Origin: an uncultured delta proteobacterium
GTDB taxonomy: Bacteria > Desulfobacterota > RBG-13-43-22
Direction: 5' to 3'
DNA length: 64,000 nucleotides
Assembly (NCBI GenBank): GCA_963843145.1
Contig: CAWJJC010000028.1
Span: 320,001 to 384,000, forward strand
Shown: positions 1 through 64,000 of the stretch, piece by piece
Position numbering within the stretch: position 1 is the stretch's first letter
Layout: each line of letters opens with the position of its first letter
Notes under the pieces: generated by a model
What the model saw: the letters and a program-made list of their open reading frames with translations, nothing else
The model's database searches: none
What the model was told of the DNA's origin: nothing
Program-made: the position numbers and the translations under genes

Positions 1-2
1 GT

Positions 3-770
3 TTCAACGAAGCGGCTTATGAACTTTATCATTTTGTCTGGCATGAATTCTGCGATTGGTACCTGGAAATGATTAAACCGGTCCTCTACCAGGCCGAAGA
101 CAGCCGGGATCGGCAGGCCACCCGTCTGACCCTGCTCCGGTGTTTCGCCGCCATCCTGCGGCTGGTGCATCCCTTTATGCCCTTTGTCAGCGAGAAGCTC
201 TGGCAAACCCTGATGCGTACCTCGGATAGCATCCTGCAGGCGGGTTGGCCCGAGGCCGCAGATTTTCCGGAAGATTCGTCCGCTGAAGACCATATGGGCC
301 TGGTCCAGGGGCTTATTTATGAGATCCGCAATATCCGGGGAGAGATGAATATCCCGCCTTCTAAAAATGTGGAGATCTGGCTGCGCTGCCCGGGACCGGT
401 CCAGGAGGAACTCATTCAGGGATATCAGGAAAACGTATTGATACTCACCAAAGGGTCCAGCCTTACGTTTTTAGGAGCCCTGCAGGGCCCACCGGATACG
501 GCTATTTCGGGGGTCTATCAGGGAATTGAAATTTTTATCCCCCTGAAAGATATTCTTCAGTTTGAGGAGGAATTGAAACGGCTGGAAAAGGAGATTCAAA
601 AAACCAGGAAGGACTGGCAGCAAACGGAAAAGAAGTTGTCCAACGAGGATTTCCTCCAGAGGGCCCCGGCGGAGGTTATCCAGAAAGAAAAAGAAAAGGT
701 TCAGGTCTCAGGAAAGAAAATGGAAAAGCTGGAAGGGCATGTGAAACGCCTGAAAGCGCTGATGGCCTAA
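3..770 (+). CDS. valS: Valyl-tRNA synthetase, C-terminal part (5' end outside window)
   Basis: Frame is open from nt 3: FNEAAYELYHFVWHEFCDWYLEM...LVHPFMPFVSEKLWQ (anticodon-binding domain), then a C-terminal coiled coil with KKLSNEDFLQRAPAEVI. Confidence 0.96.
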   Translation, partial: FNEAAYELYHFVWHEFCDWYLEMIKPVLYQAEDSRDRQATRLTLLRCFAAILRLVHPFMPFVSEKLWQTLMRTSDSILQAGWPEAADFPEDSSAEDHMGLVQGLIYEIRNIRGEMNIPPSKNVEIWLRCPGPVQEELIQGYQENVLILTKGSSLTFLGALQGPPDTAISGVYQGIEIFIPLKDILQFEEELKRLEKEIQKTRKDWQQTEKKLSNEDFLQRAPAEVIQKEKEKVQVSGKKMEKLEGHVKRLKALMA

Positions 771-804
771 TTCCAACCAAAAATAATTGAATTTTTGGTT
801 GGAA
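771..804 (+). terminator. Hairpin immediately after the valS stop, possible terminator
   Basis: TTCCAACCAAAAAT-aattga-ATTTTTGGTTGGAA inverted repeat. Confidence 0.5.
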
Positions 805-1024
805 ACTCGAAATCCGAAACTCGAAACTCGAAACAAATTCGAATGACCGAAACTCGAAACGTTTTTGTTTGGGTCATTTGAATTTTGGACTTTCGTGTTT
901 GTTTCGGCCTGCGACGAGACCTGTCGGCGAGCCCTTCGACAGACTCAGGGCCTTGAGCTTGCCGAAAAGGCTCAGGTCGAGCCGCTCAGCCGAGTCGATT
1001 TCGTGCTTCGAATTTCGGATTTAG
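803..1024. repeat. Heptamer-based imperfect palindromic element (AAATCCG/AAACTCG...CGAATTT/CGGATTT), interrupted by a REP-like insert
   Basis: Tandem AAACTCG/AAATCCG units on the left and complementary units on the right; related copies at about 15610, 44913, 49547 and 51502. Confidence 0.85.
908..997. repeat. REP-like element (CCCTTCGACAGACTCAGG family)
   Basis: Its reverse complement closely matches 59745-59892 (GCCTTTTCGGCAAGCTCAAGGCCCTGAG...TGTCGAAGGGCTCGCCGA). Confidence 0.8.
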
Positions 1025-1044
1025 CTGAAGGCTGATCGCGTCTA

Positions 1045-1866
1045 TTAAGAAGATTGTTCCAGAAGTTCTCGGGATCTTCGGGTGGCCGCCTCGACGGCGT
1101 TCATCAGGATGCCCCGCAGCCCCGCTTTTTCCATTTCGTGCAGCCCGGCTATGGTCGTTCCCCCGGGGGAAGTGACCATATCTTTTAATTGTCCGAAGGT
1201 CAGGTTGGATTCCCGGGCCAGGGCGCTGGCCCCATACACCGTTTCCAGAGCCAGTTTCGAGGCTATGGGACGCGGCAGACCCATTTTGACCCCTGCGTCC
1301 GACAGGGCCTCCAGGATCACAAAGACATAGGCCGGGCCGCTGCCCGACAAGCCGGTAACGGCGTCGAACAGGGATTCATCCAGACGGACCGTTTCTCCCA
1401 CCGCCTTAAACAGGGATTCAGCCAGTTGGAAATCGTCCTCCCGAGCCGTTTCATTTCGGCACAAAGCGCTGATGCCGGCCTTGACCAGGGCCGGGGTATT
1501 GGGCATGACCCGGACGAGGCGGGGAGGGGAGGGAAAGGGCCGGGCCAGTTGGTCCAGGGTTATGCCGGCGGCTATGGAGACCAGCAGTTTCTCCGGAGAC
1601 CAGAGGGGGACGAGGGCCTTCAGCGCCTTGGGGATCTGCTGGGGTTTGACGGCCAAAATCACCACCCGGCTGGGTCCCACCACCGGACCGGCAGTCGAGG
1701 CGGTCTGGACACCATAGGTTTTCTTTAAATAGGCCAGTCGATCCTGCAGGACATCAACCACCCGGCATTGACCGGCTGACAGGGTCTTCCCTTGAAGGAG
1801 TCCCTTGAGCAGGGCCTCGGCCATATTTCCGCCGCCGATAAATCCAACCTGAACTTTTTTAGCCAT
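1045..1866 (-). CDS. proC: Pyrroline-5-carboxylate reductase
   Basis: GFIGGGNMA Rossmann motif, LAVKPQ, RVMPNTP, GLSGSGPAY, VTSPGGTT. Confidence 0.97.
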   Translation of the reverse strand: MAKKVQVGFIGGGNMAEALLKGLLQGKTLSAGQCRVVDVLQDRLAYLKKTYGVQTASTAGPVVGPSRVVILAVKPQQIPKALKALVPLWSPEKLLVSIAAGITLDQLARPFPSPPRLVRVMPNTPALVKAGISALCRNETAREDDFQLAESLFKAVGETVRLDESLFDAVTGLSGSGPAYVFVILEALSDAGVKMGLPRPIASKLALETVYGASALARESNLTFGQLKDMVTSPGGTTIAGLHEMEKAGLRGILMNAVEAATRRSRELLEQSS

Positions 1867-1884
1867 CGGTTCCCCCTATCCTTC

Positions 1885-1968
1885 TTCGATTATCGTCGTT
1901 TCCGTTTATCTCGTTTGTTTGGTTTTCAAAACGAAACAACCAGAAAAACAAAACAAACCAAACAACCG
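1885..1968. repeat. Low-complexity imperfect palindromic repeat of about 9-nt period (CGTTT.../AAAC...)
   Basis: GTTT-rich left arm and AAAC-rich right arm between the AI-2E gene and proC. Confidence 0.45.
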
Positions 1969-1992
1969 TTGGGCGCTTTGCGCCCCGCGCCT

Positions 1993-3075
1993 TTAAACGG
2001 CCGATTTTTCCGTCAAATAATCCTGCTTGTAGATTTCAAAAAGGGTCATCAGAAAAGACAGGACCACCGGCCCTAAGATAAAACCAAGAAATCCGAAATA
2101 CATGATTCCGCCCAGGACGCTCAAAAAGGTCAGCAGAGGATGGAGATTGGCATCCCCTTTCAGCAGAGCCGGCCGGAGGATGTTGTCGGCCCCGGAGATG
2201 ATCAGGGTCCCCCAGAGGGCCAGGCCGATGGCCATCCAGACGGAGGAGGCCAAAGCCAGATAGATGGCGGCCGGGACCCAGATGATGCCGGTTCCCACCA
2301 GGGGGACGACCGAACTGAAGACCATGCAGACTCCCCAAAAGGCGGCCGAGGGGATACCGAAGATCCAAAAGCCGATGCCCCCCAGCAGCCCTTGAACAAA
2401 GGCCACAATGATGGACCCTTTCAGTGTGGCCTTGATGGTCCGCTCCAACTGCTCCAGGATGCGGTCACCGTGGGCCTCTTCCAGAGGATTAAGTGCTTTG
2501 ATTTCCTTTAAAAATTTGTCGCCATCGATAATCAGGAAGAAACTGATGAAGAGCGTAATGATGATGTTTAACAGGAAACCGATGAAACCTTTGGCAAAGC
2601 CGGTCATTTGGGTATAAACGAAGTCAGACAGGGATTTTAATAGGTTGCCCACATGGCTCCAAATCTCGACGGAATAGCCATAATAACTTAAAGGCTCCAA
2701 GAGTCGGTCCAAGGCGTCAACCTGGGATTCCAGGGCTTTCTCCAAGGTGCCTTTTTGCAGGCCCTGGGTAATGGATTGATAGAGATCGAAGGATTGTTGG
2801 GTGATGACCCCGGAAAGAAGGACCACCGGTATCAGGAAAACCAGCATGACCAGCAGAATGGTTACCAGGCCGGCGGGAATCCGGCGTCCTCGAAAAACCC
2901 TCAATAACTTCTTGAAGACCGGATAAAAAACCAGCGAAATTAGGATAGAAATGAATATGTCGTTTAAAAAAGGTCTGATGATTAAAAAGAAGAGATAAAG
3001 TACTCCGAGGAGAAAAATGATCAATATAAATTTGGGGACGGTATTTTCGTTTTGAGGGAATCGCGGCCAGGGCAT
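1993..3075 (-). CDS. AI-2E family transporter
   Basis: Multi-TM protein with the typical C-terminal motifs DNILRP and GGIMYFGFLGFILGP. Confidence 0.92.
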   Translation of the reverse strand: MPWPRFPQNENTVPKFILIIFLLGVLYLFFLIIRPFLNDIFISILISLVFYPVFKKLLRVFRGRRIPAGLVTILLVMLVFLIPVVLLSGVITQQSFDLYQSITQGLQKGTLEKALESQVDALDRLLEPLSYYGYSVEIWSHVGNLLKSLSDFVYTQMTGFAKGFIGFLLNIIITLFISFFLIIDGDKFLKEIKALNPLEEAHGDRILEQLERTIKATLKGSIIVAFVQGLLGGIGFWIFGIPSAAFWGVCMVFSSVVPLVGTGIIWVPAAIYLALASSVWMAIGLALWGTLIISGADNILRPALLKGDANLHPLLTFLSVLGGIMYFGFLGFILGPVVLSFLMTLFEIYKQDYLTEKSAV

Positions 3076-3099
3076 AAGCTTAAGTCTCTAGCGGTTCGA

Positions 3100-3405
3100 C
3101 TATTCGCCGCCGCCGGTCCAGGCCTTCTTGAGACCCTTCCCCATGTTCTTGAATCCCTTGCCGATTCCCTGACCCAAGTCCTTGAATCCTTCCCCGATTT
3201 CTTTCCCGCCTTCCTTAATCTTGGCCTTGGGGGAAGAACCGGATTTGGATTTCTTTTTGGCTTTCGGACCGGGAGATTTGGTGGTCTCCGCTTGAACGGT
3301 TTCTTTCCCGGAAGCCGGATCTAGGGGTTGGCTCTGAGCCCAGGAAAGGGTTGCCCCTAATAAACAAAGGGCGGAAATCAAAAGCAGGAATAACAGCCGT
3401 TTCAT
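3100..3405 (-). CDS. Small exported Lys/Gly-rich hypothetical protein
   Basis: Signal peptide MKRLLFLLLISALCLLGATLSWA; amphipathic GKEIGEGFKDLGQGIGKGFK repeats; GGGAGA RBS before the ATG at 3405. Confidence 0.7.
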   Translation of the reverse strand: MKRLLFLLLISALCLLGATLSWAQSQPLDPASGKETVQAETTKSPGPKAKKKSKSGSSPKAKIKEGGKEIGEGFKDLGQGIGKGFKNMGKGLKKAWTGGGE

Positions 3406-3528
3406 GTCTTTCTCCCTGTTTGGCAATGACAAGTCGAGGTAATTTTTTCGAAACCTTCAGGTTATTAAAATTACTATTATACTCGGGTTATTTTCCCTTA
3501 GCAACCGGTTTTGAATTATAATAATCCC

Positions 3529-4542
3529 ATGAATCCCCTTTTTCATCCCCAACTGGTAAACGGCCCTTGGGGAGACCCGGTCTTGTATATCGAACTTAAA
3601 TTTGACCGAAGGGCCATCCTTTTCGATTTGGGGGAGGTGCGGCTTCTCCCTACCCGGAAACTGCTAAAAGTGACCCATGTTTTTATTTCGCACACCCATT
3701 TGGACCATTTCATTGGGTTTGATCATCTCTTGCGGATTTTTCTGGGCAGGGAAAAGACGGTCTTTTTTTACGGGCCTCCGCAGTTTATCGATCAATTGGA
3801 ATCCAAGCTTCGGGCCTATACCTGGAACCTGGTGGAAAATTACGCTAATAATCTGCTCCTGATCGCCTATGAAATACATCCGGATCGGGTGCTGGAGGCC
3901 CATTTCCCGATTGGAAAAGCTTTTCGAAAATCCGTCCTTAGAGAAACGATCAAGCCCTTTGATGGCCGGCTTCACGAAGAGGAGGCCTTCCTAATCCAGT
4001 CCGTATTTCTGGATCACAAAATTCCCAGCCTGGCCTTCTCCCTGGAGGAACGCTGTCATCTGAACATCCTGAAAACCGGTCTGGCGGAAATGAACCTACC
4101 CCGGGGGTTATGGCTGAAAGGACTTAAGGAGGCCATTTGGCGCGGGGAAAAGGCTGATTTTCCGGTGCGGGTCTGGGGCCAGGACCGGGAAGGCTTCCCG
4201 GAATGCACTTTCCCCTTAGGGCGCCTGAAAAAAAAGGTGATTAAAATCACGGCCGGTCAGAAGATCGGGTATCTGGTGGATACGGTCCTCAATGAGAAAA
4301 CCGAAAAGGACATGGTGAACCTGGCCCGGGGATCGGATCTCCTGTTTATTGAGGCGGCTTTTCTTGATCGAGACCGGGAAAGGGCCCGGGATAAATGCCA
4401 CTTGACCGCGGCCCAGGCCGGGAGGGTGGCCCGGCAGGCCGGGGTAAAACGGATGATTCCCATCCATTTTTCTCCGAAATATTCCCGGAATCCGGAAATC
4501 CTCGAAAAAGAGGCCCTGAACGCCTTTCAGGGACGTTTTTAA
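3529..4542 (+). CDS. Ribonuclease Z-like metallo-beta-lactamase fold hydrolase
   Basis: SHTHLDH metal motif, LFIEA, CHLTAAQAG, HFSPKY. Confidence 0.88.
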   Translation: MNPLFHPQLVNGPWGDPVLYIELKFDRRAILFDLGEVRLLPTRKLLKVTHVFISHTHLDHFIGFDHLLRIFLGREKTVFFYGPPQFIDQLESKLRAYTWNLVENYANNLLLIAYEIHPDRVLEAHFPIGKAFRKSVLRETIKPFDGRLHEEEAFLIQSVFLDHKIPSLAFSLEERCHLNILKTGLAEMNLPRGLWLKGLKEAIWRGEKADFPVRVWGQDREGFPECTFPLGRLKKKVIKITAGQKIGYLVDTVLNEKTEKDMVNLARGSDLLFIEAAFLDRDRERARDKCHLTAAQAGRVARQAGVKRMIPIHFSPKYSRNPEILEKEALNAFQGRF

Positions 4543-4636
4543 AGAGACGACCTATCGCCTTGTCGGGCGGGTACCCTTTGCCAGGTTAGGGCGCCAAGAC
4601 TTGACGGTTGAAGAGCCCGTTCTGCTACTGAATGAC

Positions 4637-4675
4637 ATTAATAATTAATAATCAATTGTTAATTATTAACTATTG
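4637..4675. repeat. AT-rich heptamer palindromic repeat (TTAATAA/TCAATTG)
   Basis: Similar to 9801-9848 (AATAATCAATTGATAATTAACAATTAACAATTGATTATT). Confidence 0.55.
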
Positions 4676-4812
4676 ATGAATGCCCGAGTGGCCGCCGGGT
4701 TCTTTTTTCGTATTAACCCCCCCTTCTCGGCCACCCACCCAGAAGGACGAACAACCAAAAAGGCTTTAACCCCGAGTCGGATTCTGTTATAAGGGGAAGA
4801 GGAGGGTGGCCC

Positions 4813-5154
4813 ATGGAGTTCGATCAACGCCCCTGGGGTAATTATCAGGTATTGGCTGATGAACCGGACCATAAGGTCAAAAGGATCGTGGTCTATTCGG
4901 GGAAGCGATTGAGCCTGCAACGGCACCAACAGCGGGCCGAGCACTGGTATTTGATTGCCGGGCAGGCCTGGGTGACCTTGGACCAGGAAAAGATTTTTTT
5001 AGGAGCAGGGCAGGCGGTGGATATCCCCCGGGGGGCCAGACATCGGATAGAGAACCCGGGTCCGCGGGAGGTGGTTTTTATTGAAGTTCAAACCGGCGAC
5101 TATTTCGGAGAAGACGATATTGAACGCTTCGAGGACGATTACGGACGCATTTGA
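4813..5154 (+). CDS. Cupin, phosphomannose isomerase type II C-terminal domain
   Basis: RPWG, RLSLQRHQQRAEHW, IEVQTGDYFGEDDIERFEDDYGR. Confidence 0.93.
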   Translation: MEFDQRPWGNYQVLADEPDHKVKRIVVYSGKRLSLQRHQQRAEHWYLIAGQAWVTLDQEKIFLGAGQAVDIPRGARHRIENPGPREVVFIEVQTGDYFGEDDIERFEDDYGRI

Positions 5155-5833
5155 AGATCCTATTTATCTGAAACCCACGGCCATCCTGGACAGCGATCAT
5201 CCCCGGATAGCGGCCTTTGCCCGCCAGTCGGCCGGCCAGTCCATCGACCCGGTGGAACAGGCGATGCGGATTTATTACGCCGTCCGGGATGGGATCCGTT
5301 ACGATCCCTATTATCCCTTTTATCTCCCCGAACACTATCGGGCGAGCAATGTCCTGGCCAGCGGTCGGGGCTATTGCGTTAGCAAGGCTTCCCTCTTGTG
5401 CGCCTTAGGGCGGGCCCTGGGCATTCCCTCCCGAGTGGGGTTTGCCACGGTTCGCAATCACCTGGCCACAAAGCAATTGATCGAATTTCTCGGCTCGGAT
5501 CTGTTTGTTTATCACGGCTATACCGATTTCTTTCTGGAGGGGAAGTGGGTTAAGGCGACGCCGGCCTTCAATAGAGAGTTGTGCCTTCGGCATCGGGTTG
5601 CTCCGCTGGAATTCAACGGGCGGGAGGATTCGATTTTCCAACCCTTTAATCACGAAAACAACCGCTTTATGGAATACCTGGACTTCCTCGGCACCTATGA
5701 CGATATCCCGGTGGAAGTAATTGTTCAGGCTTGGGAAGAGGCCTATGGGCTTGATCGGGTCCAAGGCTGGATCGCCGGTTTCGAGTCCCGGAAACGGAAA
5801 CGGGATTTCTATCAAGAAGAGGTAATTCAATAA
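5081..5833 (+). CDS. Transglutaminase-like family protein (true start uncertain, possibly TTG 5120)
   Basis: VRDGIRYDPY, GYCVSKA (Cys), YHGY (His), GKWVKATPAF. Confidence 0.88.
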   Translation: MKFKPATISEKTILNASRTITDAFEDPIYLKPTAILDSDHPRIAAFARQSAGQSIDPVEQAMRIYYAVRDGIRYDPYYPFYLPEHYRASNVLASGRGYCVSKASLLCALGRALGIPSRVGFATVRNHLATKQLIEFLGSDLFVYHGYTDFFLEGKWVKATPAFNRELCLRHRVAPLEFNGREDSIFQPFNHENNRFMEYLDFLGTYDDIPVEVIVQAWEEAYGLDRVQGWIAGFESRKRKRDFYQEEVIQ

Positions 5834-5883
5834 GATGAGCAGAGTGCCCAGCGCTGAGCGACCTACAAGGATGCTGGCTTAGG

Positions 5884-6205
5884 CTGAAATCGGGCCTCCG
5901 AGGCCGCTGGGTCTCGAAGGCCCCATCGATTGGGGGGTACTCTCCCCATATCAGTTATGGCCGTGAGGGCTCGGCGAAAGGGTTTTCCAAAGGTACTCCG
6001 GACTTCGAATCCGGGCCTCAGTTACTAATTTTATTTAAAGCAGGCCCATACTCAGCGTATTTTGACGTCTCTTAGGCTGGCCCTACCTCTTGGAAAATTT
6101 GAAAATAAGAGGGCCGGGTTAGAACCTAAAAAGCAATATGGAAAACCCTTTCGCCGAGCCCCCACGGCCACGGAGGCCCGATTTCAGGTTAATTGCCATA
6201 AACTG
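5884..6205. repeat. Long inverted-repeat (MITE-like or structured) element upstream of purC
   Basis: 5884-5900 is complementary to 6171-6187 (17/17); 5958-5989 is complementary to 6139-6170 (31/32). Confidence 0.7.
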
Positions 6206-6265
6206 TGGCCACTCAGCCCAAAGGGCGCACAACCAAACAAATTGGATAGTGGAGGTAGTTGAACC

Positions 6266-7156
6266 ATGGAAACAGCGGCACTGATGGAAACCAATTTCCC
6301 AAACCTGAACCTGATTAACCGGGGAAAGGTCCGGGATATTTATGATTTGGGAGAACAGCTTTTGATCGTGGCCACGGACCGGATTTCAGCCTTTGACGTG
6401 GTCATGCCCAACCCCATCCCGGGCAAGGGTCGAATATTGACCCAGTTATCCAAGTTCTGGTTTTCTCACATGGCGTCCCTGGTGCCCAATCACCTGATCA
6501 CCACGGAGGTAAAGGATTTTCCAGCCTCCTGTCAACCCTATGAGGATGACCTGACGGGCCGAAGTATGCTGGTTAAAAAGGCCGCCCCGCTCCCGGTGGA
6601 ATGTATCGTCCGCGGTTATCTTTCCGGTTCGGGCTGGAAGGATTACCAGCAGACGGGCCAAGTCTGCGGGATCGCTTTGCCGAAGGGTTTGAAGGAATCC
6701 GACCGGCTGGACCAGCCTATTTTTACCCCTTCCACCAAAGCGGAGTCCGGGACCCACGATGAAAATATCCCGGTTGACGAGGTGGTCCGGAAACTGGGAC
6801 CAACCGTGGCGGACCGCCTGGCCACGGTCAGCCTGGCGGTTTATGAAAAAGCCCGGCGTCTCGGGGAAGAAAAAGGGATCATCATCGCCGACACCAAATT
6901 TGAATTCGGTTTTCAGAACGACACGCTGCTTTTAATCGACGAGGTCCTGACGCCGGATTCCTCCCGTTTCTGGCCCCGGGACCAATACCGCCCCGGAGGA
7001 CCGCAGGTCAGTTTCGATAAACAGTTTCTACGGGATTATCTGGAATCGCTTCACTGGGACAAGAAACCACCGGCCCCGCCGCTCCCGGCGGATATCATCG
7101 AGAAGACCCGCGCCAAATACGAAGAGGCCCTGCGGATATTTACCGGTTCTGCTTAA
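6266..7156 (+). CDS. purC: SAICAR synthase
   Basis: [49 protein letters not shown]; GGAGG RBS. Confidence 0.97.
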
Positions 7157-7355
7157 AGCGTCGAATGGAGCGGTCATAGGTTTTCTCCACCTCCGGGGTG
7201 AAATAACAGGCCGGCAGCTCCCCATTGCGGCGATGGTAATGGAGACACTGGCAGCAGAGTCCGTGCTTTTCGCAGCCGGAATAGGTGCAATTGCAGTGTG
7301 TTGAGTTTTCCTTGACGTTCGGGCATTGTTCCCGCATCTGGGCGTAGTTCGGCAT
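7140..7355 (-). CDS. Small Cys-rich protein (DUF6485-like)
   Basis: [37 protein letters not shown] pattern; GGAGG RBS. Confidence 0.8.
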
Positions 7356-7498
7356 GTGCAGATCCTCCAGGGAAGTTTTTTGTCTGGGAATATATCATCC
7401 CCTCCTCCTAAATTTCAACCGGGAATACCCGGGAGGAGTGAACCTCCATGACCCGGGCTGGGCGCAACCGCGAAGCATGCAAATAAAAGGGTATACCG

Positions 7499-7595
7499 GT
7501 CATTGCGAGGAGCGAAGTGACGAAGCAATTCCCCCATTGAGCTTGGGGAGCGTTGCAGGCCAACTGGGGGATTGCTTCGCCTCGCTCGCCATGAC
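7499..7595. repeat. REP-like palindrome (GTCATTGCGAGGAGCGAAG...GATTGCTTCGCCTCGCTCGCCATGAC)
   Basis: Self-complementary arms; a partial copy lies at 34507-34540. Confidence 0.8.
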
Positions 7596-7652
7596 AGGCG
7601 GGTGCAGTGGCATTTTCGTATTAAGCGGTCACCCTGAAAGGAAAAGCGTCCT

Positions 7653-8621
7653 TTGAACACAGTCCAATTTCCGTTCAAAGAAACAACCATTGACTTGAAG
7701 GACATTGACTGGCGGGATACCACCTTTCAAATCACCTACGGCCGTTCCCTGCAATCCCTCAAGGCCTCTATCCAGGCCATCGGACTTCAGCCGCCTCCCG
7801 TCCTGCAGGAGGGGGGGGGTGAAGGGTTGCGCATTGTTTCCGGGCGCCGAAGGCTTCTGGTCTGGAAACAGCTCCATCGATCGGCCTGCCCGGTCCGGTT
7901 GGTTTCCGCCGATCAGCCGGAAAAGGAACTTTTTCTCTTTTGTTTCTATGAAGCGATCGGCCGGGGCGCGCTCAATATCATTGAACAGGCGGTCGTCCTG
8001 GAGAAACTGTTAAGGTATTTTCCGGAAGACCGGGTCCTCTCCGACTATCTGCCTTTACTGGGCCTGGCCTCCAAAAAGGAAATCCTGAATCGCTACTTGC
8101 GGATAGCCGCCGCCGGTCCCTGGTTTTGGCCGGCGGTCGTCGAGGGGAAACTATTCCCGGAAACCCTGGAAGGGATCGACCAGGATTTTCCCGCTCTCCG
8201 CGAATTGCTCGCCTCTGTGCTGATCCATTTACGGTGGGGCTTCCAAAAGCAAAGGGAATTCCTGGCCGGCCTGAAGGAATTGGCCCTGAGGCAGGGGGTC
8301 AAGCCCGAAAAAATACTCATCGCTCCGCCCCTAACAGAATGGCTGAAAGGCGGGGATTTAAGTCCCCAGCAGCAAGGGGAGGCCATTCGAAAGTTCCTTC
8401 ACCAAGCGCTTTTTCCGGTTTCCACGGAAACGGAAAAAGAATTTAACGAAAAACGGGCCCGGATGAAACTGGATCCCCGGACCCAATTGACGCCGCCGCC
8501 CTTTTTTGAAGGTGGGACCTATCGGTTGGAAGTGCGGTTTTCAGAAGAGAAAGAATTGAAAGAGTCCCTGGATCGGATCCAACGGGCACTCGAATCCGGC
8601 TGTTTCGAAGACCTGCCATGA
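7653..8621 (+). CDS. ParB/Srx N-terminal domain protein
   Basis: LKASIQAIGLQPPPVL...IVSGRRRL ParB-like motif. Confidence 0.8.
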   Translation: MNTVQFPFKETTIDLKDIDWRDTTFQITYGRSLQSLKASIQAIGLQPPPVLQEGGGEGLRIVSGRRRLLVWKQLHRSACPVRLVSADQPEKELFLFCFYEAIGRGALNIIEQAVVLEKLLRYFPEDRVLSDYLPLLGLASKKEILNRYLRIAAAGPWFWPAVVEGKLFPETLEGIDQDFPALRELLASVLIHLRWGFQKQREFLAGLKELALRQGVKPEKILIAPPLTEWLKGGDLSPQQQGEAIRKFLHQALFPVSTETEKEFNEKRARMKLDPRTQLTPPPFFEGGTYRLEVRFSEEKELKESLDRIQRALESGCFEDLP

Positions 8622-8627
8622 AGATTT

Positions 8628-9719
8628 ATGTTCAAATTTGAAAAAATAATCATTCATCGGGAAGTAGCCGCGACCCCCTTAGCTCGAAATATTCGACGAG
8701 CTTTCAGCGACTTGCCGCTGGAATGGGTGGATCGGGAGCCGGAGCCCGGGTCGACGAAAATTTCGCTGAGGCAATCGAAGCGAATCCTTTATCTGACGGC
8801 CTTCCGAGGGCAATTGGTCAAACCCTGCCCCGGCACGAAGGAGTATATCTGTTGCGGCTATCAGATTCTCAATACCGCCACGAACTGTCCGATCGACTGC
8901 AGTTACTGCATCCTGCAGGCCTATTTTAACCAATCTTTCATCCGCCTTTTTGCCAACACGGATGAAATATTCGCCCGGTTGAAAGCCTACGTTTCCGAAC
9001 GGAAAGGAAGTCCGGTTCGTCTGGGCACCGGTGAATTCACCGACAGTCTGGCCCTGGATCCGGTTACGCAGTTCTCCTCCCTGTTGGCCGAAGCGGTCGC
9101 GGGCCATCCCAATTTAGTCGTAGAGTTGAAAACCAAATCCCGGGGCATCGAAAATCTGCTGCGTTTGCCGCTAGTGGAACCCTTCCTGCTCTCCTGGTCT
9201 TTAAACGCCGAGGGGATTATCCACAGGGAAGAGCAGGGAGCCGCCAGCCTGGTCGAGCGATTGGCGGCGGCGGAAGCCTGCCAGAAGAAAGGGTATCGGT
9301 TGGGGTTCCACTTCGACCCCCTGATCTACTTTCCGGGTTGGGAGGATGCCTACCAAAATACGGTCAGTCGACTATTTCAACGGATCCGACCCGAGAATAT
9401 CGCCTGGATCAGCCTGGGTTGTTTTCGCTACCTGCCGGTTTTGAAACCCATTATCCAAGAAAGGTTTCCTCGGTCCCGTTTTATTCACCAGGAGTTTATC
9501 CCGGCCATAGACGGAAAAAGACGTTACCCCCAAACCCTGCGGGTGGAAATGTACCGGCGGATGGTGGGATGGATCAGGGAGTACGCGCAGGAGGCCATGG
9601 TTTATTTGTGCATGGAGAGCCCGGTGGTCTGGAAAAAGGTCTTTGGGTTCATCCCCGGATCCGGGCATCCGACCTTGGCCGAGATGCTCGATTCGCGGGT
9701 GGGAATGAAAAGCCCCTGA
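8628..9719 (+). CDS. Radical SAM protein, spore photoproduct lyase (SplB)-like family
   Basis: CPIDCSYC (CX3CX2C), GEFTDSL, ELKTKS, GFHFDP, YLCMES. Confidence 0.88.
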   Translation: MFKFEKIIIHREVAATPLARNIRRAFSDLPLEWVDREPEPGSTKISLRQSKRILYLTAFRGQLVKPCPGTKEYICCGYQILNTATNCPIDCSYCILQAYFNQSFIRLFANTDEIFARLKAYVSERKGSPVRLGTGEFTDSLALDPVTQFSSLLAEAVAGHPNLVVELKTKSRGIENLLRLPLVEPFLLSWSLNAEGIIHREEQGAASLVERLAAAEACQKKGYRLGFHFDPLIYFPGWEDAYQNTVSRLFQRIRPENIAWISLGCFRYLPVLKPIIQERFPRSRFIHQEFIPAIDGKRRYPQTLRVEMYRRMVGWIREYAQEAMVYLCMESPVVWKKVFGFIPGSGHPTLAEMLDSRVGMKSP

Positions 9720-9800
9720 CCGTGACGATCAAGGGCTTCTCGGATGATCCCTGGGCACGGGGTTTAGTGCGAAAATAGACTCCATGGCCTGCAAAAGGGC

Positions 9801-9848
9801 CAATAATCAATTGATAATTAACAATTAACAATTGATTATTGATTATTA
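9801..9848. repeat. AT-rich heptamer palindromic repeat
   Basis: AATAATCAATTG-ATAATTAACAATTAA-CAATTGATTATT. Confidence 0.55.
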
Positions 9849-9912
9849 AAGTTAAGCAGTTAAGATTGTATCTCCCCTCCTGGGCATGTTGGGGTTAATG
9901 GAAAAATAGAAA

Positions 9913-10800
9913 TTACTTGCCCTTGCCGGTCAAGGCGGCCGGGTTCATCGTCACCTTGGCTTTTTTGAGGGCCTGTTCAACGAACTCAGTGACTTTGGCC
10001 TCCTGCTTTTCCCGGAGGACCTGTTGGGTCACTTTATCCTTAATGGTTTCGAAAGGCTCGGCAACCGCCGCTTTTTTTTCATCGACCTTGATCACGTGAA
10101 AACCGAATTCCGTTTCCACCAAGTCGCTTACTTCTCCGGGTTTTAGAGAAAAGGCCGCTTGTTCAAAGGCCGGTACCATGCTGCCTTTGGAAAAGAATCC
10201 CAATTCGCCGCCTTTGGATTTCGTGCCGGGATCATCGGAAAATTCGGCAGCCAGCTTGGTAAAATCCTCCCCGGCCTTGACCTTCTTCAGCACTTCCTCG
10301 GCTTTTTCTTTCAGCTTCTTCTTTTCTTCATCCGTGGCCCCTTTGGGAACCTGGATGAGGATATGGCGGGCTTTGACCTGTTCGGGCGATTTAAACATGT
10401 CCGGGTTTTTATCGTAGTAGGCCTTGGCATCTTTTTCGGTTACTTTGACTTTGTTGAGCACTTCTTTTTGCAGGTACTGAACAGCCAGAAAATTATTGGT
10501 GATCATGTCCAGTTGGCCTTTAATCTCCGGTCGTTTGTCAAAACCTTTTTCCCGAGCCAAACCGGCGATGACCATTCCCTGGACCGTTTGCCAGAGGATG
10601 GTGGGTTTGGCCTGAGGGTTTTTATCAATCTGCGCTCGTTGCTCGGCATCATAGTATTTGAGGATCTTATTGAAATCGGCCACGGTAATGGTTTTGTTGC
10701 CGATCCGGGCGACTACGTTGGGGTCCTGAGCGAAAGCCGGGGAGGCCAGTCCGGCCGTCATTAAAGCAAAAATACCCAATGTTTTAAGGTAAAGCTTCAT
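9913..10800 (-). CDS. PpiC/parvulin-type peptidyl-prolyl isomerase, exported
   Basis: Signal peptide; VKARHILI, FSDDPG..GGELG, ETEFGFHVI. Confidence 0.95.
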   Translation of the reverse strand: MKLYLKTLGIFALMTAGLASPAFAQDPNVVARIGNKTITVADFNKILKYYDAEQRAQIDKNPQAKPTILWQTVQGMVIAGLAREKGFDKRPEIKGQLDMITNNFLAVQYLQKEVLNKVKVTEKDAKAYYDKNPDMFKSPEQVKARHILIQVPKGATDEEKKKLKEKAEEVLKKVKAGEDFTKLAAEFSDDPGTKSKGGELGFFSKGSMVPAFEQAAFSLKPGEVSDLVETEFGFHVIKVDEKKAAVAEPFETIKDKVTQQVLREKQEAKVTEFVEQALKKAKVTMNPAALTGKGK

Positions 10801-10866
10801 AGCAATTCTCCTTTGATCAAATAATAATTTTCGGACCTAGAACACGAGAGCAGATACGAAATGCGA

Positions 10867-11103
10867 TTATTCCGGCGGGTCAGTTGCTTCCGAGGGGCTG
10901 GCCGGAGCTTCCGGGACGGATCCCTGTTCCTCCTGTCCGGAGGACGCTGCTTCCGGGCTGGCTTCCAGGAGGGATTCCGGCTCCTCTTCCCCGGAGGGCT
11001 CCCCTTTGTTCAGCCGGCGCTGCCGTTTGGCTTCCTGTTTCTTCTGGCGGTTCAGTTCCTTGTTTCTTTTGCCGCTTTTATAGAATCCGGCGCGAGTTGC
11101 CAT
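10867..11103 (-). CDS. Small basic/acidic hypothetical protein
   Basis: GGAGG RBS; KRNKELNRQKKQEAKRQRR followed by an acidic tail. Confidence 0.65.
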   Translation of the reverse strand: MATRAGFYKSGKRNKELNRQKKQEAKRQRRLNKGEPSGEEEPESLLEASPEAASSGQEEQGSVPEAPASPSEATDPPE

Positions 11104-11345
11104 GGGAACCTCCTTCAATCATAAATTTAAAAATCAATGTGGAAATGAGGGTAACTAACGGTGGGATTGTCGGTGAAGCCGCCGTTCAGGTTCTAAGAGT
11201 CCACATCGTTTGGCTGCCTGTTCCCCAGGCCGGGCCGCTTGGTTTTAGTGTTCAACGCCTTAAATTCGTAATGATAAAAGAATTTTGATGATTAAGCAAG
11301 GGGAAAGTAAAAAGGGAGTGGCGGACAGTAAAAAGAATTCCGAGG

Positions 11346-11855
11346 CTACCGTTCCAGGGCTACGACCAGGGCGGTGGTCAGCTTGACGATATCCTCATCG
11401 CTCTTTCGCAACCTTTTGGACAACAACTGACTCAGTCGAAAAAGAATCTTCACGCCCATGACCGGGTTTTGATTGAACAAGCGGAAGGAATTTTCCTTGC
11501 TCAATTCGAGCATCCGGCAATCGGTGGAAGCGGTGACGTTGGCCGAGCGCACGTCATCTTCAATCAACGCCATCTCGCCCAGCGTCACCCCGTCTTCCGA
11601 TCTCAGGCGGTTCATGATTCGTTCCAGAATGGCCGTTTGATCAATGGGTAGGAGCAGGCGTTTGGTGACTTCCACTTCGCCTTCAAGCAAAATATACATC
11701 TTCTCCCCGGGTTCCCCCTCGGCCATGATGACCGAGCCGGCCGGAAATTCCCGGGGGAGGGAAGCCCCCCAAACTTCCGCCAGTTCCTCGTCCTGCAGGT
11801 CCTGGAGAATAAATATTATTTTCAGGGTGTTCAGATCGGGATGGGGCCCTTTCAT
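11346..11855 (-). CDS. Stand-alone cyclic nucleotide-binding domain protein
   Basis: EGEPG..MYILLEGEVEV...GEMALI...RSANV. Confidence 0.92.
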   Translation of the reverse strand: MKGPHPDLNTLKIIFILQDLQDEELAEVWGASLPREFPAGSVIMAEGEPGEKMYILLEGEVEVTKRLLLPIDQTAILERIMNRLRSEDGVTLGEMALIEDDVRSANVTASTDCRMLELSKENSFRLFNQNPVMGVKILFRLSQLLSKRLRKSDEDIVKLTTALVVALER

Positions 11856-13088
11856 TTAAAAGCCCCTTCCCGTTGGGTGAATCTGCGGTTGTTCGGCGAT
11901 GACCACGGCCACTTCCTCCGGGGAAAGGATATGGTCGTCCGGAGGATTGATCCGAAAATTTACTTTGTGGATCCCGAAAAGGTGGGCCTTCCCGGCCTCA
12001 TTGAATTTTCGGAAAATAAACTCATCAATCGCCGAGTGCTCCCCGGACAATAAGTCCTCCAGTTTAAGCCGTTGGCCCTCCGTGAATAATCCGATCAGCA
12101 GGGCCTGGTTCCGTTCTTTGATATGGGCGGCGAAGACCTTCAGTTCAGTGCCCTTAAAACGGGCGGGGATTTCCAGGGCATAGAAATTGGGGCCTTCCGG
12201 GGAAAGAAGGGTCTGCAAAACCTTGAAGAGGCCGGCTGACTCGGTGGCACTGGCGATCAGGGCGCTGTCGTATTCCCCGCGGAGGATGATGTCCTCCACA
12301 TGGGCCCGCTCGAGATGCAGGCGGTTGTCCGGGTAAAGGATTTCGGCGCAGACTTCGATTTTCGGATTCAGGGATTTCAAGGCCAAGGCGGCTTGCAGGG
12401 TACGCTGGTCCACCTGCTCCCGGGGAGGATTGTCCACCCGGTCGGCCAGGATAACGGCGCGCCGCGCCTGCCCCAGGTTGGCCTTCAAAAGGACTTCTCC
12501 CCGGGTGAAATCTCCCCGGATATACTGGAGAGGATGTCCCTCGAATTCAATCTTGAGGGCCTCGAATTGTTCCGGCGGCAGGTTGTTGATCAGGATGACG
12601 ACGGTCCGCCGGTCTATCCGGGAAAACAGGTTTTTTAAAATCTGATTCCCCCGGTAATGCCAGCCTAAAATGATGATATGATCATGGGCCAAAACACTTT
12701 CCAAACCCCGTTCCCTCCTCATTTTTCGTTCGATAAAAACCGAGGCGATAGTCGCAGTGGTCAGGGAGAGGAGGATCACTCCGGAGAACATCAGCCCCAC
12801 CCCCAGCAGTTTTCCCCCCAGGGTTCGGGGAACCACATCCCCATAGCCCACTGTAGTGATCGTTACCGCGGCCCACCAAAGGCCCTGTCCCACCCGGGCC
12901 CCGAAGTCTCCGCCGGTGGTTTCATTAAGGGCGAACCCCAGGGCGCCCAGCAGGATCACGACCAGGACTCCTCCGATCAGGAAGAAAATCCTTTCCTGCT
13001 TCCAGGTTGTGAGAAATACCGTCAAGGTCGAGCCCAGGTCGTCCCGGGCGTCTTTCCAGCGGAGGAGGACTCCTTTTCGGAGCGGCAC
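11856..13088 (-). CDS. Potassium channel with RCK/TrkA-N domain
   Basis: TITTVGYGD selectivity filter between two TM helices, followed by an HIIILGW RCK domain. Confidence 0.93.
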   Translation of the reverse strand: MPLRKGVLLRWKDARDDLGSTLTVFLTTWKQERIFFLIGGVLVVILLGALGFALNETTGGDFGARVGQGLWWAAVTITTVGYGDVVPRTLGGKLLGVGLMFSGVILLSLTTATIASVFIERKMRRERGLESVLAHDHIIILGWHYRGNQILKNLFSRIDRRTVVILINNLPPEQFEALKIEFEGHPLQYIRGDFTRGEVLLKANLGQARRAVILADRVDNPPREQVDQRTLQAALALKSLNPKIEVCAEILYPDNRLHLERAHVEDIILRGEYDSALIASATESAGLFKVLQTLLSPEGPNFYALEIPARFKGTELKVFAAHIKERNQALLIGLFTEGQRLKLEDLLSGEHSAIDEFIFRKFNEAGKAHLFGIHKVNFRINPPDDHILSPEEVAVVIAEQPQIHPTGRGF

Positions 13089-13102
13089 CCTAGATGCTTT
13101 CT

Positions 13103-13633
13103 TTACAGATTATCACGGACGGCCTTGATCAGCTTCTGGATTTCTTCGGCGTTCAGCTTGCCGTCTTTTCGGAAGACCAATTTACCGGTCTTATCAAAGA
13201 CCAGGATATCGCTGCTGTCATCGGCTATCTTCCAACTGGTAACCAATACTTTTTTTAGATCCCGGACATATATGGTTCTGGGGTAGCGCTTCTGCTTTTT
13301 TTCCAGAGCGGAATTTATGGCAAAATTGGGCATCCAGGTGGCGGCCATATTAATAATGCCCCAGGATTGATATTTGTCCAGGGGAAATTTTTCCTTGTCC
13401 AGGGCCTCGCTGGCCGGGTTGTTGGTGTCTTTTTCATCCGGATCGACATAAAATAGGACCTGGACCTTGCCCTGCAATTCTTCACTGCTCCAGGGTTTCC
13501 CGTCCAGTCGTCCTCCCAGTTTTTCCTTTAGTTCCACCTTGGGGGGAATTTCGCCGATTTCCAGGGCTTGGGCGGTTTGGTTTATCAGAAAGACACTCAA
13601 CACCAGAAGCAACCATTTTGAGAAACGCTTCAT
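13103..13633 (-). CDS. YtfJ family exported protein
   Basis: Signal peptide; PWSSEELQGKV, FYVDPD, IINMAATW, VFDKTG. Confidence 0.8.
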   Translation of the reverse strand: MKRFSKWLLLVLSVFLINQTAQALEIGEIPPKVELKEKLGGRLDGKPWSSEELQGKVQVLFYVDPDEKDTNNPASEALDKEKFPLDKYQSWGIINMAATWMPNFAINSALEKKQKRYPRTIYVRDLKKVLVTSWKIADDSSDILVFDKTGKLVFRKDGKLNAEEIQKLIKAVRDNL

Positions 13634-13864
13634 GCCGGACCTCCTCAATTTTAGATGGGCAATTATTTTTTCAAGACCTGTCGGAGGGTATTATTAGCAT
13701 AGAAGAGAAAAACTGAAAAGGTCGTTTTTGGAAGAGGGGAAGGGGGGCGAACTGCTCTGAAAACTGAATTTTAAGCAATTTCGATGATTTTAGTTGATCA
13801 AAGGGCTATAATATGGGAAAATAATAGATTGTAATTGGTAGTGGGTCCGCAAAAAGTTCCTTTT

Positions 13865-14001
13865 TGTCATCCTGAACCCTTCGCCTGTCACCCTGAGTCC
13901 TTCGTCAGTCATCCGGAGCGAAGCGAAGGATCTCGAATTTCGGCTCAGAGTAAACCCCGCGAAGGGTCTCGGTGCATGGCTCAGGGTAAACTCCGCGAAG
14001 G
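13865..14001. repeat. Nested REP-like cluster (GTCATCCTGA/GTCACCCTGA...CGAAGG units)
   Basis: Three GTCAYCCKGA starts, a GAGCGAAGCGAAGGATCT unit and two GGCTCAGRGTAAAC.CCGCGAAGG units. Confidence 0.75.
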
Positions 14002-14037
14002 TACCGTAACGTTAGAGGGAAAGGAATTCTTAAAAAT

Positions 14038-15585
14038 ATGATGAACGACGAAGATCCTCTGGATAATGAAGAATCGGCCGATCTTGGGCCATCGGAACAC
14101 GCGGTTTCGGATCAGGATCAGGCGGCGGCCCAGGAGAACCCCTTGATCGAGCCCGAGAACAGGCTGCCGGAGATTTCCCTGGAGGACCTGTCCGAGCGAA
14201 TGCAACAGGCGGTGGCCCAGGCCGGCTGGAGCAGCCTTTTGGCGGTCCAGGCTAAGGCCATACCTTACCTGCAGGCCCGGCGGGACTTGATGATTCAATC
14301 TCAAACCGGGAGCGGCAAGACCGGGGCTTATCTCTTGCCTATCCTGGACCGCATCGACCCGGGGAAGGCCGTCTGCCAGGCTCTGGTCCTGGTCCCTACC
14401 CGGGAGTTGGCCCATCAGGTGGCCAGAGAAGCCGAGATTCTGGGCAGCGCCATGGGAGTCCGGTCCATCGCCGTTTATGGCGGTGTGGGCTACGGGCCGC
14501 AACTGGAGGCCTTCCAGCAGGGGGTCCAACTGGTGGTCGGCACGCCGGGCCGGGTGCTGGATCATCTGCTCAAACGCTCCCTTTCGCTGAAACATCTGGA
14601 GGTTCTGGTCTTTGATGAGGCCGACCGCCTCCTTTCCATGGGTTTTTACCCGGACATGAAGCAGGTCCAGGAATACCTGCCCTCCCAGCCCATCAACGGC
14701 TATATGCTCTCGGCCACCTTCCCGGGCTTTGTACTACGCCTGGCCCACGAGTTTCTCCATCAGCCCGAGTACCTCAGCCTGAGTCGGGACCAGGTCCATG
14801 TGGCCGGGACCGACCATTTCTATTATGTGACCCCGGGCATGGAAAAGGACCGGGCCTTGATCCGGATCATTGAGATTGAAAACCCGGTCTCGGCCATTAT
14901 TTTCTGCAACACGAAAAGCAGTGTGCATTACCTCACCGTGGTCCTGCAGCGTTTCGGCTACGATGCGGATGAGTTGAGTTCCGACCTGGCCCAAGGGGCG
15001 AGGGAAAAGGTTATGGCCCGGGTTCGGGAAGGGACGTTGCGCTTCATGGTGGCTACCGATGTGGCCGCCCGGGGCATCGATATCCAGGAATTGTCCCACG
15101 TCATTCAGTACGAGCCGCCGGAAGACCCGGAGATTTACATCCATCGGGTTGGGCGCACCGGACGGGCCGGGGCCAGCGGCGTGGCCTTGTCCCTGGTCAC
15201 TCCCCTGGAAGAAATCAAGTTGAAACAAATCGCCCGGAAATTCGGCATCGAACTCCAGGAGCGCCCAATGCCCGCGGATACCGATGTGGAGGCGATCGTT
15301 TCCCAACGGGTTACCGCCTTACTGGAGGCGGATCTCCGCTCGCGGGACAGCTTGAAGGCCGAGCGAATGAAGCGTTTTCTTCCGCTCGCTCAAAGTCTGG
15401 GGCAGGGAGAGGATGAGCTGGCCCTCCTGGCCATGTTGTTGGATGAATATTACCAGAAAACCCTTCCGGCTAAGCCGCCTCAACCTCCACTGGTCAGGGC
15501 CTCCGGGTCCGGTCCCAGGCCCGGGAAGGAAGGGCGGGGCGAACGGCCGAGGAAACGGGATCGGGGCCGATCCCGAAGGAAATAG
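14038..15585 (+). CDS. DEAD-box RNA helicase
   Basis: QTGSGKT, PTRELA, DEAD, SAT, ARGID, HRVGRTGR. Confidence 0.96.
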   Translation: MMNDEDPLDNEESADLGPSEHAVSDQDQAAAQENPLIEPENRLPEISLEDLSERMQQAVAQAGWSSLLAVQAKAIPYLQARRDLMIQSQTGSGKTGAYLLPILDRIDPGKAVCQALVLVPTRELAHQVAREAEILGSAMGVRSIAVYGGVGYGPQLEAFQQGVQLVVGTPGRVLDHLLKRSLSLKHLEVLVFDEADRLLSMGFYPDMKQVQEYLPSQPINGYMLSATFPGFVLRLAHEFLHQPEYLSLSRDQVHVAGTDHFYYVTPGMEKDRALIRIIEIENPVSAIIFCNTKSSVHYLTVVLQRFGYDADELSSDLAQGAREKVMARVREGTLRFMVATDVAARGIDIQELSHVIQYEPPEDPEIYIHRVGRTGRAGASGVALSLVTPLEEIKLKQIARKFGIELQERPMPADTDVEAIVSQRVTALLEADLRSRDSLKAERMKRFLPLAQSLGQGEDELALLAMLLDEYYQKTLPAKPPQPPLVRASGSGPRPGKEGRGERPRKRDRGRSRRK

Positions 15586-15609
15586 CTGTTTCCATAATTC
15601 CAATCTGTA

Positions 15610-15684
15610 TAATCAAAACAAAAACGTTTTGAATTTTGATCATTTGAATTTGTTTCGGATTTCGAAATTCGAATTTCGAATTTG
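15610..15684. repeat. Partial copy of the heptamer palindromic element
   Basis: CATTTGAATTTGTTTCGGATTTCGAAATTCGAATTTCGAATTT. Confidence 0.75.
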
Positions 15685-15720
15685 AACCAAACAGGCAACT
15701 GTTTTAGGCCGAGGAATATT

Positions 15721-17505
15721 ATGCAGACTCGTCAAGATTTAAGAAACCTAGCCATTATCGCCCATGTGGATCACGGCAAAACCACCCTGGTGGATGCCAT
15801 GCTCTGGCAGAGCGGGGTATTTCAAGAACACCAGGCCGTGGTTGACCGGGTGATGGACAGCATGGACCTGGAACGGGAAAAGGGCATTACCATCATGGCC
15901 AAAAATACCGCCGTGGTCTATCAGGGGGTAAAGATTAATATCGTGGATACCCCGGGCCATGCCGATTTCGGCGGGGAGGTGGAAAGGACGCTGAACATGG
16001 TGGAAGGCGTCATGCTCCTGGTCGATGCCACCGAGGGCCCCTTGCCGCAAACCCGCTTCGTTTTGGGCAAGGCGCTGGAACGGAGGCTCCCGCCGATCGT
16101 GGTGATCAACAAGATCGATCGAACGGATCGACGGATCAACGAAGTCCTCGATGAAATATATGACCTGTTTATTGATTTAGAGGCGACCGAAGAACAACTG
16201 GAATTTCCGGTGCTCTATACCAATGCCCGGGCCGGCATCGCCCTGAATGATCCTGAGGGGCAGGAAAAGAACCTGAAAATACTTTTTGAAGCTATCTTGA
16301 AAACGATTCCGGCTCCCGTTTATGATCCCGAGGCCCCTTTGCAGTTTCTGGTCACCAACCTGGACTATAGCGACTACGTGGGTCGGATCGCCGTCGGCAA
16401 GGTGGTCAACGGCCGGCTACAGAAAAGGCAGCAGGTTGCCCTGCTGAAAAATGGAGAGGTGGCGGGGCAGGCCCTGCTTAGCCAGATCTTCAGCTATGAG
16501 GGACTTAACCGGATCGAACAGGAAACCATTGAAGCCGGGGATATCGCCGCCGTGGCCGGGGTAGCCGAGGTTTTTATCGGCGACACCTTAGGCGATCTTC
16601 TTGATCCCCGGCCCCTGCCGACCATCACGGTGGAACAACCCACCCTCTCCATGGTTTTCTCGGTCAACACCTCGGCGCTGGGCGGTCGGGAAGGCCACCT
16701 GTTAACCTCCCGCCACATCAAAGAGCGGTTGGATAAGGAATTGCTTTATAATGTCAGTATCGGGGTGGAAGCGGCGGAAAGTCGGGATTCTTACAAAGTC
16801 AGCGCCCGGGGAGAGTTGCAGTTGGCCGTCTTGGTGGAAATGATGCGCCGGGAGGGCTTTGAACTCTCCCTCTCCAAACCCGAAATCATCACGCGAAAAG
16901 TAAACGGTCAGTTAATGGAGCCTCTGGAGTTGGCCGTGGTAGATATCCCCGAGGAATACATCGGAGTGGTCAGCGAAAAGCTTAGCGCCCGCCGCGGGCG
17001 GATGACCAAAATGATCAACCACGGATCCGGCCGAGTCCGTCTGGAATTTGAGATCCCCTCCCGGGGGCTGATAGGACTGCGGAGCCAATTCTTAACAGAC
17101 ACCCGGGGCACCGGGCTCTTCAATACCCTGGTTACCGGGTTTACGCCTTATGCCGGGGCCATCCCGGCCCGGCCCAACGGGGTCCTCATCTCCGACCGCT
17201 CCGGCAAGGCCGTAGCCTATGCCATCTTTCATCTCCAGCCTCGGGGGACTATTTTCGTCAATCCCGGGGAACCGGTCTACGCCGGCCTGATCGTGGGGGA
17301 AAATTCACGAACCGAAGACATGTGGGTCAATATTACCAAAGAAAAAAAACAGACGAATATCCGGGCTGCCAATACGGACGAGGCCCTGCGCCTGGTTCCC
17401 CCGCGACGCTTTACCCTGGAACAAGCCATGGAGTATATCAATGACGATGAACTGGTTGAGATTACCCCGCAATCCATCCGTCTCCGGAAGATAAGAAATA
17501 AGTAA
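15721..17505 (+). CDS. typA: Translational GTPase TypA/BipA
   Basis: [50 protein letters not shown]; GAGG RBS before the ATG at 15721. Confidence 0.97.
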
Positions 17506-17595
17506 AGATAATCCCAGAACTCCCGAAGAATACAGTAAATCCTCCAAACCCGGGGCGAGCACTCGCGAAGCCTGAAAATAACGGGAAGGGGAGGC

Positions 17596-17883
17596 TTGGG
17601 CCTCGCAGGCCGGACGAGTGAAGTCGCCCCTGCCGGGGAAGAGTCTTTTCGGAGGTGGAGCTGGGAATTGGCTGATAAAGTTTTGATTTTTCTTTCAGCG
17701 GCCTTTATTCTCCTGGTCGTTTGGGGTGGGGAGCCCCTGAGCTCCTTTGTCGATCCTTTTGTTCAAACACTGAACCGGATCAGCGCTCCAGCCCTCGGTC
17801 CGGAAGGAGCTTCGGTCAATAAGAGTCCCTATCCACCCCCGGTGTATGATCGACGGGTTTTTCTGCCGCTGATTAATAAATAG
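17596..17883 (+). CDS. Small hypothetical membrane or exported protein ending in VFLPLINK
   Basis: GGAGG RBS before TTG; one hydrophobic segment. Confidence 0.5.
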   Translation: MGLAGRTSEVAPAGEESFRRWSWELADKVLIFLSAAFILLVVWGGEPLSSFVDPFVQTLNRISAPALGPEGASVNKSPYPPPVYDRRVFLPLINK

Positions 17884-17916
17884 TGATTTCCCGAAAATTC
17901 TTACCATCCCCTTTTA

Positions 17917-18873
17917 TTGTTGATTTGGCTTTGTTCGCTTAGCGGTCCGTCCCCGCTGCCGGCCTATTCTTTACAAAATCCGGCAAGTCCTTATTCGGTC
18001 CATCTTCCGCTGCTGCTGAACGAATTTCAGCCGCCCCCGCCGCCTCTCGGTTGGCTGTCCTACGTGAATTATTATCGGGCCACCGCCGGCCTCCCGCCCG
18101 TCAGTGAAAAACCGGAATGGAGCGCTGGAAACCGCAGCCATGCCCTCTACATGGTTCGCAATGATATAATCGAACACGACGAAGACCCCGGAAACCCCTG
18201 GTTCACTCCCGAAGGTCGAACCGCCGCCCAAAACAGCAATTTAATTGTTAGTTTTGACGTGCAGGCTACGGATGAATGGGCCATCGATGGATTTATGCAG
18301 GCCCCTTTTCACGCCTTGGGAATTATCGATCCCCGACTTTTGCAGGTCGGCTATGGAAGTTATCGAGAAGCCGACGGGCAGTACGAGATGGCGGCGGGTT
18401 TGGATGTCATTCGTGGAATGGGCTTAGTCGCGCGAACCCCTTATCCTATTTTTTGGCCCGGGAACGGGGTTTCCGTTCCCCTTTCCTCCTATTGGGGAGA
18501 ACACCCGGACCCGCTCAGCAGTTGTCCCGGCTACAGCGCTCCCAGCGGACTCCCGATTATCCTGCAGCTCGGGCCGGGGACGCTGACCCCTTCAGTCTCG
18601 GCATCGTCCTTGACGAGCAACGGCCAATCCCTGGAGCATTGCGTCTTTGACGAAACCAATTACGCCAACGGGGATCCGGTTCAGCAGGACCTGGGAAGAA
18701 ATATTTTGAATGCCCGGGACGCGGTCATCCTGATCCCGCGGCAGCCTTTGACGCCGGGTTCGACCTACAGCGCCTCGATCACGGTCAATGGGCAGGTCTA
18801 CCTCTGGTCCTTCAGCATCTCCGTCAAAGCCGGGGATTCCGGCAGCCGGTATTTCCCGGGCTTCGTCAAATAG
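17917..18873 (+). CDS. CAP (SCP-like) domain extracellular protein; 5' end probably frameshifted from GTG 17883
   Basis: [35 protein letters not shown]. Confidence 0.85.
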
Positions 18874-18889
18874 GCAATTCCAAAGACTT

Positions 18890-19198
18890 AGAATTGAAAT
18901 GAACCCGGTCCGAGCCGGCTTGGTAAAAAAGGCTGGGGATTGGCCATGGAGTAGTGCCAAGGCGCATCTAAAGGGCCGAGATGATCTCCTGGTTAAGGTT
19001 AACCCCTTATTGGCGATGGCCGAAAAAAGCAGGAACCAGTTCTTGGCTGATTACCCCGAAGAAGAAGAGATTGAATTGTTAAAGAAACACGAGAAGACCG
19101 GACGTCCTTTGGGATCCACGGCTTTTGTCCATAAAGTTGAAAAGGTGATGGATCGCCTCTTGGAACCCCAAAAGGCTGGTCGAAAAAAATTGAAATAA
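18890..19198 (+). pseudogene. C-terminal remnant of an IS200-like/REP-associated (RAYT) tyrosine transposase
   Basis: [11 protein letters not shown]...WPWSS...TGRPLGS..F; the N-terminal HUH domain is absent. Confidence 0.8.
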
Positions 19199-19590
19199 GT
19201 ATGGTGTCCCCGGAATTCAAAGCGATAAGAGACTAGCCGCCGGGCCGAATGTCGAACCTGGGCAAATATGGAACCCTGAAGGCCGTTCAAACAGATGGCC
19301 TTTTCCTTTGGCGTGGATCGGCCAACGAAGGCAAAACAAGGGTAGGGAAGGAATTGTCCCAGTCTGCCGGATTCCTCCATCTCCACAAACCTCGGTGGCG
19401 ATGTACACCTACAAGTATTGGACTTTGGCTTGTCCTTTTATTAGCACTTACCCTTTGAAATGTTGCATAAAGAAGGCAGAGCCAAATGATCTTTTTTGGC
19501 CCTGCCTTTGCCGCCCATGTGTCAAAAATTTAACCGAAACCAACTGCCAGCAGGACATTTCCCTAGCCTTAAAAATTCCAGCATCTCGTT

Positions 19591-21306
19591 TTATCTTTTT
19601 CTAAATAATGAACCATCCCAAAAAGGTTGTATCTCTTTCTGCCGAGGTTCCGCTTTTAGAGCCGCCTCAATGTCTCCATTGGTTAATTCATGGTTGGACA
19701 TCGTTATTTTAATTTTCTCCAGATCAGCATCTAAAAGAATTGTTTTGGGTTGGTCTGGCGTATTTGACCAAGGACTCCACTGGGGCAGACCAGATTTATC
19801 CCTGTTCGGATCACCTGTGCGGGCGAATTGAGACCAGTATTCTATTATAGCATCGGATAAGGCAACACGCCCGGCACGATTTTTTTCTTTGAAAACTAGT
19901 GCCCCCAAGCCTACCTTTTCGGTTCCAAAAACAAAATCTATTTCCATCGTATGGCAGGCCCCAAAAAGGGTATTAAAAGGGGGATCAATAACATTGTTCT
20001 TAGCCCCCCCAGCTCCCCAAAGAAACTGATATGTAAAGATCTTAGGCTGGCCCGAATTCCCTGTCATTATTCTTGCGGGATTATCGACGGCCATAACTTT
20101 CCAACCGTCGCTCTGGTATTTGACTGCTAATTCAAAGAGTTCCATTTTAGCCGGATCTTTAAAGATGGTTTGATCTTTAATCCAAGAGGCAAAGGGAGGG
20201 AAAAAATTAAAAAAGAGTTTGACTTCCTCTTTATTGGTACCAAGAATCATAGGGACTTTATTGTAATTACCTGACTCCAGGGCGCCATAAAAATCTTTGG
20301 GCAGTACTTTCCCATCGCCAAATGATGTCGGGAATCTAATCATACCCACTATTTTACCTTCCGGATACAATTCCAGGAATTCCTGGGCCTTCTTTGATCT
20401 CAGATACGTTGCTACATCTTTTGTGGACATTGCTCCCAGCATTGCAGCCGCCGCCTTCTCATCTTCAGCCTTTCCGTCCTTAACCAGCAATTTAATTATT
20501 AAGTTATTCGCATTCTCCTCCCCGAGAGCTGGTTTGGATGGCCTAATGGACCCGCTTTCTGAAATCGCCCTATTAAACAGACCTTTGGCCATTGGGGAGG
20601 CCACCAGACAAAAGACATTTGCTCCCCCGGCCGATTCACCGGCAATTGTGATATTTTCAGGATCTCCGCCGAAGTTTTTAATATTTGCTTTCAGCCATTT
20701 TAAAGCTGCGATCAGGTCTAGAATAGCGAAGTTGCCTGAATCACCAACTTCATCGCCGGTTTTCAAGGCTGGCTGATTGAAAAATCCCATTGGCCCTAAA
20801 CGATAGTTTACGGTTACCACAACCATGTTACCCTTGTTGGCCAATATTGCTGCATCATGTTTGGACAGTAGAGGCCACTGAGTACTATTTCCGCCACCGT
20901 GAATCCAAAAAAACACCGGAAGATTGCCCGTTGTGTTCTTAGGCGACCAGAGGTTCAGGTAAAGACAATCTTCATTTCCTGAAATCACAAAAGGCGTTCC
21001 CGGATTGTCATCCGGTCTGTTGTATTGAGGGCATATTTCACAAAAGGTAGTCGCTTTATACACTGCCGAACGTTTTAGCGGAGGATTTGGCGCCTTCCAA
21101 CGCAGATCGCCAATAGGGGCTTGGGCATAAGGAATGGATTTCCAGGAAATGGTATGGGTATCGCTGTTTTCTTCACCGATGACTATGCCTTCCGTGGTTT
21201 GGCGTTCCACGGCTATTGTTGCCCCCGCCTGAAGGGCAGATCCAAGAACCAAGGTTGAGATTACTAAGATACCGAAAAGAACCCAGATTGACTTCTTTGC
21301 AGCCAT
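19591..21306 (-). CDS. Secreted type-B carboxylesterase/lipase
   Basis: Signal peptide; EDCLYLN, WIHGGG, NYRLG, GESAG nucleophile elbow, GACH. Confidence 0.95.
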   Translation of the reverse strand: MAAKKSIWVLFGILVISTLVLGSALQAGATIAVERQTTEGIVIGEENSDTHTISWKSIPYAQAPIGDLRWKAPNPPLKRSAVYKATTFCEICPQYNRPDDNPGTPFVISGNEDCLYLNLWSPKNTTGNLPVFFWIHGGGNSTQWPLLSKHDAAILANKGNMVVVTVNYRLGPMGFFNQPALKTGDEVGDSGNFAILDLIAALKWLKANIKNFGGDPENITIAGESAGGANVFCLVASPMAKGLFNRAISESGSIRPSKPALGEENANNLIIKLLVKDGKAEDEKAAAAMLGAMSTKDVATYLRSKKAQEFLELYPEGKIVGMIRFPTSFGDGKVLPKDFYGALESGNYNKVPMILGTNKEEVKLFFNFFPPFASWIKDQTIFKDPAKMELFELAVKYQSDGWKVMAVDNPARIMTGNSGQPKIFTYQFLWGAGGAKNNVIDPPFNTLFGACHTMEIDFVFGTEKVGLGALVFKEKNRAGRVALSDAIIEYWSQFARTGDPNRDKSGLPQWSPWSNTPDQPKTILLDADLEKIKITMSNHELTNGDIEAALKAEPRQKEIQPFWDGSLFRKR

Positions 21307-21424
21307 GATCGTTTCCTCCTTTCAATGAAGAATTATTGCTTTCGTGGGAAGCTACAACCCCTCACAAGAATAAGGTGCTATAGATCCCATGACTAATACC
21401 ACACGCGAATTTCAACAGACGCGA

Positions 21425-22141
21425 TTAGTGGACTGGAGTCGCCAACACCGTCGCAGTGCCATGCGGCATTGTGAACGTGCAGGGGCTAGTCCCGATGCAG
21501 TCTCCGGAAAAGATCGCCGGATTATTATTCTGCGGATCAATTCCATATAGTGTCACTTGCAGTCCCTCGGGGAACACGGCGGTACACGTGCCTGTCACGC
21601 TCCTATCCGCGTTACGTTGGCAGGATATTATGCCGAGCGGATTGCTGTCCACCCGAACTGGCTCGTCGCCGTAACACGTCTGGTAGCACGTTTCCCAGCA
21701 CGTATTAAATAAGCCGCAGGGATGTGGATTGCAGCTATAGGGATTGCAGCTATACGGGCTGCCGGACACTAGGTCCAGGTTGAGAACGAGTGTGCGGGCG
21801 ATCCAGACGCATCTGGTGGTCGCCAGCAAGGTCTGCGTATCGTAACTGACCTCAATCATGCCCTCGTAAGGCGACCCTACGTTGCAGGGGAGACCGTCCA
21901 GATCATCGAACGAAGTGAGGCGGGAGTTGGTGCCTGCTGGCCCTGCCGGTCCGACTGGACCCATTGCTCCGGTTGGTCCCGGAGGACCGGGCTTTAGTTG
22001 AATATTGTTGATCTGGCTTTGTAAATTAGTCTGGATGGCCTCGACTTCCGTCTTGAGAGCGGGTAATCCCCCCGCATCAGCAAAAACAATTACTGGAATA
22101 CAGAGTAGAAAGACTGTCAATACGATTATTATATTCTTCAT
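21425..22141 (-). CDS. Secreted protein with a short collagen-like segment and Cys-rich repeats
   Basis: Signal peptide; GPPGPTGAMGPVGPAGPAG; YSCNPYSCNPHPC..CWETCYQTC; AGGAG RBS. Confidence 0.8.
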   Translation of the reverse strand: MKNIIIVLTVFLLCIPVIVFADAGGLPALKTEVEAIQTNLQSQINNIQLKPGPPGPTGAMGPVGPAGPAGTNSRLTSFDDLDGLPCNVGSPYEGMIEVSYDTQTLLATTRCVWIARTLVLNLDLVSGSPYSCNPYSCNPHPCGLFNTCWETCYQTCYGDEPVRVDSNPLGIISCQRNADRSVTGTCTAVFPEGLQVTLYGIDPQNNNPAIFSGDCIGTSPCTFTMPHGTATVLATPVH

Positions 22142-22217
22142 GGTAATCTCCTTCTCCTATTGATTGATGTAAAATTATATGGGTACTAATCGAGAACAGG
22201 CCATTTTGAAGAATGAA

Positions 22218-22328
22218 ATAAAAAGCCTCCACATGGTTTGATCCCTTATGGAGGCTTCGTATTGGATATTTCAGAATCTCCCACTTCATGTCCCGCTCCA
22301 AGGCTAAAAAGACGATAGCGAAGTTTCC
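22218..22328 (-). promoter_or_regulatory. Conserved leader element copy A with intrinsic terminator
   Basis: Minus strand: AAACTTC-hairpin-GGAC ATGAAGTGGGA-N20-GAAGCCTCCAT...GTGGAGGCTTTTTATTT. Confidence 0.7.
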
Positions 22329-22465
22329 TACACCTGCAGTTCAGGTTTCTGGACAAGAGCGGGAGGAGCCTTGCGGCTCCCCCCAGCTTTGAAAGTACGT
22401 GTGACGATGAATCAGGTGGTTGTATAGTGGCATAACACCTCATAATAGGAAGCTAATGCGGTGCG

Positions 22466-23086
22466 TCACTTTAGTCGCAACAAAACAAACGACCCATTGC
22501 AGATAACCTGTGCCCCCGTTGTGGAGATTTCACTCGTCTGCGAATCCAGGGGGTATAGTATCAGGGGCGCCCCCCAGGTAACGAATATTTGGTTTCCATC
22601 TGGCGAGATGACTCCCCCCCACGAATCTTTAACGCCCAGGTATGCAGAGTTTCCGGCCTGCGCGCCGGTCAGCCATTCCCCGATATACGACCCTTTGACC
22701 AGCGTGAACGTGATCAACCCACTGTGATTCACAGTATAATTAAAATCCCAATGTATGCTAAGTGACCCGCCGCCACCTGTGGGGCCACCAATGTCGTGGG
22801 CTATGACGTCCATTGCTCCCGTGCCATTGTGCTTGAACGTGTAAACACCTTCCCAAGTTTGCGCAGATTGAAAAGATAGAGGAACGTCAGGAATTTGTTT
22901 CGGTTGCAGACTGGAGTCGAACCCCCCAGGTGCTATTAGACATGCGTTCGAACCAGTAACGGCATATTTCCCTTGAATGGTGTTTAACCATCTGCTGATT
23001 TCGGCCGATGCCGTCGCCGCTGCTGCAAATAACGCTATTGCGGTGATCATTACAAAAACGCCCAACTTCATCATTCCTGTTTTCAT
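22466..23086 (-). CDS. Secreted hypothetical beta-rich protein
   Basis: AAGGAGG RBS; signal peptide ending ATASA. Confidence 0.8.
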   Translation of the reverse strand: MKTGMMKLGVFVMITAIALFAAAATASAEISRWLNTIQGKYAVTGSNACLIAPGGFDSSLQPKQIPDVPLSFQSAQTWEGVYTFKHNGTGAMDVIAHDIGGPTGGGGSLSIHWDFNYTVNHSGLITFTLVKGSYIGEWLTGAQAGNSAYLGVKDSWGGVISPDGNQIFVTWGAPLILYPLDSQTSEISTTGAQVICNGSFVLLRLK

Positions 23087-23220
23087 TTGAACCTCCTTTT
23101 AAACGCTCATTGTCTTTTTAATGTTTATTCGCCTATTTGAATCATAATCTTCCTCTATCTCGATTCGATTAGTTCTGAAGACATCCCCCCTTTCAACGTA
23201 CTTTTTCATGGTCTGCCTCC

Positions 23221-23460
23221 TTAGATTCGTTTTTTGGTGGTGCCTCCGGGTGGACTTTCACCCGGCATTGCCTCTTTACTGCTTATCCCCTTTTTCTTCC
23301 CGCTCCGAGGGTTCACTATGGTCCACAATTCTTCCAGGTTCCTGAAACTCTTGATCTTTTTTTTGCCTACCTCCTCGGCCTCGCCGTAAAGATGGTCCGG
23401 TCTGTTCGGCGTTGCCCGGTAGACGCGGACGACGAAACTGCGAACCACCGGCTTTCTCAT
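23221..23460 (-). CDS. Small hypothetical protein downstream of the BTAD regulator
   Basis: RSFVVRVYR...GEAEEVG..KSFRNLEELW; start chosen at ATG 23460 (ATG 23475 is an alternative). Confidence 0.65.
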   Translation of the reverse strand: MRKPVVRSFVVRVYRATPNRPDHLYGEAEEVGKKKIKSFRNLEELWTIVNPRSGKKKGISSKEAMPGESPPGGTTKKRI

Positions 23461-23496
23461 AGCTCTGAGTATCATGGAGCCTAAATAACCCGGACC

Positions 23497-23515
23497 CTGT
23501 GACAAAACTGTGACA
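23497..23515 (-). promoter_or_regulatory. Direct repeat TGTCACAG-N3-TGTCACAG (11-bp period), candidate winged-helix (OmpR/SARP-type) operator
   Basis: Perfect 8-bp direct repeat between the regulator gene and the downstream small gene. Confidence 0.55.
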
Positions 23516-23557
23516 CGAAAGAAAAATATTTCGGGGATTTTTCCGTGAAGGGAGTTT

Positions 23558-26500
23558 TTAGAAGGTTTTTGCCCTCACCTGGCGGTATAGGGCTTCGGTC
23601 CCGGCAGAGGGTTCGACGTCCAGGTGGGCTTTTAGGGTGTTGCGGAGGCGGGTATAGGCCGATATGGCTGCCGCCCTATCTCCAAGGCGGCTGTAGCAGA
23701 TCATCAGTTTCTGGTAAAGTTGTTCGGCAAGGTCGTCCACGTCGAGGGCAGCCCGGTAACTGGCGCAGGCCTCATCCCAGCGGCCCTTTTCCTCAAGTTC
23801 ACCCCCGAGCGCGAGCATGAGGCGGAGGAATCTGTCTCTCAGCCGTGCCCTAGGAGAGAGCACCCAGTGCTCTTCTTCCAGGGGGAGGAAGTCGCCTCGG
23901 TAGAGTTCCATAGCCTGTCTGGCCAGGGACGCCCCATCTTCTTTCCCAAGCTCTGCCTGGGCAAAAACCCGTCCAAAGGCCGCCGTATCCACCCAGACCC
24001 GAAGTGGGTCGAGACTCACCTGGCCTTCGTGAACCAGGAGTGCTTTGTCGCTGCCGAGTAAGCGTCTCAGCCGGGACAGGGTAGTCCTGAAGGAGGTATA
24101 GGCGGCATCGCCCTCCGCATCAGGCCAGAGCAGCTCGCTCAAGGTCTCATCCGTTACCCCCTGGCCTCCCAAGGCAATAAGGGCCTTGAGGAGCAGAAGG
24201 GGCTTCTTCTGGAGCCGCGTCGTGTCGATGGGTGTATCCTCGACGAGGATCTCGAATCTCCCGAGGGTGAAGACTCTGATCGGCCACGGCCAGTGTGGAA
24301 TGTCCAGGGGCGGTGTGTAGGGGAAGAGCTCACGCTGCCGGATGAGGTCACGGGTGTACTCCACCTCTATCCCCGCTTTTAGCGCGATGCTGCACAAACG
24401 GGCCATGAGGGAGGGTATCCAGCAATAAAGCGGAGTTCTATAGCCCTCCTCCCGTCCTATCCGGAAGGCACGCCTGAGGGTATCGCGCGCATCGGGCGTC
24501 CCTTCATCCAAGGCCAGGGAGGCCTCAGCTATCAGGGCGGTATACTCCATGATACGACTCGGGGTTTGCGGCAAGCGCCGAAAGGCAGCTACGTGTTCCC
24601 TCGCCTCGTCTCGCCGACCTGCGGCAGCGAGCACCAGGGCGGAACCACAGTAGCCCAGGGCCGCAACAAAAATACCGAACTCATCGGGAGGGAAGCTCAA
24701 AAGCTGTTGGGCGTGGGCAACCGCACGGTGCGTATCCCCGGATCTTAAATGGTAGAGGGCGGAAACCATGTGATAGCGTTGGACGAAAAGTTTAGGAGCC
24801 CGGCCGAGCATAGACTCCATTTGTACCAGAAAATCAGAGGCCTTCCGAAAATCACCTCGGTCGAGGGCCACGTGGCATCCTTCGGCCAGGAGCATCGGTA
24901 CCCATACGATGGCTCCGTTCTCTGCCGACATTTGGAGACCTTCTTCAAGGAGAGGTAACGGAGATTGATCAAATGGTCCCATCTGGTTCAGCGCCTGGGC
25001 TTTGATCAAACGCCTGCATATCGCCTGTAAGGGGTCCTGTGAGTTTGCGGTCTTCTCCAGTTCCGCTACCACTATTGCCCAACGCCCGTAGTCTCCCAGC
25101 CACATATAGCAAGTCGCGGCCCAGTGCGATATCTCAAGGCGGAGGGAAGTGCCAGCTACGGAGCGCGAGAGCATGAAGGCCCTGTCGATCGATGCCTTGA
25201 ATTCGGGGTGATAGGGCCGCGTCAAAAGGGCCACCATCCTGCTGCCGGCTACCGTGGCCTCGATTTCAGAGGAGGGGAAGGTCCCTCCTTTTGCGGTAAA
25301 CGCGTCGAGCCATTCGATCAGCGGATCGAGAAGTAGAACCTGCTCATCCCTGTACGCGGTCGACATAAGTCCATAGAAGATCGACATGACCGCCCCGGAC
25401 CAGCCAAGAAGGGCGCCGGTAACATCACCGGCCTCGTTGCACTGCGTGAAGCTCCGCTCAAAAAGGAGGCAGGCTCCTTGAGGGTCGTAGGGCTGCCTGC
25501 AGACAGCAAGCCAGTAGAGAAGCCGGGGAGACTCGGAGCGGATCTCTTCGGGTAGAGATCCTATCCACCCCTCGAGGGTCTGGCTTCTGCCCTCAGCGAC
25601 CAAGCCGGGGGCCGCGGCAAGGAGAGCTGGGACCGAACTGTCCCAGTCCTGCGCCGCCATCAGGAGGGTTATCCCTTCCTCCGTGCGGCCCGAGTCTAAA
25701 AAGAGCTTCCCGGCCCGGCACCGGACCTCCCGCATTCTTTCGGGCGTCAGGGAGCTCTCCGCTTCAGAGAGAAGGAAGTCCCTGAAGAGCGGGTGGTAAC
25801 GATATTCATCCTGGTAGAGCTCGGTGAAGTAGTTGTTCCGGTTCAGGTAGGCAAGCAGCTCCCCGCTCTTCTCGAATTGGGTGAGTTGAGAGGCGATCCC
25901 GGCCGAAACGGAGGGAAGCAGCGCCGTAATGGTGAGGAAATCCTTTGTGAGCTGTTCGAGGCCGTCGAAAATCTCGGTCTTGAAGTAATCGAAGACCGAG
26001 CTGTCGCCAATGCGGTGTACCTCAGTGGACCAGACCGGGTCGGACATGAGGATGACTGCCGCCGCCCACCCCTGAGTCCGTTCATGGATATCCCGCACCG
26101 TCTCCTCGGATAAGGGCGTCTTCCTATGCTGCTCGAGCATTTCCCGTACCTCGCCTCGGGTGAGACGGACATCCTCCCAACTTAGGGAGGCAAAACCGTT
26201 GTTCGCCCGCAGGGAGACAAAAGAAGGGGGAGACTCCTTTCTGCTCACCACGAAAACGCGGATGCCCTCGGGCACGACCTTGAGCCCGTTGCGCATCACT
26301 TCGTGGAACAGGGAAGTCTCCGGAACATCCTGGTAGTTGTCGAAGACAATCATTCCGGGAGTTGCCATCCTTTCGAAGAGGGACTCGAAGTAGCGGCGCG
26401 TGAAGGCAGAAATACCGGGACGGTACTCCGGGGTGAAGAGGGGAAGAGGTCTTGCCCGTCCTTTCTTGAGCTGCCTGGCCGCGAGGCGAAGATAGGCAAA

Positions 26501-26782
26501 GAGGGTCGCCACATCCCCGTCGGTCTCGTCCACCCGGTACCAGAGCGTAGGAATTGCTCGTGCCCGGGCGTAGCTGGCCACGAGGGTTGTTTTTCCTGAC
26601 CCGGCCGGTGACGAGACCCAGGTGACTGGATAATCCTGTAGAGTATCCAGGAGACGGAAGAGTCGTTCCCTCAGGACAACCCCGTGTAGCCGAGGCGGTA
26701 CTATCTTGGTTGGATAGGTCGTCCTCGGTCCGGCCAATGCTTGTACTGGAGACTTCGTATCAGAAACCTTTGAAAATCCCAC
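23558..26782 (-). CDS. MalT-like STAND ATPase regulator with C-terminal SARP wHTH and BTAD domains (start uncertain)
   Basis: SPAGSGKTT Walker A, VFDNYQ Walker B, YRYHPLFR, IRVFTLGRF, LWPD, LYRGDFL, EQLYQKLM. Confidence 0.9.
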   Translation of the reverse strand: MGFSKVSDTKSPVQALAGPRTTYPTKIVPPRLHGVVLRERLFRLLDTLQDYPVTWVSSPAGSGKTTLVASYARARAIPTLWYRVDETDGDVATLFAYLRLAARQLKKGRARPLPLFTPEYRPGISAFTRRYFESLFERMATPGMIVFDNYQDVPETSLFHEVMRNGLKVVPEGIRVFVVSRKESPPSFVSLRANNGFASLSWEDVRLTRGEVREMLEQHRKTPLSEETVRDIHERTQGWAAAVILMSDPVWSTEVHRIGDSSVFDYFKTEIFDGLEQLTKDFLTITALLPSVSAGIASQLTQFEKSGELLAYLNRNNYFTELYQDEYRYHPLFRDFLLSEAESSLTPERMREVRCRAGKLFLDSGRTEEGITLLMAAQDWDSSVPALLAAAPGLVAEGRSQTLEGWIGSLPEEIRSESPRLLYWLAVCRQPYDPQGACLLFERSFTQCNEAGDVTGALLGWSGAVMSIFYGLMSTAYRDEQVLLLDPLIEWLDAFTAKGGTFPSSEIEATVAGSRMVALLTRPYHPEFKASIDRAFMLSRSVAGTSLRLEISHWAATCYMWLGDYGRWAIVVAELEKTANSQDPLQAICRRLIKAQALNQMGPFDQSPLPLLEEGLQMSAENGAIVWVPMLLAEGCHVALDRGDFRKASDFLVQMESMLGRAPKLFVQRYHMVSALYHLRSGDTHRAVAHAQQLLSFPPDEFGIFVAALGYCGSALVLAAAGRRDEAREHVAAFRRLPQTPSRIMEYTALIAEASLALDEGTPDARDTLRRAFRIGREEGYRTPLYCWIPSLMARLCSIALKAGIEVEYTRDLIRQRELFPYTPPLDIPHWPWPIRVFTLGRFEILVEDTPIDTTRLQKKPLLLLKALIALGGQGVTDETLSELLWPDAEGDAAYTSFRTTLSRLRRLLGSDKALLVHEGQVSLDPLRVWVDTAAFGRVFAQAELGKEDGASLARQAMELYRGDFLPLEEEHWVLSPRARLRDRFLRLMLALGGELEEKGRWDEACASYRAALDVDDLAEQLYQKLMICYSRLGDRAAAISAYTRLRNTLKAHLDVEPSAGTEALYRQVRAKTF

Positions 26783-26822
26783 TTCATATCTCGTTCAAAA
26801 AGGTTTAGAGAAATAACGAATT
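26745..26822 (-). promoter_or_regulatory. Conserved leader element copy C (terminator degenerate, overlaps the 5' end of the regulator ORF)
   Basis: TCGTT..AACGA-GAT ATGAAGTGGGA-N20-GAAGTCTCC. Confidence 0.55.
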
Positions 26823-26851
26823 AACCTAATCAGGAAAGATAAAAGAGGGGG

Positions 26852-27148
26852 CTAACAACGAATAGGGCAGTTTGGTTGGCGAGGGAGATTGATAAAACAA
26901 GGGAGGCCCTGCAGGAATGAATTACACATTGACAATAAGGGGTGTTCAAAATAAGGAATGGATAAATTGATTTTGGTTTTCTCAGTGAAGGTTGAAGTGG
27001 CCAGGTCTTGATTTTCATAACAGAGATTAGGGGAGAAGGTATCAACCTCGCTCATTTCATAGTAGCTCGCAAAAACGAGGCCCACTAAAAAGCAGATTGA
27101 TAAAAAGGAAACTGAAATAATCGGCCTTTGGCAAATCTTCTTTCCCAT
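26852..27148 (-). CDS. Small hypothetical protein with an N-terminal TM segment and C-terminal ...PIRC
   Basis: 98-aa ORF between leader copies B and C. Confidence 0.55.
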   Translation of the reverse strand: MGKKICQRPIISVSFLSICFLVGLVFASYYEMSEVDTFSPNLCYENQDLATSTFTEKTKINLSIPYFEHPLLSMCNSFLQGLPCFINLPRQPNCPIRC

Positions 27149-27227
27149 TTCCAGCCCTTAAACTCATCTATACCATTATGACCAAGAGCTCCTATTCTTT
27201 CCTGATGAATTATGAAGGTCCAAAATT

Positions 27228-27330
27228 AAGAAAGCCTCCAGAGGAGAATACTTTCCCCGAGAGGCTTCATATCGTAAATTTCTGAAAATCCCACTTCATT
27301 TCCCACTCCCTAAAGGATGGGGTTAAGTTA
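27228..27330 (-). promoter_or_regulatory. Conserved leader element copy B with terminator; TTGACA-type promoter upstream (27403-27398)
   Basis: CCCATCC..GGGAGTGGG-AA ATGAAGTGGGA-N20-GAAGCCTCT...GGAGGCTTTCTT. Confidence 0.7.
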
Positions 27331-27645
27331 GGATATTTACTCAAAAATTTTTTGTAATTTATTGTAGCAGTTAATGCCTAACAACTTTTAGAAAAAATGT
27401 CAATAAAATTATGATTTAAAACTTTCAGGGGATAACCCAGAAGGTAGCTGCCGTGGTTTTAAATCTTCCACTATTAAGTTAAGGAATAGCGTTCGAAATC
27501 TGGCAGTTTTGGCAAATCTTCAAAAAGTGGATTACAGGAAGAAGCCCGTTGCAGGGTTTACATTGCCCTACCCAACCCTTTATATTTTTATATTCGGTGT
27601 TCGGCAGGTCCTACCGGATTTTATTTTCTGGTCATGTGGTTCGGA

Positions 27646-29076
27646 TTAACCGCTCTTTTTCTCTCCCTTTTTCCATTCCGGGAAAACAATTTTCTCTCCG
27701 ATCCGGATTCTGTTGATATCCTTAATTCCAGGATTGTATTTCCGGACATAATCCCGCAACACTTGACTGGAAAAACCGTAGACCTTCAGCACCATCCGGA
27801 AAAAATTATCGCCCTTTTTGACCACTAGGGTGCCCCGGACGGGTGGCTTTTTCAAAACAAATAGTGGCTTCCCTTCATTATTCGAGCCCGGCTTCAAGGG
27901 CTTCGACTTTTTCTTAATAACTTGGAGATTCCCCTCTAATCGGTGGGAAGGTTTCAGTATTTCTGTTTCGGAGACGATCGGGGAGGTTGACGGGGCCTCC
28001 TCTTTTACCGAACCCTTTGAAGCCGATGGAACGGAGGGTCGTACAGACTCCTTTTCTTTAGACGAATCGATCATGGGGACCGAAGGAACAGATTTTCCCT
28101 CAGTGGCCTTACCGGGTGCTATCCGCCCGGATTGTCCTTGATTTATTGATGGAAGCCGGAAATCCCACATACGGGACAAATCCAGAGACCGGTCTAGGGC
28201 CATCCATCCCAGCAAGATCAATAAGACAATTACGGAGGATAAGGCCCAAGGAAAATTATTTATCCTTTTAGTGGCCAGCGGGCCGTCAATAACCTCTTTA
28301 ACGATTTTCCCTGAAATGGGTTTTTGGGCCCGTTCATACCCTCTGATCAGCACTTTGTTGCTGAGGATGTTAATTTTCCCCGGCCTCCCCCCGGCCTGGC
28401 GAATGATCTTATCCAGGGCACCCCGGGTGAATATGGCCTTGACCCGCCCGCCGGCCTTTTCTATCCGTGATGTGATATACTCCCGGCTCTCCTTGGGGGT
28501 TAAAGGAAGGAGGAGGATCCTCACACCGATCCGCTGTTTAAGCTGCCTTAAATCATGATGGCCCAGTGTCTCCCAAAACTCCGGCTGCCCGATAAAGACG
28601 ATCTGGATGGGGTTTTCGGAGGGGACCTTTTGGTTGGAAACCATCCGCAGGCTTTCCAGGGTCTCCTCGGGCATGTCGTGGGCTTCATCAATCAATAATA
28701 CCACGTTGGTGCCGGCTTCATAAGCCCTGCGCAAGCCCTGGATCAATTGATATGAAAGGCCCGGCTGTCCTTCACTTTCTCCCGGCAGGCCGAGTTCGCG
28801 GCAGAGAAATCGAAGGAGTTCCTCAAAGGAAATATTGCTGTTAAGCAACGGGATTGTCTTGAGGTTGCCCTGGCTCGCCTCTCGGAGGAACGCCTGGATC
28901 AGGGTGGTCTTTCCCAAGCCGAATTCCCCCAGGACCGTCATATAACCCTTCCGCTGGGAGACCGTATCGGTCAAGAGTTCCAAGGCCTTCTTCTGGCTGG
29001 AACTTAAAAAGAAAAATTTTGAATCTGAGGAAAGCGGAAAGGGCTTTTCTCTAAGCTGATAGAAATCAAGGTACAT
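27646..29076 (-). CDS. ExeA/GspA-family AAA ATPase with a TM segment and C-terminal LysM-like domain
   Basis: MYLDFYQLREKPF, GEFGLGKTT, LLIDEAH, IGQPE, LRQLKQRI; C-terminal VKKGD...NPGIKDINRIRIG. Confidence 0.9.
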   Translation of the reverse strand: MYLDFYQLREKPFPLSSDSKFFFLSSSQKKALELLTDTVSQRKGYMTVLGEFGLGKTTLIQAFLREASQGNLKTIPLLNSNISFEELLRFLCRELGLPGESEGQPGLSYQLIQGLRRAYEAGTNVVLLIDEAHDMPEETLESLRMVSNQKVPSENPIQIVFIGQPEFWETLGHHDLRQLKQRIGVRILLLPLTPKESREYITSRIEKAGGRVKAIFTRGALDKIIRQAGGRPGKINILSNKVLIRGYERAQKPISGKIVKEVIDGPLATKRINNFPWALSSVIVLLILLGWMALDRSLDLSRMWDFRLPSINQGQSGRIAPGKATEGKSVPSVPMIDSSKEKESVRPSVPSASKGSVKEEAPSTSPIVSETEILKPSHRLEGNLQVIKKKSKPLKPGSNNEGKPLFVLKKPPVRGTLVVKKGDNFFRMVLKVYGFSSQVLRDYVRKYNPGIKDINRIRIGEKIVFPEWKKGEKKSG

Positions 29077-29257
29077 GCGTCAGCGATTATTTTTCTTCCC
29101 CCGGATTGGCGGCAGGGCAGTCAACCCCGGTCACAGTCAGTCCAGGAAGGCCGGGCCTTGACTTCAGACCCCAGAGCGAAGCCGGCAAGGCCCGAAGGAG
29201 ATCCTCGTCGTTTTCTGAGCCTGTCTGTCCGTCTCTCCGAAAGCCGTTTACCCGGTT

Positions 29258-29618
29258 CTAAATTTCCTTAAGGGCCATGGCCGTATTTTTTGTATTCTGG
29301 AGAATGGCCGCATCCAAAAGCTTATCTTTATCCTTTACCGTTCTTAGCCGGTGCGATTCTTTTTACAATAGCCCCAATATTACCTTCCGGTTTTCCGCCG
29401 TCAACGGTCGCTTTTACCGCCCCGCAGGATTGATGTCCCAATATCAGGACCAAAGGAACACCAAGATGTTCCACGGCATACTCGACGCTTCCAAGCTCGA
29501 TGGGATCGGCAATATTGCCGGCTACCTGGATCACAAAAATATCGCCCAGTCCCTGGTCAAAAACGTGCTCCGGTGGAACCCGGGAATCGGAACAGCTTAA
29601 GACTACCGCAAAAGGATG
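29258..29618 (-). pseudogene. Beta-carbonic anhydrase fragment, N-terminally truncated and frameshifted
   Basis: [44 protein letters not shown]; the frame continues as ..DAAILQN.. after a shift near 29340. Confidence 0.85.
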
Positions 29619-29838
29619 AACAGAATTATAAACCATTTTGAAAATAGTAAATAGGGTGAATCTGACCCTAGGGGCAATGGTTCGGAGGGAGGAAAGTAAC
29701 AATTTTCATTTGAAATGTTCCCAATTAGCCCATTCTTAAGAAACAACAGTTCAGGAAGCTATACGTACTAAAATCTGATTTTCTTATTGAAGTTAATAGG
29801 TTACATGTTGTTCAAAATCTCATAGTTTGGTTATTTCG

Positions 29839-30732
29839 TCAAGCATTATTTGGGTGGCCAGCCGTTTGTTGCCTAATCACCTCCATGGCTTTGAAGTAGT
29901 CTCGCTGCACCTTAAGGTTTGAAATCCGGCAGTACCGTTGTGTGGTTTTCACATGGCTATGACCCAGGAGATCTTGAATGGTGGAAAGATCGGCATCGGC
30001 ATTGAGCAGTTGGGTGGCCATGGTATGGCGAAGATGATGACAGGACACCTTGAGCTTGGCTTGGCGAGCATAAGTTTCCATGCGCCGCTGAATGCCGCGG
30101 ATGGAGATGGGCTGCCCCTGACAAGGTTTCTTTTCCGCCAGAAAGATCTTTCTGGCCTTGGATGGCGGCCTCACCGTCAGATAGGCGGCCAGGGCCTGAA
30201 GGGCATCATGGCTCATATAGACGACCCGATCTTTTCCGCCCTTACCGTCTTCCACCAGGATAGTCCTGCGTTTGACGTCTATGACCCCGATCGTTAGCTG
30301 GGCGACTTCTTCCACCCGTAACCCGCAACGGAGCATGAGCATGAACATGGCCCGGTCACGGGCGCTCTTGATGACCTTAAAGAAGGTCTCCACCTGATCA
30401 TCTCTCAGGTGTCGGGGAAGGGGCTGGGACATCTTCTGGAGATGAGTCTTCTTGATGGGATTGGTGATAATCACCCCTTCCTCATCCCGCAGGTAATGGT
30501 AGAACTGGCGAATACCGTTCAAGTGGCAGTTGACCGTCTTGGGCGCCAGCCTCTTCCTCATGAGATGCTCGATGTAGCGTGACACGGTTACGTGGGTCAC
30601 GGCCTCCACCGGCACATCCAGCCAGATGATAAAGTGTTTAATGAGGTTCAGATAGTTCTTCACGGCATGGGGCGAACAGTTCCGCCGCTTTAAAAATCTT
30701 TGCCAGTTCAGGATCGCATCGGTCATCGCCAT
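29839..30732 (-). CDS. Tyrosine recombinase (XerC/D-like)
   Basis: RCGLRVEE, GKGGKDR, HHLRH, LGHS, TQRY. Confidence 0.95.
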   Translation of the reverse strand: MAMTDAILNWQRFLKRRNCSPHAVKNYLNLIKHFIIWLDVPVEAVTHVTVSRYIEHLMRKRLAPKTVNCHLNGIRQFYHYLRDEEGVIITNPIKKTHLQKMSQPLPRHLRDDQVETFFKVIKSARDRAMFMLMLRCGLRVEEVAQLTIGVIDVKRRTILVEDGKGGKDRVVYMSHDALQALAAYLTVRPPSKARKIFLAEKKPCQGQPISIRGIQRRMETYARQAKLKVSCHHLRHTMATQLLNADADLSTIQDLLGHSHVKTTQRYCRISNLKVQRDYFKAMEVIRQQTAGHPNNA

Positions 30733-31777
30733 TACTGTCCCTCCTCTCTATTTTCGACATGGCTCTAAAATACTCAGCCTCCCGGGTCTTATCAGTCAGC
30801 CGGGCATACCGCCGGGTTTCCTCGATGCTCCGGTGCCCCAACAAAACTTGGAGACACTCCAGACGCAGGCCGGCGTTGAGAAACTCCGTGGCAAAGGTAT
30901 GGCGAAGGGTATGCAGGGAATATCCCTTGTCCGCCAATCCCGCCTTCTCCAGATAGCGCATAAAAATGGTCCGGGCGGTGCTGTAGGACATGGTCTCTGT
31001 CCGGGTATAGATCAGGTACTCCTCACCGGGATTCCTCTTCTTCAACCACCTCCGCAGAGCCAGGACCGCATCGTCGCTGAGATAGACCACCCTCCCCAGG
31101 CGGTTCTTCTCGCCTTCATAAATCTCTATCTTCCGTTCCTTAAGATGGACGTCGGCCATCTTGGTATTAAGCAGTTCTCCGATCCGCAGGCCCGTCCTCA
31201 ACAAGACCAGGATCATGGCCCGGTCACGAATATCGTCAATGACCGAAAGCAGCTTCCGCAGATCGTCAGGATCCATGGCCCGCGGCAGCCGCTCCGGTAA
31301 TTGCAACCGTATCCTCCTGCTGAAGAGTTCCGCGGAAACCCTTCCTTCTTCTAACAGGTAACGGAGAAAGGCTTGCACACTCACCAGCCTGGTCCTGATC
31401 GTTGTAATCTTAATCCCCCGGTCCTGCTCCCGCTCGATAAAGGTTTCCACATCCCTTCGGGTAATGGCTTCCAGGGATGTCCTGCCGCTCTCCCGTATCA
31501 GGCCCAGAAAAAGAATGATCGCCCCAAAACGGCTGTACAAAGTTCTCGGTCTGCGGTTGCCATACGTCAGGTGACGAAGATAGGCTTCCACCTGATCCTT
31601 CCCCGGAAGGTCCATCCGGACCAGCCGTTTTAAAATCTGGCCCAGCGCTTCTAAACAGTCTTTAGAATTTATTCTAAATCGTAATCGCGTTTGATAATAA
31701 TGGGGAGCGTTAACGGCGGGAATCTTAAAATCAGAAGATTTACTCGTCTGCTGTAGATCACTATGTCCGTTCATCAT
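30638..31777 (-). CDS. Tyrosine recombinase (XerC/D-like)
   Basis: RTGLRIGE, GEKNR, HTLRH, LGHR, TRRY. Confidence 0.95.
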   Translation of the reverse strand: MMNGHSDLQQTSKSSDFKIPAVNAPHYYQTRLRFRINSKDCLEALGQILKRLVRMDLPGKDQVEAYLRHLTYGNRRPRTLYSRFGAIILFLGLIRESGRTSLEAITRRDVETFIEREQDRGIKITTIRTRLVSVQAFLRYLLEEGRVSAELFSRRIRLQLPERLPRAMDPDDLRKLLSVIDDIRDRAMILVLLRTGLRIGELLNTKMADVHLKERKIEIYEGEKNRLGRVVYLSDDAVLALRRWLKKRNPGEEYLIYTRTETMSYSTARTIFMRYLEKAGLADKGYSLHTLRHTFATEFLNAGLRLECLQVLLGHRSIEETRRYARLTDKTREAEYFRAMSKIERRDSNGDDRCDPELAKIFKAAELFAPCREELSEPH

Positions 31778-32129
31778 CTCTGTCTCCTTTTCTTAAATCA
31801 ATAAGAAAATCAGACAGATGATGACTAATAAACTCTTATCTGTCAAACATCAGCTTGGTACGTATAGCAGGAAGAAGCCGAGCATGTTGATATTCCACTA
31901 AAACCCATCCTTTTTACTAAATTTACCTCTTTCTACAAGGGGAAGCAGGGTATCCGGATTTTCTTTTTTGACGAAGTCTCCCAGAAACGTTACTATTAAA
32001 CCATAATGTTATGGGCCAACTTTCACAAAAAAGAGATATTAACGGTTTCAAAATAATTGGTAACCTTCAAAAGTTGAGGCAATGAACCCTTTGCTGGGAA
32101 CTTGTCATAAAGGGATCGAAGGAGACGAT

Positions 32130-33779
32130 ATGAAGCATACCAAATTGGTTATTATCGGCGGGGTAGCGGGTGGGGCCACGGCAGCGGCCCGGGCCAGACG
32201 AATGGATGAAGAGGCGGAGATTATCCTTTTGGAGAGAGGAGAATACATCTCTTTTGCCAACTGCGGGTTGCCATATTACGTAGGAGAAGTAATCAAAAAG
32301 CGGCAGGACCTTCTGGTGACTACTCCCGAGGCTTTAAAGAAACGATACCGGATTGATGTTAGAACTTTTTGTGAAGTGAAGGCCATTGACCGGATCCATA
32401 AAAGAGTATCCGTTTTTAATCAAAAAACCCAGGAAACCTACTGGGAAACCTACGACAAGATTATTCTGGCCCCTGGGGCAGAACCCCTGAAACCACCCCT
32501 GGAAGGGATCAACTTACCTGGAATATATAATCTACGTAATATCCCGGATACAGACAGGATTAAAAACCATGTGGATAAGAAAAATCCGAAGTCAGCCGTT
32601 ATTGTCGGCGGTGGTTTTATCGGGTTGGAAATGGTGGAAAATTTGGTTCAGCGCGGTGTGCGGACAACCATTGTGGAAATGGCCGATCAGGTTATGCCTC
32701 CTTTAGATAAGGAAATGGCTCAAATGGTTCGGAACCATCTGGAGGCCAAAGGTGTTGTCTGCAAATTAGGTAAAGGAGTAAAGGGATTTCGGAAAGAAAG
32801 GGATAGTCTGATTGTCTCGGTTCGGGAAGATCAAGACATTGCCTGTGACATGGTTATTCTTTCCATTGGTATACGGCCTGAAAACCGCTTGGCCAAAGAA
32901 GCAGGTCTGGAAATTGGGAAATCCGGCGGAATTAAGGTCAATACAGCCATGCAAACCTCGGATCCGGATATTTATGCCGTAGGCGATGCAGTGGAAGTCC
33001 GGGAGTTCGTCACCGGTTTCCCTTTGATCTCGGCCCTGGCCGGACCGGCCAATAAGCAGGGCCGCATCGCCGCTGATAACGCTTTAGGCCGCAAGACGGT
33101 ATTTCGCGGGACTATGCGGACCTCTATCGTCAAAATCTTTGAGCTGACAGTAGGTTCTGCCGGACTTAGCGAAAAAACCCTTCGGACATACGGTTTGCCT
33201 TATCAGGTCAGTTATACTTATTCAGGTTCTCATGCTGATTATTATCCGGGGGCCGAAACCATGACCATTAAACTTATTTTTTCACCCGGAAACGGAAAGG
33301 TATTAGGGGCTCAGATAATCGGAAAAGATGGGGTGGACAAGCGGATTGACGTCCTGGCCACAGCCGTCCACGGGGGGATGACCGTTTTTGATCTGGAGGA
33401 ATTAGAATTGGCCTATGCCCCACCTTATTCATCGGCTAAAGACCCGGTGAATATCGCCGGATTTGTGGCCTCCAACCTGATCAGGGGCGATGCCGAAAAC
33501 ATCTATCCCCAAGAGCTGGCCGAGTTGGATCCCCAAACGCACATCTTTTTGGATGTGCGTTCCAAGATGGAAATAAGGGTATTAGGTGCCCTCGATGGCG
33601 CTGTATCTATCCCTATTGATGATCTGAGGGATCACTTGAAGGAACTGGATAAAGAAAAGACCTATATCGTCTATTGTACCGTGGGGCAACGGGCCTATTG
33701 TGGGTATCGCATTCTGGCCCAGAACGGCTTTCGGGCCAGGAATCTGAGCGGAGGATTTTTGACCTATCAATTATTTTAA
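32130..33779 (+). CDS. CoA-disulfide reductase-like FAD oxidoreductase with C-terminal rhodanese domain
   Basis: IIGGVAGG, SFANCGLPY, GGGFIGLE, LAYAPPYS, YCTVGQR. Confidence 0.95.
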   Translation: MKHTKLVIIGGVAGGATAAARARRMDEEAEIILLERGEYISFANCGLPYYVGEVIKKRQDLLVTTPEALKKRYRIDVRTFCEVKAIDRIHKRVSVFNQKTQETYWETYDKIILAPGAEPLKPPLEGINLPGIYNLRNIPDTDRIKNHVDKKNPKSAVIVGGGFIGLEMVENLVQRGVRTTIVEMADQVMPPLDKEMAQMVRNHLEAKGVVCKLGKGVKGFRKERDSLIVSVREDQDIACDMVILSIGIRPENRLAKEAGLEIGKSGGIKVNTAMQTSDPDIYAVGDAVEVREFVTGFPLISALAGPANKQGRIAADNALGRKTVFRGTMRTSIVKIFELTVGSAGLSEKTLRTYGLPYQVSYTYSGSHADYYPGAETMTIKLIFSPGNGKVLGAQIIGKDGVDKRIDVLATAVHGGMTVFDLEELELAYAPPYSSAKDPVNIAGFVASNLIRGDAENIYPQELAELDPQTHIFLDVRSKMEIRVLGALDGAVSIPIDDLRDHLKELDKEKTYIVYCTVGQRAYCGYRILAQNGFRARNLSGGFLTYQLF

Positions 33780-34346
33780 ACATAAAGATCGATCCGTGGT
33801 TCAATTGGGGGCCGGACCAAGAGAATAGATTGTGACCAATCCGGGGAAAGAAGCGCGTAAACGTCGACTTCCTGTCCTGGATGATTCAATAACTGGATAA
33901 GGAACAAAGCGTTTAGGAGTGCCCAGGCAGTCTATTATAAAGCTATGGATTGCCGAGAAGCTGAAATAGGCATCCTGAATCATTCCATCGACCAGGAACG
34001 AAAGGCTGTTTTTTGATAAGAAGTTGCTTTTCCATGGTGGGATTTTAAAATAAGCAAAAGGCAGGGTCAAGAAGAAAAAAGGACGGAAACAGTGGGAAAT
34101 AGAGCAGTTTCAAATGACAATGGGGACATGATGAGAAAGATTAACCTTATAAATGGGCGAAAAAGTCGACAGGGGAAGACCATCCCATAGACTTTGGAAA
34201 GACTTTCCCCTTTCGGCCCTGATATTATCTCAAACGGTCGAGTGATCGGAGAAATTTCCGAAATCCTGATCCTCATAAAATGGTAGAAATAGGGTAGAAG
34301 AAAAAAATATGGGATTGGTAAAAAACATATAACTACTTGATTTTAT

Positions 34347-34423
34347 TGGTGCCCCTGGCCCGACTTGAACGGGCGGCCTACAGATTAGGAATCTGTCGCT
34401 CTATCCTACTGAGCTACAGGGGC
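34347..34423 (-). tRNA. tRNA-Arg(CCT)
   Basis: GCCCCTG acceptor stem, TAGCTCAGTAGGATAGAGC D arm, ACAGA-TTCCTAA-TCTGT anticodon arm, GTTCAAGT T loop, encoded CCA. Confidence 0.96.
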
Positions 34424-34620
34424 TTTAGAGTTTTCAAGAGGTACGGGAAGGATACTACCACAAATCGGTTGAAATAGAAAGGATTGGAAATTTAAACTGA
34501 TCCTAAGTCTTTGCGAGGAGAGAAGCGACGAAGCAATCCCTCTAACAGCTTAAAATCCTTCCCAGATTGGACCGGGGGAAGCAAAGACACCTGTGTTTGG
34601 GCCAATTTACTTATTAGAAC

Positions 34621-35409
34621 CTATCTCCTTAATGCCCGGGCATAGGCAAAGACGGCCTGGACATAGTTTTCGCAGTGGTTGTAGGCGTATACGGCTTTCT
34701 TCTTTTTCAGAGGATTTTTCGGGGACCAGCCGAATGTCTTCAGGTAGTTGGCCATGCTGGCGAAGGCGTCGGCCAGGTTAAAGAGGTCCACTTCTCCGTC
34801 GCCGTTGCCGTCCGCCCCGTATTTCCTATAGGAGGAAGGCACAAATTGTGGTACGCCGAAGGCCCCGGCCCAGGAGCCCTTCACTGAGAGGGGATCCATT
34901 TTCTGTTCCCGGCAGATCATCAAAAGGTGGCCGAGTTCCGCTTCGGCCCATTCGGAACGCCGGTTTTCAATGAGGGCCATGGTGAGCAAGCTGTTGAAGA
35001 CTGGATGGCTTCCCGTAACCCGGCCGAAATTGGTCTCGATGCGGAGAATGGCCACCAGGATCTCCCGGCGTACCCCGTAGGCGGCTTCGATTTTTCGGAG
35101 GATACGCCGGTTGTCGCGGAGCACCATCTTCCCTCGCTTCACCGACTTTTTGGTGAGCAGTCCGAAACCCCGTCCCAGATAGTTCAGGCCTTTCCCCGTA
35201 CGCTCGAGAATTTCCGGGTAAAGCGTCACCCGCTCGTCTGAAAATACGCGGGAAAGCTCCTTCTCCGTCAGACCCTGGTCCTTGAGCTTTAACCGTAGTT
35301 CATCCAGCTTTTCGGCGTAGGGGTGTACTAGACTCGCCTCCGTAGTGGGACCGGCCGCGACGAGCAGGAAAACGCCCAGGAAGATGCTAACGATTTTAGA
35401 TGCCCTCAG
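34621..35409 (-). CDS. Lytic murein transglycosylase (MltB/SLT_2 family), probable CTG start
   Basis: ILRIETNFG, GSWAGAFGVPQFVPSS, DGNGDGEVDL, AYNH; the frame is open up to CTG 35409 and includes a signal peptide. Confidence 0.88.
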   Translation of the reverse strand: MRASKIVSIFLGVFLLVAAGPTTEASLVHPYAEKLDELRLKLKDQGLTEKELSRVFSDERVTLYPEILERTGKGLNYLGRGFGLLTKKSVKRGKMVLRDNRRILRKIEAAYGVRREILVAILRIETNFGRVTGSHPVFNSLLTMALIENRRSEWAEAELGHLLMICREQKMDPLSVKGSWAGAFGVPQFVPSSYRKYGADGNGDGEVDLFNLADAFASMANYLKTFGWSPKNPLKKKKAVYAYNHCENYVQAVFAYARALRR

Positions 35410-35914
35410 ACTTTCACCCTCCTTTCACAAAAACTCCGTTCATGTCCACTCCCGTAGATTCGCCCCTGGTGCCCGCCGTCCGATCGGAGGCGACCGGGAA
35501 CCGATTCGACCATAAGCTGTTCGCCTATCATAGCCTCATGACGGGAATTCTTGTCAAGCCGAAAAAGTTCAGGATTTCCTCAGACAGGGAAGGAGCCCGG
35601 CCCCGCACCCGGGCTGGAGTTTATCCAGCACGTGAGGCGCGACCGGCGGACAGCTTTTATTGTAGGGGTGAGAAGATTTTCATAGGGGTGTCCTGTTCTT
35701 CGGGACAACGTAAGCCAGCTTGGGGGATTGCTTCCCCCGGATTGAGTCCGCTGGAAGCAATGACGGTTGGTGAGTATCAGGGACTATTATTGACGATAAC
35801 TCGGGTGGGCTGCCAAAAACTCTTCCCCCTGCTCTCCTACTGCGGCTAGGAAAACGGGGTAGGCAGCAAGCCTTATTAAGGGTCTCGATATTGCAGCAAA
35901 ATTGAAATTTTTGG

Positions 35915-35990
35915 CTTCCGGTATTCGACGGAATGACGATGGTGGGGAACCACCTAGAAGCCGTCACTCCGGCGAGCGCCGCGGTCCGGG
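35915..35990. repeat. Degenerate REP-like palindrome (CGGAATGACG...CGTCACTCCGG)
   Basis: Complementary arms around a short spacer. Confidence 0.45.
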
Positions 35991-36092
35991 CCTTGGCCGG
36001 GGTGGATAATCGCCTATCAAAATGGCCGGGACCAGGGAAAGGATGCGGCCTTATCCCGGGACTCCAACTCGTTCGCTTCTTCCTTCAGGAAT

Positions 36093-36389
36093 CTAAACAG
36101 GTTCGACCGGGAAGGGTTCTCCCATATCGGCAAAGGTGAAAGCTAAAAAAATGTGGTGACCGTCATAGTCCAACACCCTCAGGTCGTCTGTTTCGTGGAG
36201 ATCGCCCATAACGACGGGGAAATGTGTTCCGTATTCCTTTTTTACTTTCTCCAAAGGAAGCTCGTAAGCGATGAATTTTTTGATGCCCCGGGCTTTCAGC
36301 TTATTTACAAAATTTGGATCCGTTAAAGAATCATAGGAGGTTAAAATGAGAATCGGACCTGTTCCGGTGAAAATAACCCCTGCTTTCAT
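36093..36389 (-). CDS. Small hypothetical cytosolic protein
   Basis: GGAGG RBS; MKAGVIFTGTGPILILTSY...LRVLDYDG. Confidence 0.8.
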   Translation of the reverse strand: MKAGVIFTGTGPILILTSYDSLTDPNFVNKLKARGIKKFIAYELPLEKVKKEYGTHFPVVMGDLHETDDLRVLDYDGHHIFLAFTFADMGEPFPVEPV

Positions 36390-36754
36390 AGCGTGCCCTC
36401 CTTTTTTTGTAAGTTATTAAAATAAAATACTTTTATTTAAAATACGTCCACAAAAATCTTAAGTTGACTACTAATTAAATGTCAATAAAAAAATAGAGCC
36501 GCGGCGCACATTCTTTTGTGGTCGGGGTTACCAAAATCCCTCCTCCGAACGCTGCGGAAATGATACCGGCCCTTGAAAATTATTGGAAACGTCGTTGACG
36601 TTATGGTATTATAAAGACAGATATTTGTAAAACAAATAGCTGAGTTTTCTTGTTGGCACCCTCATACAAAGGAAGTCGAATGAAAGTAGAAGAGACCCGT
36701 TTCTCAGTTGAGAGGTGGGTTTTTTTGTGAAGGCTTCACTAGGAGATTAAAAGT

Positions 36755-38764
36755 ATGGATGATAACAGAAATACCAAAGAGCAACGGATCCAGGAGTCGG
36801 AAAATCTGCGTCGGAGGATAGCTGAACTCGATATAGCAGAAACCGAACGAAAGAGGGTAGAGGAGAAACTGCGGGATTCAGAACAGCATTTGGATAGTAT
36901 TTTAAATAGTATTACCGAGGCGGTATTTACTATCTCGCCTGATTTTAAGATTCTCTGGGCTAATAAAGCGGCCTTGGGACAGGCAGGCAAAAAACTGGAA
37001 GAAGTTATTGGACAAGATTGTTTTTTTGTTTCGCACCATAATATGGAGCCCTGTTCTTCCGAGAATGAAACCTGTCCCCTTAAGGAAGCTATAAGAACAG
37101 GGGCGCCTGCTGAAGCCATACATAAACATTTTAACAGCCTGGGGAATGAGATTTTTGTGGAGTTGGTCCTTTATCCGCTTAAAGATAAAAAAGGAAGAAT
37201 AACTCAGTATGTCCATGTGAGCCACGACGTCACCGAGATCAAAAAGGCAGAGGAGTTATTGCTGAAGTCCAAGAGAAAATACCAGGAACTGGCCGATAGT
37301 ATCTCCGATGTCTTTTTCGCCATGGACAAAAATCTCCGATACATATACTGGAACAAGGCGAGTGAGTTACTTACGGGAGTTCCAGCGGAAAAGGCTCTGG
37401 GGAAAACGCTTATAGAAGTATTCCCGGACAATTCGTCACGGCAACATGTTAAAGAAATGTATTTACAAGTTATGGAAACCAACCAGCCGCAGAACTTGAT
37501 AGTAAATTATCCGGGCGATGAAGGTATTGTTCACGAAATTAGCGCCTATCCGATCGTGGAGGGTGTTTCCGTGTTTGTGAAGGACATCACCGAACGCAAG
37601 CGGGCGGAAGATGAGCGGATTATTATGAGCAAGCTGGAATCGACAGGAGTTCTGGCTGGAGGGATAGCCCATGACTACAACAATCTTTTATCTGTCATTC
37701 TTGGGAATCTCGAACTGATTAGGATGTTTCCCCAAGATGGGATGATGAACAATTACCTGGAGGAAGCGGAAAAGGCGGCCTCGACGGCCCGGGTGCTAAC
37801 CCGGCAATTGATTGATTTTGCCAAAGGAGGGGAACCGATCAAAAAACGGGTCTCCCTGTCCGGTTTGCTTGAAGATCAGGTCACCTTTGCCCTGCGGGGA
37901 TCCTCGGTGGGGTGTAACTTTTTCATGCCTGCCGACCTCTGGTTGACTGAGGTGGATGAAAGTCAGATGAACCAGGTCATCCGGAACATAGCTATAAATG
38001 CCCGGGAGGCGATGCCCGAAGGCGGAATGGTCGCAGTCAAGGCGGAAAATCTGGTTCTAAATTCAGCAGCGGATTTATCTTTGCCCCTGGGGGACTATGT
38101 GAAGGTGAGCATCACCGATCAGGGCAAAGGCATTCCGGAGGAAATTCTGCCAAAAATCTTTGATCCTTATTTTTCGACCAAACAACGGGGGGACCAGAAG
38201 GGAATGGGATTAGGGCTGACGATCAGTCATTCGGCCATCCAGAAACATGGCGGAGCGATCACCGTAGATTCGAAGGCGAGTAAAGGGACGACCATTCAGA
38301 TTTATCTGCCTGCTTTGAGGAAAAGGCTGGAGGAAGAGACTGCGGTTCCTGCTGTTCCAACAGGGCGAAGTAGGATCCTGGTGATGGAGGACGAGGAACT
38401 GATGCGCCATCTGTTAGGGGTGATGATTTCCCGGCTGGGTTATGAGGTAGAACTTGTCGAGGAAGGGAAGAAGGCCGTTGCCTGTTATCGGCTAGCGAAG
38501 GACCGTGGTCAACCATTTGATGCGCTGATATTGGACTTGACGGTTCAAGGAGGGATGGGAGGCGTAAAGACAATCCGGGAGCTTATGCAGTTTGATCCGA
38601 CGGTGAAAGCCATAGTTTTGAGCGGCTATGATAAGGATCCTGTGCTTCAGAACTTTGAACAGTATGGGTTCAAGGGTGTCTTAACCAAGCCGTTTACGGT
38701 TAACGAATTGAGCGAGATCCTTCCCAGAGTTATAGGTACCGATAGAATACCCAAGGTCAAATAA
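36755..38764 (+). CDS. Hybrid sensor histidine kinase (2 PAS, HisKA, HATPase, receiver)
   Basis: AGGIAHDYNN H-box, NAREAM, DQGKGI, FDPYFSTK, GLGL; receiver ILVMEDE..LDL..KPF. Confidence 0.96.
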   Translation: MDDNRNTKEQRIQESENLRRRIAELDIAETERKRVEEKLRDSEQHLDSILNSITEAVFTISPDFKILWANKAALGQAGKKLEEVIGQDCFFVSHHNMEPCSSENETCPLKEAIRTGAPAEAIHKHFNSLGNEIFVELVLYPLKDKKGRITQYVHVSHDVTEIKKAEELLLKSKRKYQELADSISDVFFAMDKNLRYIYWNKASELLTGVPAEKALGKTLIEVFPDNSSRQHVKEMYLQVMETNQPQNLIVNYPGDEGIVHEISAYPIVEGVSVFVKDITERKRAEDERIIMSKLESTGVLAGGIAHDYNNLLSVILGNLELIRMFPQDGMMNNYLEEAEKAASTARVLTRQLIDFAKGGEPIKKRVSLSGLLEDQVTFALRGSSVGCNFFMPADLWLTEVDESQMNQVIRNIAINAREAMPEGGMVAVKAENLVLNSAADLSLPLGDYVKVSITDQGKGIPEEILPKIFDPYFSTKQRGDQKGMGLGLTISHSAIQKHGGAITVDSKASKGTTIQIYLPALRKRLEEETAVPAVPTGRSRILVMEDEELMRHLLGVMISRLGYEVELVEEGKKAVACYRLAKDRGQPFDALILDLTVQGGMGGVKTIRELMQFDPTVKAIVLSGYDKDPVLQNFEQYGFKGVLTKPFTVNELSEILPRVIGTDRIPKVK

Positions 38765-38878
38765 TGGAAAAATGGAGTAAAAGGAGGCCCCTGGCGATTA
38801 GTCAACCCGCTTTTTTTGATAAAGCCACCCAAGTCTGGATTCAACCCTTTTGCTGGTCTGGGATCGAAAGGCACCCTT

Positions 38879-39334
38879 ATGAATCATAAAGACACGTCCC
38901 TTTCAACCACTTTGCTGTTTGGGTTTATTGCCGGTTTCCTGTCAACCCTGATCTTTCATCAATTGACGCTGGCCTTGTTATGGAACATCGGCCTGGCACC
39001 CTTCGGACCTTTCTCCCTGGCCGCCACCAAACCATTCGGGGTCCCCGCGGTTTTTTCCCTAGCCTTTTGGGGGGGCATCTGGGGTATGGTCTTGGTCCTG
39101 ATTCAGGGGCGCTTTCCCCGGAAAGGCTATTGGCTGTCGGTTTTTATGTTCGGAGCCATTTTAACTTCACTGGTTGCCCTGTGCTTGGTATTGCCGCTTA
39201 AAGGCAAGCCCCTGGGTGGCGGCTGGCATCCGTCGCTCTTGCTGACCGCCTTCCTGATCAACGGCGCCTGGGGGATCGGAACCGCCCTGATCTTTAGGAT
39301 CCTATCCGGGTGGTCAGGCGGTCGACGCAACTAA
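38879..39334 (+). CDS. Small integral membrane protein
   Basis: Four hydrophobic segments; FHQ, PFGVP, FWGGIWG. Confidence 0.8.
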   Translation: MNHKDTSLSTTLLFGFIAGFLSTLIFHQLTLALLWNIGLAPFGPFSLAATKPFGVPAVFSLAFWGGIWGMVLVLIQGRFPRKGYWLSVFMFGAILTSLVALCLVLPLKGKPLGGGWHPSLLLTAFLINGAWGIGTALIFRILSGWSGGRRN

Positions 39335-39407
39335 AGAGCAGAATGAAAAATCGTGAAGGGTCTAGGAAAGCGGCGCATAAATAAATTCATCCCTGGTCCT
39401 CAGGCCG

Positions 39408-39785
39408 TTAGCCCCTGACGCAGCGGACCGGATAGCGGTTGGTCTTGTAATAGCTCAGCAGGTAGGCGCCGTCGAATATCAGAATCCAGGCGTTTTTCGT
39501 GTCTTTCTCGAAAGTGGTGGAAGACCAGTAGGGCAGGGCGTCTTGGAAGGGGACCTCTTCGCGCGTGACGGCCCGGCCGTCGGACCGGCCCCGGGTGCGG
39601 TCCAGAAGGGTTTCCAGTTCGGCCAGGGTGGGCAGGCGCCAGTCGGTCTTCCCGGCCAGGGTTAGGGAGGCGGCGTAGTCCATGGCCTGGAACCAAGTCA
39701 GCTCCCCGGGGGATTCCAACTGCCATTCCAGGCCGGTTTTAGGGTCCTGCCAGGTGAGCGGATTGAGGATTAAAGATGATTTCAT
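39408..39785 (-). CDS. DUF1566 (Lcl C-terminal) domain protein
   Basis: DPKTGLEWQ, DWRLPTLAEL, YWSST, VRCVR. Confidence 0.92.
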   Translation of the reverse strand: MKSSLILNPLTWQDPKTGLEWQLESPGELTWFQAMDYAASLTLAGKTDWRLPTLAELETLLDRTRGRSDGRAVTREEVPFQDALPYWSSTTFEKDTKNAWILIFDGAYLLSYYKTNRYPVRCVRG

Positions 39786-39797
39786 CGAAAGACTATC

Positions 39798-39908
39798 TCT
39801 CGCAGAGCGCGCAGAGAAAGACTTTGACAGGATTTACAGGAATAACCGGATAGTTTTCCCCGTTTCGAACGAAACGGGGAAAATCCTAAATATCCTGTTG
39901 ATCCTGTC
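39798..39908. repeat. Nonamer-type palindromic repeats (CGCAGAG units; GACAGGATTTACAGGA...ATCCTGTTGATCCTGTC)
   Basis: Complementary 9-nt-period arms flanking an internal hairpin (TTTTCCCCGTTTCG..CGAAACGGGGAAAA). Confidence 0.7.
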
Positions 39909-40360
39909 TAACTCTGTGCCTCAAACACGGCGGCGATGTTTTTCTGGCCGCCGAACTGAATGCAGCGGGTCGGGCAGACGCTCATACAGGCGGTCTGCTT
40001 ATACTCCGCCAGACGGTCGATACAGAGATCGCATTTGACGGCGATTTCTTGTCGGTCATCAAACTGCATAGCCCCAAAGGGGCAGGCTTCCAGGCAGGCC
40101 CGGCAGCCGATGCAGAGGTCCCGGTCGATCAGGACGATGCCCTGGGCGTTTCGGCTGATGGCTTTTTCCGGGCAGGCCTCCTTGCAGGGTGGCTTGGTGC
40201 AGTGGTGGCAGTAGACCGGGATATAGTCCGGGGAATCCTCGATCACCCTGACCAGCCTCGGCCCCACCCCCAGACGGTGCTCCTGCTTGCAGGCCACCTC
40301 GCAGGCGTGGCAACCCATGCAGTCTTTTTTTATAAAAACGAGAGAAACTTTTTCCATCAT
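39908..40360 (-). CDS. 4Fe-4S dicluster electron-transfer subunit (DmsB/HydN-like)
   Basis: CMGCHACEVAC, CHHC..PPC..ACP, CIGCRAC..ACP, KCDLC...C...CP; AAGGAG RBS. Confidence 0.93.
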   Translation of the reverse strand: MMEKVSLVFIKKDCMGCHACEVACKQEHRLGVGPRLVRVIEDSPDYIPVYCHHCTKPPCKEACPEKAISRNAQGIVLIDRDLCIGCRACLEACPFGAMQFDDRQEIAVKCDLCIDRLAEYKQTACMSVCPTRCIQFGGQKNIAAVFEAQS

Positions 40361-40409
40361 AAATCTCCTTGGCGCTCTTGGCGTCTTTGCGGTGAGAAAA
40401 TCAGCCAAG

Positions 40410-42509
40410 TTATTCCATCTCACCGGGGGCGATGTTGCACAGACAGACCCGCAGGTTGGTGGAGCCGATGGCCGGATCCAAGGTTTCGTAGGCGTTGTCG
40501 GTCAGGATATTGGCATTGGCGATATCCCAGCCGTGATCCGGGGTCTTGATCTCCGGGAACCACCAGCCGTGTTCGGCCACGATCACCCGGGGGTCGATGT
40601 GTTTATTCAGTTTGGCCCGCTGCTTGATGCGTCCTCGGGGAGATGAAATAAAGACCCATTGCCCCTCGCCGATGGCGTGCTTTTGGGCCGTGTCCGGATG
40701 AATCTCCACGATGGGGTCCGGCCGGATCTCCCGCAGCCAGGGGATATTGCGGTTGGCGGCGTGAAAATAGGTGGGGGTCCGCAGGCCCGAGTTAAAGATG
40801 TAGGGGAAATCTTTGGCCACCTCGGGTTTGGAGATCGGGCTTTCGGCGACCTCGTCGTACTTGGGCAGGGGATCGTAGCCCCAATCTTTGAGGAGGGTCG
40901 AATAGACCTCCAGTTTCTTGGTGGGGGTGGAAAAGCCCCGCTGTTGGTATTTGCGGTAGACCATCTCGCCCTGCAGAAAGCCTTTCTCCTTGAATTGCTC
41001 CCAGGTCAACCCGGAGGGCTCCAGCAGCCAGTCCAGGGCGTCCTCCACCGTGGGCCACCATTCCTGACCCATCCGTTTGCCGAGTTCCATCCAGATCTTG
41101 TGATCCTGCCAGGCCTCGCCGACCTCCACGCATTTCTCCCGGGCCAGGACAAACCCGTGCCGCTTCCAGTTATCGGCCACATGGTTCTGCTCCAGCCAGG
41201 TCCCGGCTGGCAGAAAGATGTCGGCCAGTTCGGTGGTGGGGGTCTGAAAGAAATCAATGGCCGCCAGGAATTCGATCTGCTTCAAGGCCTCGTAGGCCTC
41301 CTTGGCGTTAGCCCGGGAGATCACCGGGTTGGTGCCGCCGAGGATGCCGGCCTTGAGCGGGTAGGGTTGGCCGGTCAGGATGGCATCCCAGGCCTTCTTG
41401 GGATTGATAAAGGCCACCCGGGCCCCCAGCGGGAAATCCTTTCCGCCCAGGCGCTTGGCCCGCTGTTCCTTGGACAGGTCCCGGTGCCGGGCGAATTCGG
41501 CCACGGTCCGGGTGGGCGGGTTGACGAAGAGGACATTTCCGCCGGGCACGTCCAAGTTCCCGGTGATCCCCATGAGGGCCGTGGTGGCCCGGGTATAGTT
41601 GGCGCAGTTATTGTTCTGTTCGGTGGGCACGCCCCAGTGGATCAGGGCCGGCTTGGTGGTGGCGTACATCCGGGCCGCTTTGCGGATCAGGTCCTTGTCG
41701 ATCCAGGTGATTTCCTGGACCTTCTCCGGGGTATATTCCTTCACCCGCTCCTTCCATTCCTCCCAGCCGTTGACGTAATTTTCCGCGAAATCCTTGTCGT
41801 ACAGCCCTTCTTCGATGATGATCTGGCTGAAGCCCAGGGAGAGGGCGGCGTCGGTCCCCGGGCGGATCTGCAGCCAGAGGTCGGCCTTGTTGGCCACGAA
41901 GCCCTTGCGCGGATCGATGCAGATCAGCTTGGCCCCTTTTTTATAGGCGCGCCAGAAACCCTCCCCCTTGTATTCGTCCGGATTGCTCCACTGGGGGTTA
42001 CAGCCCCAGATAACGATTAGCTTTGGCCCGCCCTCGTAGTCGCCGATGGGCAGAGAGCCGACGGTAATCAAGGTCGAGGCGACCCGGGAAACATAGCACA
42101 TATGGCCGGCGGTCAGGACGTTGGGGGTGCCCAGGAGGTTGGCGAAGCGGTAGAGGTGACTCTCGTAATCCCGGCCCGTTCCCTGGCCCACGACAATCGA
42201 CTCCGGCCCGTATTCGGCGATAACCGCCTTGAATTTTTCGGCGATGGAATCCAGGGCCTCATCCCAGGAAATGCGCTCCCATTTCCCGCTCAGTTTGCCG
42301 CCGACTTTTTTCAGGGGGTAAAGCACCCGGTCCGGATGGTAGGCCAGTTGGGTGATGGCCAGACCCTTGCTGCAGAGGGTGCCGTGGCTGATGGGGGAAT
42401 CCGGGTCCCCCTCCACCTTGATCACCCGGCCGTCTCGGACGGTGGCGATGACCCCGCACCCTCCGTGGCAACTCCGGCAGGCCGTTCGTATCTTTTTTTC
42501 TTCTCCCAT
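40410..42509 (-). CDS. Cytoplasmic Mo/W-bisPGD oxidoreductase, acetylene hydratase-like clade
   Basis: CRSCHGGC...C N-terminal [4Fe-4S] motif, GHMC putative metal ligand, GNLDVPGG, C-terminal VEIHPDTA..EHGWW; no Tat signal. Confidence 0.9.
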   Translation of the reverse strand: MGEEKKIRTACRSCHGGCGVIATVRDGRVIKVEGDPDSPISHGTLCSKGLAITQLAYHPDRVLYPLKKVGGKLSGKWERISWDEALDSIAEKFKAVIAEYGPESIVVGQGTGRDYESHLYRFANLLGTPNVLTAGHMCYVSRVASTLITVGSLPIGDYEGGPKLIVIWGCNPQWSNPDEYKGEGFWRAYKKGAKLICIDPRKGFVANKADLWLQIRPGTDAALSLGFSQIIIEEGLYDKDFAENYVNGWEEWKERVKEYTPEKVQEITWIDKDLIRKAARMYATTKPALIHWGVPTEQNNNCANYTRATTALMGITGNLDVPGGNVLFVNPPTRTVAEFARHRDLSKEQRAKRLGGKDFPLGARVAFINPKKAWDAILTGQPYPLKAGILGGTNPVISRANAKEAYEALKQIEFLAAIDFFQTPTTELADIFLPAGTWLEQNHVADNWKRHGFVLAREKCVEVGEAWQDHKIWMELGKRMGQEWWPTVEDALDWLLEPSGLTWEQFKEKGFLQGEMVYRKYQQRGFSTPTKKLEVYSTLLKDWGYDPLPKYDEVAESPISKPEVAKDFPYIFNSGLRTPTYFHAANRNIPWLREIRPDPIVEIHPDTAQKHAIGEGQWVFISSPRGRIKQRAKLNKHIDPRVIVAEHGWWFPEIKTPDHGWDIANANILTDNAYETLDPAIGSTNLRVCLCNIAPGEME

Positions 42510-42523
42510 GATCAAACTCCTTT

Positions 42524-42724
42524 CTAGTCCCCGGTCTCGGCCAGGTCGGAGATCCCGAACTGCAAGACCCGAACGAAACTCAGCATGGCCCGAACGTTTT
42601 TTTCGACTACCGGCATACCCTGACCTTTTTCCTTCAAGTCCAGGAGCAGGGTTTCCAGTTGATCGATGATCCCCTTCATTTCGGCCGGATCGGCCCCGGC
42701 CCCGGCAGCGGTTGGTCTCTTCAT
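42524..42724 (-). CDS. Small hypothetical protein in the operon
   Basis: Tightly packed between the ligase and the Mo enzyme; GMPVVEKNVRAML. Confidence 0.7.
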   Translation of the reverse strand: MKRPTAAGAGADPAEMKGIIDQLETLLLDLKEKGQGMPVVEKNVRAMLSFVRVLQFGISDLAETGD

Positions 42725-42728
42725 CTGC

Positions 42729-44054
42729 TTATCCCTCCCGGTGATCTTTAAAGCGTTTTGATTTTAAGGTGTAGCGCGGCAGGCCTCCGGGGGGTACCGG
42801 CTCGATCTTAAAGCGGAGGTTGGTCTTGGTCTTGAGCCGTTCCGAGATGCGCCGCTTAAACCCTTGGAAAGCCTCGATCCCCATTTCTTCCTGGGGCTCC
42901 ACCTTGAGCGTGATTTCATCCATTACGTCTATGCGTTCCACCCAGATTTCATATTCCACGATTTCCGGGAACTCCCGCCGGACGATTTCTTCAACGGTCA
43001 CAGGGGTGAACAGGACCCCCCGGATTTTCCGCAGGTCGTCGGTCCGTCCTTCGACTCCGGCGATCATGCGGGTCGTTCGTCCGCAGGGACAAGCGTCGTT
43101 CCCCCGCCGGACCACATCCTTGGTGTTGAAACGGATCAGAGGAAAAGAGCGCCGCCCGAGGGGCGTGATCACGGCTACCCCCAATTCACCCGGACCGACC
43201 TCCCGGGTCAAGGTTTCCATGTCCAGGATTTCCACCAGGAAGAAAGGCTCCATAAGGTGCAGGCCCCGGCGCTCGCCGCACATGGCCCCCCAGGCGCAAG
43301 GTTCCGTTCCACCGATGTGGTCATAGACCTCGGCACCCCAAATCTGCTCCAAACGGTTCCGGGTGGCCGGCGGCAACGGTTCCCCGGCGCAGAGCATCCT
43401 TTTTATTCCCAGGGTCTTAGGGTCTATCCCCTCCCGGAGCGCCTCCTCGGCCAGATGCAGGCCGTAGGTGGGGGTGTTCAGAAGGGCGGTGGCATGGACT
43501 TCCCTGATTTTGCTGATCCGGCCCCGGGTGTCGAGGGCGCCGCCGGGAACCACCTCGCAGCCCAGCTTTTCGGAGGCGTAATGGCCTTCCCAGAAGGCGA
43601 CATAGACGTTGTAGCCGAAGGGAATAAAGACGCGGTCGGTCTCCCGAAATCCGGCCATCCAGAGGATGTGGCACCAGATTTCGATCCGCCACTGCCAGCT
43701 CTCATAGGATTCCGGGACGTACACCGGTCGGCCTGTCGTCCCCGAGGTCTGGCGGAAATGAGAGACCTCGGTCAGGTCGACCCCCAGCAGCTCTCCATAG
43801 GGGAAGGGCTCCCGCCCTTCCTGGGCTTTCCGCAGTTCTTCCTTGTCGAGGAGGGGAAGCTGTCTGACCGCCTCCAGACTCCGAATTTCCTCGGGAAGAA
43901 TGTCCTGGTATTTACGCCGATAAAAGGCCGAGTGATCCTTGGCATATTGAAACATTTGGCGGAAGTTCTTGAGTTCAATGGCTAACCGTCTTTCCGGTTC
44001 CAAAGTTTCCAGCAAGGGGTTCCAGTAATTGCTTCTCTGTTCGGTCATCTCCAA
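42729..44054 (-). CDS. Phenylacetate-CoA ligase (PaaK)-family acyl-CoA ligase
   Basis: QTSGTTGRP, AGEP, YDHIGGTE, PLIRF..D, GRTDD. Confidence 0.92.
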   Translation of the reverse strand: MEMTEQRSNYWNPLLETLEPERRLAIELKNFRQMFQYAKDHSAFYRRKYQDILPEEIRSLEAVRQLPLLDKEELRKAQEGREPFPYGELLGVDLTEVSHFRQTSGTTGRPVYVPESYESWQWRIEIWCHILWMAGFRETDRVFIPFGYNVYVAFWEGHYASEKLGCEVVPGGALDTRGRISKIREVHATALLNTPTYGLHLAEEALREGIDPKTLGIKRMLCAGEPLPPATRNRLEQIWGAEVYDHIGGTEPCAWGAMCGERRGLHLMEPFFLVEILDMETLTREVGPGELGVAVITPLGRRSFPLIRFNTKDVVRRGNDACPCGRTTRMIAGVEGRTDDLRKIRGVLFTPVTVEEIVRREFPEIVEYEIWVERIDVMDEITLKVEPQEEMGIEAFQGFKRRISERLKTKTNLRFKIEPVPPGGLPRYTLKSKRFKDHREG

Positions 44055-44235
44055 GGATCCTCCTTCGAGCTAATCTAATGAGGCTCTGCCCGATAAAAAG
44101 TGGTCTCTCCAGACCCAGGACGCCGCCTCGTATTTTAGGAATATCCCCCTAATCGAGGGGGAGCATAAAAGTCTATATAGAGAACATGAGGTCTTTGTAT
44201 AGAACAAATTCTTTCGCCGGTCAAGAAGAAAATAA

Positions 44236-44270
44236 TTGACAGGGGGCTAAAAACTGGGGTACAGAGTACC
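44236..44270 (+). promoter_or_regulatory. Sigma70-like promoter with overlapping palindrome GGTAC-AGA-GTACC (candidate GntR operator)
   Basis: TTGACA-18 nt-TACAGA; the palindrome covers the -10 box; a GntR gene lies in the downstream operon. Confidence 0.45.
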
Positions 44271-44340
44271 AAACGGTGAAACCCAGGATTCCTTCTCACG
44301 CGTCAAAAAATTCGAAGGGCTTTCCAGGTCAAAACAGGCC

Positions 44341-44880
44341 ATGGTCGAAATAAAATTCTTCGGTCGGGGAGGGCAGGGGGCGGTGATCGCTTCCCAGATA
44401 CTGGCCAAGGCCTATTTTCTGATGGGCTGGTATCCCCAATGTTTCGCCCTCTTTGGCGGTGAACGCCGCGGGGCGCCGGTCTTTAGCTTCCTGCGAGTGG
44501 ATGAAAAAAAGATCCTCCTCAAGTGCGAGATCATCAAGCCCGACCAAATGATTTTTCTGGCTTCCGATTTGCTGGAAGAAAGGGAAATCGACGCCTGCCT
44601 GAAACCGAACGGCCTGATTCTAATCAACAAGACCCAACCCCACCAACCGGCTCTACCTGCCAACCATTTTCGCCTGGCCCAGGTGGATGCCCTGCGCGTT
44701 GCCGCCGAACAGGGGTTGGGAAGCATAATCAACACAGCCATCCTGGGCGCCTACTGCCGGGCTGCCGGGGATGTTCCGCTCGCCTGCCTGGAAGAGGCGA
44801 TTCGGGGTACGGTGCCGGCCAAGGTGGAGGCCAACGTGGCCGCGGCCCAAAAGGCCTATGAGCTAACCCAAATGTTTTAG
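44341..44880 (+). CDS. 2-oxoacid:acceptor oxidoreductase gamma subunit
   Basis: GRGGQGAV, FGGERRGAPV, NTAILGA. Confidence 0.94.
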   Translation: MVEIKFFGRGGQGAVIASQILAKAYFLMGWYPQCFALFGGERRGAPVFSFLRVDEKKILLKCEIIKPDQMIFLASDLLEEREIDACLKPNGLILINKTQPHQPALPANHFRLAQVDALRVAAEQGLGSIINTAILGAYCRAAGDVPLACLEEAIRGTVPAKVEANVAAAQKAYELTQMF

Positions 44881-44912
44881 AGACTGGCTAAGGATATTTA
44901 AATTCTTAGCTC

Positions 44913-45013
44913 AAATTCGAAACTCGAAATCCGAAATCCGAAACAAATTCAAATTGACCAAAATTGGACATTGCCGTTTGTTTCGAATTTCGTGCTTCGG
45001 ATTTCGAATTTAG
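44913..45013. repeat. Intact heptamer palindromic element
   Basis: AAATTCG AAACTCG AAATCCG AAATCCG AAACAAA...TTTGTTTCGAATTTCGTGCTTCGGATTTCGAATTT. Confidence 0.85.
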
Positions 45014-45066
45014 AAATGCTGTTGTTTGACCGTGCGTGATAAATTCTCAGAATCTACTTTGTACCT

Positions 45067-46809
45067 ATGGATATTAAAGACATCGAACAGATAGCTCCTG
45101 TTTCCCGGGGGTCCACCGAGATTTTCAAGACCGGCCAGTGGGGATCCGGGAAGCCGTACTACCTGGAAAAAACCTCCCCCTGCCGTCAGGCCTGTCCGGC
45201 GGGGATCGATATGGCCCGGGCCCTGGCCGCGGCCGCCCTGGGGCGGTTCGACGAGGCCTTGCGGATCGTCCGGCAGGACAATCCCCTGCCGGGTGTCTGC
45301 GGGCGGGTCTGTTACCACCCCTGCGAGAAGGAATGCAACCGCCAGGATTTCGATGAAGCGGTCAATATCCGCGGCTTTGAACGGTACCTCTCCGACCACG
45401 GCCGGGTGGACCTGTTGAGAGAGGTACCGCCCGAAATGAAAAAAGAGCGGGTCGCCATTATCGGTTCCGGCCCGGCGGGCCTGAGCGCCGCCTGGCAGTT
45501 GGCCCGTCAAGGATACCCGGTTACCCTCTTCGAGGCCTTGCCCGAACCGGGCGGGATGCTGCGCTACGGCATCCCGGAGTACCGTCTGCCCAAAGAGGTA
45601 CTCCGGCGGGAAATCGGCTTCATCCGCCAACTGGGAGTGGAGATCCAAACCGGAGTCCGACTGGGCCGGGACGTCTCGCTTCAAAAGGTAAAAACGGACT
45701 ACCAGGCCCTGTTCATAGCTGCCGGGGTGGAGGGGTCGCGGAGGTTGGGGATCGAGGGGGAGGGACTTCCGGGGGTCAGGGAAGGGATCGCCTTCCTGCG
45801 GCGGATCAATCGGGGGGCATCTCTGGAAGTGGGCCGGAGGGTGGCGATCATCGGCGGCGGGAACACGGCCATGGATTGTGCCCGCACGGCCCGGCGTCTA
45901 GGCGGCGAAGAGGTCACGGTGGTTTATCGGCGGTCTCGGGCCGAAATGCCGGCCCTGGCCGAAGAGGTGGCTTCGCTGGAACCCGAAGGGATTCGACTGC
46001 TCTTGCAGGCCGCTCCGAAGAGGCTGCTGGCGGAAGGGGGCCGGCTATCTAGCCTGGAATGTTTAAAAACGGATTGGGGGGCGCCGGATGACCACGGCCG
46101 GTCTCGTCCCGTTCCGATCGCCGGATCGGAATTTATTTTACCGACCGATACGGTCATCATTGCGGTAGGTCAGGCCCCGGAGGCAAGGTTTGTGGAGGAA
46201 ATCGGTCTGTCCCTGAGCGCCACGGGTTTGATCCCCATCGACCCGGAAACCAGGGAGACTCAGGTAAAGGGAGTGTTTGCCGGCGGGGACCTGGCCGGGG
46301 AGCGGGCCTTCGTGGCCGATGCTGTAGCCGGCGGCAAACGGGCGGCCCTGGCCATCGCCTGCTTCCTGGAGGGCCGGGATGTTCAAAAAGAACTGGAACG
46401 TCTGCGGATCGGCTCCGGGGCATCAATCGCTTTCGGACCTTTCCGGGACCCGGGAAAGAATCGGGCAGACTTGCAAAAAGTGGTCCCCTTTGAAAAGATC
46501 AATACCCTTTGCTTCCCTTTGGTCGGTCGCCGGTCCAACCCCGAGCAGCCGGTGCCGGAGCGATGGCCCCGGACCTTTGAAGCGCTGAGCGGCGGACTGG
46601 ACCCGGCGCAGATGAACGGGGAAATTTCCAGGTGCTTCAAGTGCGGCACCTGCGTCCACTGCGACCTCTGTTTCCTGCTCTGCCCGGATGTCTCCATCCA
46701 GAAGATTGGCGGGGAGGGCTACCGGGTCAATCCTGATTATTGCAAAGGCTGCGGCCAGTGCGCCGCCACTTGCCCCCGACAGGTGATCGAGATGGAAGGG
46801 CCGGCATGA
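45067..46809 (+). CDS. GltD-like FAD/NAD(P) oxidoreductase fused within a PorD-like (delta) ferredoxin subunit
   Basis: N-terminal STEIFKTGQW; PCRQACP, CGRVCYHPCE, IGSGPAG, GGGNTAMD, YRRS; C-terminal CVHCDLC...CP and DYCKGCGQC...CP. Confidence 0.9.
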   Translation: MDIKDIEQIAPVSRGSTEIFKTGQWGSGKPYYLEKTSPCRQACPAGIDMARALAAAALGRFDEALRIVRQDNPLPGVCGRVCYHPCEKECNRQDFDEAVNIRGFERYLSDHGRVDLLREVPPEMKKERVAIIGSGPAGLSAAWQLARQGYPVTLFEALPEPGGMLRYGIPEYRLPKEVLRREIGFIRQLGVEIQTGVRLGRDVSLQKVKTDYQALFIAAGVEGSRRLGIEGEGLPGVREGIAFLRRINRGASLEVGRRVAIIGGGNTAMDCARTARRLGGEEVTVVYRRSRAEMPALAEEVASLEPEGIRLLLQAAPKRLLAEGGRLSSLECLKTDWGAPDDHGRSRPVPIAGSEFILPTDTVIIAVGQAPEARFVEEIGLSLSATGLIPIDPETRETQVKGVFAGGDLAGERAFVADAVAGGKRAALAIACFLEGRDVQKELERLRIGSGASIAFGPFRDPGKNRADLQKVVPFEKINTLCFPLVGRRSNPEQPVPERWPRTFEALSGGLDPAQMNGEISRCFKCGTCVHCDLCFLLCPDVSIQKIGGEGYRVNPDYCKGCGQCAATCPRQVIEMEGPA

Positions 46810-47957
46810 GGACCATGCTATCCGGAAACGAGGCCGTTGCCGAGGCCGTCCGTCTGGCCCGGGTGCCGTTCGTGGCCGCCTACCCGATTACCCCCCAGAC
46901 CCCGATCTATGAAAAGCTGTCCGCCATGGAAAACGAGGGCAGGCTTCCCGGGACCATGATGCGCACCGAATCCGAGCATTCGGCCATGGCCGCCTGCGTC
47001 GCCGCTTCCCTGACCGGGGTGCGGACCTTCACCGCCACCGCCTCCCAAGGGCTGGCCCTGATGCACGAGATGCTGCACTTTGCCTCCGGGAACCGGGTCC
47101 CGGTAGTCATGGCCAACGTGAACCGGGTCCTGGCCGTGCCCTGGGCCTTCGGCAGCGACCAGACCGACAGCCTTTCCCAACGGGATACGGGCTGGCTGCA
47201 ACTATACTGCGAGGATGGGCAGGAGGCCCTCGATACGGTCCTCCAAGCCTACCGGATCGCCGAGCAGGTCATGTTGCCTGTCATGGTCTGCATCGACGGT
47301 TTTTTTACCTCCCATTTCATCGAACCCCTGGAGATCCCCGATCAGACCACGGTTGATGCTTTCCTGCCCCCGCCCAACATCCCCAACCGGTTTGACACCC
47401 AAAATCCCGCCTACATTTCCAATGTGGTCAGCCCCGCGCAGTTCATGCGCTTTCGGCAGCGGAGTTTCGAGGATATGGAAAAGGCCCGGCCGCTCATCCA
47501 GGCCGTCGACGAAGAATACCAACGCTTCTTCGGCCGGGGCTACGGGCTGGTGGAGGCCGTGGAAACCGGGGAGGCCGAGATCGTCCTGGTGACCAGCGGG
47601 GCCATGACCGGCACGGCCCGGGTGGCCATCCGGGCGTTGCGGGACCGAGGGGTCCGGGCCGGACTGCTTAAGATCAAGGCCTTCCGGCCTTTTCCCAGAG
47701 AGGAGGTCCAGACCGTCCTGGAGGGTGTGCCGAAAGCGGCGGTGGTGGACCGGAATATTTCCCTGGGCAAAGAGGGGATCTTCTGTCAGGAATTGAAGGC
47801 CGCCCTTTACCCCTTGGAGCGGCGTCCGCAAATCAGCGGGTACATCGCGGGACTATGCGGCGACGACGTATCGCCGGAGATGCTCGAGGAACTGGTACTG
47901 GAAACGTTGCGGAGCAAACAGCCTCCCGCGGGGCCGATCTGGGTGCGTAAGGATTGA
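46806..47957 (+). CDS. 2-oxoacid:acceptor oxidoreductase alpha subunit
   Basis: SGNEAVA, YPITPQT, ESEHSA, TATASQGL, FRPFP. Confidence 0.95.
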   Translation: MRTMLSGNEAVAEAVRLARVPFVAAYPITPQTPIYEKLSAMENEGRLPGTMMRTESEHSAMAACVAASLTGVRTFTATASQGLALMHEMLHFASGNRVPVVMANVNRVLAVPWAFGSDQTDSLSQRDTGWLQLYCEDGQEALDTVLQAYRIAEQVMLPVMVCIDGFFTSHFIEPLEIPDQTTVDAFLPPPNIPNRFDTQNPAYISNVVSPAQFMRFRQRSFEDMEKARPLIQAVDEEYQRFFGRGYGLVEAVETGEAEIVLVTSGAMTGTARVAIRALRDRGVRAGLLKIKAFRPFPREEVQTVLEGVPKAAVVDRNISLGKEGIFCQELKAALYPLERRPQISGYIAGLCGDDVSPEMLEELVLETLRSKQPPAGPIWVRKD

Positions 47958-47992
47958 AACACTTTCACCGCCAAGACGCAAAGGTCGCAAAG

Positions 47993-48853
47993 ATGGAAAA
48001 GGAATATTTCCGGTCGGGGCATATGGCCTGTCCGGGGTGCGGCATGGCCTCCACTATTCGACTGGTATTGAAGGCCCTGGGAGAAAAAACGGTCGTGGTC
48101 ATTATCCCTTCCTGCGTCGGGGTCATCAGCGCCGCTTTTCCGAACAGCACCCTGACCGTACCCTGTTTCCATTCGGCCTTTGAGATCGCGGCCCCGACGG
48201 CGGCCGGCATCGCCCAGGCCCTGAAAATTCAAGGCGACGAGGAAACCACGGTGCTGGCCCTGGCCGGCGACGGCGGCACTTTTGATATCGGCCTGCAGTC
48301 CTTGTCGGGGGCCGCGGATCGGAATGAAAATTTCCTGTACGTCTGTCTGGACAACGAAGGCTACATGAACACGGGCATTCAATCCAGTTCGGCCACTCCC
48401 CGGGGGGCCTGGACGATGACCACGCCGGCGGGCCGGGGCGGGAAAAAGAAACACTTCATGGAAATCATAGCCGCTCACCGTCTTCCCTATGCCGCCACCG
48501 CCTCCATCGGCCAACCGCTCGATCTCCTGGAAAAGGTCAAGAAGGCCAAGGCGGTCCGGGGGACCCGCTTCATCCACACCCTGGTCCCTTGCCCGACCGG
48601 CTGGCGGATGCCCGAGGACCAGAGCGCCCGGTCGGCCATGCTGGCCGTGGAAAGCCGGATCTTTCCCCTCTATGAAATCATCGACGGGACCCGCTACCGG
48701 ATTACCCACGAGTCCCGGGGCCTTCCGGTCAGGGAGTACCTCAAGCTGCAGGGCCGGTTCCGCCATTTGAGTGAAGAAGCGATCAAAGGGATCCAGCAGG
48801 AAGTGGACGAAGATTGGGAACGGCTGACTTTATTGATCAAGGGCTGCCCCTAG
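47993..48853 (+). CDS. 2-oxoacid:acceptor oxidoreductase beta (TPP-binding) subunit
   Basis: ACPGCG, GDGGTFDIG, DNEGYMNTG, PCPTGW. Confidence 0.95.
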   Translation: MEKEYFRSGHMACPGCGMASTIRLVLKALGEKTVVVIIPSCVGVISAAFPNSTLTVPCFHSAFEIAAPTAAGIAQALKIQGDEETTVLALAGDGGTFDIGLQSLSGAADRNENFLYVCLDNEGYMNTGIQSSSATPRGAWTMTTPAGRGGKKKHFMEIIAAHRLPYAATASIGQPLDLLEKVKKAKAVRGTRFIHTLVPCPTGWRMPEDQSARSAMLAVESRIFPLYEIIDGTRYRITHESRGLPVREYLKLQGRFRHLSEEAIKGIQQEVDEDWERLTLLIKGCP

Positions 48854-49603
48854 ATGAAAAAATTGGTTATCAAAGACAGCGACACTATCCGCAAGAAGGT
48901 TTACGCTCATGTTCGCGATCGGATTTTGGCGGGAGAGATATCCCCCCATCAACGCCTGATCGAGACCAAAATCGCGCAGGAAATCGGGACCTCACGGACC
49001 CCGGTCCGGGAGGCCCTGCATAATCTCGAAGTCGAAGGGCTGATCGAATCCATCCCGCGGGTCGGCTATCGGGTCAAATTTTTAAATCCGACGGAGGTGG
49101 AGGAGATCTGCGCCATCCGGGCCACTATCGAGGAGCTGGCCGCCGACTGGGCCATGAATAAGGCCCCTGGAAAGCTGGTGTCGGGACTAAAGAAAAATAT
49201 CGCCCAATCAGAGAAAGCCATCGCCCAGGGGGCGATTAAGGCTTTTGTGGATCTGGACGCCCAATTCCATGAAATTATCGCCAGACTCAGCGGCGGTCAG
49301 CGCCTTCTGGAACTGGCCCAGACTCTCCGGCGCCATATGCTGCGCTACCGGATAGAGAGTATTTATACGCTGGATAACGTCAGGCGGGCCATCGACGGAC
49401 ACAAAGGCATTCTCCAGGCGCTCGAGAAGGCCGACCGTCCGGGGGTGGGACAGGCCATCATCGCCCATCTGGAACAGTCGAAGCGGGATATTCTGCGCTA
49501 TGCGTTTAAGGAAGATGCCCCGGATAAAGAACAGGTGCTTGGCACCAAAATCCGAAATTCGAAGCACGAAATTCGAAACAAGCACGAAAGTCCAAAATTA
49601 TAA
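48854..49603 (+). CDS. GntR (FCD) family transcriptional regulator
   Basis: IAQEIGTSRTPVREAL HTH; D..FH and H in the FCD domain; C-terminal tail derived from repeat DNA. Confidence 0.94.
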   Translation: MKKLVIKDSDTIRKKVYAHVRDRILAGEISPHQRLIETKIAQEIGTSRTPVREALHNLEVEGLIESIPRVGYRVKFLNPTEVEEICAIRATIEELAADWAMNKAPGKLVSGLKKNIAQSEKAIAQGAIKAFVDLDAQFHEIIARLSGGQRLLELAQTLRRHMLRYRIESIYTLDNVRRAIDGHKGILQALEKADRPGVGQAIIAHLEQSKRDILRYAFKEDAPDKEQVLGTKIRNSKHEIRNKHESPKL

Positions 49604-49630
49604 TGACCAAAACAAAAACGTTTCGGATTT
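49547..49630. repeat. Heptamer element copy overlapping the GntR 3' end
   Basis: AAATCCGAAATTCGAAGCACGAAATTCGAAACAA...ATGACCAAAACAAAAACGTTTCGG. Confidence 0.8.
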
Positions 49631-49653
49631 TAACTTATTTGGGTTAGCTATCT

Positions 49654-50151
49654 ATGATGGGACGATCTTTTTGGCCAATTTTTGACCGGATCCTTGACCT
49701 GCTGGCCGCCCTGGCCGGCCTGATCCTGGTGTTTATCGTCGGGGCCGTTTGTTACTCCATCGGCCTGCGCTATCTGTTTACCCGGACTACGATCTGGATC
49801 CTCCAAACCACCGAATATGCCCTGCTGTGGATCGTTTTTCTTTCCACCGGCTGGCTATTGCGAGAGGGGGGTCACATTACTACCGATATCCTGACCAGCC
49901 AGCTCCCCACGCGGGTCCGACGGATCCTCGACGGCGTCATGTTTATTGTCGGCGGACTGACCTGCGCGCTCCTGGTTTATTTGGGGCTTGTTCATACCTT
50001 GGACTGTATCAGCCATCAGGTAACCGATGTCCGGGCCGTGACCGTTCCCAAGGCAGCGGTCTTCTTTATCATTCCGCTGGGGAGCCTGCTCCTGACCATT
50101 CAGTTCCTGCGGATGGCCTGGGATCGTCTGGTCCGCCGACACGAGGACTAG
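49654..50151 (+). CDS. dctQ: TRAP transporter small permease
   Basis: Four TM segments, GGHITTD; adjacent to dctM and dctP. Confidence 0.9.
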   Translation: MMGRSFWPIFDRILDLLAALAGLILVFIVGAVCYSIGLRYLFTRTTIWILQTTEYALLWIVFLSTGWLLREGGHITTDILTSQLPTRVRRILDGVMFIVGGLTCALLVYLGLVHTLDCISHQVTDVRAVTVPKAAVFFIIPLGSLLLTIQFLRMAWDRLVRRHED

Positions 50152-50154
50152 CCC

Positions 50155-51474
50155 ATGGAATGGTATACGATTATTCTTTTATTGTTCGGGGGCATGGTCC
50201 TGCTGCTGCTGACCGGACTGCCCATTGCCTTTGCCTTTCTGGTGGTGAACATGGTCGGGGCGTATTTTTTTCTGGGGGGGATGCCGGGACTGATCGGGGT
50301 GGCGACCGGAACCTTCACTTCCATTACCACCTTCACCCTGCTTCCCGTACCCTTTTTCATTCTTATGGGAGAACTCATCTTCCATTCCGGCCTGGGACTG
50401 AACGCCGTCAATGTGCTGGACAAATGGCTGGGCAAGGTCCGCGGGCGGCTCTCCATCCTGGCCATCTTTATGGGGGTCATCATCGGGGCCCTCTCCGGTT
50501 CCACCATCGCCACCTGCGCCCTGCTGGGGACCATCCTGCTGCCGGACATGCTGAAAAGAGGCTACAGCAAGAACATGAGTCTCGGCCCGCTCATGGGCGT
50601 CGGCACCGTGGACGCCCTGATCCCCCCCAACGCCCTGACCGTAGTACTGGCCAGCCTGGCCGGCATCGACGTGGGGCAACTGCTGATTGCCGGCATCCTG
50701 CCGGGCATCATCATGTCCGGCCTCTATCTGGTCTACGTCCTCACCCGCTGTCGCCTCAAACCGGAAGAGGCGCCGCTCTACGATGTGCCGCCCGTTCCCT
50801 TGAGGGAAAAGGTGCAAGACACCATCCAATACCTGCTGCCCCTCAGCCTGATTATCTTTATGGTCATCGGTTTCATTTTTCTGGGTATTGCCACTCCCAC
50901 GGAAGCCGCCGCCTCCGGAACTTTGGGGTCCTTTATCCTGGCCGTGGCCTACCGTCGATTAACCTGGGAGCTATTCAAGAAGTCGGTCTACGGGACCGTG
51001 AAAGTCACGGTCATGATCTTCATGATTATCATCGTTTCCAGCACCTATGGTGAAATACTGGCCTTTACGGGTGCGGCTTCCGGGATGACCGAATTCTTGA
51101 CTCACCTCACCATCCCTCCCCTGATGATCGTCATGGGTATGCTGGTGCTGGTGCTGCTGCTCGGCTGTTTCATGGAAACGGTGGCCATCATGATGATCAC
51201 CATCCCCATTTTTATGCCGGTCGTCAACGCCTTCGGTTATAATCCGATCTGGTTCGGGGTCCTCCTGCTGATAGCCCTGGAGACCGGGCTGATCACGCCT
51301 CCTTTCGGGGTGACCCTTTTTGTCATGAAGGGGGTGGCGCCTCCGGAGGTGACCATGGCCGATATCTGGAAAGCAGTTACGCCGTATGTGTTGATCGATA
51401 TTTTGTGTATAGCCTTGATCCTGGCCCTACCGTCCCTGGCCACCCTGGTCCCGGGGCTGATGGGGATGAAGTAA
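50155..51474 (+). CDS. dctM: TRAP transporter large permease
   Basis: GLPIAFA, LIPP, ATPTEAA, ITPPFG. Confidence 0.95.
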   Translation: MEWYTIILLLFGGMVLLLLTGLPIAFAFLVVNMVGAYFFLGGMPGLIGVATGTFTSITTFTLLPVPFFILMGELIFHSGLGLNAVNVLDKWLGKVRGRLSILAIFMGVIIGALSGSTIATCALLGTILLPDMLKRGYSKNMSLGPLMGVGTVDALIPPNALTVVLASLAGIDVGQLLIAGILPGIIMSGLYLVYVLTRCRLKPEEAPLYDVPPVPLREKVQDTIQYLLPLSLIIFMVIGFIFLGIATPTEAAASGTLGSFILAVAYRRLTWELFKKSVYGTVKVTVMIFMIIIVSSTYGEILAFTGAASGMTEFLTHLTIPPLMIVMGMLVLVLLLGCFMETVAIMMITIPIFMPVVNAFGYNPIWFGVLLLIALETGLITPPFGVTLFVMKGVAPPEVTMADIWKAVTPYVLIDILCIALILALPSLATLVPGLMGMK

Positions 51475-51557
51475 GGAGCGGGGAGAGGGACTGGGATCGC
51501 CAAACTCGAAATCCGAAATGAACCCAAATGACTGAATATCAAAAAAGGAGGTAGATT

Positions 51558-52547
51558 ATGAAAAGAAGTGTGGTCTTGACGTGGGTGCTGGCCCTGGCCG
51601 TTTGGGCGGGGACGGCGGGGTGGGCGCAGGCGGAAACTTTGGTCCTCAAGGCGGTGACGGCCTGGCCCAAGACCGCCAGCGAGTACAAGGCCTTCACCAC
51701 CTTTACCGAGCTGGTCGAACAGTTGGTGGCCAAGAAGGCTCCGGGGGAACTGAAGATTCAGTATATCGGGGGGCCGGAGGCGGTGAAGACCCCGGACCAG
51801 GTGCAGGCCCTGCAACGCGGTATGGTGGATATGGTTTTCACCACTACGGCCTATTATGTATCGGTTCTGCCGGAAGTGGACGCCCTGAAGCTGTCCGACT
51901 GGACGCCGGCCGAGGAGCGGACCAACGGCACCTGGGCCTTCATGAATGACCTGCACAAAAAGCTGGGGTTGACCTATGTGGCTCGGCTGGGGCTCGATAT
52001 CAAATTTCATCTCTACCTGAAAAAACCCATTAAAAGCGCCGATCTCAAGGGACTCAACATCCGGGTTTCTCCCATGTACCTGCAGATGATCAAGGGCCTG
52101 GGAGGCAATCCGGTGGTCATCCCGCCGACCGAGGTCTACGTGGCCCTGGAACGGAACGTGGTCGACGGCTATTGTTGGCCGGCCACGGGCATCCGCGATT
52201 GGGGTTGGGACAAACAGACCAAATACGTCGTCGATCCCGGCTTTTACGGGGTCCCCAATCCGCTGCTCATGAACCTGAATACCTGGAACAAGCTGCCCAA
52301 AAAACTTCAGGATATCCTAACCGAAGCAGCGACCGAAGCGGAAAAAAAGGTGGTCGCCCAATTCGAGGAATTGGCGAAAAAAGAACGGCCCATCCTGGTG
52401 AAAGAGGGGATCCAGGTCATCGACCTGCCGGCGCCGGAAAAAGAAAAATTCCTCAAGGTGGCCAACGAAGCGGGCTGGAAGGACGTGCTGCAAAAGAACC
52501 CCAAGACCGGTCCGGAATTGAAGAAACTATTGACCAAACAGAGGTAA
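51558..52547 (+). CDS. dctP: TRAP substrate-binding protein
   Basis: Signal peptide; DLKGLNIR, EVYVALERNVVDG; AGGAGG RBS. Confidence 0.93.
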   Translation: MKRSVVLTWVLALAVWAGTAGWAQAETLVLKAVTAWPKTASEYKAFTTFTELVEQLVAKKAPGELKIQYIGGPEAVKTPDQVQALQRGMVDMVFTTTAYYVSVLPEVDALKLSDWTPAEERTNGTWAFMNDLHKKLGLTYVARLGLDIKFHLYLKKPIKSADLKGLNIRVSPMYLQMIKGLGGNPVVIPPTEVYVALERNVVDGYCWPATGIRDWGWDKQTKYVVDPGFYGVPNPLLMNLNTWNKLPKKLQDILTEAATEAEKKVVAQFEELAKKERPILVKEGIQVIDLPAPEKEKFLKVANEAGWKDVLQKNPKTGPELKKLLTKQR

Positions 52548-52550
52548 ACC

Positions 52551-53930
52551 TTGGACGAAAGGCTTAAAAAAAACCTGATCGGCCTTGTCGGCCGAGAAAA
52601 TGTTTCCGAGGCCCTGGTAGATCGGATCAACTGTTCGCAGGATTTTTCAGAACATCGCCACCTCCCTGAGGGGACCGTCTGGCCGACTAGCACGGAACAG
52701 GTCTCGGCCGTCCTCCGACTGGCCAATCAGAAACTAATCCCGGTCACCCCCCGAGGGGCGGGCACGGGGGCCACGGGTATGGCCGTGCCCTGCCGGGGGG
52801 GAATCGTCCTCGACCTGGTGCGGATGAATAAAATTTTGAAGATCAGTATTGAAGACCGCTTAGCCGTGGTCCAGCCGGGGGTAGTCTACGCCGACCTGCA
52901 AAGGGCCCTGGGCCGCTTTGGTTTTTTCTTTCCGCCTGATCCGGCCTCGGGCAAAGTGGCTACCCTCGGCGGAAATGTGGCCACCAATGCCGGAGGCATC
53001 AAGGGGGCGAAGTACGGGACCACCAAGGATTATGTGCTCGGGTTGGAAGTGGTTCTTCCCGACGGACGGGTCATGCGCACCGGCTCCAACTGTATGAAGT
53101 CGGTCTCCGGCTACGGCCTGACCCAACTCCTGGTAGCCTCCGAGGGGACTCTGGGGGTGATTACCGAGATCCGACTCAAGATCAATCCACTGCCCGGCGC
53201 CACTTCCACCGGTTTGGCCGCCTTTGACCGGTTGCGGGACGCAGGCCAGGCCGTCACCCAAATTATGTATTCCGGGATTATCCCCAGTGTCTGTGAAATC
53301 CTGGACCGCCGGACCATTGAGCTTCTTCTTCGCCATACCGAAGCGCATTTACCACCGGCGGAGGCGGTCATTTTGGTAGAAACCGACGGCTATACCCCGG
53401 CGGAGACCGAATTTCAAATGAATAAAATCATCGAGGTTTTTCAAAAGAACCGGGCGGTTCAAATCAAGGAAGCCGCTTCGGCCGCCGAAGCAGAAAGTCT
53501 CTGGTCCGCCCGCAAATCCCTGGGCAGTGTGATTATGCGCTTAAAACCGAACTTTTTGGTGGAGGACGTGACCGTTCCCATGTCCAGGATTACTGATCTC
53601 CTGGAAGGGATTGAGACTATCGGCGGTCACTATGGCCTGGACCTGGTCACCTTCGGCCATGCCGGCGACGGGAATCTCCATCCCCACGTCATGTACGACG
53701 GTGCCAACCGGGAAGAAGTGAACCGGGTGCACCAGGCGGCGGCCGACCTCTTCCGGCTGACCTGTCAACTCGGTGGAACGCTGACCGGGGAGCATGGCAT
53801 CGGGTTGAGCAAGGCTCCCTTCATGTCCCTGGAGCACGATCCGGTGGCCTTGGAGATGATGCGCGCCCTAAAGCGGGTTTTCGATCCGGAGAATATCCTC
53901 AATCCGGGAAAGATGGGGCTGGAGGTTTAA
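52551..53930 (+). CDS. FAD-linked 2-hydroxyacid dehydrogenase, GlcD-like
   Basis: PRGAGTG, PDPAS..ATLGGN, SEGTLG, GHAGDGNLH, GEHGIG, NPGK. Confidence 0.94.
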   Translation: MDERLKKNLIGLVGRENVSEALVDRINCSQDFSEHRHLPEGTVWPTSTEQVSAVLRLANQKLIPVTPRGAGTGATGMAVPCRGGIVLDLVRMNKILKISIEDRLAVVQPGVVYADLQRALGRFGFFFPPDPASGKVATLGGNVATNAGGIKGAKYGTTKDYVLGLEVVLPDGRVMRTGSNCMKSVSGYGLTQLLVASEGTLGVITEIRLKINPLPGATSTGLAAFDRLRDAGQAVTQIMYSGIIPSVCEILDRRTIELLLRHTEAHLPPAEAVILVETDGYTPAETEFQMNKIIEVFQKNRAVQIKEAASAAEAESLWSARKSLGSVIMRLKPNFLVEDVTVPMSRITDLLEGIETIGGHYGLDLVTFGHAGDGNLHPHVMYDGANREEVNRVHQAAADLFRLTCQLGGTLTGEHGIGLSKAPFMSLEHDPVALEMMRALKRVFDPENILNPGKMGLEV

Positions 53931-55049
53931 ATGGCGGGTGGCTCGACTCTCGGGGAGAGATACCGGGATCAGATTTCCCGCTGTTCGCGTTGCGGATTTT
54001 GTCAGGTTTCCTGCCCGGTGTATGGGGCCACGCTCCGGCCGGCGGTCAACCCCCGGGGAAAGATGCTTATTCTCAAGGAGCTTATGGAAGGGCGGCTGGC
54101 CTTCGACCAGGACCTGCAGGAAGTTTTCTATCAGTGTACCCTTTGCGCCAATTGCGCCTTGAATTGTCCCGCCGGGGTTGATGTGGCCAAGGTCCTCCTG
54201 GAGGCCCGGAAAGAGATGGTCAGGACGGGGAACGGTCACCCGGTATTCGCAGGGCTCCAACAGGTCCTGGCCGGGCAGGATAATATCTATGGGGAAGAGC
54301 GGGGGGATCATTTCGGAAGGGAAAAGAATAAGCGCGCCGAATACGTTTTCTTTGTCGGTTGCGTAGGGTCTTTCCGGGAAATCGAATCCACTCGGCAAAT
54401 CCTGGCCCTTCTGGACCGACTGAAGGTGGATTACACCTTGATCGACGAGTCCTGCTGCCGCGGCATCCTGGAAGAGGTCGGTTACCCGATCGGTGAGGGT
54501 CGGATCAGGGAAAATTGTCAGCGCATATTTGAGACGGGGGCTAAAACCGTCATTACCGGCTGTCCCTACTGCTTTCGGACTTTTAACCGGACCCCGGCTT
54601 ACGGGCCGCTCAGGGATCGGGGAATCGAGATTGTTCATCTGACTCAGTTTTTGGAGGCCTTAGACTTCGGCATCACCACGAAAAAAAGGATCACCTACCA
54701 TGATCCCTGTGACCTGGGGAGGCACTCAAAGCTTTACGCCGAACCCCGCCGGATCATCCAGCGGATTGCCCCGAACTTTGTGGAAATGGCGCACAACCAG
54801 GACCAAGCCCTCTGCTGCGGTGCGGGAGGAGGGATGCGGGCCGCTTATCCCGGGATGTCCATTAAAATGGCCGGCATTTGTTTGCGGGAGGCCACGGATA
54901 GTGGGGCCGATATACTTTTGACCAATTGCAACTCCTGTTTACACAATTTGTCCAATGCCCAAAAAAGATATTCCTTTTTTCGGAAAGATAAATTAAGCCT
55001 TTATACCCTGGGCCAATACCTCAATCTCCTCCTGGATGGGGCCGATTGA
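53931..55049 (+). CDS. Fe-S/CCG-domain oxidoreductase subunit, GlcF-like
   Basis: CSRCGFC...CP, CTLCANC...CP, YHDPC, CCGAGGG. Confidence 0.93.
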   Translation: MAGGSTLGERYRDQISRCSRCGFCQVSCPVYGATLRPAVNPRGKMLILKELMEGRLAFDQDLQEVFYQCTLCANCALNCPAGVDVAKVLLEARKEMVRTGNGHPVFAGLQQVLAGQDNIYGEERGDHFGREKNKRAEYVFFVGCVGSFREIESTRQILALLDRLKVDYTLIDESCCRGILEEVGYPIGEGRIRENCQRIFETGAKTVITGCPYCFRTFNRTPAYGPLRDRGIEIVHLTQFLEALDFGITTKKRITYHDPCDLGRHSKLYAEPRRIIQRIAPNFVEMAHNQDQALCCGAGGGMRAAYPGMSIKMAGICLREATDSGADILLTNCNSCLHNLSNAQKRYSFFRKDKLSLYTLGQYLNLLLDGAD

Positions 55050-55143
55050 ACCGGGAAGGAGAGGGGAAGGTAAACTCAGCGCTTAGATCGGAACTTGTCA
55101 AGGGATATTAAATGGTTCCATGGCCAGGGGCTTCCTTTTTTGC

Positions 55144-55173
55144 TTGACAATTTTTTAGCTCAGCCAGTATACT
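55144..55173 (+). promoter_or_regulatory. Sigma70-type promoter of the second TRAP operon
   Basis: TTGACA-18 nt-TATACT. Confidence 0.6.
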
Positions 55174-55332
55174 CCCGGCATGACTATATTATAATTATAA
55201 TGTATTTAATTTATGGCGATAAACAGGAACTTTGGGCGAAAAAGGAGGTGAGGGAGGCGAATTAGCAAGCCTTCATATCCATTGGCCGGATCGCACGCTT
55301 AACAGTCGATAACCATTCAGAGGAGGTAAGGC

Positions 55333-56355
55333 ATGTTTAAAAAAGGATTATCTTTTATGGTTGGAGGGTGTTTTTTTCTTTCCATTCTTTTGCTTGGGGT
55401 TAGCCCTTCTCAGGCCAAGACGATCGAACTTACCTATTCCATTTTCTTTCCCGCTACCCATACCCATACGGTATTAGCAACCGAATGGGCTAAGGAGATA
55501 GAAAAACGGACCAACGGGGCAGTAAAGATTACCATGTTTCCGGGCGCCACGTTGACGCCGGCCAACCAGTGCTACGATGGCGTAGTTAAAGGGATCTCGG
55601 ACATCGGCATGTCGGTGCTTAGTTACACGGCCGGGCGTTTTCCCTTAACGGAGGTCATCGACATGCCGCTGGGATATAAAAGCGGCTCCCAGGCCACCCG
55701 GTTGTGCAATGCCTACTACCAAAAGTTTCAACCCAAGGAATTGGACGATGTCAAGGTGATGTACCTTCATGGGCACGGTCCGGGCCTCCTCAATACCCGG
55801 GATAAACCAATATCTAAAATGGAAGAACTGAAGGGAATGAAGATCCGCTGCACCGGGACTACCGCCAAACTGGTCTCCCATTTAGGGGCCACGCCGGTGG
55901 CCATGCCCCAGACCGAGACCTACGATGCCGTCCAGAAAGGGGTGGTGGAAGGCCTGATGTCGCCTATTGAAACGTTAAAGGGATGGAAATTCGCGGAAGT
56001 GGTTAAATATACCACGTTGAACTACGGCACAGCCTATTCCATGGCCTTCTTTGTGGTCATGAACAAACAAAAGTGGGCCTCTTTGCCCAAAGAAGTCCAA
56101 ACGGTCATTCAGAAGGTGAATGAGGAATGGATCGAAAAAACGGCCAAGGCCTGGGACGATATTGATAAGTCCGGCCTGGAATTTGCCAAGTCCAAGGGGC
56201 ATCAATTTATACCCTTGTCCAAGCAGGAAGACGAACGCTGGGCCCAGGCGGCCCGGCCCATGTTTGCCGAATATGCTCAGGCCATGAAAGGCAAGGGACT
56301 GCCCGGCGAAGAAGCTTTGAATTTTTGCTTAACCTGGTTGAAGAAAAATCCCTAA
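55333..56355 (+). CDS. dctP: TRAP substrate-binding protein
   Basis: Signal peptide; GRFPL, LKGMKIR, YDAVQKGVVEG. Confidence 0.94.
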   Translation: MFKKGLSFMVGGCFFLSILLLGVSPSQAKTIELTYSIFFPATHTHTVLATEWAKEIEKRTNGAVKITMFPGATLTPANQCYDGVVKGISDIGMSVLSYTAGRFPLTEVIDMPLGYKSGSQATRLCNAYYQKFQPKELDDVKVMYLHGHGPGLLNTRDKPISKMEELKGMKIRCTGTTAKLVSHLGATPVAMPQTETYDAVQKGVVEGLMSPIETLKGWKFAEVVKYTTLNYGTAYSMAFFVVMNKQKWASLPKEVQTVIQKVNEEWIEKTAKAWDDIDKSGLEFAKSKGHQFIPLSKQEDERWAQAARPMFAEYAQAMKGKGLPGEEALNFCLTWLKKNP

Positions 56356-56379
56356 ATTTAATCGTTGGCCCTCCGATTC

Positions 56380-56430
56380 GGTATTCCCTTCGACCTTCCA
56401 GAGCCGGGAGGTTAAAGGGAATACCATTTC
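56380..56430 (+). terminator. Intercistronic hairpin after dctP
   Basis: GGTATTCCCTT...AAGGGAATACC. Confidence 0.5.
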
Positions 56431-56465
56431 AATAAACAATTTGTTCTAGCCAGGGGAGCAGCCCC

Positions 56466-56945
56466 ATGAATATTTTGGTTAATAGCATCCACAAAGTTTC
56501 CCGCCTCATGTACTGGATCGCGGGAATCGCCTTGGCCGGGATCATGTCTTTGACCGTGGCCGACGTCTTTTTGCGGTATTTTAAGCTGCCCATTGAAGGG
56601 ACTTTTGAGATCGTCTCTTTAATGGGGGCAGTGGTTATTGGCTTTGCCATTCCCCAGACCACCATTGAACGCGGGCACGTACTGATGGATTTTTTGACCG
56701 AACGACTTTCCTTTGGCGGGCAGCGGGTCCTGCACCTGGTTACCCGATTATTGGGCAGCTTTACTTTTTTGATCATCGGCTGGAACCTTTTTAAGCTGGG
56801 TAACGATCATCTGGCCAACGGCCAGGTCACTTTGACGTTGAAATTCCCTGAATACCCGGTGGCTTATGGGATCGCCTTTTGCTGTCTCTTGGAGTCTCTG
56901 GTTTTGTTGACTGACCTGATCAAAAAAAAGGGGGCGGAAGTATGA
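56466..56945 (+). CDS. dctQ: TRAP transporter small permease
   Basis: DVFLRY, RGHVLMD, four TM segments. Confidence 0.9.
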   Translation: MNILVNSIHKVSRLMYWIAGIALAGIMSLTVADVFLRYFKLPIEGTFEIVSLMGAVVIGFAIPQTTIERGHVLMDFLTERLSFGGQRVLHLVTRLLGSFTFLIIGWNLFKLGNDHLANGQVTLTLKFPEYPVAYGIAFCCLLESLVLLTDLIKKKGAEV

Positions 56946-58243
56946 GTTTCGGTATCATCGGCCTGCTGACGGTAATTCTCCTGTTTGTCCTCTTTCTTTT
57001 GGGCCTGGAAATCGGTTTTTCCATGGCCCTGGCCGGATTTATCGGTTTTGCCGCTATCGTCAATGTCCCCGCGGCCCTGAACCTGGTGGCCAAGGACATT
57101 TATAGTGTCTTTTCCTCCTACGGGTTCACGGTCATACCTCTCTTTGTCTTGATGGGACAAATAGGGGCCAGCGGCGGGGTGGCCCGAAATCTCTATGACG
57201 CAGCCTATAAATTTATCGGCCATATCCCGGGAGGGCTGGCCATCGGGACCGTCGGGGCCGCCACGGCCTTCAAGGCCATCTGCGGTTCCTCTCCGGCCAC
57301 GGCCGCCACTTTTGCCACCATCGCCGTCCCGGAGATGGACCGCTATGGTTATGACAAACGGCTTTCTTGCGGTACCGTGGCTACCGTCGGGACCCTGGGA
57401 GTTTTAATCCCGCCCAGCGTAACCCTGATCATCTACGGCATCCTGACCGAGACCTCCATCGGCAAGTTATTTTTAGCAGGGATCATCCCCGGATTGATCA
57501 TCGCTTTTTCTTTTGTGGTTACCCTCTACGGGTGGTGCAAAATCAACCCCAAGCTGGGGCCCAAGGGGCGTAAATCCACCTGGAAGGAACGGTTCGCCTC
57601 TTTGCCCCAGGTCTTTTGGGTGGCCGTGATTTTTGTCCTGGTGGTCGGGGGGTTGATGTGGGGTTTTTTTACCCCAACCGAGGCCGGCAGTATCGGGACC
57701 TTTGCGGTGCTCATCCTCACCCTGGCTAAAAGGGATATGAACCTGAAGCGTTTTATCAAGGCGATTCAGGATACCTTGCGGATCAGTTGCATGGTGATTA
57801 CCCTGATCGCCGGGGCCACTATTCTGGGTCATTTTTTCGCGGTGACCCGGACCCCTTATCTCGTGGCCGATTGGCTGGGCGGCCTGCCTTTGGATCGTAA
57901 TCTGATCATGATTCTCATTTTTGTTATTTATCTGATCGGCGGCTCCTTCATCGAGGACTTGGCTTTTCTCATCCTGGCTACCCCCATTTTTCTGCCCTTG
58001 GTCCTCAAATTGGGGTATGACCCGGTGTGGTTCGGGGTCATCGTCTGCGTCATTACCATGATCGGCATCATCCTGCCGCCCATGGCCATCAATGTCTTTG
58101 TTGTCGCCGGGGTAACGAAGGTGCCCATCGGCACCATTTATAAAGGCATTTACCCCTTTATTGTGGGCATGTACATTTGTCTATTTATTTTTCTGTTTTT
58201 CCCCCAGATCTCCCTCTGGCTGCCTAATTTAATTATGAAATGA
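56942..58243 (+). CDS. dctM: TRAP transporter large permease
   Basis: IPLFVLMG, LIPPS, FTPTEAG, DPVWFG. Confidence 0.95.
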   Translation: MSFGIIGLLTVILLFVLFLLGLEIGFSMALAGFIGFAAIVNVPAALNLVAKDIYSVFSSYGFTVIPLFVLMGQIGASGGVARNLYDAAYKFIGHIPGGLAIGTVGAATAFKAICGSSPATAATFATIAVPEMDRYGYDKRLSCGTVATVGTLGVLIPPSVTLIIYGILTETSIGKLFLAGIIPGLIIAFSFVVTLYGWCKINPKLGPKGRKSTWKERFASLPQVFWVAVIFVLVVGGLMWGFFTPTEAGSIGTFAVLILTLAKRDMNLKRFIKAIQDTLRISCMVITLIAGATILGHFFAVTRTPYLVADWLGGLPLDRNLIMILIFVIYLIGGSFIEDLAFLILATPIFLPLVLKLGYDPVWFGVIVCVITMIGIILPPMAINVFVVAGVTKVPIGTIYKGIYPFIVGMYICLFIFLFFPQISLWLPNLIMK

Positions 58244-58255
58244 GGCGAGGTGGCT

Positions 58256-59725
58256 ATGAATCCCTTCAAGGTGCTATTCGTTTCACCGGAAGTCGTGCCT
58301 TTTGCCAAAACCGGCGGGTTGGCCGATGTGGCCGGTTCACTGCCCAAGGCGTTGAAAAGATTAGGCTGCGATGTGCGTCTGGTCATGCCGCTCTACCGCA
58401 TGGTCCGGCAGGGCAATTTCTCTCTGAAAAAAACACTGGAGGGGATCCGGGTCCCGGTGGGCGGACGGACCATTGAAGTGGATATTTACGAATCGACCCT
58501 GGCGGAAGGACTCCCGGTTTATTTTATTGAGCGGGATGAATTTTTCGATCGCAGTTACCTTTACGGCACTTCTCGAGGGGACTATTTTGACAACGACCAG
58601 CGCTTCGTCCTCTTCTGCCAGGCAACCCTGGCCCTGGCTCCCCTGATCTCCTTTCAACCGGATGTCTTTCATGGCCACGACTGGCAGACGGGTTTGATTC
58701 CGGCCTACTTGCATTTCCTTCGGACCCGGGACTCCTTTTGGGCCAACACGGCCAGTATTTTCACCATCCACAATATCGCCTATCAGGGGATATTTGACCC
58801 GGACATCATCCCTCTGGCCGGCCTGCCCTGGGAGACCTACAACCCTTCCGGACTGGAATTCTGGGGATCGGTCAACCTCTTGAAGTCTGGGATCGTCTAC
58901 AGCCAGATCATCAATACCGTAAGCCGGAAATACGGTCAGGAAATCCAAACCGAAGAATACGGATACGGTTTGGAGGGGATTCTCTCGTACCGTCGGAATG
59001 ACCTTTTCGGCATCATCAATGGCGTTGATTATGAGTCCTGGAACCCCCAAACAGACCCCTTAATCGCCGCTGCTTTTGGGGCAGACGACCTTTCGGGGAA
59101 AATGGCCTGCAAGGTCGATCTGCTGAAGCAATTCAACCTTTCGGAGGAACGGCAGGTCTATCCGCTATTGGGGGTTATCTCCCGCCTGGCCGACCAGAAA
59201 GGGTTTGACCTGCTGGCCGCAGTCATGGACCGACTGATCGAGAAAGAGGTAACCCTGGTAGTTCTGGGAACAGGTGAGGAGAAATACCATCAACTCTTTT
59301 CCGATCTGGCGGCGAAGTTCCCCCAAAAAATCGGCCTGCGATTGGCTTATGATAACACCCTGGCTCACAAAATTGAGGCCGGGAGCGATATGTTCCTCAT
59401 GCCTTCCCGTTACGAACCCTGTGGGTTGAATCAGATATACAGCCTGAAATACGGAACGATTCCCATTGTGCGGGCTACCGGCGGCCTGGACGATACCATC
59501 CAGCCTTTCAAATCCCTGGATCAGTCGGGTACCGGGTTTAAATTCCAGGAATACCAGGCCGAGGCCTTCTGGCAGTCTCTGGAGGAGGCTTTGGAAACCT
59601 ATGGAATTCCCCATCTCTGGCGGGCGCTGATGCGCAATGCCATGTCCCAGGACTTTTCCTGGGAGAATTCCGCCCGCGAGTACCTGCGCCTGTATCAACT
59701 GGCCCGGGATCGTCTCAGCGCTTGA
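58256..59725 (+). CDS. glgA: Glycogen synthase
   Basis: KTGGLADV, HDWQ, TIHN.AYQG, QKG, PSRYEPCGL. Confidence 0.97.
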   Translation: MNPFKVLFVSPEVVPFAKTGGLADVAGSLPKALKRLGCDVRLVMPLYRMVRQGNFSLKKTLEGIRVPVGGRTIEVDIYESTLAEGLPVYFIERDEFFDRSYLYGTSRGDYFDNDQRFVLFCQATLALAPLISFQPDVFHGHDWQTGLIPAYLHFLRTRDSFWANTASIFTIHNIAYQGIFDPDIIPLAGLPWETYNPSGLEFWGSVNLLKSGIVYSQIINTVSRKYGQEIQTEEYGYGLEGILSYRRNDLFGIINGVDYESWNPQTDPLIAAAFGADDLSGKMACKVDLLKQFNLSEERQVYPLLGVISRLADQKGFDLLAAVMDRLIEKEVTLVVLGTGEEKYHQLFSDLAAKFPQKIGLRLAYDNTLAHKIEAGSDMFLMPSRYEPCGLNQIYSLKYGTIPIVRATGGLDDTIQPFKSLDQSGTGFKFQEYQAEAFWQSLEEALETYGIPHLWRALMRNAMSQDFSWENSAREYLRLYQLARDRLSA

Positions 59726-59744
59726 GAAAATCGGCAGGGAGGTT

Positions 59745-59892
59745 CGACCTGAGTGACTCGACTAAGCCTTTTCGGCAAGCTCAAGGCCCTGAGCGACTCG
59801 ACTGAGCCTTTTCGGGAAGCTCAAGGCCCTGAGCCTGTCGAAGGGCTCGCCGAAGTCCTGTCGAAGGGCTCGTCGACAAGTCTCGCCGCTGG
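59745..59892. repeat. REP-like cluster with an internal 40-bp tandem duplication
   Basis: GACTCGACTRAGCCTTTTCGGSAAGCTCAAGGCCCTGAGC x2 and CCTGTCGAAGGGCTCG x2; same family as 908-997. Confidence 0.8.
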
Positions 59893-59935
59893 GTCTCATC
59901 GCCGGCCGATACAAAAACGAAGCTCTAAAATCCAA

Positions 59936-60475
59936 ATGGTCATAGCCAGAATGGTTCGATTTTTGAAGATATTCCTCCGTTCCCGGATGTTGACGGGAGC
60001 GCTGATGCTGATCCTGGTTTACGGCCTGGGTGCCGGCCTTTCCCCGGCCGGGCCACCCGATAGGGAGTGGAAAAGCGGGTCGGATAAGTTGAACCTGACT
60101 GACGATCAGGCGCAAACCCTTCTGGAACTTCGGAACAGGTTTCGTCAGGAAATGATTCAGGTCCGGAAAAAAATGGCGAGTAAGCGGTTGGAACTGCGGA
60201 CCTTGAGTGAAGAAGAATTTCAAGGCCCTCGAGGGGAAGAAATTCGAAAAGAACTCCAGGCCCTTTTCCTGAACGGCCGGGAAAGGGCTTTGGTGTATCA
60301 AGCGGAGGCCCTGAAGATTCTGCGGGCGGACCAGAAAGAGAAACTCCCTCCCGGAAGCGACCTGGGTTTTCGCTGCCATTGGGGTTTTTTTATGGGGGGA
60401 GGCTTCGGCAGGGATTTCCATAGAAACCGAAACCACCCTGGTCTTCCGTCGGAGAACCCCCCGAGTCGACCCTAA
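59936..60475 (+). CDS. Spy/CpxP/ZraP-like periplasmic protein (start uncertain)
   Basis: Signal-like segment, LNLTDDQ and ILRADQ (LTxxQ-type) motifs; upstream of a sensor kinase. Confidence 0.7.
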   Translation: MVIARMVRFLKIFLRSRMLTGALMLILVYGLGAGLSPAGPPDREWKSGSDKLNLTDDQAQTLLELRNRFRQEMIQVRKKMASKRLELRTLSEEEFQGPRGEEIRKELQALFLNGRERALVYQAEALKILRADQKEKLPPGSDLGFRCHWGFFMGGGFGRDFHRNRNHPGLPSENPPSRP

Positions 60476-60538
60476 CCCCAAAATCAGATATTTTAGGGTA
60501 GGAAGCCTTCCCGTTAATCCTTGAGCAGGCTCCGGACC

Positions 60539-62293
60539 ATGAATCAACGAGCTTTTCATTATGCCTACTATTTGCTTCCGGTCCTGGCGGTTCTAATCCT
60601 GTTGCTGTTGATCAACGGATATTTTGAAATTCAGCGGACCCGAGCCCAGTTGTTCGACCTCCTGGAGACGGAAGGACAACTGCTCATCCGGGGGATTGAC
60701 ACCAATGCCACCAATCTGATCAAACGTTTTCTGGACGTCGGCCGCCAGTCGCCGGTCACGAACCTCCGGGAGACACTGGAAACGGACCCGTTGCTCGGGC
60801 TGGAGGATATCCTCATCGAGCGACTGGTCGACCTGGGCCTGCGGTTGGATCAGGAAGCGGCGAAGAAATCCGGAGATTCCGGGTATCGGAGCGGGTTGAT
60901 AGCCAAGACCGGATTGGCGCATATCGAATTTATCGCCCCGCCTCGGGAAGACCGGTCCCAGATGCCGCGTTACCGGGAGTTCTTGAAAAATCCATCTTTT
61001 CAGAAGCTGTTAAATGGTCAATCCCGGCTTTTTCTTTCCCGAAAAGAGCCGGGAAAGGAGAGTCCTTTTCCCCTGACGCTGGCCCTGGCCCGGCGTTTTG
61101 ACCGAGGCTTTATTTTGATACGTATCTCCCCGGAAGAATACCGTTTCCTGGGGGAGCAGATCATTATCCAGGGATTGATCAATGAATTTTTCGGGAAAGG
61201 AAATCTGGCCTACCTGGAAATCCTGGATTCCCGAAAACGGGTTTTGGGAGAAGCAGGGAACGGGTCAGCGGCCAACCCGCCAACGGTTGAATGGAAAAAA
61301 CCCTGGCCGGGGAAAGAAGCCCCTTTGGCTTGGATAAAAAGATCCGATGGTGAATTTTTAGAACTGTCCCGGGCCTTCGCCCCGGACGGACGGTCTCCAG
61401 GCTCTATCCGGCTGGGCCTGTCCCTTAAGGGAATCACTCCCATACTCTATCAATCCCAGAAGCGTATTCTCCTCATGACCGCCGTGCTTTTAGCCTTGGG
61501 CATAGTCAGCTTTATTATCATTTTTCAAATCCAAAACCGCCATTTCAGCAAAATAAAGGAACTGGAGGAGCAGATGCGGCTTCAGGAAGAACTGTCCGCC
61601 ATGGGCCAACTAGCGGCCGGTGTGGCCCATGAGATCAAGAACCCCCTGAACGCCATCGGCCTGGTTGTGCAACGTCTTCAAAAAGAGTTCCGCTGGGTGG
61701 ACCCTCAAGGGCAGCAGGAATACGAGCGGTTTACCGGAATCGTCCGGGACGAGATCAGCCGGGTCAATAAAATCATTGAACAGTTTCTATTTGTGGCCCG
61801 GCCGTTCCAGTCGGAATTCAAAGACCAGGCCGTGGAGGAAATTCTGGATTACGTCTTGAACCTGCTGGAGGAGGCCATAACAGGCAGCGGGATAGCACTG
61901 GAGAAAAACTGGGAAAAGGATCTGCCGCCCGTGCGGGGAGATCGCTCCCAGTTGACCCAGGCCTTTCTGAACCTGCTCAATAACGCGCTGGAAGCGATGC
62001 CCGGGGGCGGTCGTTTGAAGCTGGTCCTAAAATCAATCCCGGGATTGAATGCCATTGAATTGCGGATTGAGGACAGCGGGCCCGGGATTCCTCCGGAAAA
62101 TCTGAAAAAGGTTTTTGCCCACTATTTTACCACCAAGGAAAAGGGGATCGGCTTGGGTCTGGCCATTACCCAAAAGATCATCCGGGGCCATAAAGGCAGC
62201 CTGGTAGTACGCAGCCTCCCAGGACAGGGGACGACGGTCAGGATTCGTCTCCCGGTAACGGAGAAGAAAATAAACGGCCCATTTTTCTGTTGA
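60539..62293 (+). CDS. Membrane sensor histidine kinase (ZraS/NtrB-like)
   Basis: Two TM segments; AAGVAHEIKNPL, NALEAM, DSGPGI, FTTK, GLGL. Confidence 0.95.
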   Translation: MNQRAFHYAYYLLPVLAVLILLLLINGYFEIQRTRAQLFDLLETEGQLLIRGIDTNATNLIKRFLDVGRQSPVTNLRETLETDPLLGLEDILIERLVDLGLRLDQEAAKKSGDSGYRSGLIAKTGLAHIEFIAPPREDRSQMPRYREFLKNPSFQKLLNGQSRLFLSRKEPGKESPFPLTLALARRFDRGFILIRISPEEYRFLGEQIIIQGLINEFFGKGNLAYLEILDSRKRVLGEAGNGSAANPPTVEWKKPWPGKEAPLAWIKRSDGEFLELSRAFAPDGRSPGSIRLGLSLKGITPILYQSQKRILLMTAVLLALGIVSFIIIFQIQNRHFSKIKELEEQMRLQEELSAMGQLAAGVAHEIKNPLNAIGLVVQRLQKEFRWVDPQGQQEYERFTGIVRDEISRVNKIIEQFLFVARPFQSEFKDQAVEEILDYVLNLLEEAITGSGIALEKNWEKDLPPVRGDRSQLTQAFLNLLNNALEAMPGGGRLKLVLKSIPGLNAIELRIEDSGPGIPPENLKKVFAHYFTTKEKGIGLGLAITQKIIRGHKGSLVVRSLPGQGTTVRIRLPVTEKKINGPFFC

Positions 62294-62352
62294 CAAATTG
62301 TTGAGATATGCTGTTTATTTAATAGTATTCATAATTCGCTAAGACTTTTGAT

Positions 62353-62465
62353 AAACTTCCCCACCTAATCTGAACTGACCAAGGATCTGGAAATGAAGTG
62401 GGAGTATCATCAGGCTGCGGTAGGAAGCCTCCGGGGGGGTCAAACCCATTGGAAGGCTTTTTTTG
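62353..62465 (+). promoter_or_regulatory. Conserved leader element copy D with terminator; TTGACA upstream at 62290
   Basis: AAACTTC...GGAA ATGAAGTGGGA-N20-GAAGCCTCC...GGAAGGCTTTTTTTG. Confidence 0.7.
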
Positions 62466-62507
62466 TTTAGGCTATTCAAAAATTTTCCAAGTTAGGGAGG
62501 CGCCAGG

Positions 62508-63080
62508 ATGCAGCTAAAAAAGTTGGCCATTAACCTGTTGGGCGTGGTTTTCTTCATTTTGATCAGCGTGCACTGTTCATTGATCTACTCGGCCGAGACC
62601 CTTCCTCCGGGAAGTAAGATGCCGGATTTTGAATTAAAAGGTCCGGCCTCACCCCAATCCAAGGCCTATCTGGAGGTTAGTGATGAAAAGCGCTTTTCTT
62701 TATCTCAGATTAAGACGAAAGTCGTTTTAATCGACTTTCTCGACGTATACTGACCCGTGTGTCAAAAAAACGCGCCTGTGGTCAACAGGGTCTATAATTT
62801 ATTTAAGGAAGACAAAAAGTTAAGTAAAGATTTCAAAATGATCGGCATTGCCATCGGAAATCAGCCCGATGAATTGTCCTCTTATAAAAAGGCTTTTAAA
62901 GTAGACTTTCCCTTGTATGTCGACCCCAAGAAAGAAATCGCCAAAAAGGCAAAAGTGCCAGCCGTTCCCCACACCATTTTGGTGGACAAGAACGGTAAAG
63001 TCCTCATGAATCACTCTGGCCCCATAGAGAACTTTGATGCTTATGTAATGGAGATCAAGAAAAAGTTACAGGCGCAATAG
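62508..63080 (+). CDS. Exported thioredoxin-fold (TlpA/AhpC-TSA-like) selenoprotein with UPVC motif; UGA at 62751-62753 read as Sec
   Basis: The two track ORFs are in the same frame; ..IDFLDVY-TGA-PVC.. places U at the first position of CxxC; VPHT cis-Pro motif; SECIS-like hairpin downstream. Confidence 0.9.
62775..62789 (+). promoter_or_regulatory. Candidate bacterial SECIS apical hairpin
   Basis: CCTGT-GGTCA-ACAGG, with a G-starting loop about 27 nt after the UGA. Confidence 0.65.
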
Positions 63081-63210
63081 CCGGACCCGGGGGAGGGAAT
63101 ACGATAATAACCGCCAGGCCTATGGCAGATTTCCAGGCCTCGCGAGGGCGCCTCAGTGCCCGGGGGCTGGTTAAGAATTCCAATTCGTTTGGGTTGATTG
63201 CGAGAGTAGA

Positions 63211-64000
63211 ATGCCCGTAAACGACGACGCGGCGGATGTCCTGGCCAGAAGCCCGGTTTTTCAAGGGCTGCCGAAGGAGGCGTTGGAGGCCATCGCCGGA
63301 GCGGTTGCCTTTCTGGTGGTGTCCCACAACTCAATCGTTCTCAGGCAGGGCGATCCCGGTGATTACCTCTACATCATCCGCTCCGGGTCCGTAAGGGTCT
63401 TCAGGAAAAACCAGGAGGGATTGAATTTAGATATTTCCATCAAGGGGCCGGGTGAGACCTTTGGGGAAATGGCGCTCCTGACCGGGGAACCCAGGTCAGC
63501 CGACGTGGAGACGTTGGAAGAGACCCACCTGATGGTTCTCTCCAAAGATCAACTGGATCAAATCATGAGCGAATTTCCCGACGTCTCCAAAATGTTCGTC
63601 AGGCAGATGCGGAGTTGGCTGATCAGCGATGAAAAGCGTCTTGAGATCCAGGCCCAAGAAGTACGCCAGTCTTTGCGGATTACCGGGTTTGATTTTCTTC
63701 TGGTTATGGTCGTCAGCCTTATCCTGGCAACGATTTTCAACTATTCCAATCCAAACGGAATCCCTCTTTTCCCCGACTATCCCGACAGAAACGCTTTCCC
63801 GACAATAAGTCCTGCGGTGGCCTGGGAAGAATTCCGCAGCCGTCAAACGCTTATTTTAGATGCCCGACCCGCCAATTTTTTTCAAGAGCGCCACATTAAA
63901 GGGGCGGTCAATTTTCCCTTGGCACTTTTCGATATCCTTTACCTGATGACCTTCGCCAAAGAAGACAAGGAAAGGAAAATTGTAGTCTATGGAGGAACGG
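63211..64000 (+). CDS. cNMP-binding domain, TM segment and rhodanese-like domain protein (runs off the window)
   Basis: Frame open from ATG 63211: QGDPGDYLYIIRSG..FGEMALLTGEPRSADV; TM segment; LDARP..F...HIKGAVN; IVVYGGT. Confidence 0.88.
   Translation, partial: MPVNDDAADVLARSPVFQGLPKEALEAIAGAVAFLVVSHNSIVLRQGDPGDYLYIIRSGSVRVFRKNQEGLNLDISIKGPGETFGEMALLTGEPRSADVETLEETHLMVLSKDQLDQIMSEFPDVSKMFVRQMRSWLISDEKRLEIQAQEVRQSLRITGFDFLLVMVVSLILATIFNYSNPNGIPLFPDYPDRNAFPTISPAVAWEEFRSRQTLILDARPANFFQERHIKGAVNFPLALFDILYLMTFAKEDKERKIVVYGGT

Follow-up and report, generated by a model that had tools for sequence, protein, structure and literature searches.

In the attenuators represented by the trp, his, thr, phe, and ilv leaders, a short leader ORF bearing a Shine-Dalgarno (SD) sequence is followed by an intrinsic terminator and then by the structural genes, and the position of the ribosome decides whether transcription terminates. 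The pyrBI leader of E. coli is a coupling attenuator with UTP-dependent pausing. Leaders that end in a terminator and occur in tens of copies per genome before heterogeneous genes are found among the c-di-GMP-I riboswitches and the T-box leaders, in which a folded aptamer is responsible for sensing. In the pil1 leader of Streptococcus gallolyticus, a leader peptide has been described together with a ribosome-induced destabilisation of a premature terminator, and the reach of this peptide, the length of which is switched by repeat slippage, decides read-through (PMC3894217). Arrest peptides represent a further type; PepNL is described as a 14-aa peptide arresting at UGA, with TnaC, SpeFL, and MsrDL named alongside and the importance of C-terminal residues stressed (PMC11890864). 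Besides these systems, the ilvB-II motif of Corynebacterium, a candidate structured RNA, was later read as a regulatory upstream ORF (uORF; PMC10272879).

In the present study, the window was a stretch of 64,000 nucleotides, in which the core ATGAAGTGGGA occurs exactly at 22279-22289(-), 26777-26787(-), 27289-27299(-), and 62393-62403(+) (copies A, C, B, and D, respectively), which bears out the four copies listed in an earlier note on this DNA. With up to one mismatch, the window holds six matches against 1.23 expected, a number reached by none of 100 shuffles, and the whole genome (5,345,541 bases) holds six exact copies, four of which are in the window. The octamer GAAG[CT]CTC lies exactly 20 nt after the core in all six exact genome copies and after none of the 87 one-mismatch matches, the listing of which was read by eye. 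The 20-nt gap claimed previously is exact; the spacer regarded as variable represents codons 4-11 of a short, conserved ORF. The core had also been read, in three copies, as ATG AAG TGG GA after SD-like sequences, and this proved to be the start of the uORF, as backed by codon-level conservation.

Regarding copy B, a candidate sigma-70-like promoter (27375..27403, -; TTGACA, 17 nt, TAGGCA) was recognised by sequence reading and a pattern match, with 75 nt between the end of its -10 element and the ATG of the uORF. The C/A-rich 5' leader (27300..27349, -) contains the SD sequence GGGAG and then GGGAA right before the ATG, and folding predicted that CCUAACUU in this leader pairs with AAGUGGGA in uORF codons 2-4. 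The uORF consists of 10 codons and TGA (27267..27299, -; MKWDFQKFTI*), the stop overlapping the foot of a predicted terminator hairpin, GAAGCCUCU ... GGAGGCUUU, with a T-rich tail (27221..27268, -), which was indicated by folding and by covariation in relatives. The covariance model R1, one of two (R1 and R2) built from these leader sequences, matched 27219-27349 with 122 bits. The gene behind copy B (26852..27148, -) is a 98-aa Cys-rich ORF with a hydrophobic N-terminus, for which no Pfam family was matched.

Copy A has, according to its fold, a 5' leader with the SD sequence GGAGCGGGAC before the ATG (22290..22337, -), and was matched by R1 at 22210-22337 with 88.7 bits; the 5' half of the leader departs from the family consensus. 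Codons 1-11 of its uORF (22257..22289, -) read MKWEILKYPI and then CGA, a 'long' variant in which the frame is open through the predicted terminator hairpin GAAGCCUCC ... GGAGGCUUU with its U-tract (22215..22258, -), and the folding z of the whole leader was -2.8. The gene behind it (21425..22141, -) is predicted to encode a secreted protein of 238 aa that contains collagen-like repeats rich in Gly-Pro, with a weak match to Pfam Collagen (E 0.0098) that is below Pfam's cut-off. Copy D has promoter candidates at 62290..62328 (+), namely, TTGACA at 62290-62295 and TTGAGA, 16 nt, TAGTAT at 62301-62328, followed by a 5' leader with the weak SD sequence AAGGAUCUGGAA (62342..62392, +; R1 match 62342-62472, 96.9 bits). 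Its uORF, MKWEYHQAAV with GGA at codon 11, runs through the hairpin to TAG over 25 codons (62393..62470, +), and the predicted terminator hairpin, GAAGCCUCC ... GGAAGGCUU, with a U-tract was located by sequence reading and folding (62424..62468, +). The gene behind copy D (62508..63077, +) is a candidate for a secreted selenoprotein of the Redoxin/AhpC-TSA family, with an in-frame TGA at codon 82 in U-P-V-C, a U-x-x-C motif. Copy C, which is internal and degenerate, lies between a regulator and the 98-aa ORF and retains only the uORF (26701..26787, -; MKWDFQRFLI, then CGA and 17 codons to TAG); R1 gave 30.2 bits and R2 matched window positions 26741-26811. The octamer GAAGTCTCC is present, yet sequence reading revealed no hairpin or U-tract there. 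The regulator (23558..26581, -) is of the STAND type, with BTAD (E 6.8e-24), TPR, and Trans_reg_C domains; as its frame remains open as far back as 26782, the true start is probably further upstream.

The co-orientation of each copy with a downstream ORF was, thus, confirmed for all four, and the earlier note was also correct in placing TTGACA upstream of B (27398-27403) and D (62290-62295) and in seeing the octamer run into a terminator hairpin in A, B, and D, where sequence reading and folding gave a strong hairpin followed by T-runs; these hairpins are missed by a simple terminator scanner because of their interior loops. We found no support for an alternative pairing of AAACTTC with GAAG or for a 29-nt period of a repeated unit. 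In having a leader ORF with its own SD sequence, a terminator, and then a gene, the unit resembles the trp, his, thr, phe, and ilv attenuators; it differs in the absence of a run of regulatory codons and of a link to amino-acid biosynthesis.

The evidence for coding comes from comparisons among 110 non-redundant copies of the window's own family and other families. A start codon is located exactly 10 codons before the codon abutting the hairpin in 95 of these copies (ATG 87, GTG 3, TTG 1, and ATA 4) and exactly 11 codons before it in nine, and in 100 of 108 copies the distance from G1 of GGAG to the ATG is 10 nt. The consensus of the 10 codons is M-(K/R)-(W/R/K)-x-(F/Y)-(Q/R)-K-(V/M/F)-P-(I/M/L), also given as MKWEFQKxPI. 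For codon positions 1, 2, and 3, nucleotide identity between own- and other-family copies was 0.615, 0.608, and 0.417, respectively, and the mean BLOSUM62 score over eight codons was 14.1 in frame versus 3.1 and 2.1 in the other frames. In the own-family set of 60 copies, variation at the third base of AAR, CAR, and AAR is almost confined to A/G, while all four bases occur in CCN, and length variants differ by 3 nt (e.g., MRRWGYQKMVM*). An in-frame stop precedes codon 11 in five of 95 copies and frame-breaking indels affect six of 110; since frames 0 and +2 are equally often open (90 of 95 each), an open frame by itself proves nothing. Copy D and its ortholog L028 differ by five amino-acid changes in 10 codons, with the 33 nt before the ATG being identical. 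In an independent metagenome scan in which only codons 7-11 and the arm were fixed, ATG was found at exactly -18 nt in 67 of the 79 usable matches and a start codon with an open frame at that position in 73, and an SD-like 4-mer was present in 63 of the 75 matches with any start and an open frame. These comparisons show selection on the uORF at the amino-acid level, the peptide and not the nucleotide sequence being conserved across families, and the interpretation of the core as the start of a translated uORF, not an RNA aptamer, is strongly supported at the level of sequence.

The hairpin, with a median energy of -22 kcal/mol and a median length of 36-37 nt, is shown by the same kind of comparison to be an RNA structure that is conserved, with compensatory substitutions: pairing holds in 94.4% of cells and both sides have changed in 10 of 13 pairs, whereas none of 500 shuffles reached the observed values and slid controls were at most 73.7% paired. 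Codon 11 of the uORF overlaps the first bases of its 5' foot. A stop is present exactly at this foot in 46 of 95 copies (TGA 41, TAA 5), while TGA accounts for 37% of stops in the long ORFs of this genome; codon 11 is a sense codon, mostly CGA, in the other 49, and the stop at the foot is, thus, not universal. Homologous downstream genes are found behind TGA and CGA leaders alike (L050 versus L025). In contrast to trp-type attenuators, the peptide is conserved across families and the stop falls in the terminator foot. The conservation of the peptide together with the preference for UGA suggests that the nascent chain may slow termination at codon 11 in the manner of arrest-type leader peptides. 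As PepNL, TnaC, SpeFL, and MsrDL are described, they share with the present unit a very short conserved peptide, a strong preference for UGA, and an action on the downstream gene; however, this likeness is by description and not by sequence, half of the present copies have a sense codon, and the known arrest peptides act at single loci while the unit is regulon-wide.

On balance, we favour the view that these leaders are ribosome-dependent (leader-peptide) transcription attenuators and represent a new family among these. The unit would be a 5' leader of approximately 130 nt with a sigma-70-type promoter, a C/A-rich 5' UTR, an SD sequence, the uORF, and a hairpin that usually has a U-tract. By default, the hairpin and U-tract would end transcription; a ribosome that has translated the uORF to codons 10/11 would cover the 5' arm of the hairpin, or in 'long' variants run through it, such that the terminator could not form and RNA polymerase would enter the gene. 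The TGA and CGA forms both fit this scheme parsimoniously because the ribosome would cover the 5' arm in either. Pairing of the 5' UTR and SD sequence with uORF codons would limit initiation, and may also set the timing through a polymerase pause at the pyrimidine-G step of codon 11. Candidates for the signal read are the general capacity for translation, RF2/UGA decoding, and a small molecule that acts on the nascent chain. A leader-translating ribosome that physically blocks a premature terminator hairpin would be common to pyrBI, pil1, and the present unit, and the peptide reach described for pil1 parallels the 'short' (TGA) and 'long' (CGA) forms; pyrBI and, as described, pil1 are single loci, whereas a conserved decapeptide is reused genome-wide here.

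An account that we consider unlikely is that translation or mRNA fate, and not transcription termination, is the main target of the uORF and hairpin; with a ribosome at the uORF stop, the hairpin of SD-like and anti-SD-like arms (CCUCC/GGAGG) would open and the downstream RNA would be remodelled, as in erm-type translational attenuation, or mRNA stability would be altered, the U-tract being a secondary addition in AT-richer lineages. Conservation of the hairpin arms, which contain CCUCC and GGAGG, concerns both their sequence and their pairing, and a uORF and hairpin without a U-tract are common: among 79 metagenome copies folded, the U-tract was strong in 33, weak in 23, and absent in 20, three having no predicted hairpin, and it is also missing in a GC-rich family (L169, L173, and L174) and in internal copies. 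Termination, therefore, cannot be the only output. However, of the 95 genome-derived copies, 77 have a strong U-tract right after the hairpin (16 have a weak one or none, and two more lack a predicted hairpin), the SD sites of the main ORFs are 45-160 nt away and outside the hairpin, and one fold of a remodelling cascade gave nothing clear.

Every copy has a promoter-like site and a terminator of its own and would give rise to a short, discrete transcript, and sRNAs that derive from an attenuator and act in trans have been recorded for the rhizobial trp leader; candidate sigma-70-like promoters were found upstream of the ATG, at a distance of 58-79 nt, in 13 of 60 own-family and 20 of 34 other-family copies, with at most three in shuffles. 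Nevertheless, it appears distinctly improbable that the terminated leader is also, or instead, a trans-acting sRNA of approximately 130 nt or a dual-function RNA family, given that the longest ORF within 900 nt downstream is on the strand of the unit in 87 of 102 scorable copies, a bias unexpected for free-standing sRNA genes, that the best-conserved feature is the peptide and not a seed sequence, and that internal copies lack terminators. The same bias speaks against the random orientation expected of a dispersed repeat, and regulated genes start some 45-135 nt beyond the hairpin region.

The earlier note had left a riboswitch, a protein-dependent antitermination site, and a leader-peptide attenuator side by side; the third is favoured here, and its leaning toward an unrecognised RNA element was not upheld. 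There is very little probability in our view that the unit is a riboswitch or a protein-binding antitermination RNA in which the ORF is incidental. A multi-copy leader with a terminator at its end, a heterogeneous regulon as in second-messenger riboswitches, and a 5' UTR that is conserved and C/A-rich across families (UAAAC..CCCAAC..UAACCCC..AACCU) would agree with such an RNA. However, this conserved part is nearly free of G and has no covarying multi-helix fold, several copies without the whole 5' domain keep the SD sequence, uORF, and hairpin, and the codon-position pattern, 3-nt indels, SD spacing, and ATG at -18 are difficult to explain without translation. No match was obtained in Rfam at gathering or E-value thresholds, in agreement with the earlier note, in which no known riboswitch class was recognised. 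Some results also weigh against the favoured attenuator: predicted 5' UTR:uORF structures were only approximately 1 sd better than shuffles, the conserved 9-bp SD:uORF helix was weak in the window's own family (59% paired versus 53% slid), and covariation at -5/nt 21 tracks the split between families and could stem from one evolutionary event. We identified no covarying antiterminator helix and, unlike in trp-type attenuators, no antiterminator/anti-antiterminator set. In the case of ilvB-II, as described, a conserved 5' region was similarly taken first for a structured RNA and then for a uORF, although that motif belongs to another organism group and a single amino-acid biosynthesis operon.

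With the covariance models, the unit was recovered from 17 of the 21 same-family genomes and, in a phylum sample, from 19 of 151 genomes; these counts are not independent, because the training sequences were the same set and the copies share ancestry. Up to 43 copies occur in a single genome of a second family, and the unit is also carried by at least 120 metagenome contigs. High copy numbers, tandem pairs, similar nucleotide sequences, and a patchy taxonomic distribution could also be expected of independent genes for a functional 10-residue peptide or of a selfish dispersed repeat without a regulatory role, but this is highly improbable in view of the orientation bias and fixed place between promoter and gene, the lack of terminal repeats and transposase context, selection on the peptide and hairpin pairing rather than on DNA identity, and the retention of 'long' variants with a completely changed product. 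Returning to attenuation, one multi-copy leader type before heterogeneous genes recalls the c-di-GMP-I and T-box regulons, which differ in that the conserved unit here is, as far as sequence comparison indicates, a translated ORF, while 6 to 43 copies per genome before unrelated genes set it apart from trp-type attenuators. The idea of a regulon proposed earlier holds, with this multi-copy unit in sense orientation before genes across genomes. A literature search found no paper describing the unit, and the leader is apparently an undescribed, much-duplicated gene-control element, in which transcription of the gene behind the leader probably depends on translation of the uORF.

The 11-mer ATGAAGTGGGA was present at each of the four places in the window for which the earlier note had reported it, namely 22279-22289 (copy A), 26777-26787 (copy C), and 27289-27299 (copy B) on the reverse strand and 62393-62403 (copy D) on the forward strand, and occurred six times in the whole 5.35-Mb assembly, with the two further copies on contigs C20 and C27. 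The spacing claimed for it, exactly 20 nt followed by GAAG[CT]CTC, held for six out of six exact copies and for none of the 87 one-mismatch matches in the whole genome. An alignment of the copies revealed a unit of approximately 115 nt, not two short motifs, and the 20 nt between the motifs, previously described as variable, are conserved codons. A search of the whole window against Rfam release 15 at gathering thresholds agreed with the suggestion that the element does not belong to a known riboswitch class, the sole match being a tRNA-Arg with the anticodon CCT (34347-34423, reverse strand); in the E-value mode, the surroundings of the copies gave chance-level matches only (E ≥ 1.5). A literature search by titles and abstracts found no published description of the leader element.

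A two-part pattern allowing up to two mismatches matched 15 of 41 related genomes, among them 13 of the 20 that belong to the family of the window's genome (the own family), and its reversed control gave one match. The exact three-part pattern was detected in 19 stretches in a collection of one genome per species (185,579 species), of which, by record title, 17 lay in MAGs of "uncultured delta proteobacterium", one in a groundwater Deltaproteobacteria MAG, and one on a Spirochaetota-labelled 3-kb contig. Covariance models, which had been proposed as a check, identified many further copies in relatives. The model R1, built from 30 copies, yielded 78 matches in 17 of 21 own-family genomes, a few of which were reverse-strand echoes of the hairpin, and its matches were weaker in other families of the phylum. 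The model R2, built from 51 sequences of own-family and distant kinds, yielded 285 matches in 16 of 17 genomes of another family, f37 (1 to 43 per genome), and matches in one of two genomes of a third family, f29. Of 151 genomes that sample the whole phylum, 19 had R2 matches; these came from 12 families, and copies from nine of the families were inspected individually. In a search of sequencing runs for words of the region, no RNA run was listed, and only three soil-metagenome DNA runs contained a small share of the words.

The unit contains an upstream open reading frame (uORF) of 10 codons. The earlier note had remarked that the core also reads ATG AAG TGG GA, and codon-position, BLOSUM62, fixed-ATG, and Shine-Dalgarno (SD) evidence all supported this ATG as a start. 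Coding statistics were based on 110 non-redundant copies from own and other families, in which the distance from the start to the codon adjoining the hairpin was exactly 10 codons in 95 and 11 codons in nine; six carried indels. The 95 start codons were ATG (87), ATA (4), GTG (3), and TTG (1). In 100 of 108 copies, a GGAG preceded the ATG by 10 nt. Codons 2-10 were open in 90 of 95; since frame +2 was open equally often, the openness of the frame alone is not the argument for coding. Comparisons of own-family with other-family copies gave identities of 0.615, 0.608, and 0.417 at codon positions 1, 2, and 3, respectively, and the same nucleotides scored 14.1 with BLOSUM62 in frame versus 3.1 and 2.1 out of frame. 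The consensus peptide in the own family is MKWEFQKFPI followed by TGA or CGA, and its two Lys codons and its Gln codon alternate almost exclusively between A and G in third position, whereas all four bases occur there in the Pro codon. Distant copies have diverged in nucleotides and retained the GGAG with its distance of approximately 10 nt to the ATG, a frame of 10 (sometimes 11) open codons, and a stop, mostly TGA, at the hairpin foot; examples of their peptides are MRRSYRKVPI*, MKWSYRKVPI*, MRKGFQKVPM*, MKKGFRKMPL*, and MRRWGYQKMVM*. Lys-7, Pro-9, and a hydrophobic residue 10 are conserved.

As an independent check, metagenomes were scanned with a pattern that fixed only codons 7-11 and the hairpin arm, and at least 120 contigs were retrieved. 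Among the matches listed, an ATG was positioned exactly 18 nt upstream in 67 of 79 usable copies, a start codon at -18 together with an open frame was present in 73 of the same 79, and an SD-like 4-mer preceded 63 of the 75 copies with any start and an open frame. The copies are related to one another, and the counts given throughout, therefore, overstate their independence. Based on these comparisons, we take the uORF to be translated and selected for its peptide. Some observations count against an attenuator: ATA starts, early stops, or indels occur in a few copies, and copy D differs from its orthologue in five residues of ten, with the UTR beside the ATG being identical. No codon runs for any sensed amino acid were found in the uORF peptides, and the downstream genes tested were not biosynthetic; clustered regulatory codons define the classical amino-acid subclass of attenuators only.

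The uORF is followed by a hairpin, whose 5' arm begins with the third base of the stop codon. In an alignment of distant copies that was fitted to the structure, which favours the pairing score, 94.4% of cells were paired and double-sided changes occurred in 10 of 13 pairs, as exemplified by AAGGCUCC pairing with GGAGCCUU; none of 500 shuffles reached the observed values, and slid registers were at most 73.7% paired. The hairpin has a median length of 36-37 nt and a median energy of -22 kcal/mol, and at least five of the eight bases that follow it are T in 48 of 60 copies from the own family and 29 of 35 from other families (77 of 95 overall). With compensatory changes in its stem and a U-tract directly after it, this GC-rich hairpin has the characteristics of an intrinsic (Rho-independent) terminator. 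The U-tracts of 79 foldable metagenome copies, among the matches listed, were strong in 33, weak in 23, and absent in 20, and three had no predicted hairpin. From these counts, the hairpin is regarded as universal and the terminator function as common but not universal, and the absence of the U-tract in many copies counts against the attenuator. The long hairpin and T-run reported after the octamer were confirmed in copies A, B, and D, but not in copy C, which has no hairpin and U-tract terminator. Simple promoter and terminator scans of the window gave few matches and missed the leader hairpins because of their interior loops. A separate GC-rich hairpin, GGGGGGAGCC ... GGCUCCUCCC (22360-22385, reverse strand), lies between a 206-aa ORF (22466-23086) and leader A, and is probably the terminator of that ORF.

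Codon 11, at the foot of the hairpin, is a stop overlapping the 5' arm in 46 of 95 copies, and 41 of these stops are TGA (the other five being TAA) versus a TGA share of 37% among stops genome-wide. The other 49 copies carry a sense codon, CGA in 20, which argues against a universal stop at the foot; their frames end inside the hairpin in five cases, within 20 nt after it in 16, and further on in 27, and one has no hairpin. Homologous downstream genes were found behind either the TGA or the CGA form. At codon 10, the third base is A in 52 of 60 own-family copies, and ATA represents 10% of Ile codons genome-wide; this may reflect the use of a rare codon, and the A-rich stretch may equally serve as the A-tract partner of the terminator U-tract. 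Nucleotides 31 and 32, counted from the ATG, are Y and G, each with the same frequency (49 of 60 copies in the own family and 27 of 35 in other families), and by comparison with the pause consensus of RNA polymerase this step appears compatible with a consensus pause.

The leader combines a short ORF under coding selection, with an SD and a start, and in most genome-derived copies an intrinsic terminator before the gene, which are two features of a ribosome-dependent (leader-peptide) transcription attenuator, the reading that we favour. A ribosome on the uORF would prevent termination, and absent or late translation would allow the terminator to act. This is the one reading that fits both the TGA and sense-codon forms. 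If the stop codon occupies the A site, the mRNA channel of the ribosome would cover the 5' arm, and the geometry is compatible with such occlusion because of the overlap between the stop and the arm in nearly half of the copies. The nascent chain would, in addition, slow termination at UGA, as suggested by the conservation of the peptide together with the excess of TGA at codon 11. PepNL is described as a short peptide that arrests at UGA and is relieved by read-through by Trp-tRNA (PMC11890864), and the account of the pil1 leader describes a ribosome that destabilises a premature terminator (PMC3894217). We tentatively propose, while considering it rather doubtful in this full form, that M-(K/R)-(W/R)-x-(F/Y)-(Q/R)-K-(V/M)-P-I may be a new phylum-wide arrest peptide holding the ribosome on UGA (or a slow CGA) at the foot of the terminator, and may function as a global switch in deltaproteobacterial lineages.

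The 5' UTR is C/A-rich and nearly free of G. Pairing is possible between its last 7 nt, together with the two leading G of the SD, and nucleotides 15-23 of the uORF. In other families and metagenomes, among the matches listed, 82-84% of positions in this helix are paired versus at most 60% in slid registers; in the own family, the values are 59% versus 53%, and a different helix, UCCCAACUU with AAGUGGGA, is predicted. A switch from C-G to U-A, in which position -5 changes together with the third base of the Lys-7 codon, a synonymous site (Fisher, 1.4e-8), may represent a single event because it follows the split of the families. Fold energies of the UTR and uORF are approximately 1 sd below those of shuffles. 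Regarding a riboswitch-type fold, RNAalifold on 30 sequences returned two short helices only, with double-sided changes in two of seven pairs, seen in one and three of the 30 sequences, and the 5' domain is absent from several copies. Alignment folds of the copies revealed no covarying antiterminator, and one that may be drawn by hand between the core (UGGGAGUUU) and the 5' arm was rejected because positions 12-14 vary without compensation. Regarding a translational-attenuation cascade in copies without a U-tract, the main start was located in one of six loci, and that fold was uninformative. Six metagenome leaders before cyclase-TPR genes (L177, L194, L250, L254, L236, and L239) have a hairpin without a U-tract and, after the leader, a conserved spacer of approximately 78 nt that includes CCUUCC shortly before the SD of the gene; they may represent a translational variant of the switch.

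Several other readings were set aside. A second ORF from the ATG overlapping the TGA (ATGAAGCC...) has no conserved frame or stop. A selenocysteine/SECIS reading of the TGA and hairpin was discarded because the alternatives at codon 11 are CGA, GGA, and AGA, not Cys codons. A CsrA-type GGA sponge is unnecessary, as the SD site and codons explain the conservation, and a constant handle with a 20-nt "guide" RNA was set aside because the 20 nt are the conserved codons. A sigma-28-like promoter, suggested by CCGATAT, was dismissed for its spacing, the frequent CCAATA and CTGATA variants, and a transcript start that would fall inside the terminator. A promoter of the form TTGAC[AT]-N16-18-TANNNN, with the -10 element 58-79 nt before the ATG, was present in 13 of 60 copies from the own family and 20 of 34 from other families, whereas shuffles gave at most three. 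In four own-family loci (L010, L063, L024, and L097), the uORF is cut to five codons, MEWEI followed by TAG or TAA; their 5' UTR is unrelated and has no SD, and they always precede the same 58-aa protein without a Pfam family.

The leaders are co-oriented with the genes behind them, as the earlier note had observed within the window: of 102 scorable copies, 87 had the longest ORF of the next 900 nt on their own strand and 15 on the opposite strand (of the 110 copies, one had no downstream ORF and seven too little flank). The downstream gene starts, with its own SD, a median of 87 nt beyond the hairpin. The 149 collected products fell into 95 clusters, 71 of them singletons, and a crude test detected a hydrophobic N-terminal segment in 64. 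According to the Pfam matches of the products tested, the largest cluster (12 members) comprises adenylate/guanylate cyclases with AAA_16 or TPR domains, and other products include a BTAD regulator, GYD, Tautomerase, DUF3237, DUF3303, DUF1330, and EthD proteins, ABM (a weak match), Cupin_2, DUF362, AMP-binding, and HbpS-like proteins, and a Redoxin selenoprotein candidate behind copy D; no Pfam family matched several of the small proteins that recur. The proposal of a regulon gains support because leaders from different bacterial families precede members of the same gene families.

Individual loci provided further details. The gene behind copy D (62508-63077, forward strand) encodes a secreted protein of the Redoxin/AhpC-TSA family, in which codon 82 is an in-frame TGA within U-P-V-C, and its product is likely a selenoprotein. 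The gene behind copy A (21425-22141, reverse strand; 238 aa), which had been called a collagen-like secreted protein, encodes a secreted protein with G-P-x repeats, but its score for Pfam Collagen was 16.1 bits against a cut-off of 27.2. The frame of the BTAD/STAND regulator is open upstream (26581-26782, reverse strand) as far as a GTG within the copy C core. Judging from homologues, the real start of the regulator appears to precede the GTG at 26581, and it may begin within or just after this degenerate leader. In one f37 genome (L145, 1-1620), two tandem leaders 273 nt apart, with a spacer of approximately 160 nt, precede one gene, and a second arrangement of the same kind lies 1.2 kb further on; similar close pairs, at distances of 223-273 nt, also occur in other f37 genomes. 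At another locus (L170), a GYD-like gene approximately 30 nt after the leader has an in-frame TAG after seven codons, beyond which the frame appears to continue; the gene might have become a pseudogene, or a sequencing error or recoding might explain the TAG.

To our knowledge, leader-peptide attenuators are textbook devices that serve as one-off controls of amino-acid operons or resistance genes, and ribosome-dependent attenuation itself is of a known kind. What the literature searched does not describe is the regulon-scale reuse of one conserved decapeptide leader and the location of the stop codon inside the foot of the terminator. In uncultivated deltaproteobacterial lineages, a single genome can carry one 10-codon leader before dozens of genes unrelated to each other, and the scanned metagenome collection contains it commonly; the annotation of MAGs is affected because these uORFs are too short for gene finders to call. 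If the mechanism holds, nascent-chain control of termination could be studied on a new short peptide, and the element would serve as a warning that "conserved non-coding motifs" from RNA searches can be tiny translated ORFs. It would also disclose a large, previously invisible regulon, many members of which, having no known function, could be linked to one signal. If the arrest-peptide reading is true, 6 to 43 leaders per genome would share one nascent-chain sensor, and the switch would govern small alpha+beta proteins (GYD, DUF3303, DUF3237, DUF1330, EthD, and tautomerase) as well as secreted proteins and adenylate-cyclase/STAND regulators, so that a leader peptide, and not a transcription factor or riboswitch, would control the regulon.

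Follow-up and report, generated by a model that had tools for sequence, protein, structure and literature searches.

A compact mobile element with two Xer-like recombinase genes in Syntrophales-type bacteria, probably a site-specific integrative element

Organization of the element

The window (the whole stretch of 64,000 nucleotides analysed, from an uncultured delta proteobacterium) carries a 2109-bp element, the features of which are as follows.

29759-31867: element of 2109 bp, with 13-bp inverted ends, two overlapping recombinase genes and CAGGAAG on either side
29752-29758, + strand: left 7-bp core CAGGAAG, a repeat read from the sequence, with a putative crossover/overlap role
29759-29771, + strand: left terminal inverted repeat CTATACGTACTAA, read from the sequence and recurring in relatives
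29774-29790, + strand: left subterminal 17-bp repeat TCTGATTTTCTTATTGA, a putative accessory binding site, retained in relatives
29839-30732, - strand: ORF2, Xer-like tyrosine recombinase of 297 aa (ORF list, Pfam, alignments, tree)
30638-31777, - strand: ORF1, Xer-like tyrosine recombinase of 379 aa (ORF list, Pfam, alignments, tree)
31798-31814, + strand: right subterminal 17-bp repeat, inverted copy of the left one, directly downstream of the ORF1 promoter-like site
31818-31846, - strand: promoter-like site TTGACA-17-CATCAT upstream of ORF1 (consensus match only)
31855-31867, + strand: right terminal inverted repeat TTGGTACGTATAG, inverse of the left end
31868-31874, + strand: right 7-bp core CAGGAAG

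The original prediction had described this element from its exact inverted termini, the perfect direct repeat CAGGAAG and a perfect 17-bp inverted motif lying 15 bp from the left end and 53 bp from the right end, and each of these features was recovered, offsets included. As inverted repeats, TTGGTACGTATAG and CTATACGTACTAA differ at 1 of 13 positions, and only loose similarity extends beyond the 13 bp. The predicted lack of cargo and of a third gene also holds: there are two ORFs, and the non-coding ends measure just 80 and 90 bp, leaving no space for cargo. A genome-wide scan for CAGGAAG plus 10 nt facing the inverted 10 nt plus CAGGAAG returned, as zero-mismatch pairs, only the two complete copies of the element, and no other element with this layout. 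These features are far beyond chance, because the ends and the flanking 7-mer recur in three copies here and in more than 20 copies elsewhere.

The two recombinases

The start of ORF2 shares 95 nt with the end of ORF1, and a GGAGG ribosome-binding site lies 8 nt upstream of its ATG. The -35 hexamer of the ORF1 promoter-like site is conserved in relatives and, as part of the explanation that we favour below, both ORFs are probably transcribed from this site inside the right end. Both proteins match PF00589 and SAM-like N-terminal domains in Pfam. As predicted, both retain the R..HxxR..H..Y residues, which sequence and alignments place at R198, H289, R292, H315 and Y324 in ORF1, and at R139, H232, R235, H258 and Y267 in ORF2. 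This build, a core-binding SAM-like domain followed by an R-K-H-R-H/W-Y catalytic domain, is that of the simple Xer-like group (Pfam, alignments with XerA and XerD, invariant columns), and the nearest solved structures in the alignments are XerA (4A8E) and XerD (1A0P). ORF1 has one SAM-like domain (residues 64-145, Pfam), and the 63 residues in front of it are poorly conserved; the protein has a poorly conserved N-terminal tail of about 45 aa and a C-terminal tail as well. Purifying selection acts on both genes: in all 10 comparisons made, dN/dS lay at 0.14-0.24 (ORF1) and 0.08-0.16 (ORF2).

In blastp, ORF1 and ORF2 match each other with 117 bits, versus at most 103 bits with any Rit or Tnp protein tested. 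In the tree each of them forms a clade of its own (100/100), and the two clades, which unite at 91/88, lie outside those of RitA, RitB and RitC; in both analyses the Rit references were three pHG1 trios only. Their NCBIfam XerC/XerD scores (204/174 bits for ORF2, 140/128 bits for ORF1) are below the cut-offs of 335/330, and the genes are multi-copy, patchily distributed and located inside a bounded repeat, unlike chromosomal XerC/XerD, which are single-copy housekeeping genes that act at dif; two further Xer-like genes of the genome are candidates for the real XerC/D. As far as can be judged from sequence, ORF1 and ORF2 are paralogous Xer-like recombinases and the only genes of the element.

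Copies in this genome

The proposal to look for further copies through the ends proved fruitful, as it yielded three copies in this genome, all with CAGGAAG, and relatives in other genomes. The copy on contig C13, which reaches the contig end, is 99.7% identical to the window copy (contig C28), and the third one (C10) shows 95% identity. Homology between copies stops at most 9 bp from the right end, beyond which the flanks are unrelated. Identity, which is 95-99.7% within the element, drops exactly at its ends, to 71-86% in the module on its left and to nothing on its right. The element is real and recently active. The perfect 7-bp repeats had been taken as the sign of recent insertion, but the 7-mer is fixed in the subfamily and says nothing about recency, for which the 99.7% identity is better evidence. 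Many genomes are multi-copy (three copies here, five loci on contigs of one Smithellaceae assembly).

Relatives and the 7-bp core

The same two genes and termini are kept in relatives from at least 10 other Syntrophales-type genomes, so that the possibility of homologous pairs lacking these ends, raised as a test of the original prediction, did not materialize. In G002, G018, G019 and G020, all six complete copies have the same termini with CAGGAAG on either side. Among 29 loci scanned in a species-genome collection, 19 gave ends plus a flanking repeat, and most of the ten others are cut by contig ends, one being interrupted. The 19 bounded copies are 2109-2248 bp long, and the core is perfect on both sides in 16, matches at 6 of 7 positions in one (L091) and is replaced on both sides by CAAATAC in two copies from one genome. 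A subfamily at 55% protein identity (G012 and G009) has elements of 2046-2050 bp with the same termini, CACCTAC on either side and an equivalent asymmetric subterminal pair. Altogether, the two ends carry the same 7-mer in 16 copies with CTTCCTG (CAGGAAG on the other strand), 2 with CAAATAC, 2 with CACCTAC and the 2 complete copies of this genome. Besides L091, two exceptions were noted: L105 has perfect ends flanked by CCATCTG and AAAGCTG, and L107 has stop codons and no repeat. A third recombinase was absent from the seven relatives' loci inspected, down to 55% identity, and from the 19 bounded copies (2.1-2.25 kb).

From these comparisons, the view of the 7-bp repeat as an arbitrary target duplication had to be abandoned. 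The 7-mer is the same in 16 of the 19 bounded copies and in all copies here, and it is constant per subfamily and changes as a block (CAAATAC, CACCTAC), which points to a site-specific element with a fixed crossover core. Within the family, at least two switches of the core (CAGGAAG, CAAATAC, CACCTAC) have left the ends unchanged, which is how an overlap region behaves that has to match between partners without being read by the proteins. The 7-mer thus behaves as a heritable crossover core carried by the element. Accordingly, the description as an IS-like transposon gives way to that of a site-specific and orientation-specific integrative element with a fixed core and no self-made duplication. 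It does share the short length, the restriction to mobility genes, the terminal inverted repeats and the multiple copies of a classical insertion sequence, but not its target-site duplication of variable sequence.

Metagenomes of anoxic sediment and soil contain the element family in abundance. At least 120 protein clusters have at least 70% identity to ORF1, and they lie chiefly on contigs of 1.3-3 kb, as one would expect if assemblies break at the repeat. No relative was found in the viral contigs searched; among plasmids, the matches listed stay under 32% identity, and no best hit of the tally reaches 60%.

The target module and its unoccupied sites

The left flank, which the first reading had passed over, is not ordinary host DNA, it is a repeated module that defines the target. 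The modules of the window are the following.

29690-29758, + strand: class-R target module (nhmmer family, PWM scan, sequence-only model R1)
29698-29719, + strand: palindromic motif of this class-R module, AACAATTTTCATTTGAAATGTT
27473-27541, + strand: second class-R module, unoccupied, with its core at 27535-27541, then AAGCCC
19406-19464, + strand: class-L module, with CACCTAC at 19406-19412, exactly 30 nt, and the motif at 19443-19464

A module spans about 65 nt in total and consists of the palindromic motif, a spacer of about 30 nt, about 33 nt in the module beside the window element, and the core. At the left flank, the class-R module is the distal part of a repeat of about 180 nt (29578-29758), which also holds a left-facing sigma70-like promoter; the nhmmer family of this repeat has about 20 copies, and this genome has about 19-25 class-R modules. 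Rfam returned nothing for this repeat and, by eye, its variants have no compensating hairpin changes, so it was dropped as a candidate omega-RNA, riboswitch or small RNA; a sigma-54 promoter was rejected as well, on account of unsuited GG/GC spacing. The subterminal 17-mers were considered as relatives of the module motif and discarded, since they fall below the PWM threshold in the genome scan.

The element is inserted with the module always on its ORF2-proximal side, the core lying at the outer edge of the module. A match to model R1 adjoins the element in 9 of the 19 bounded copies (E<=0.01), and the link to the module is therefore firm only in the closer genomes. The module itself was detected in all but one of the 20 family genomes (19 of 20), at 2-108 per genome, including G010 (108 copies), G014 (71) and G005 (25), in which ORF1 was not found at E<=1e-20; in some module-bearing genomes neither recombinase element was found.

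Empty sites with a single CAGGAAG, as had been anticipated, do occur as unoccupied modules. One of them (C28:494506-494572) has a single CAGGAAG and, next to it, a paralogue of the sequence that lies to the right of the window element (88% over 66 nt), and G012 and G001 have unoccupied sites made of CACCTAC and the motif. The core is thus identical at both junctions and single at unoccupied sites, as in att-type sites, these empty sites being paralogous and not orthologous. No orthologous empty site was found in the three congeneric genomes G001-G003, which lack conserved flanking DNA, and in G018 and G019 a 130-bp repeat together with a rearrangement confounds the flanks.

Modules also bracket operons as L...R pairs; the class-L module at 19406-19464 is the other boundary of an 8-kb operon segment ending at 27541. 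In three places of this genome, a separate single-recombinase gene has an R core on one side and an L core on the other, and in G012 such a gene lies beside an R module.

Comparison with known systems

RIT elements, reportedly treated by Ricker et al. in 2013, resemble the present element in consisting only of small, overlapping tyrosine recombinase genes between terminal inverted repeats, and in having a mobility inferred from distribution. As described in passages of PMC3414803, PMC10214605 and PMC8138268, they have three genes (RitA of about 410 aa with two core-binding domains, RitB and RitC) overlapping by 4-8 bp and, in those of PMC10214605, terminal inverted repeats of 34 bp. In contrast, our element has two genes in 2109 bp instead of adjacent ritA, ritB and ritC, a 95-nt overlap, 13-bp ends with one mismatch, a fixed flanking core and a defined target, and its proteins lie outside the Rit clades (three pHG1 trios as reference), Pfam finding one SAM-like domain in ORF1 against the two core-binding domains of RitA.

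Similarly to Tn554 and its actinobacterial Tn554-like relatives, the element has two tyrosine recombinases and a site-specific, oriented insertion. However, Tn554 has TnpA, a large TnpB (of 637 aa in the Rhodococcus case), TnpC and cargo, whereas we found two small proteins, with 23-31% identity to the Rhodococcus TnpA/TnpB pair, and neither an approximately 630-aa TnpB nor a third protein nor cargo. The SE and GInt elements share imperfect inverted ends of 13-19 bp, a short spacer in the circular form and target specificity. They are described in parts of PMC10214605 as elements of Gamma- and Betaproteobacteria, of 7-14 kb or more, with four core genes (intA, tfp, intB, srap / ginABCD), cargo, a 6-bp footprint and no empty site; here only two ORFs are supported, and Tfp/GinC and Srap/GinD are absent. 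The junctions of Tn554, in the same source, have different 6-bp sequences, and those of SEs differ too, whereas the 7-mers here are identical at both ends.

The predicted circle junction, two 13-bp inverted arms around an asymmetric 7-bp spacer, is reminiscent of Cre/loxP, Flp/FRT and XerCD/dif. The proteins are simple and Xer-like, and Xer too places two paralogous recombinases on one site, but these are single-site resolution or inversion systems and not self-mobile. REP-targeting insertion sequences and the dif modules/IMEX use an abundant host repeat or a Xer-type site as landing pad. They rely on DDE or IS110-type transposases, or on host XerCD, whereas our element has its own recombinase pair and its own core. 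BIM elements combine one recombinase with an unrelated protein, versus two recombinases here.

Proposed mechanism and alternative explanations

From the above lines of evidence, we propose that this is probably an autonomous, minimal site-specific integrative element that operates with two recombinases only. Recombination between attL and attR at the directly repeated 7-bp cores would generate a circle of 2109 bp plus one core, in which both 13-bp inverted ends would be joined around the core into a lox/FRT-like 13-7-13 site, the donor keeping a single core. The circle would then re-integrate by strand exchange at a chromosomal site with an identical 7-bp core, in one orientation because the core is not palindromic. 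The circle, the cut-and-paste movement, the need for both proteins and their roles are what we infer from this arrangement. A division of labour is plausible, one recombinase acting on the element arms and the other on the module-side arm or on the subterminal 17-mers. A point against the proposal is that the putative circle site, with its two nearly identical arms, gives no reason for the need of two recombinases. No circle joint was found in the Logan contigs of four runs, the fragments of which end inside the element, save for one contig that passes the right end by 9 bp and then diverges. The circle-junction pattern had a single match in metagenome contigs, which was rejected as an unrelated pair of 42-bp palindromes in a ribosomal-protein operon, and no product of precise excision was seen in the contig data.

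This last result would suit a copy-out movement, in which the donor copy remains and an empty site is never formed, as would the copy number above one in many genomes (three copies here and five loci in the Smithellaceae assembly, for instance) and the behaviour reported for multi-recombinase tyrosine elements in parts of PMC10214605. We regard copy-out as unlikely, because it goes with differing 6-bp junctions in SEs and Tn554, whereas the 7-mers are identical in 16+2+2 bounded copies, as expected from conservative recombination at one core, and because no Tfp, Srap or TnpC gene is present. Another explanation would make the pair a host-serving system acting on repeated modules, for example inverting or shuffling the bracketed operons, the ends of the element being incidental att sites. 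The L...R pairs around operons and the single-recombinase genes between R and L cores (three places) or beside an R module (G012) are in line with it, as is the situation in G018 and G019, where the element and its module flank are orthologous while the other flank differs from the core outward. It is nevertheless improbable, as modules abound in genomes where neither recombinase type was found, the two ends of a bracketed segment differ in their cores and should not be joinable by a tyrosine recombinase, and the element is multi-copy and patchily distributed, like a selfish element.

It is very improbable that host-segment duplication or homologous recombination between modules, and not the activity of the element itself, gave rise to the copies. 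The left flank does belong in every case to a repeat family, which could in principle mediate homologous exchange, but identity is lost exactly at the element ends (95-99.7%, then 71-86%, then nothing), and the same boundaries return at over 20 unrelated loci of other genomes. Least credible is descent by deletion from a RIT with three genes or from a Tn554-type transposon. These are likewise tyrosine elements with several recombinases, the best-covering plasmid matches of ORF1 (H1, H2) are Rhodococcus plasmids, and one Rhodococcus match that was inspected (H9) is a Tn554-like TnpA (26-31% identity). However, the third recombinase gene is missing from the seven relatives' loci down to 55% identity, ORF1 and ORF2 are closer to each other (117 bits) than to any Rit or Tnp protein tested (at most 103 bits), their clades lie outside those of RitA, RitB and RitC (with the pHG1 trios as sole references), and ORF2 has 297 and not about 630 aa, with no TnpC present. 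The original distinction from RIT and Tn554 elements was therefore sound.

Meaning of the minimal element

Beyond the integrative element that we favour, a bolder and rather doubtful extension is that it is a naturally re-targetable two-protein integrase, and that the modules belong to a wider, undescribed recombination system in Syntrophales. If so, one recombinase would read the element arms and the other the host module, through the arm next to the core or by way of a palindrome-bound protein, and the 7-bp core, carried and exchangeable by the element, would set the choice of site. The operon-bracketing modules, their two core types and the single recombinase resident between an R and an L core would then be part of a cassette- or boundary-recombination system with a loose resemblance to integron attC sites or dif modules.

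The full-text literature searched, including the portions of PMC3414803, PMC8138268, PMC10214605 and PMC13685792 consulted, holds no description of a minimal two-recombinase element, though supplementary tables may list such pairs. The element thus looks like an undescribed, very compact bacterial mobile element and a variant of the tyrosine-recombinase elements. Its toolkit is two proteins of about 300-380 aa and a site of about 33 bp, and it would add a sixth and smallest architecture beside ICE/IME, SE, GInt, RIT and Tn554. Because the family is annotated only as 'XerC/XerD integrase', counts of Xer in metagenome-assembled genomes come out too high, and assemblies break at the repeat. As an integrase of just two proteins, self-contained and with a swappable core, it could also serve as a tool. 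Together, the conserved arms, the switching 7-bp core and the strict orientation by the module make a natural system in which to study how targets are selected and for what reason certain tyrosine-recombinase elements require more than a single recombinase.

Structure of the element

The sequence features described in the original prediction of a two-recombinase mobile element are all present, and they delimit a cargo-free unit of 2109 bp.

Features of the element (window positions)
29752-29758: left flanking 7-mer CAGGAAG (the core)
29759-29771: left terminal inverted repeat, CTATACGTACTAA
29774-29790: left member of a perfect 17-bp inverted pair, 15 bp from the element end
29839-30732, minus strand: ORF2, tyrosine recombinase, 297 aa
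30638-31777, minus strand: ORF1, tyrosine recombinase, 379 aa
31798-31814: right member of the 17-bp pair, 53 bp from the element end
31855-31867: right terminal inverted repeat, TTGGTACGTATAG, one mismatch in 13 relative to the left one
31868-31874: right core, CAGGAAG
Right end, upstream of ORF1: promoter-like TTGACA-17-CATCAT (consensus match only)

The two genes overlap by 95 nt, and the non-coding DNA at the element ends spans 80 and 90 bp. The right 17-mer lies directly downstream of the promoter-like site, which suggests that ORF1 may be autoregulated.

Recombinases

Both proteins comprise a Pfam phage-integrase catalytic domain (E 3e-37 for ORF1 and 1e-39 for ORF2) and SAM-like core-binding domains, and their sequences, their alignments to XerA and XerD and the invariant alignment columns indicate that the catalytic Arg, His-x-x-Arg, His and Tyr are kept. 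The nearest NCBIfam families are XerC, XerA and XerD, with scores far below the equivalog cut-offs; among solved structures, XerA (4A8E) and XerD (1A0P) come closest. ORF1 and ORF2 share 29% identity (117 bits). Conservation is poor over the first 45 residues or so of ORF1, which a distant subfamily lacks, so ORF1 is devoid of a second core-binding domain. Both genes are under purifying selection, with dN/dS values of 0.14-0.24 (ORF1) and 0.08-0.16 (ORF2) across 10 of 10 pairwise comparisons. In the window's own genome (G000), just ten open frames of at least 150 aa matched ORF1 or ORF2 at E<1e-5: the three pairs, a distant single recombinase present twice, and two further Xer-like genes that are candidates for the housekeeping XerC/D.

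The element could have been a deletion derivative of a three-gene RIT. The seven relatives' loci inspected showed no third recombinase gene, and, against a small reference set, ORF1 and ORF2 scored at most 103 bits with RitA/B/C (three pHG1 trios) or a Rhodococcus Tn554-like TnpA/TnpB, less than with each other. In a maximum-likelihood tree of 28 sequences using this set, ORF1 and ORF2 each formed a clade supported at 100/100 and were joined with the single recombinase at 91/88, outside the three Rit clades, the deep branches being weak. Together, these data argue against a RIT origin. All plasmid matches listed showed less than 32% identity, and every best match in the tally less than 60%.

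Copies, termini and core

The G000 assembly (32 contigs, 98% complete, 6.9% contamination; most genomes compared are MAGs with some contamination) harbors three copies of the element: the window copy on contig C28 (the window is C28:320001-384000); C13:72774-74873, cut off by the end of its contig; and C10:93033-95141, 95% identical to the window copy. The element is real and, because the C13 and window copies are 99.7% identical (2109 aligned columns), recently active. CAGGAAG abuts the element ends in all three copies, wherever the flank is visible, and a genome-wide scan for zero-mismatch pairs (core plus 10 nt, then inverted 10 nt plus core) returned only the two complete copies. On the right, similarity ends 9 bp beyond the element, and the flanks of the three copies are unrelated. 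The left flanks of the C28 and C10 copies are still alignable (83% over about 90 nt, much below the element identity), a first sign that this flank belongs to a repeat.

Searching 40 relatives with the ORF1 protein revealed the gene pair in G002 (96%), G001 (92%), G019, G018 and G020 (three copies), and distant pairs (55-57% identity) in G001, G009 and G012. The termini and CAGGAAG on both sides occur in all six complete copies (G002, G018, G019, G020), and ten different right flanks were found overall. In a one-genome-per-species collection the ORF1 search yielded 30 loci, with titles of Syntrophales, Smithellaceae, Syntrophaceae or unclassified deltaproteobacterial MAGs, of which 29 entered the end scan (L110, a 17-residue match, was left out). 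Inverted ends with a flanking 7-mer repeat bound 19 of them (2109-2248 bp). CTTCCTG, the complement of CAGGAAG, is perfect on both sides in 16 of these 19; L091 has a 6/7 match, and two copies, both in one MAG, carry CAAATAC on both sides. Ends with a repeat were not found in the other ten scanned loci, most being cut by contig ends; they also include the interrupted copy of G001, an unrelated match at 29% and two true exceptions, namely L105, with perfect ends but the flanks CCATCTG/AAAGCTG, and L107, which has a degraded gene and no flanking repeat. In the 55% subfamily (L059 in G012, L045 in G009; 2046-2050 bp) the ends are unchanged (CTATACGTAAC...) and the 7-mer on either side is CACCTAC. 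Since the ends are kept family-wide and the 7-mer is constant within a lineage and different between lineages, the 7-mer, originally predicted to be a duplicated target, behaves instead as a crossover (overlap) region carried by the element.

Altered copies and remnants were also encountered. A 92-95% copy (G001:C13:109307-115011) has one stop codon and is interrupted near element position 807 by ~3.5 kb of inserted DNA, and G002:C16:9593-9744 (L073) is a solo remnant comprising the 150-bp right end with a core. In G000, another remnant at C5:97496-97515, 13 bp resembling an element end (..GTTACGTATAA) and directly adjoining a CACCTAC module, suggests that the CACCTAC subfamily was once present. 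In the sister genomes G018 (C32, L043) and G019 (C5, L042) the element and its module-side flank are orthologous, the DNA beyond the other core is unrelated, and a portion of the G018 flank lies ~20 kb off in G019, in inverted orientation. This suggests a rearrangement that broke at the core. A metagenome contig (L151, 1819-1916, rplA-rplJ interval) bears two tandem 42-bp palindromes, both with CCAAGTG after them, whose 11-bp termini are those of the element (CTATACGTACC...GGTACGTATAG). The organism is unrelated, and the palindromes could be att-like sites or miniature derivatives.

Target module and unoccupied sites

The ~180 nt to the left of the element are one of about 20 G000 copies of a repeat (nhmmer), all of which share a ~65-nt module. 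The class R module consists of a palindromic motif (consensus AACGATT..CGTT.GAAATCT), about 33 nt ending in ...AAAAACAAGACTT, and CAGGAAG; class L consists of CACCTAC, 30 nt and the motif. In PWM scans of G000, CTTCCTG lay 15-50 nt from the motif in 25 places (1 for a control word), and CACCTAC exactly 30 nt from it in 17 (0 for the control). A similar AAGTCTT-like stretch follows the core on the motif side in both classes.

Modules in the window
19406-19464
27473-27541
29690-29758

Modules of the two classes tend to occur as L...R pairs on either side of 0.4-8 kb segments, with their cores at the outer edges. The operons inside, whose sigma70-like promoter belongs to the R-side repeat, encode STAND/cyclase/TPR regulators and secreted repeat proteins. 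A ~1.1-kb segment encoding the single recombinase (279 aa) lies exactly between an R-module CAGGAAG core and an L-module CACCTAC core, in three G000 copies, one degraded (C2:126253-127400, C2:117656-118805, C20:538966-540114); in G012 (L140) it also adjoins an R module. Directly downstream of the promoter-like region of its module, the window has a truncated beta-carbonic anhydrase ORF (29328-29702, minus strand), which matches positions 1-96 of the 156 in the Pfam profile. Many secreted repeat proteins beside G000 modules (for example C10:91747-92640, C12:9391-11160, C12:11834-14149 and C2:116993-117532) end in a conserved tail, ...(Y/F)LPL(I/V)(L/V/S/Q)(K/R), possibly a sorting signal not recognised so far. 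Dispersed repeats of ~190 bp in G000 (C2:118925-119116 and about 15 other places, 85-92% identity) and ~130 bp in G018/G019 (more than 40 places) look like MITEs.

Elements of the main subfamily always lie just outside a CAGGAAG core and those of the 55% subfamily just outside a CACCTAC core, and in both the ORF2-proximal end faces the module. A covariance model of the R module, built from sequence only, matched directly beside the element in 9 of the 19 bounded copies from other genomes (E<=0.01); in more distant Smithellaceae genomes the element flank shows only a weak motif, by eye.

Empty sites with a single core, as originally predicted, were found, but they are paralogous, not orthologous. 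Several G000 modules have one CAGGAAG and then unrelated DNA, and after module C28:494506-494572 comes DNA paralogous to the right flank in the window (88% over 66 nt), which makes this module in effect an empty version of the window's insertion site. Unoccupied CACCTAC-plus-motif sites occur in G012 and G001.

Proposed mechanism and relation to known systems

The element thus combines conserved arms, a core that switches between lineages and selection on both genes; the asymmetric 7-bp core is identical at both junctions and single at empty sites, and the element has one orientation relative to the module. Tyrosine recombinases use overlap regions of 6-8 bp, which must match between partners. 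By analogy with this chemistry, we propose that core-by-core recombination would excise a circle bearing two 13-bp arms around one core, i.e., a 13-7-13 site like loxP or FRT, and that this circle would integrate at any module edge with an identical core. No circle or excision product was seen in the sequence-run and metagenome contigs searched. In the putative circle site the two arms hardly differ, and the module-side target arm is unrelated to them. Our best guess is that the two recombinases would divide the work, one serving the element arms and the other the target arm, or one the core sites and the other the subterminal 17-mers.

A 2023 overview table (PMC10214605) distinguishes five groups of prokaryotic tyrosine-recombinase transposons: ICE/IME, SEs, GInts, RITs and Tn554-related. 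Compared with the multi-recombinase groups as tabulated there, the element fails the defining features of each (gene number and type, repeat length, footprint behaviour). The only class that accommodates it is the general one of site-specific integrative elements with simple Xer-like recombinases. Full-text searches of the literature turned up no account of a minimal element with two recombinases.

Distribution of the element and of its module

At least 120 protein clusters, from 5.8 billion proteins, share at least 70% identity with ORF1; most are on contigs of 1.3-3 kb and are named at most 'integrase/recombinase XerD'. The element is widespread in Syntrophales-type bacteria. Of 41 genomes scanned with the R-module model, 20 belong to the same family, and 19 of these have the module (2-108 copies each); the 21 genomes outside it gave 0-3 weak matches. 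The module-rich genomes G010 (108), G014 (71) and G005 (25) have no detectable ORF1, and the single recombinase was also not found there. Consequently, the module is a feature of the host or of the family that the element exploits, and not a part of the element; it could serve as a regulator or boundary site, or be the remains of a cassette system.
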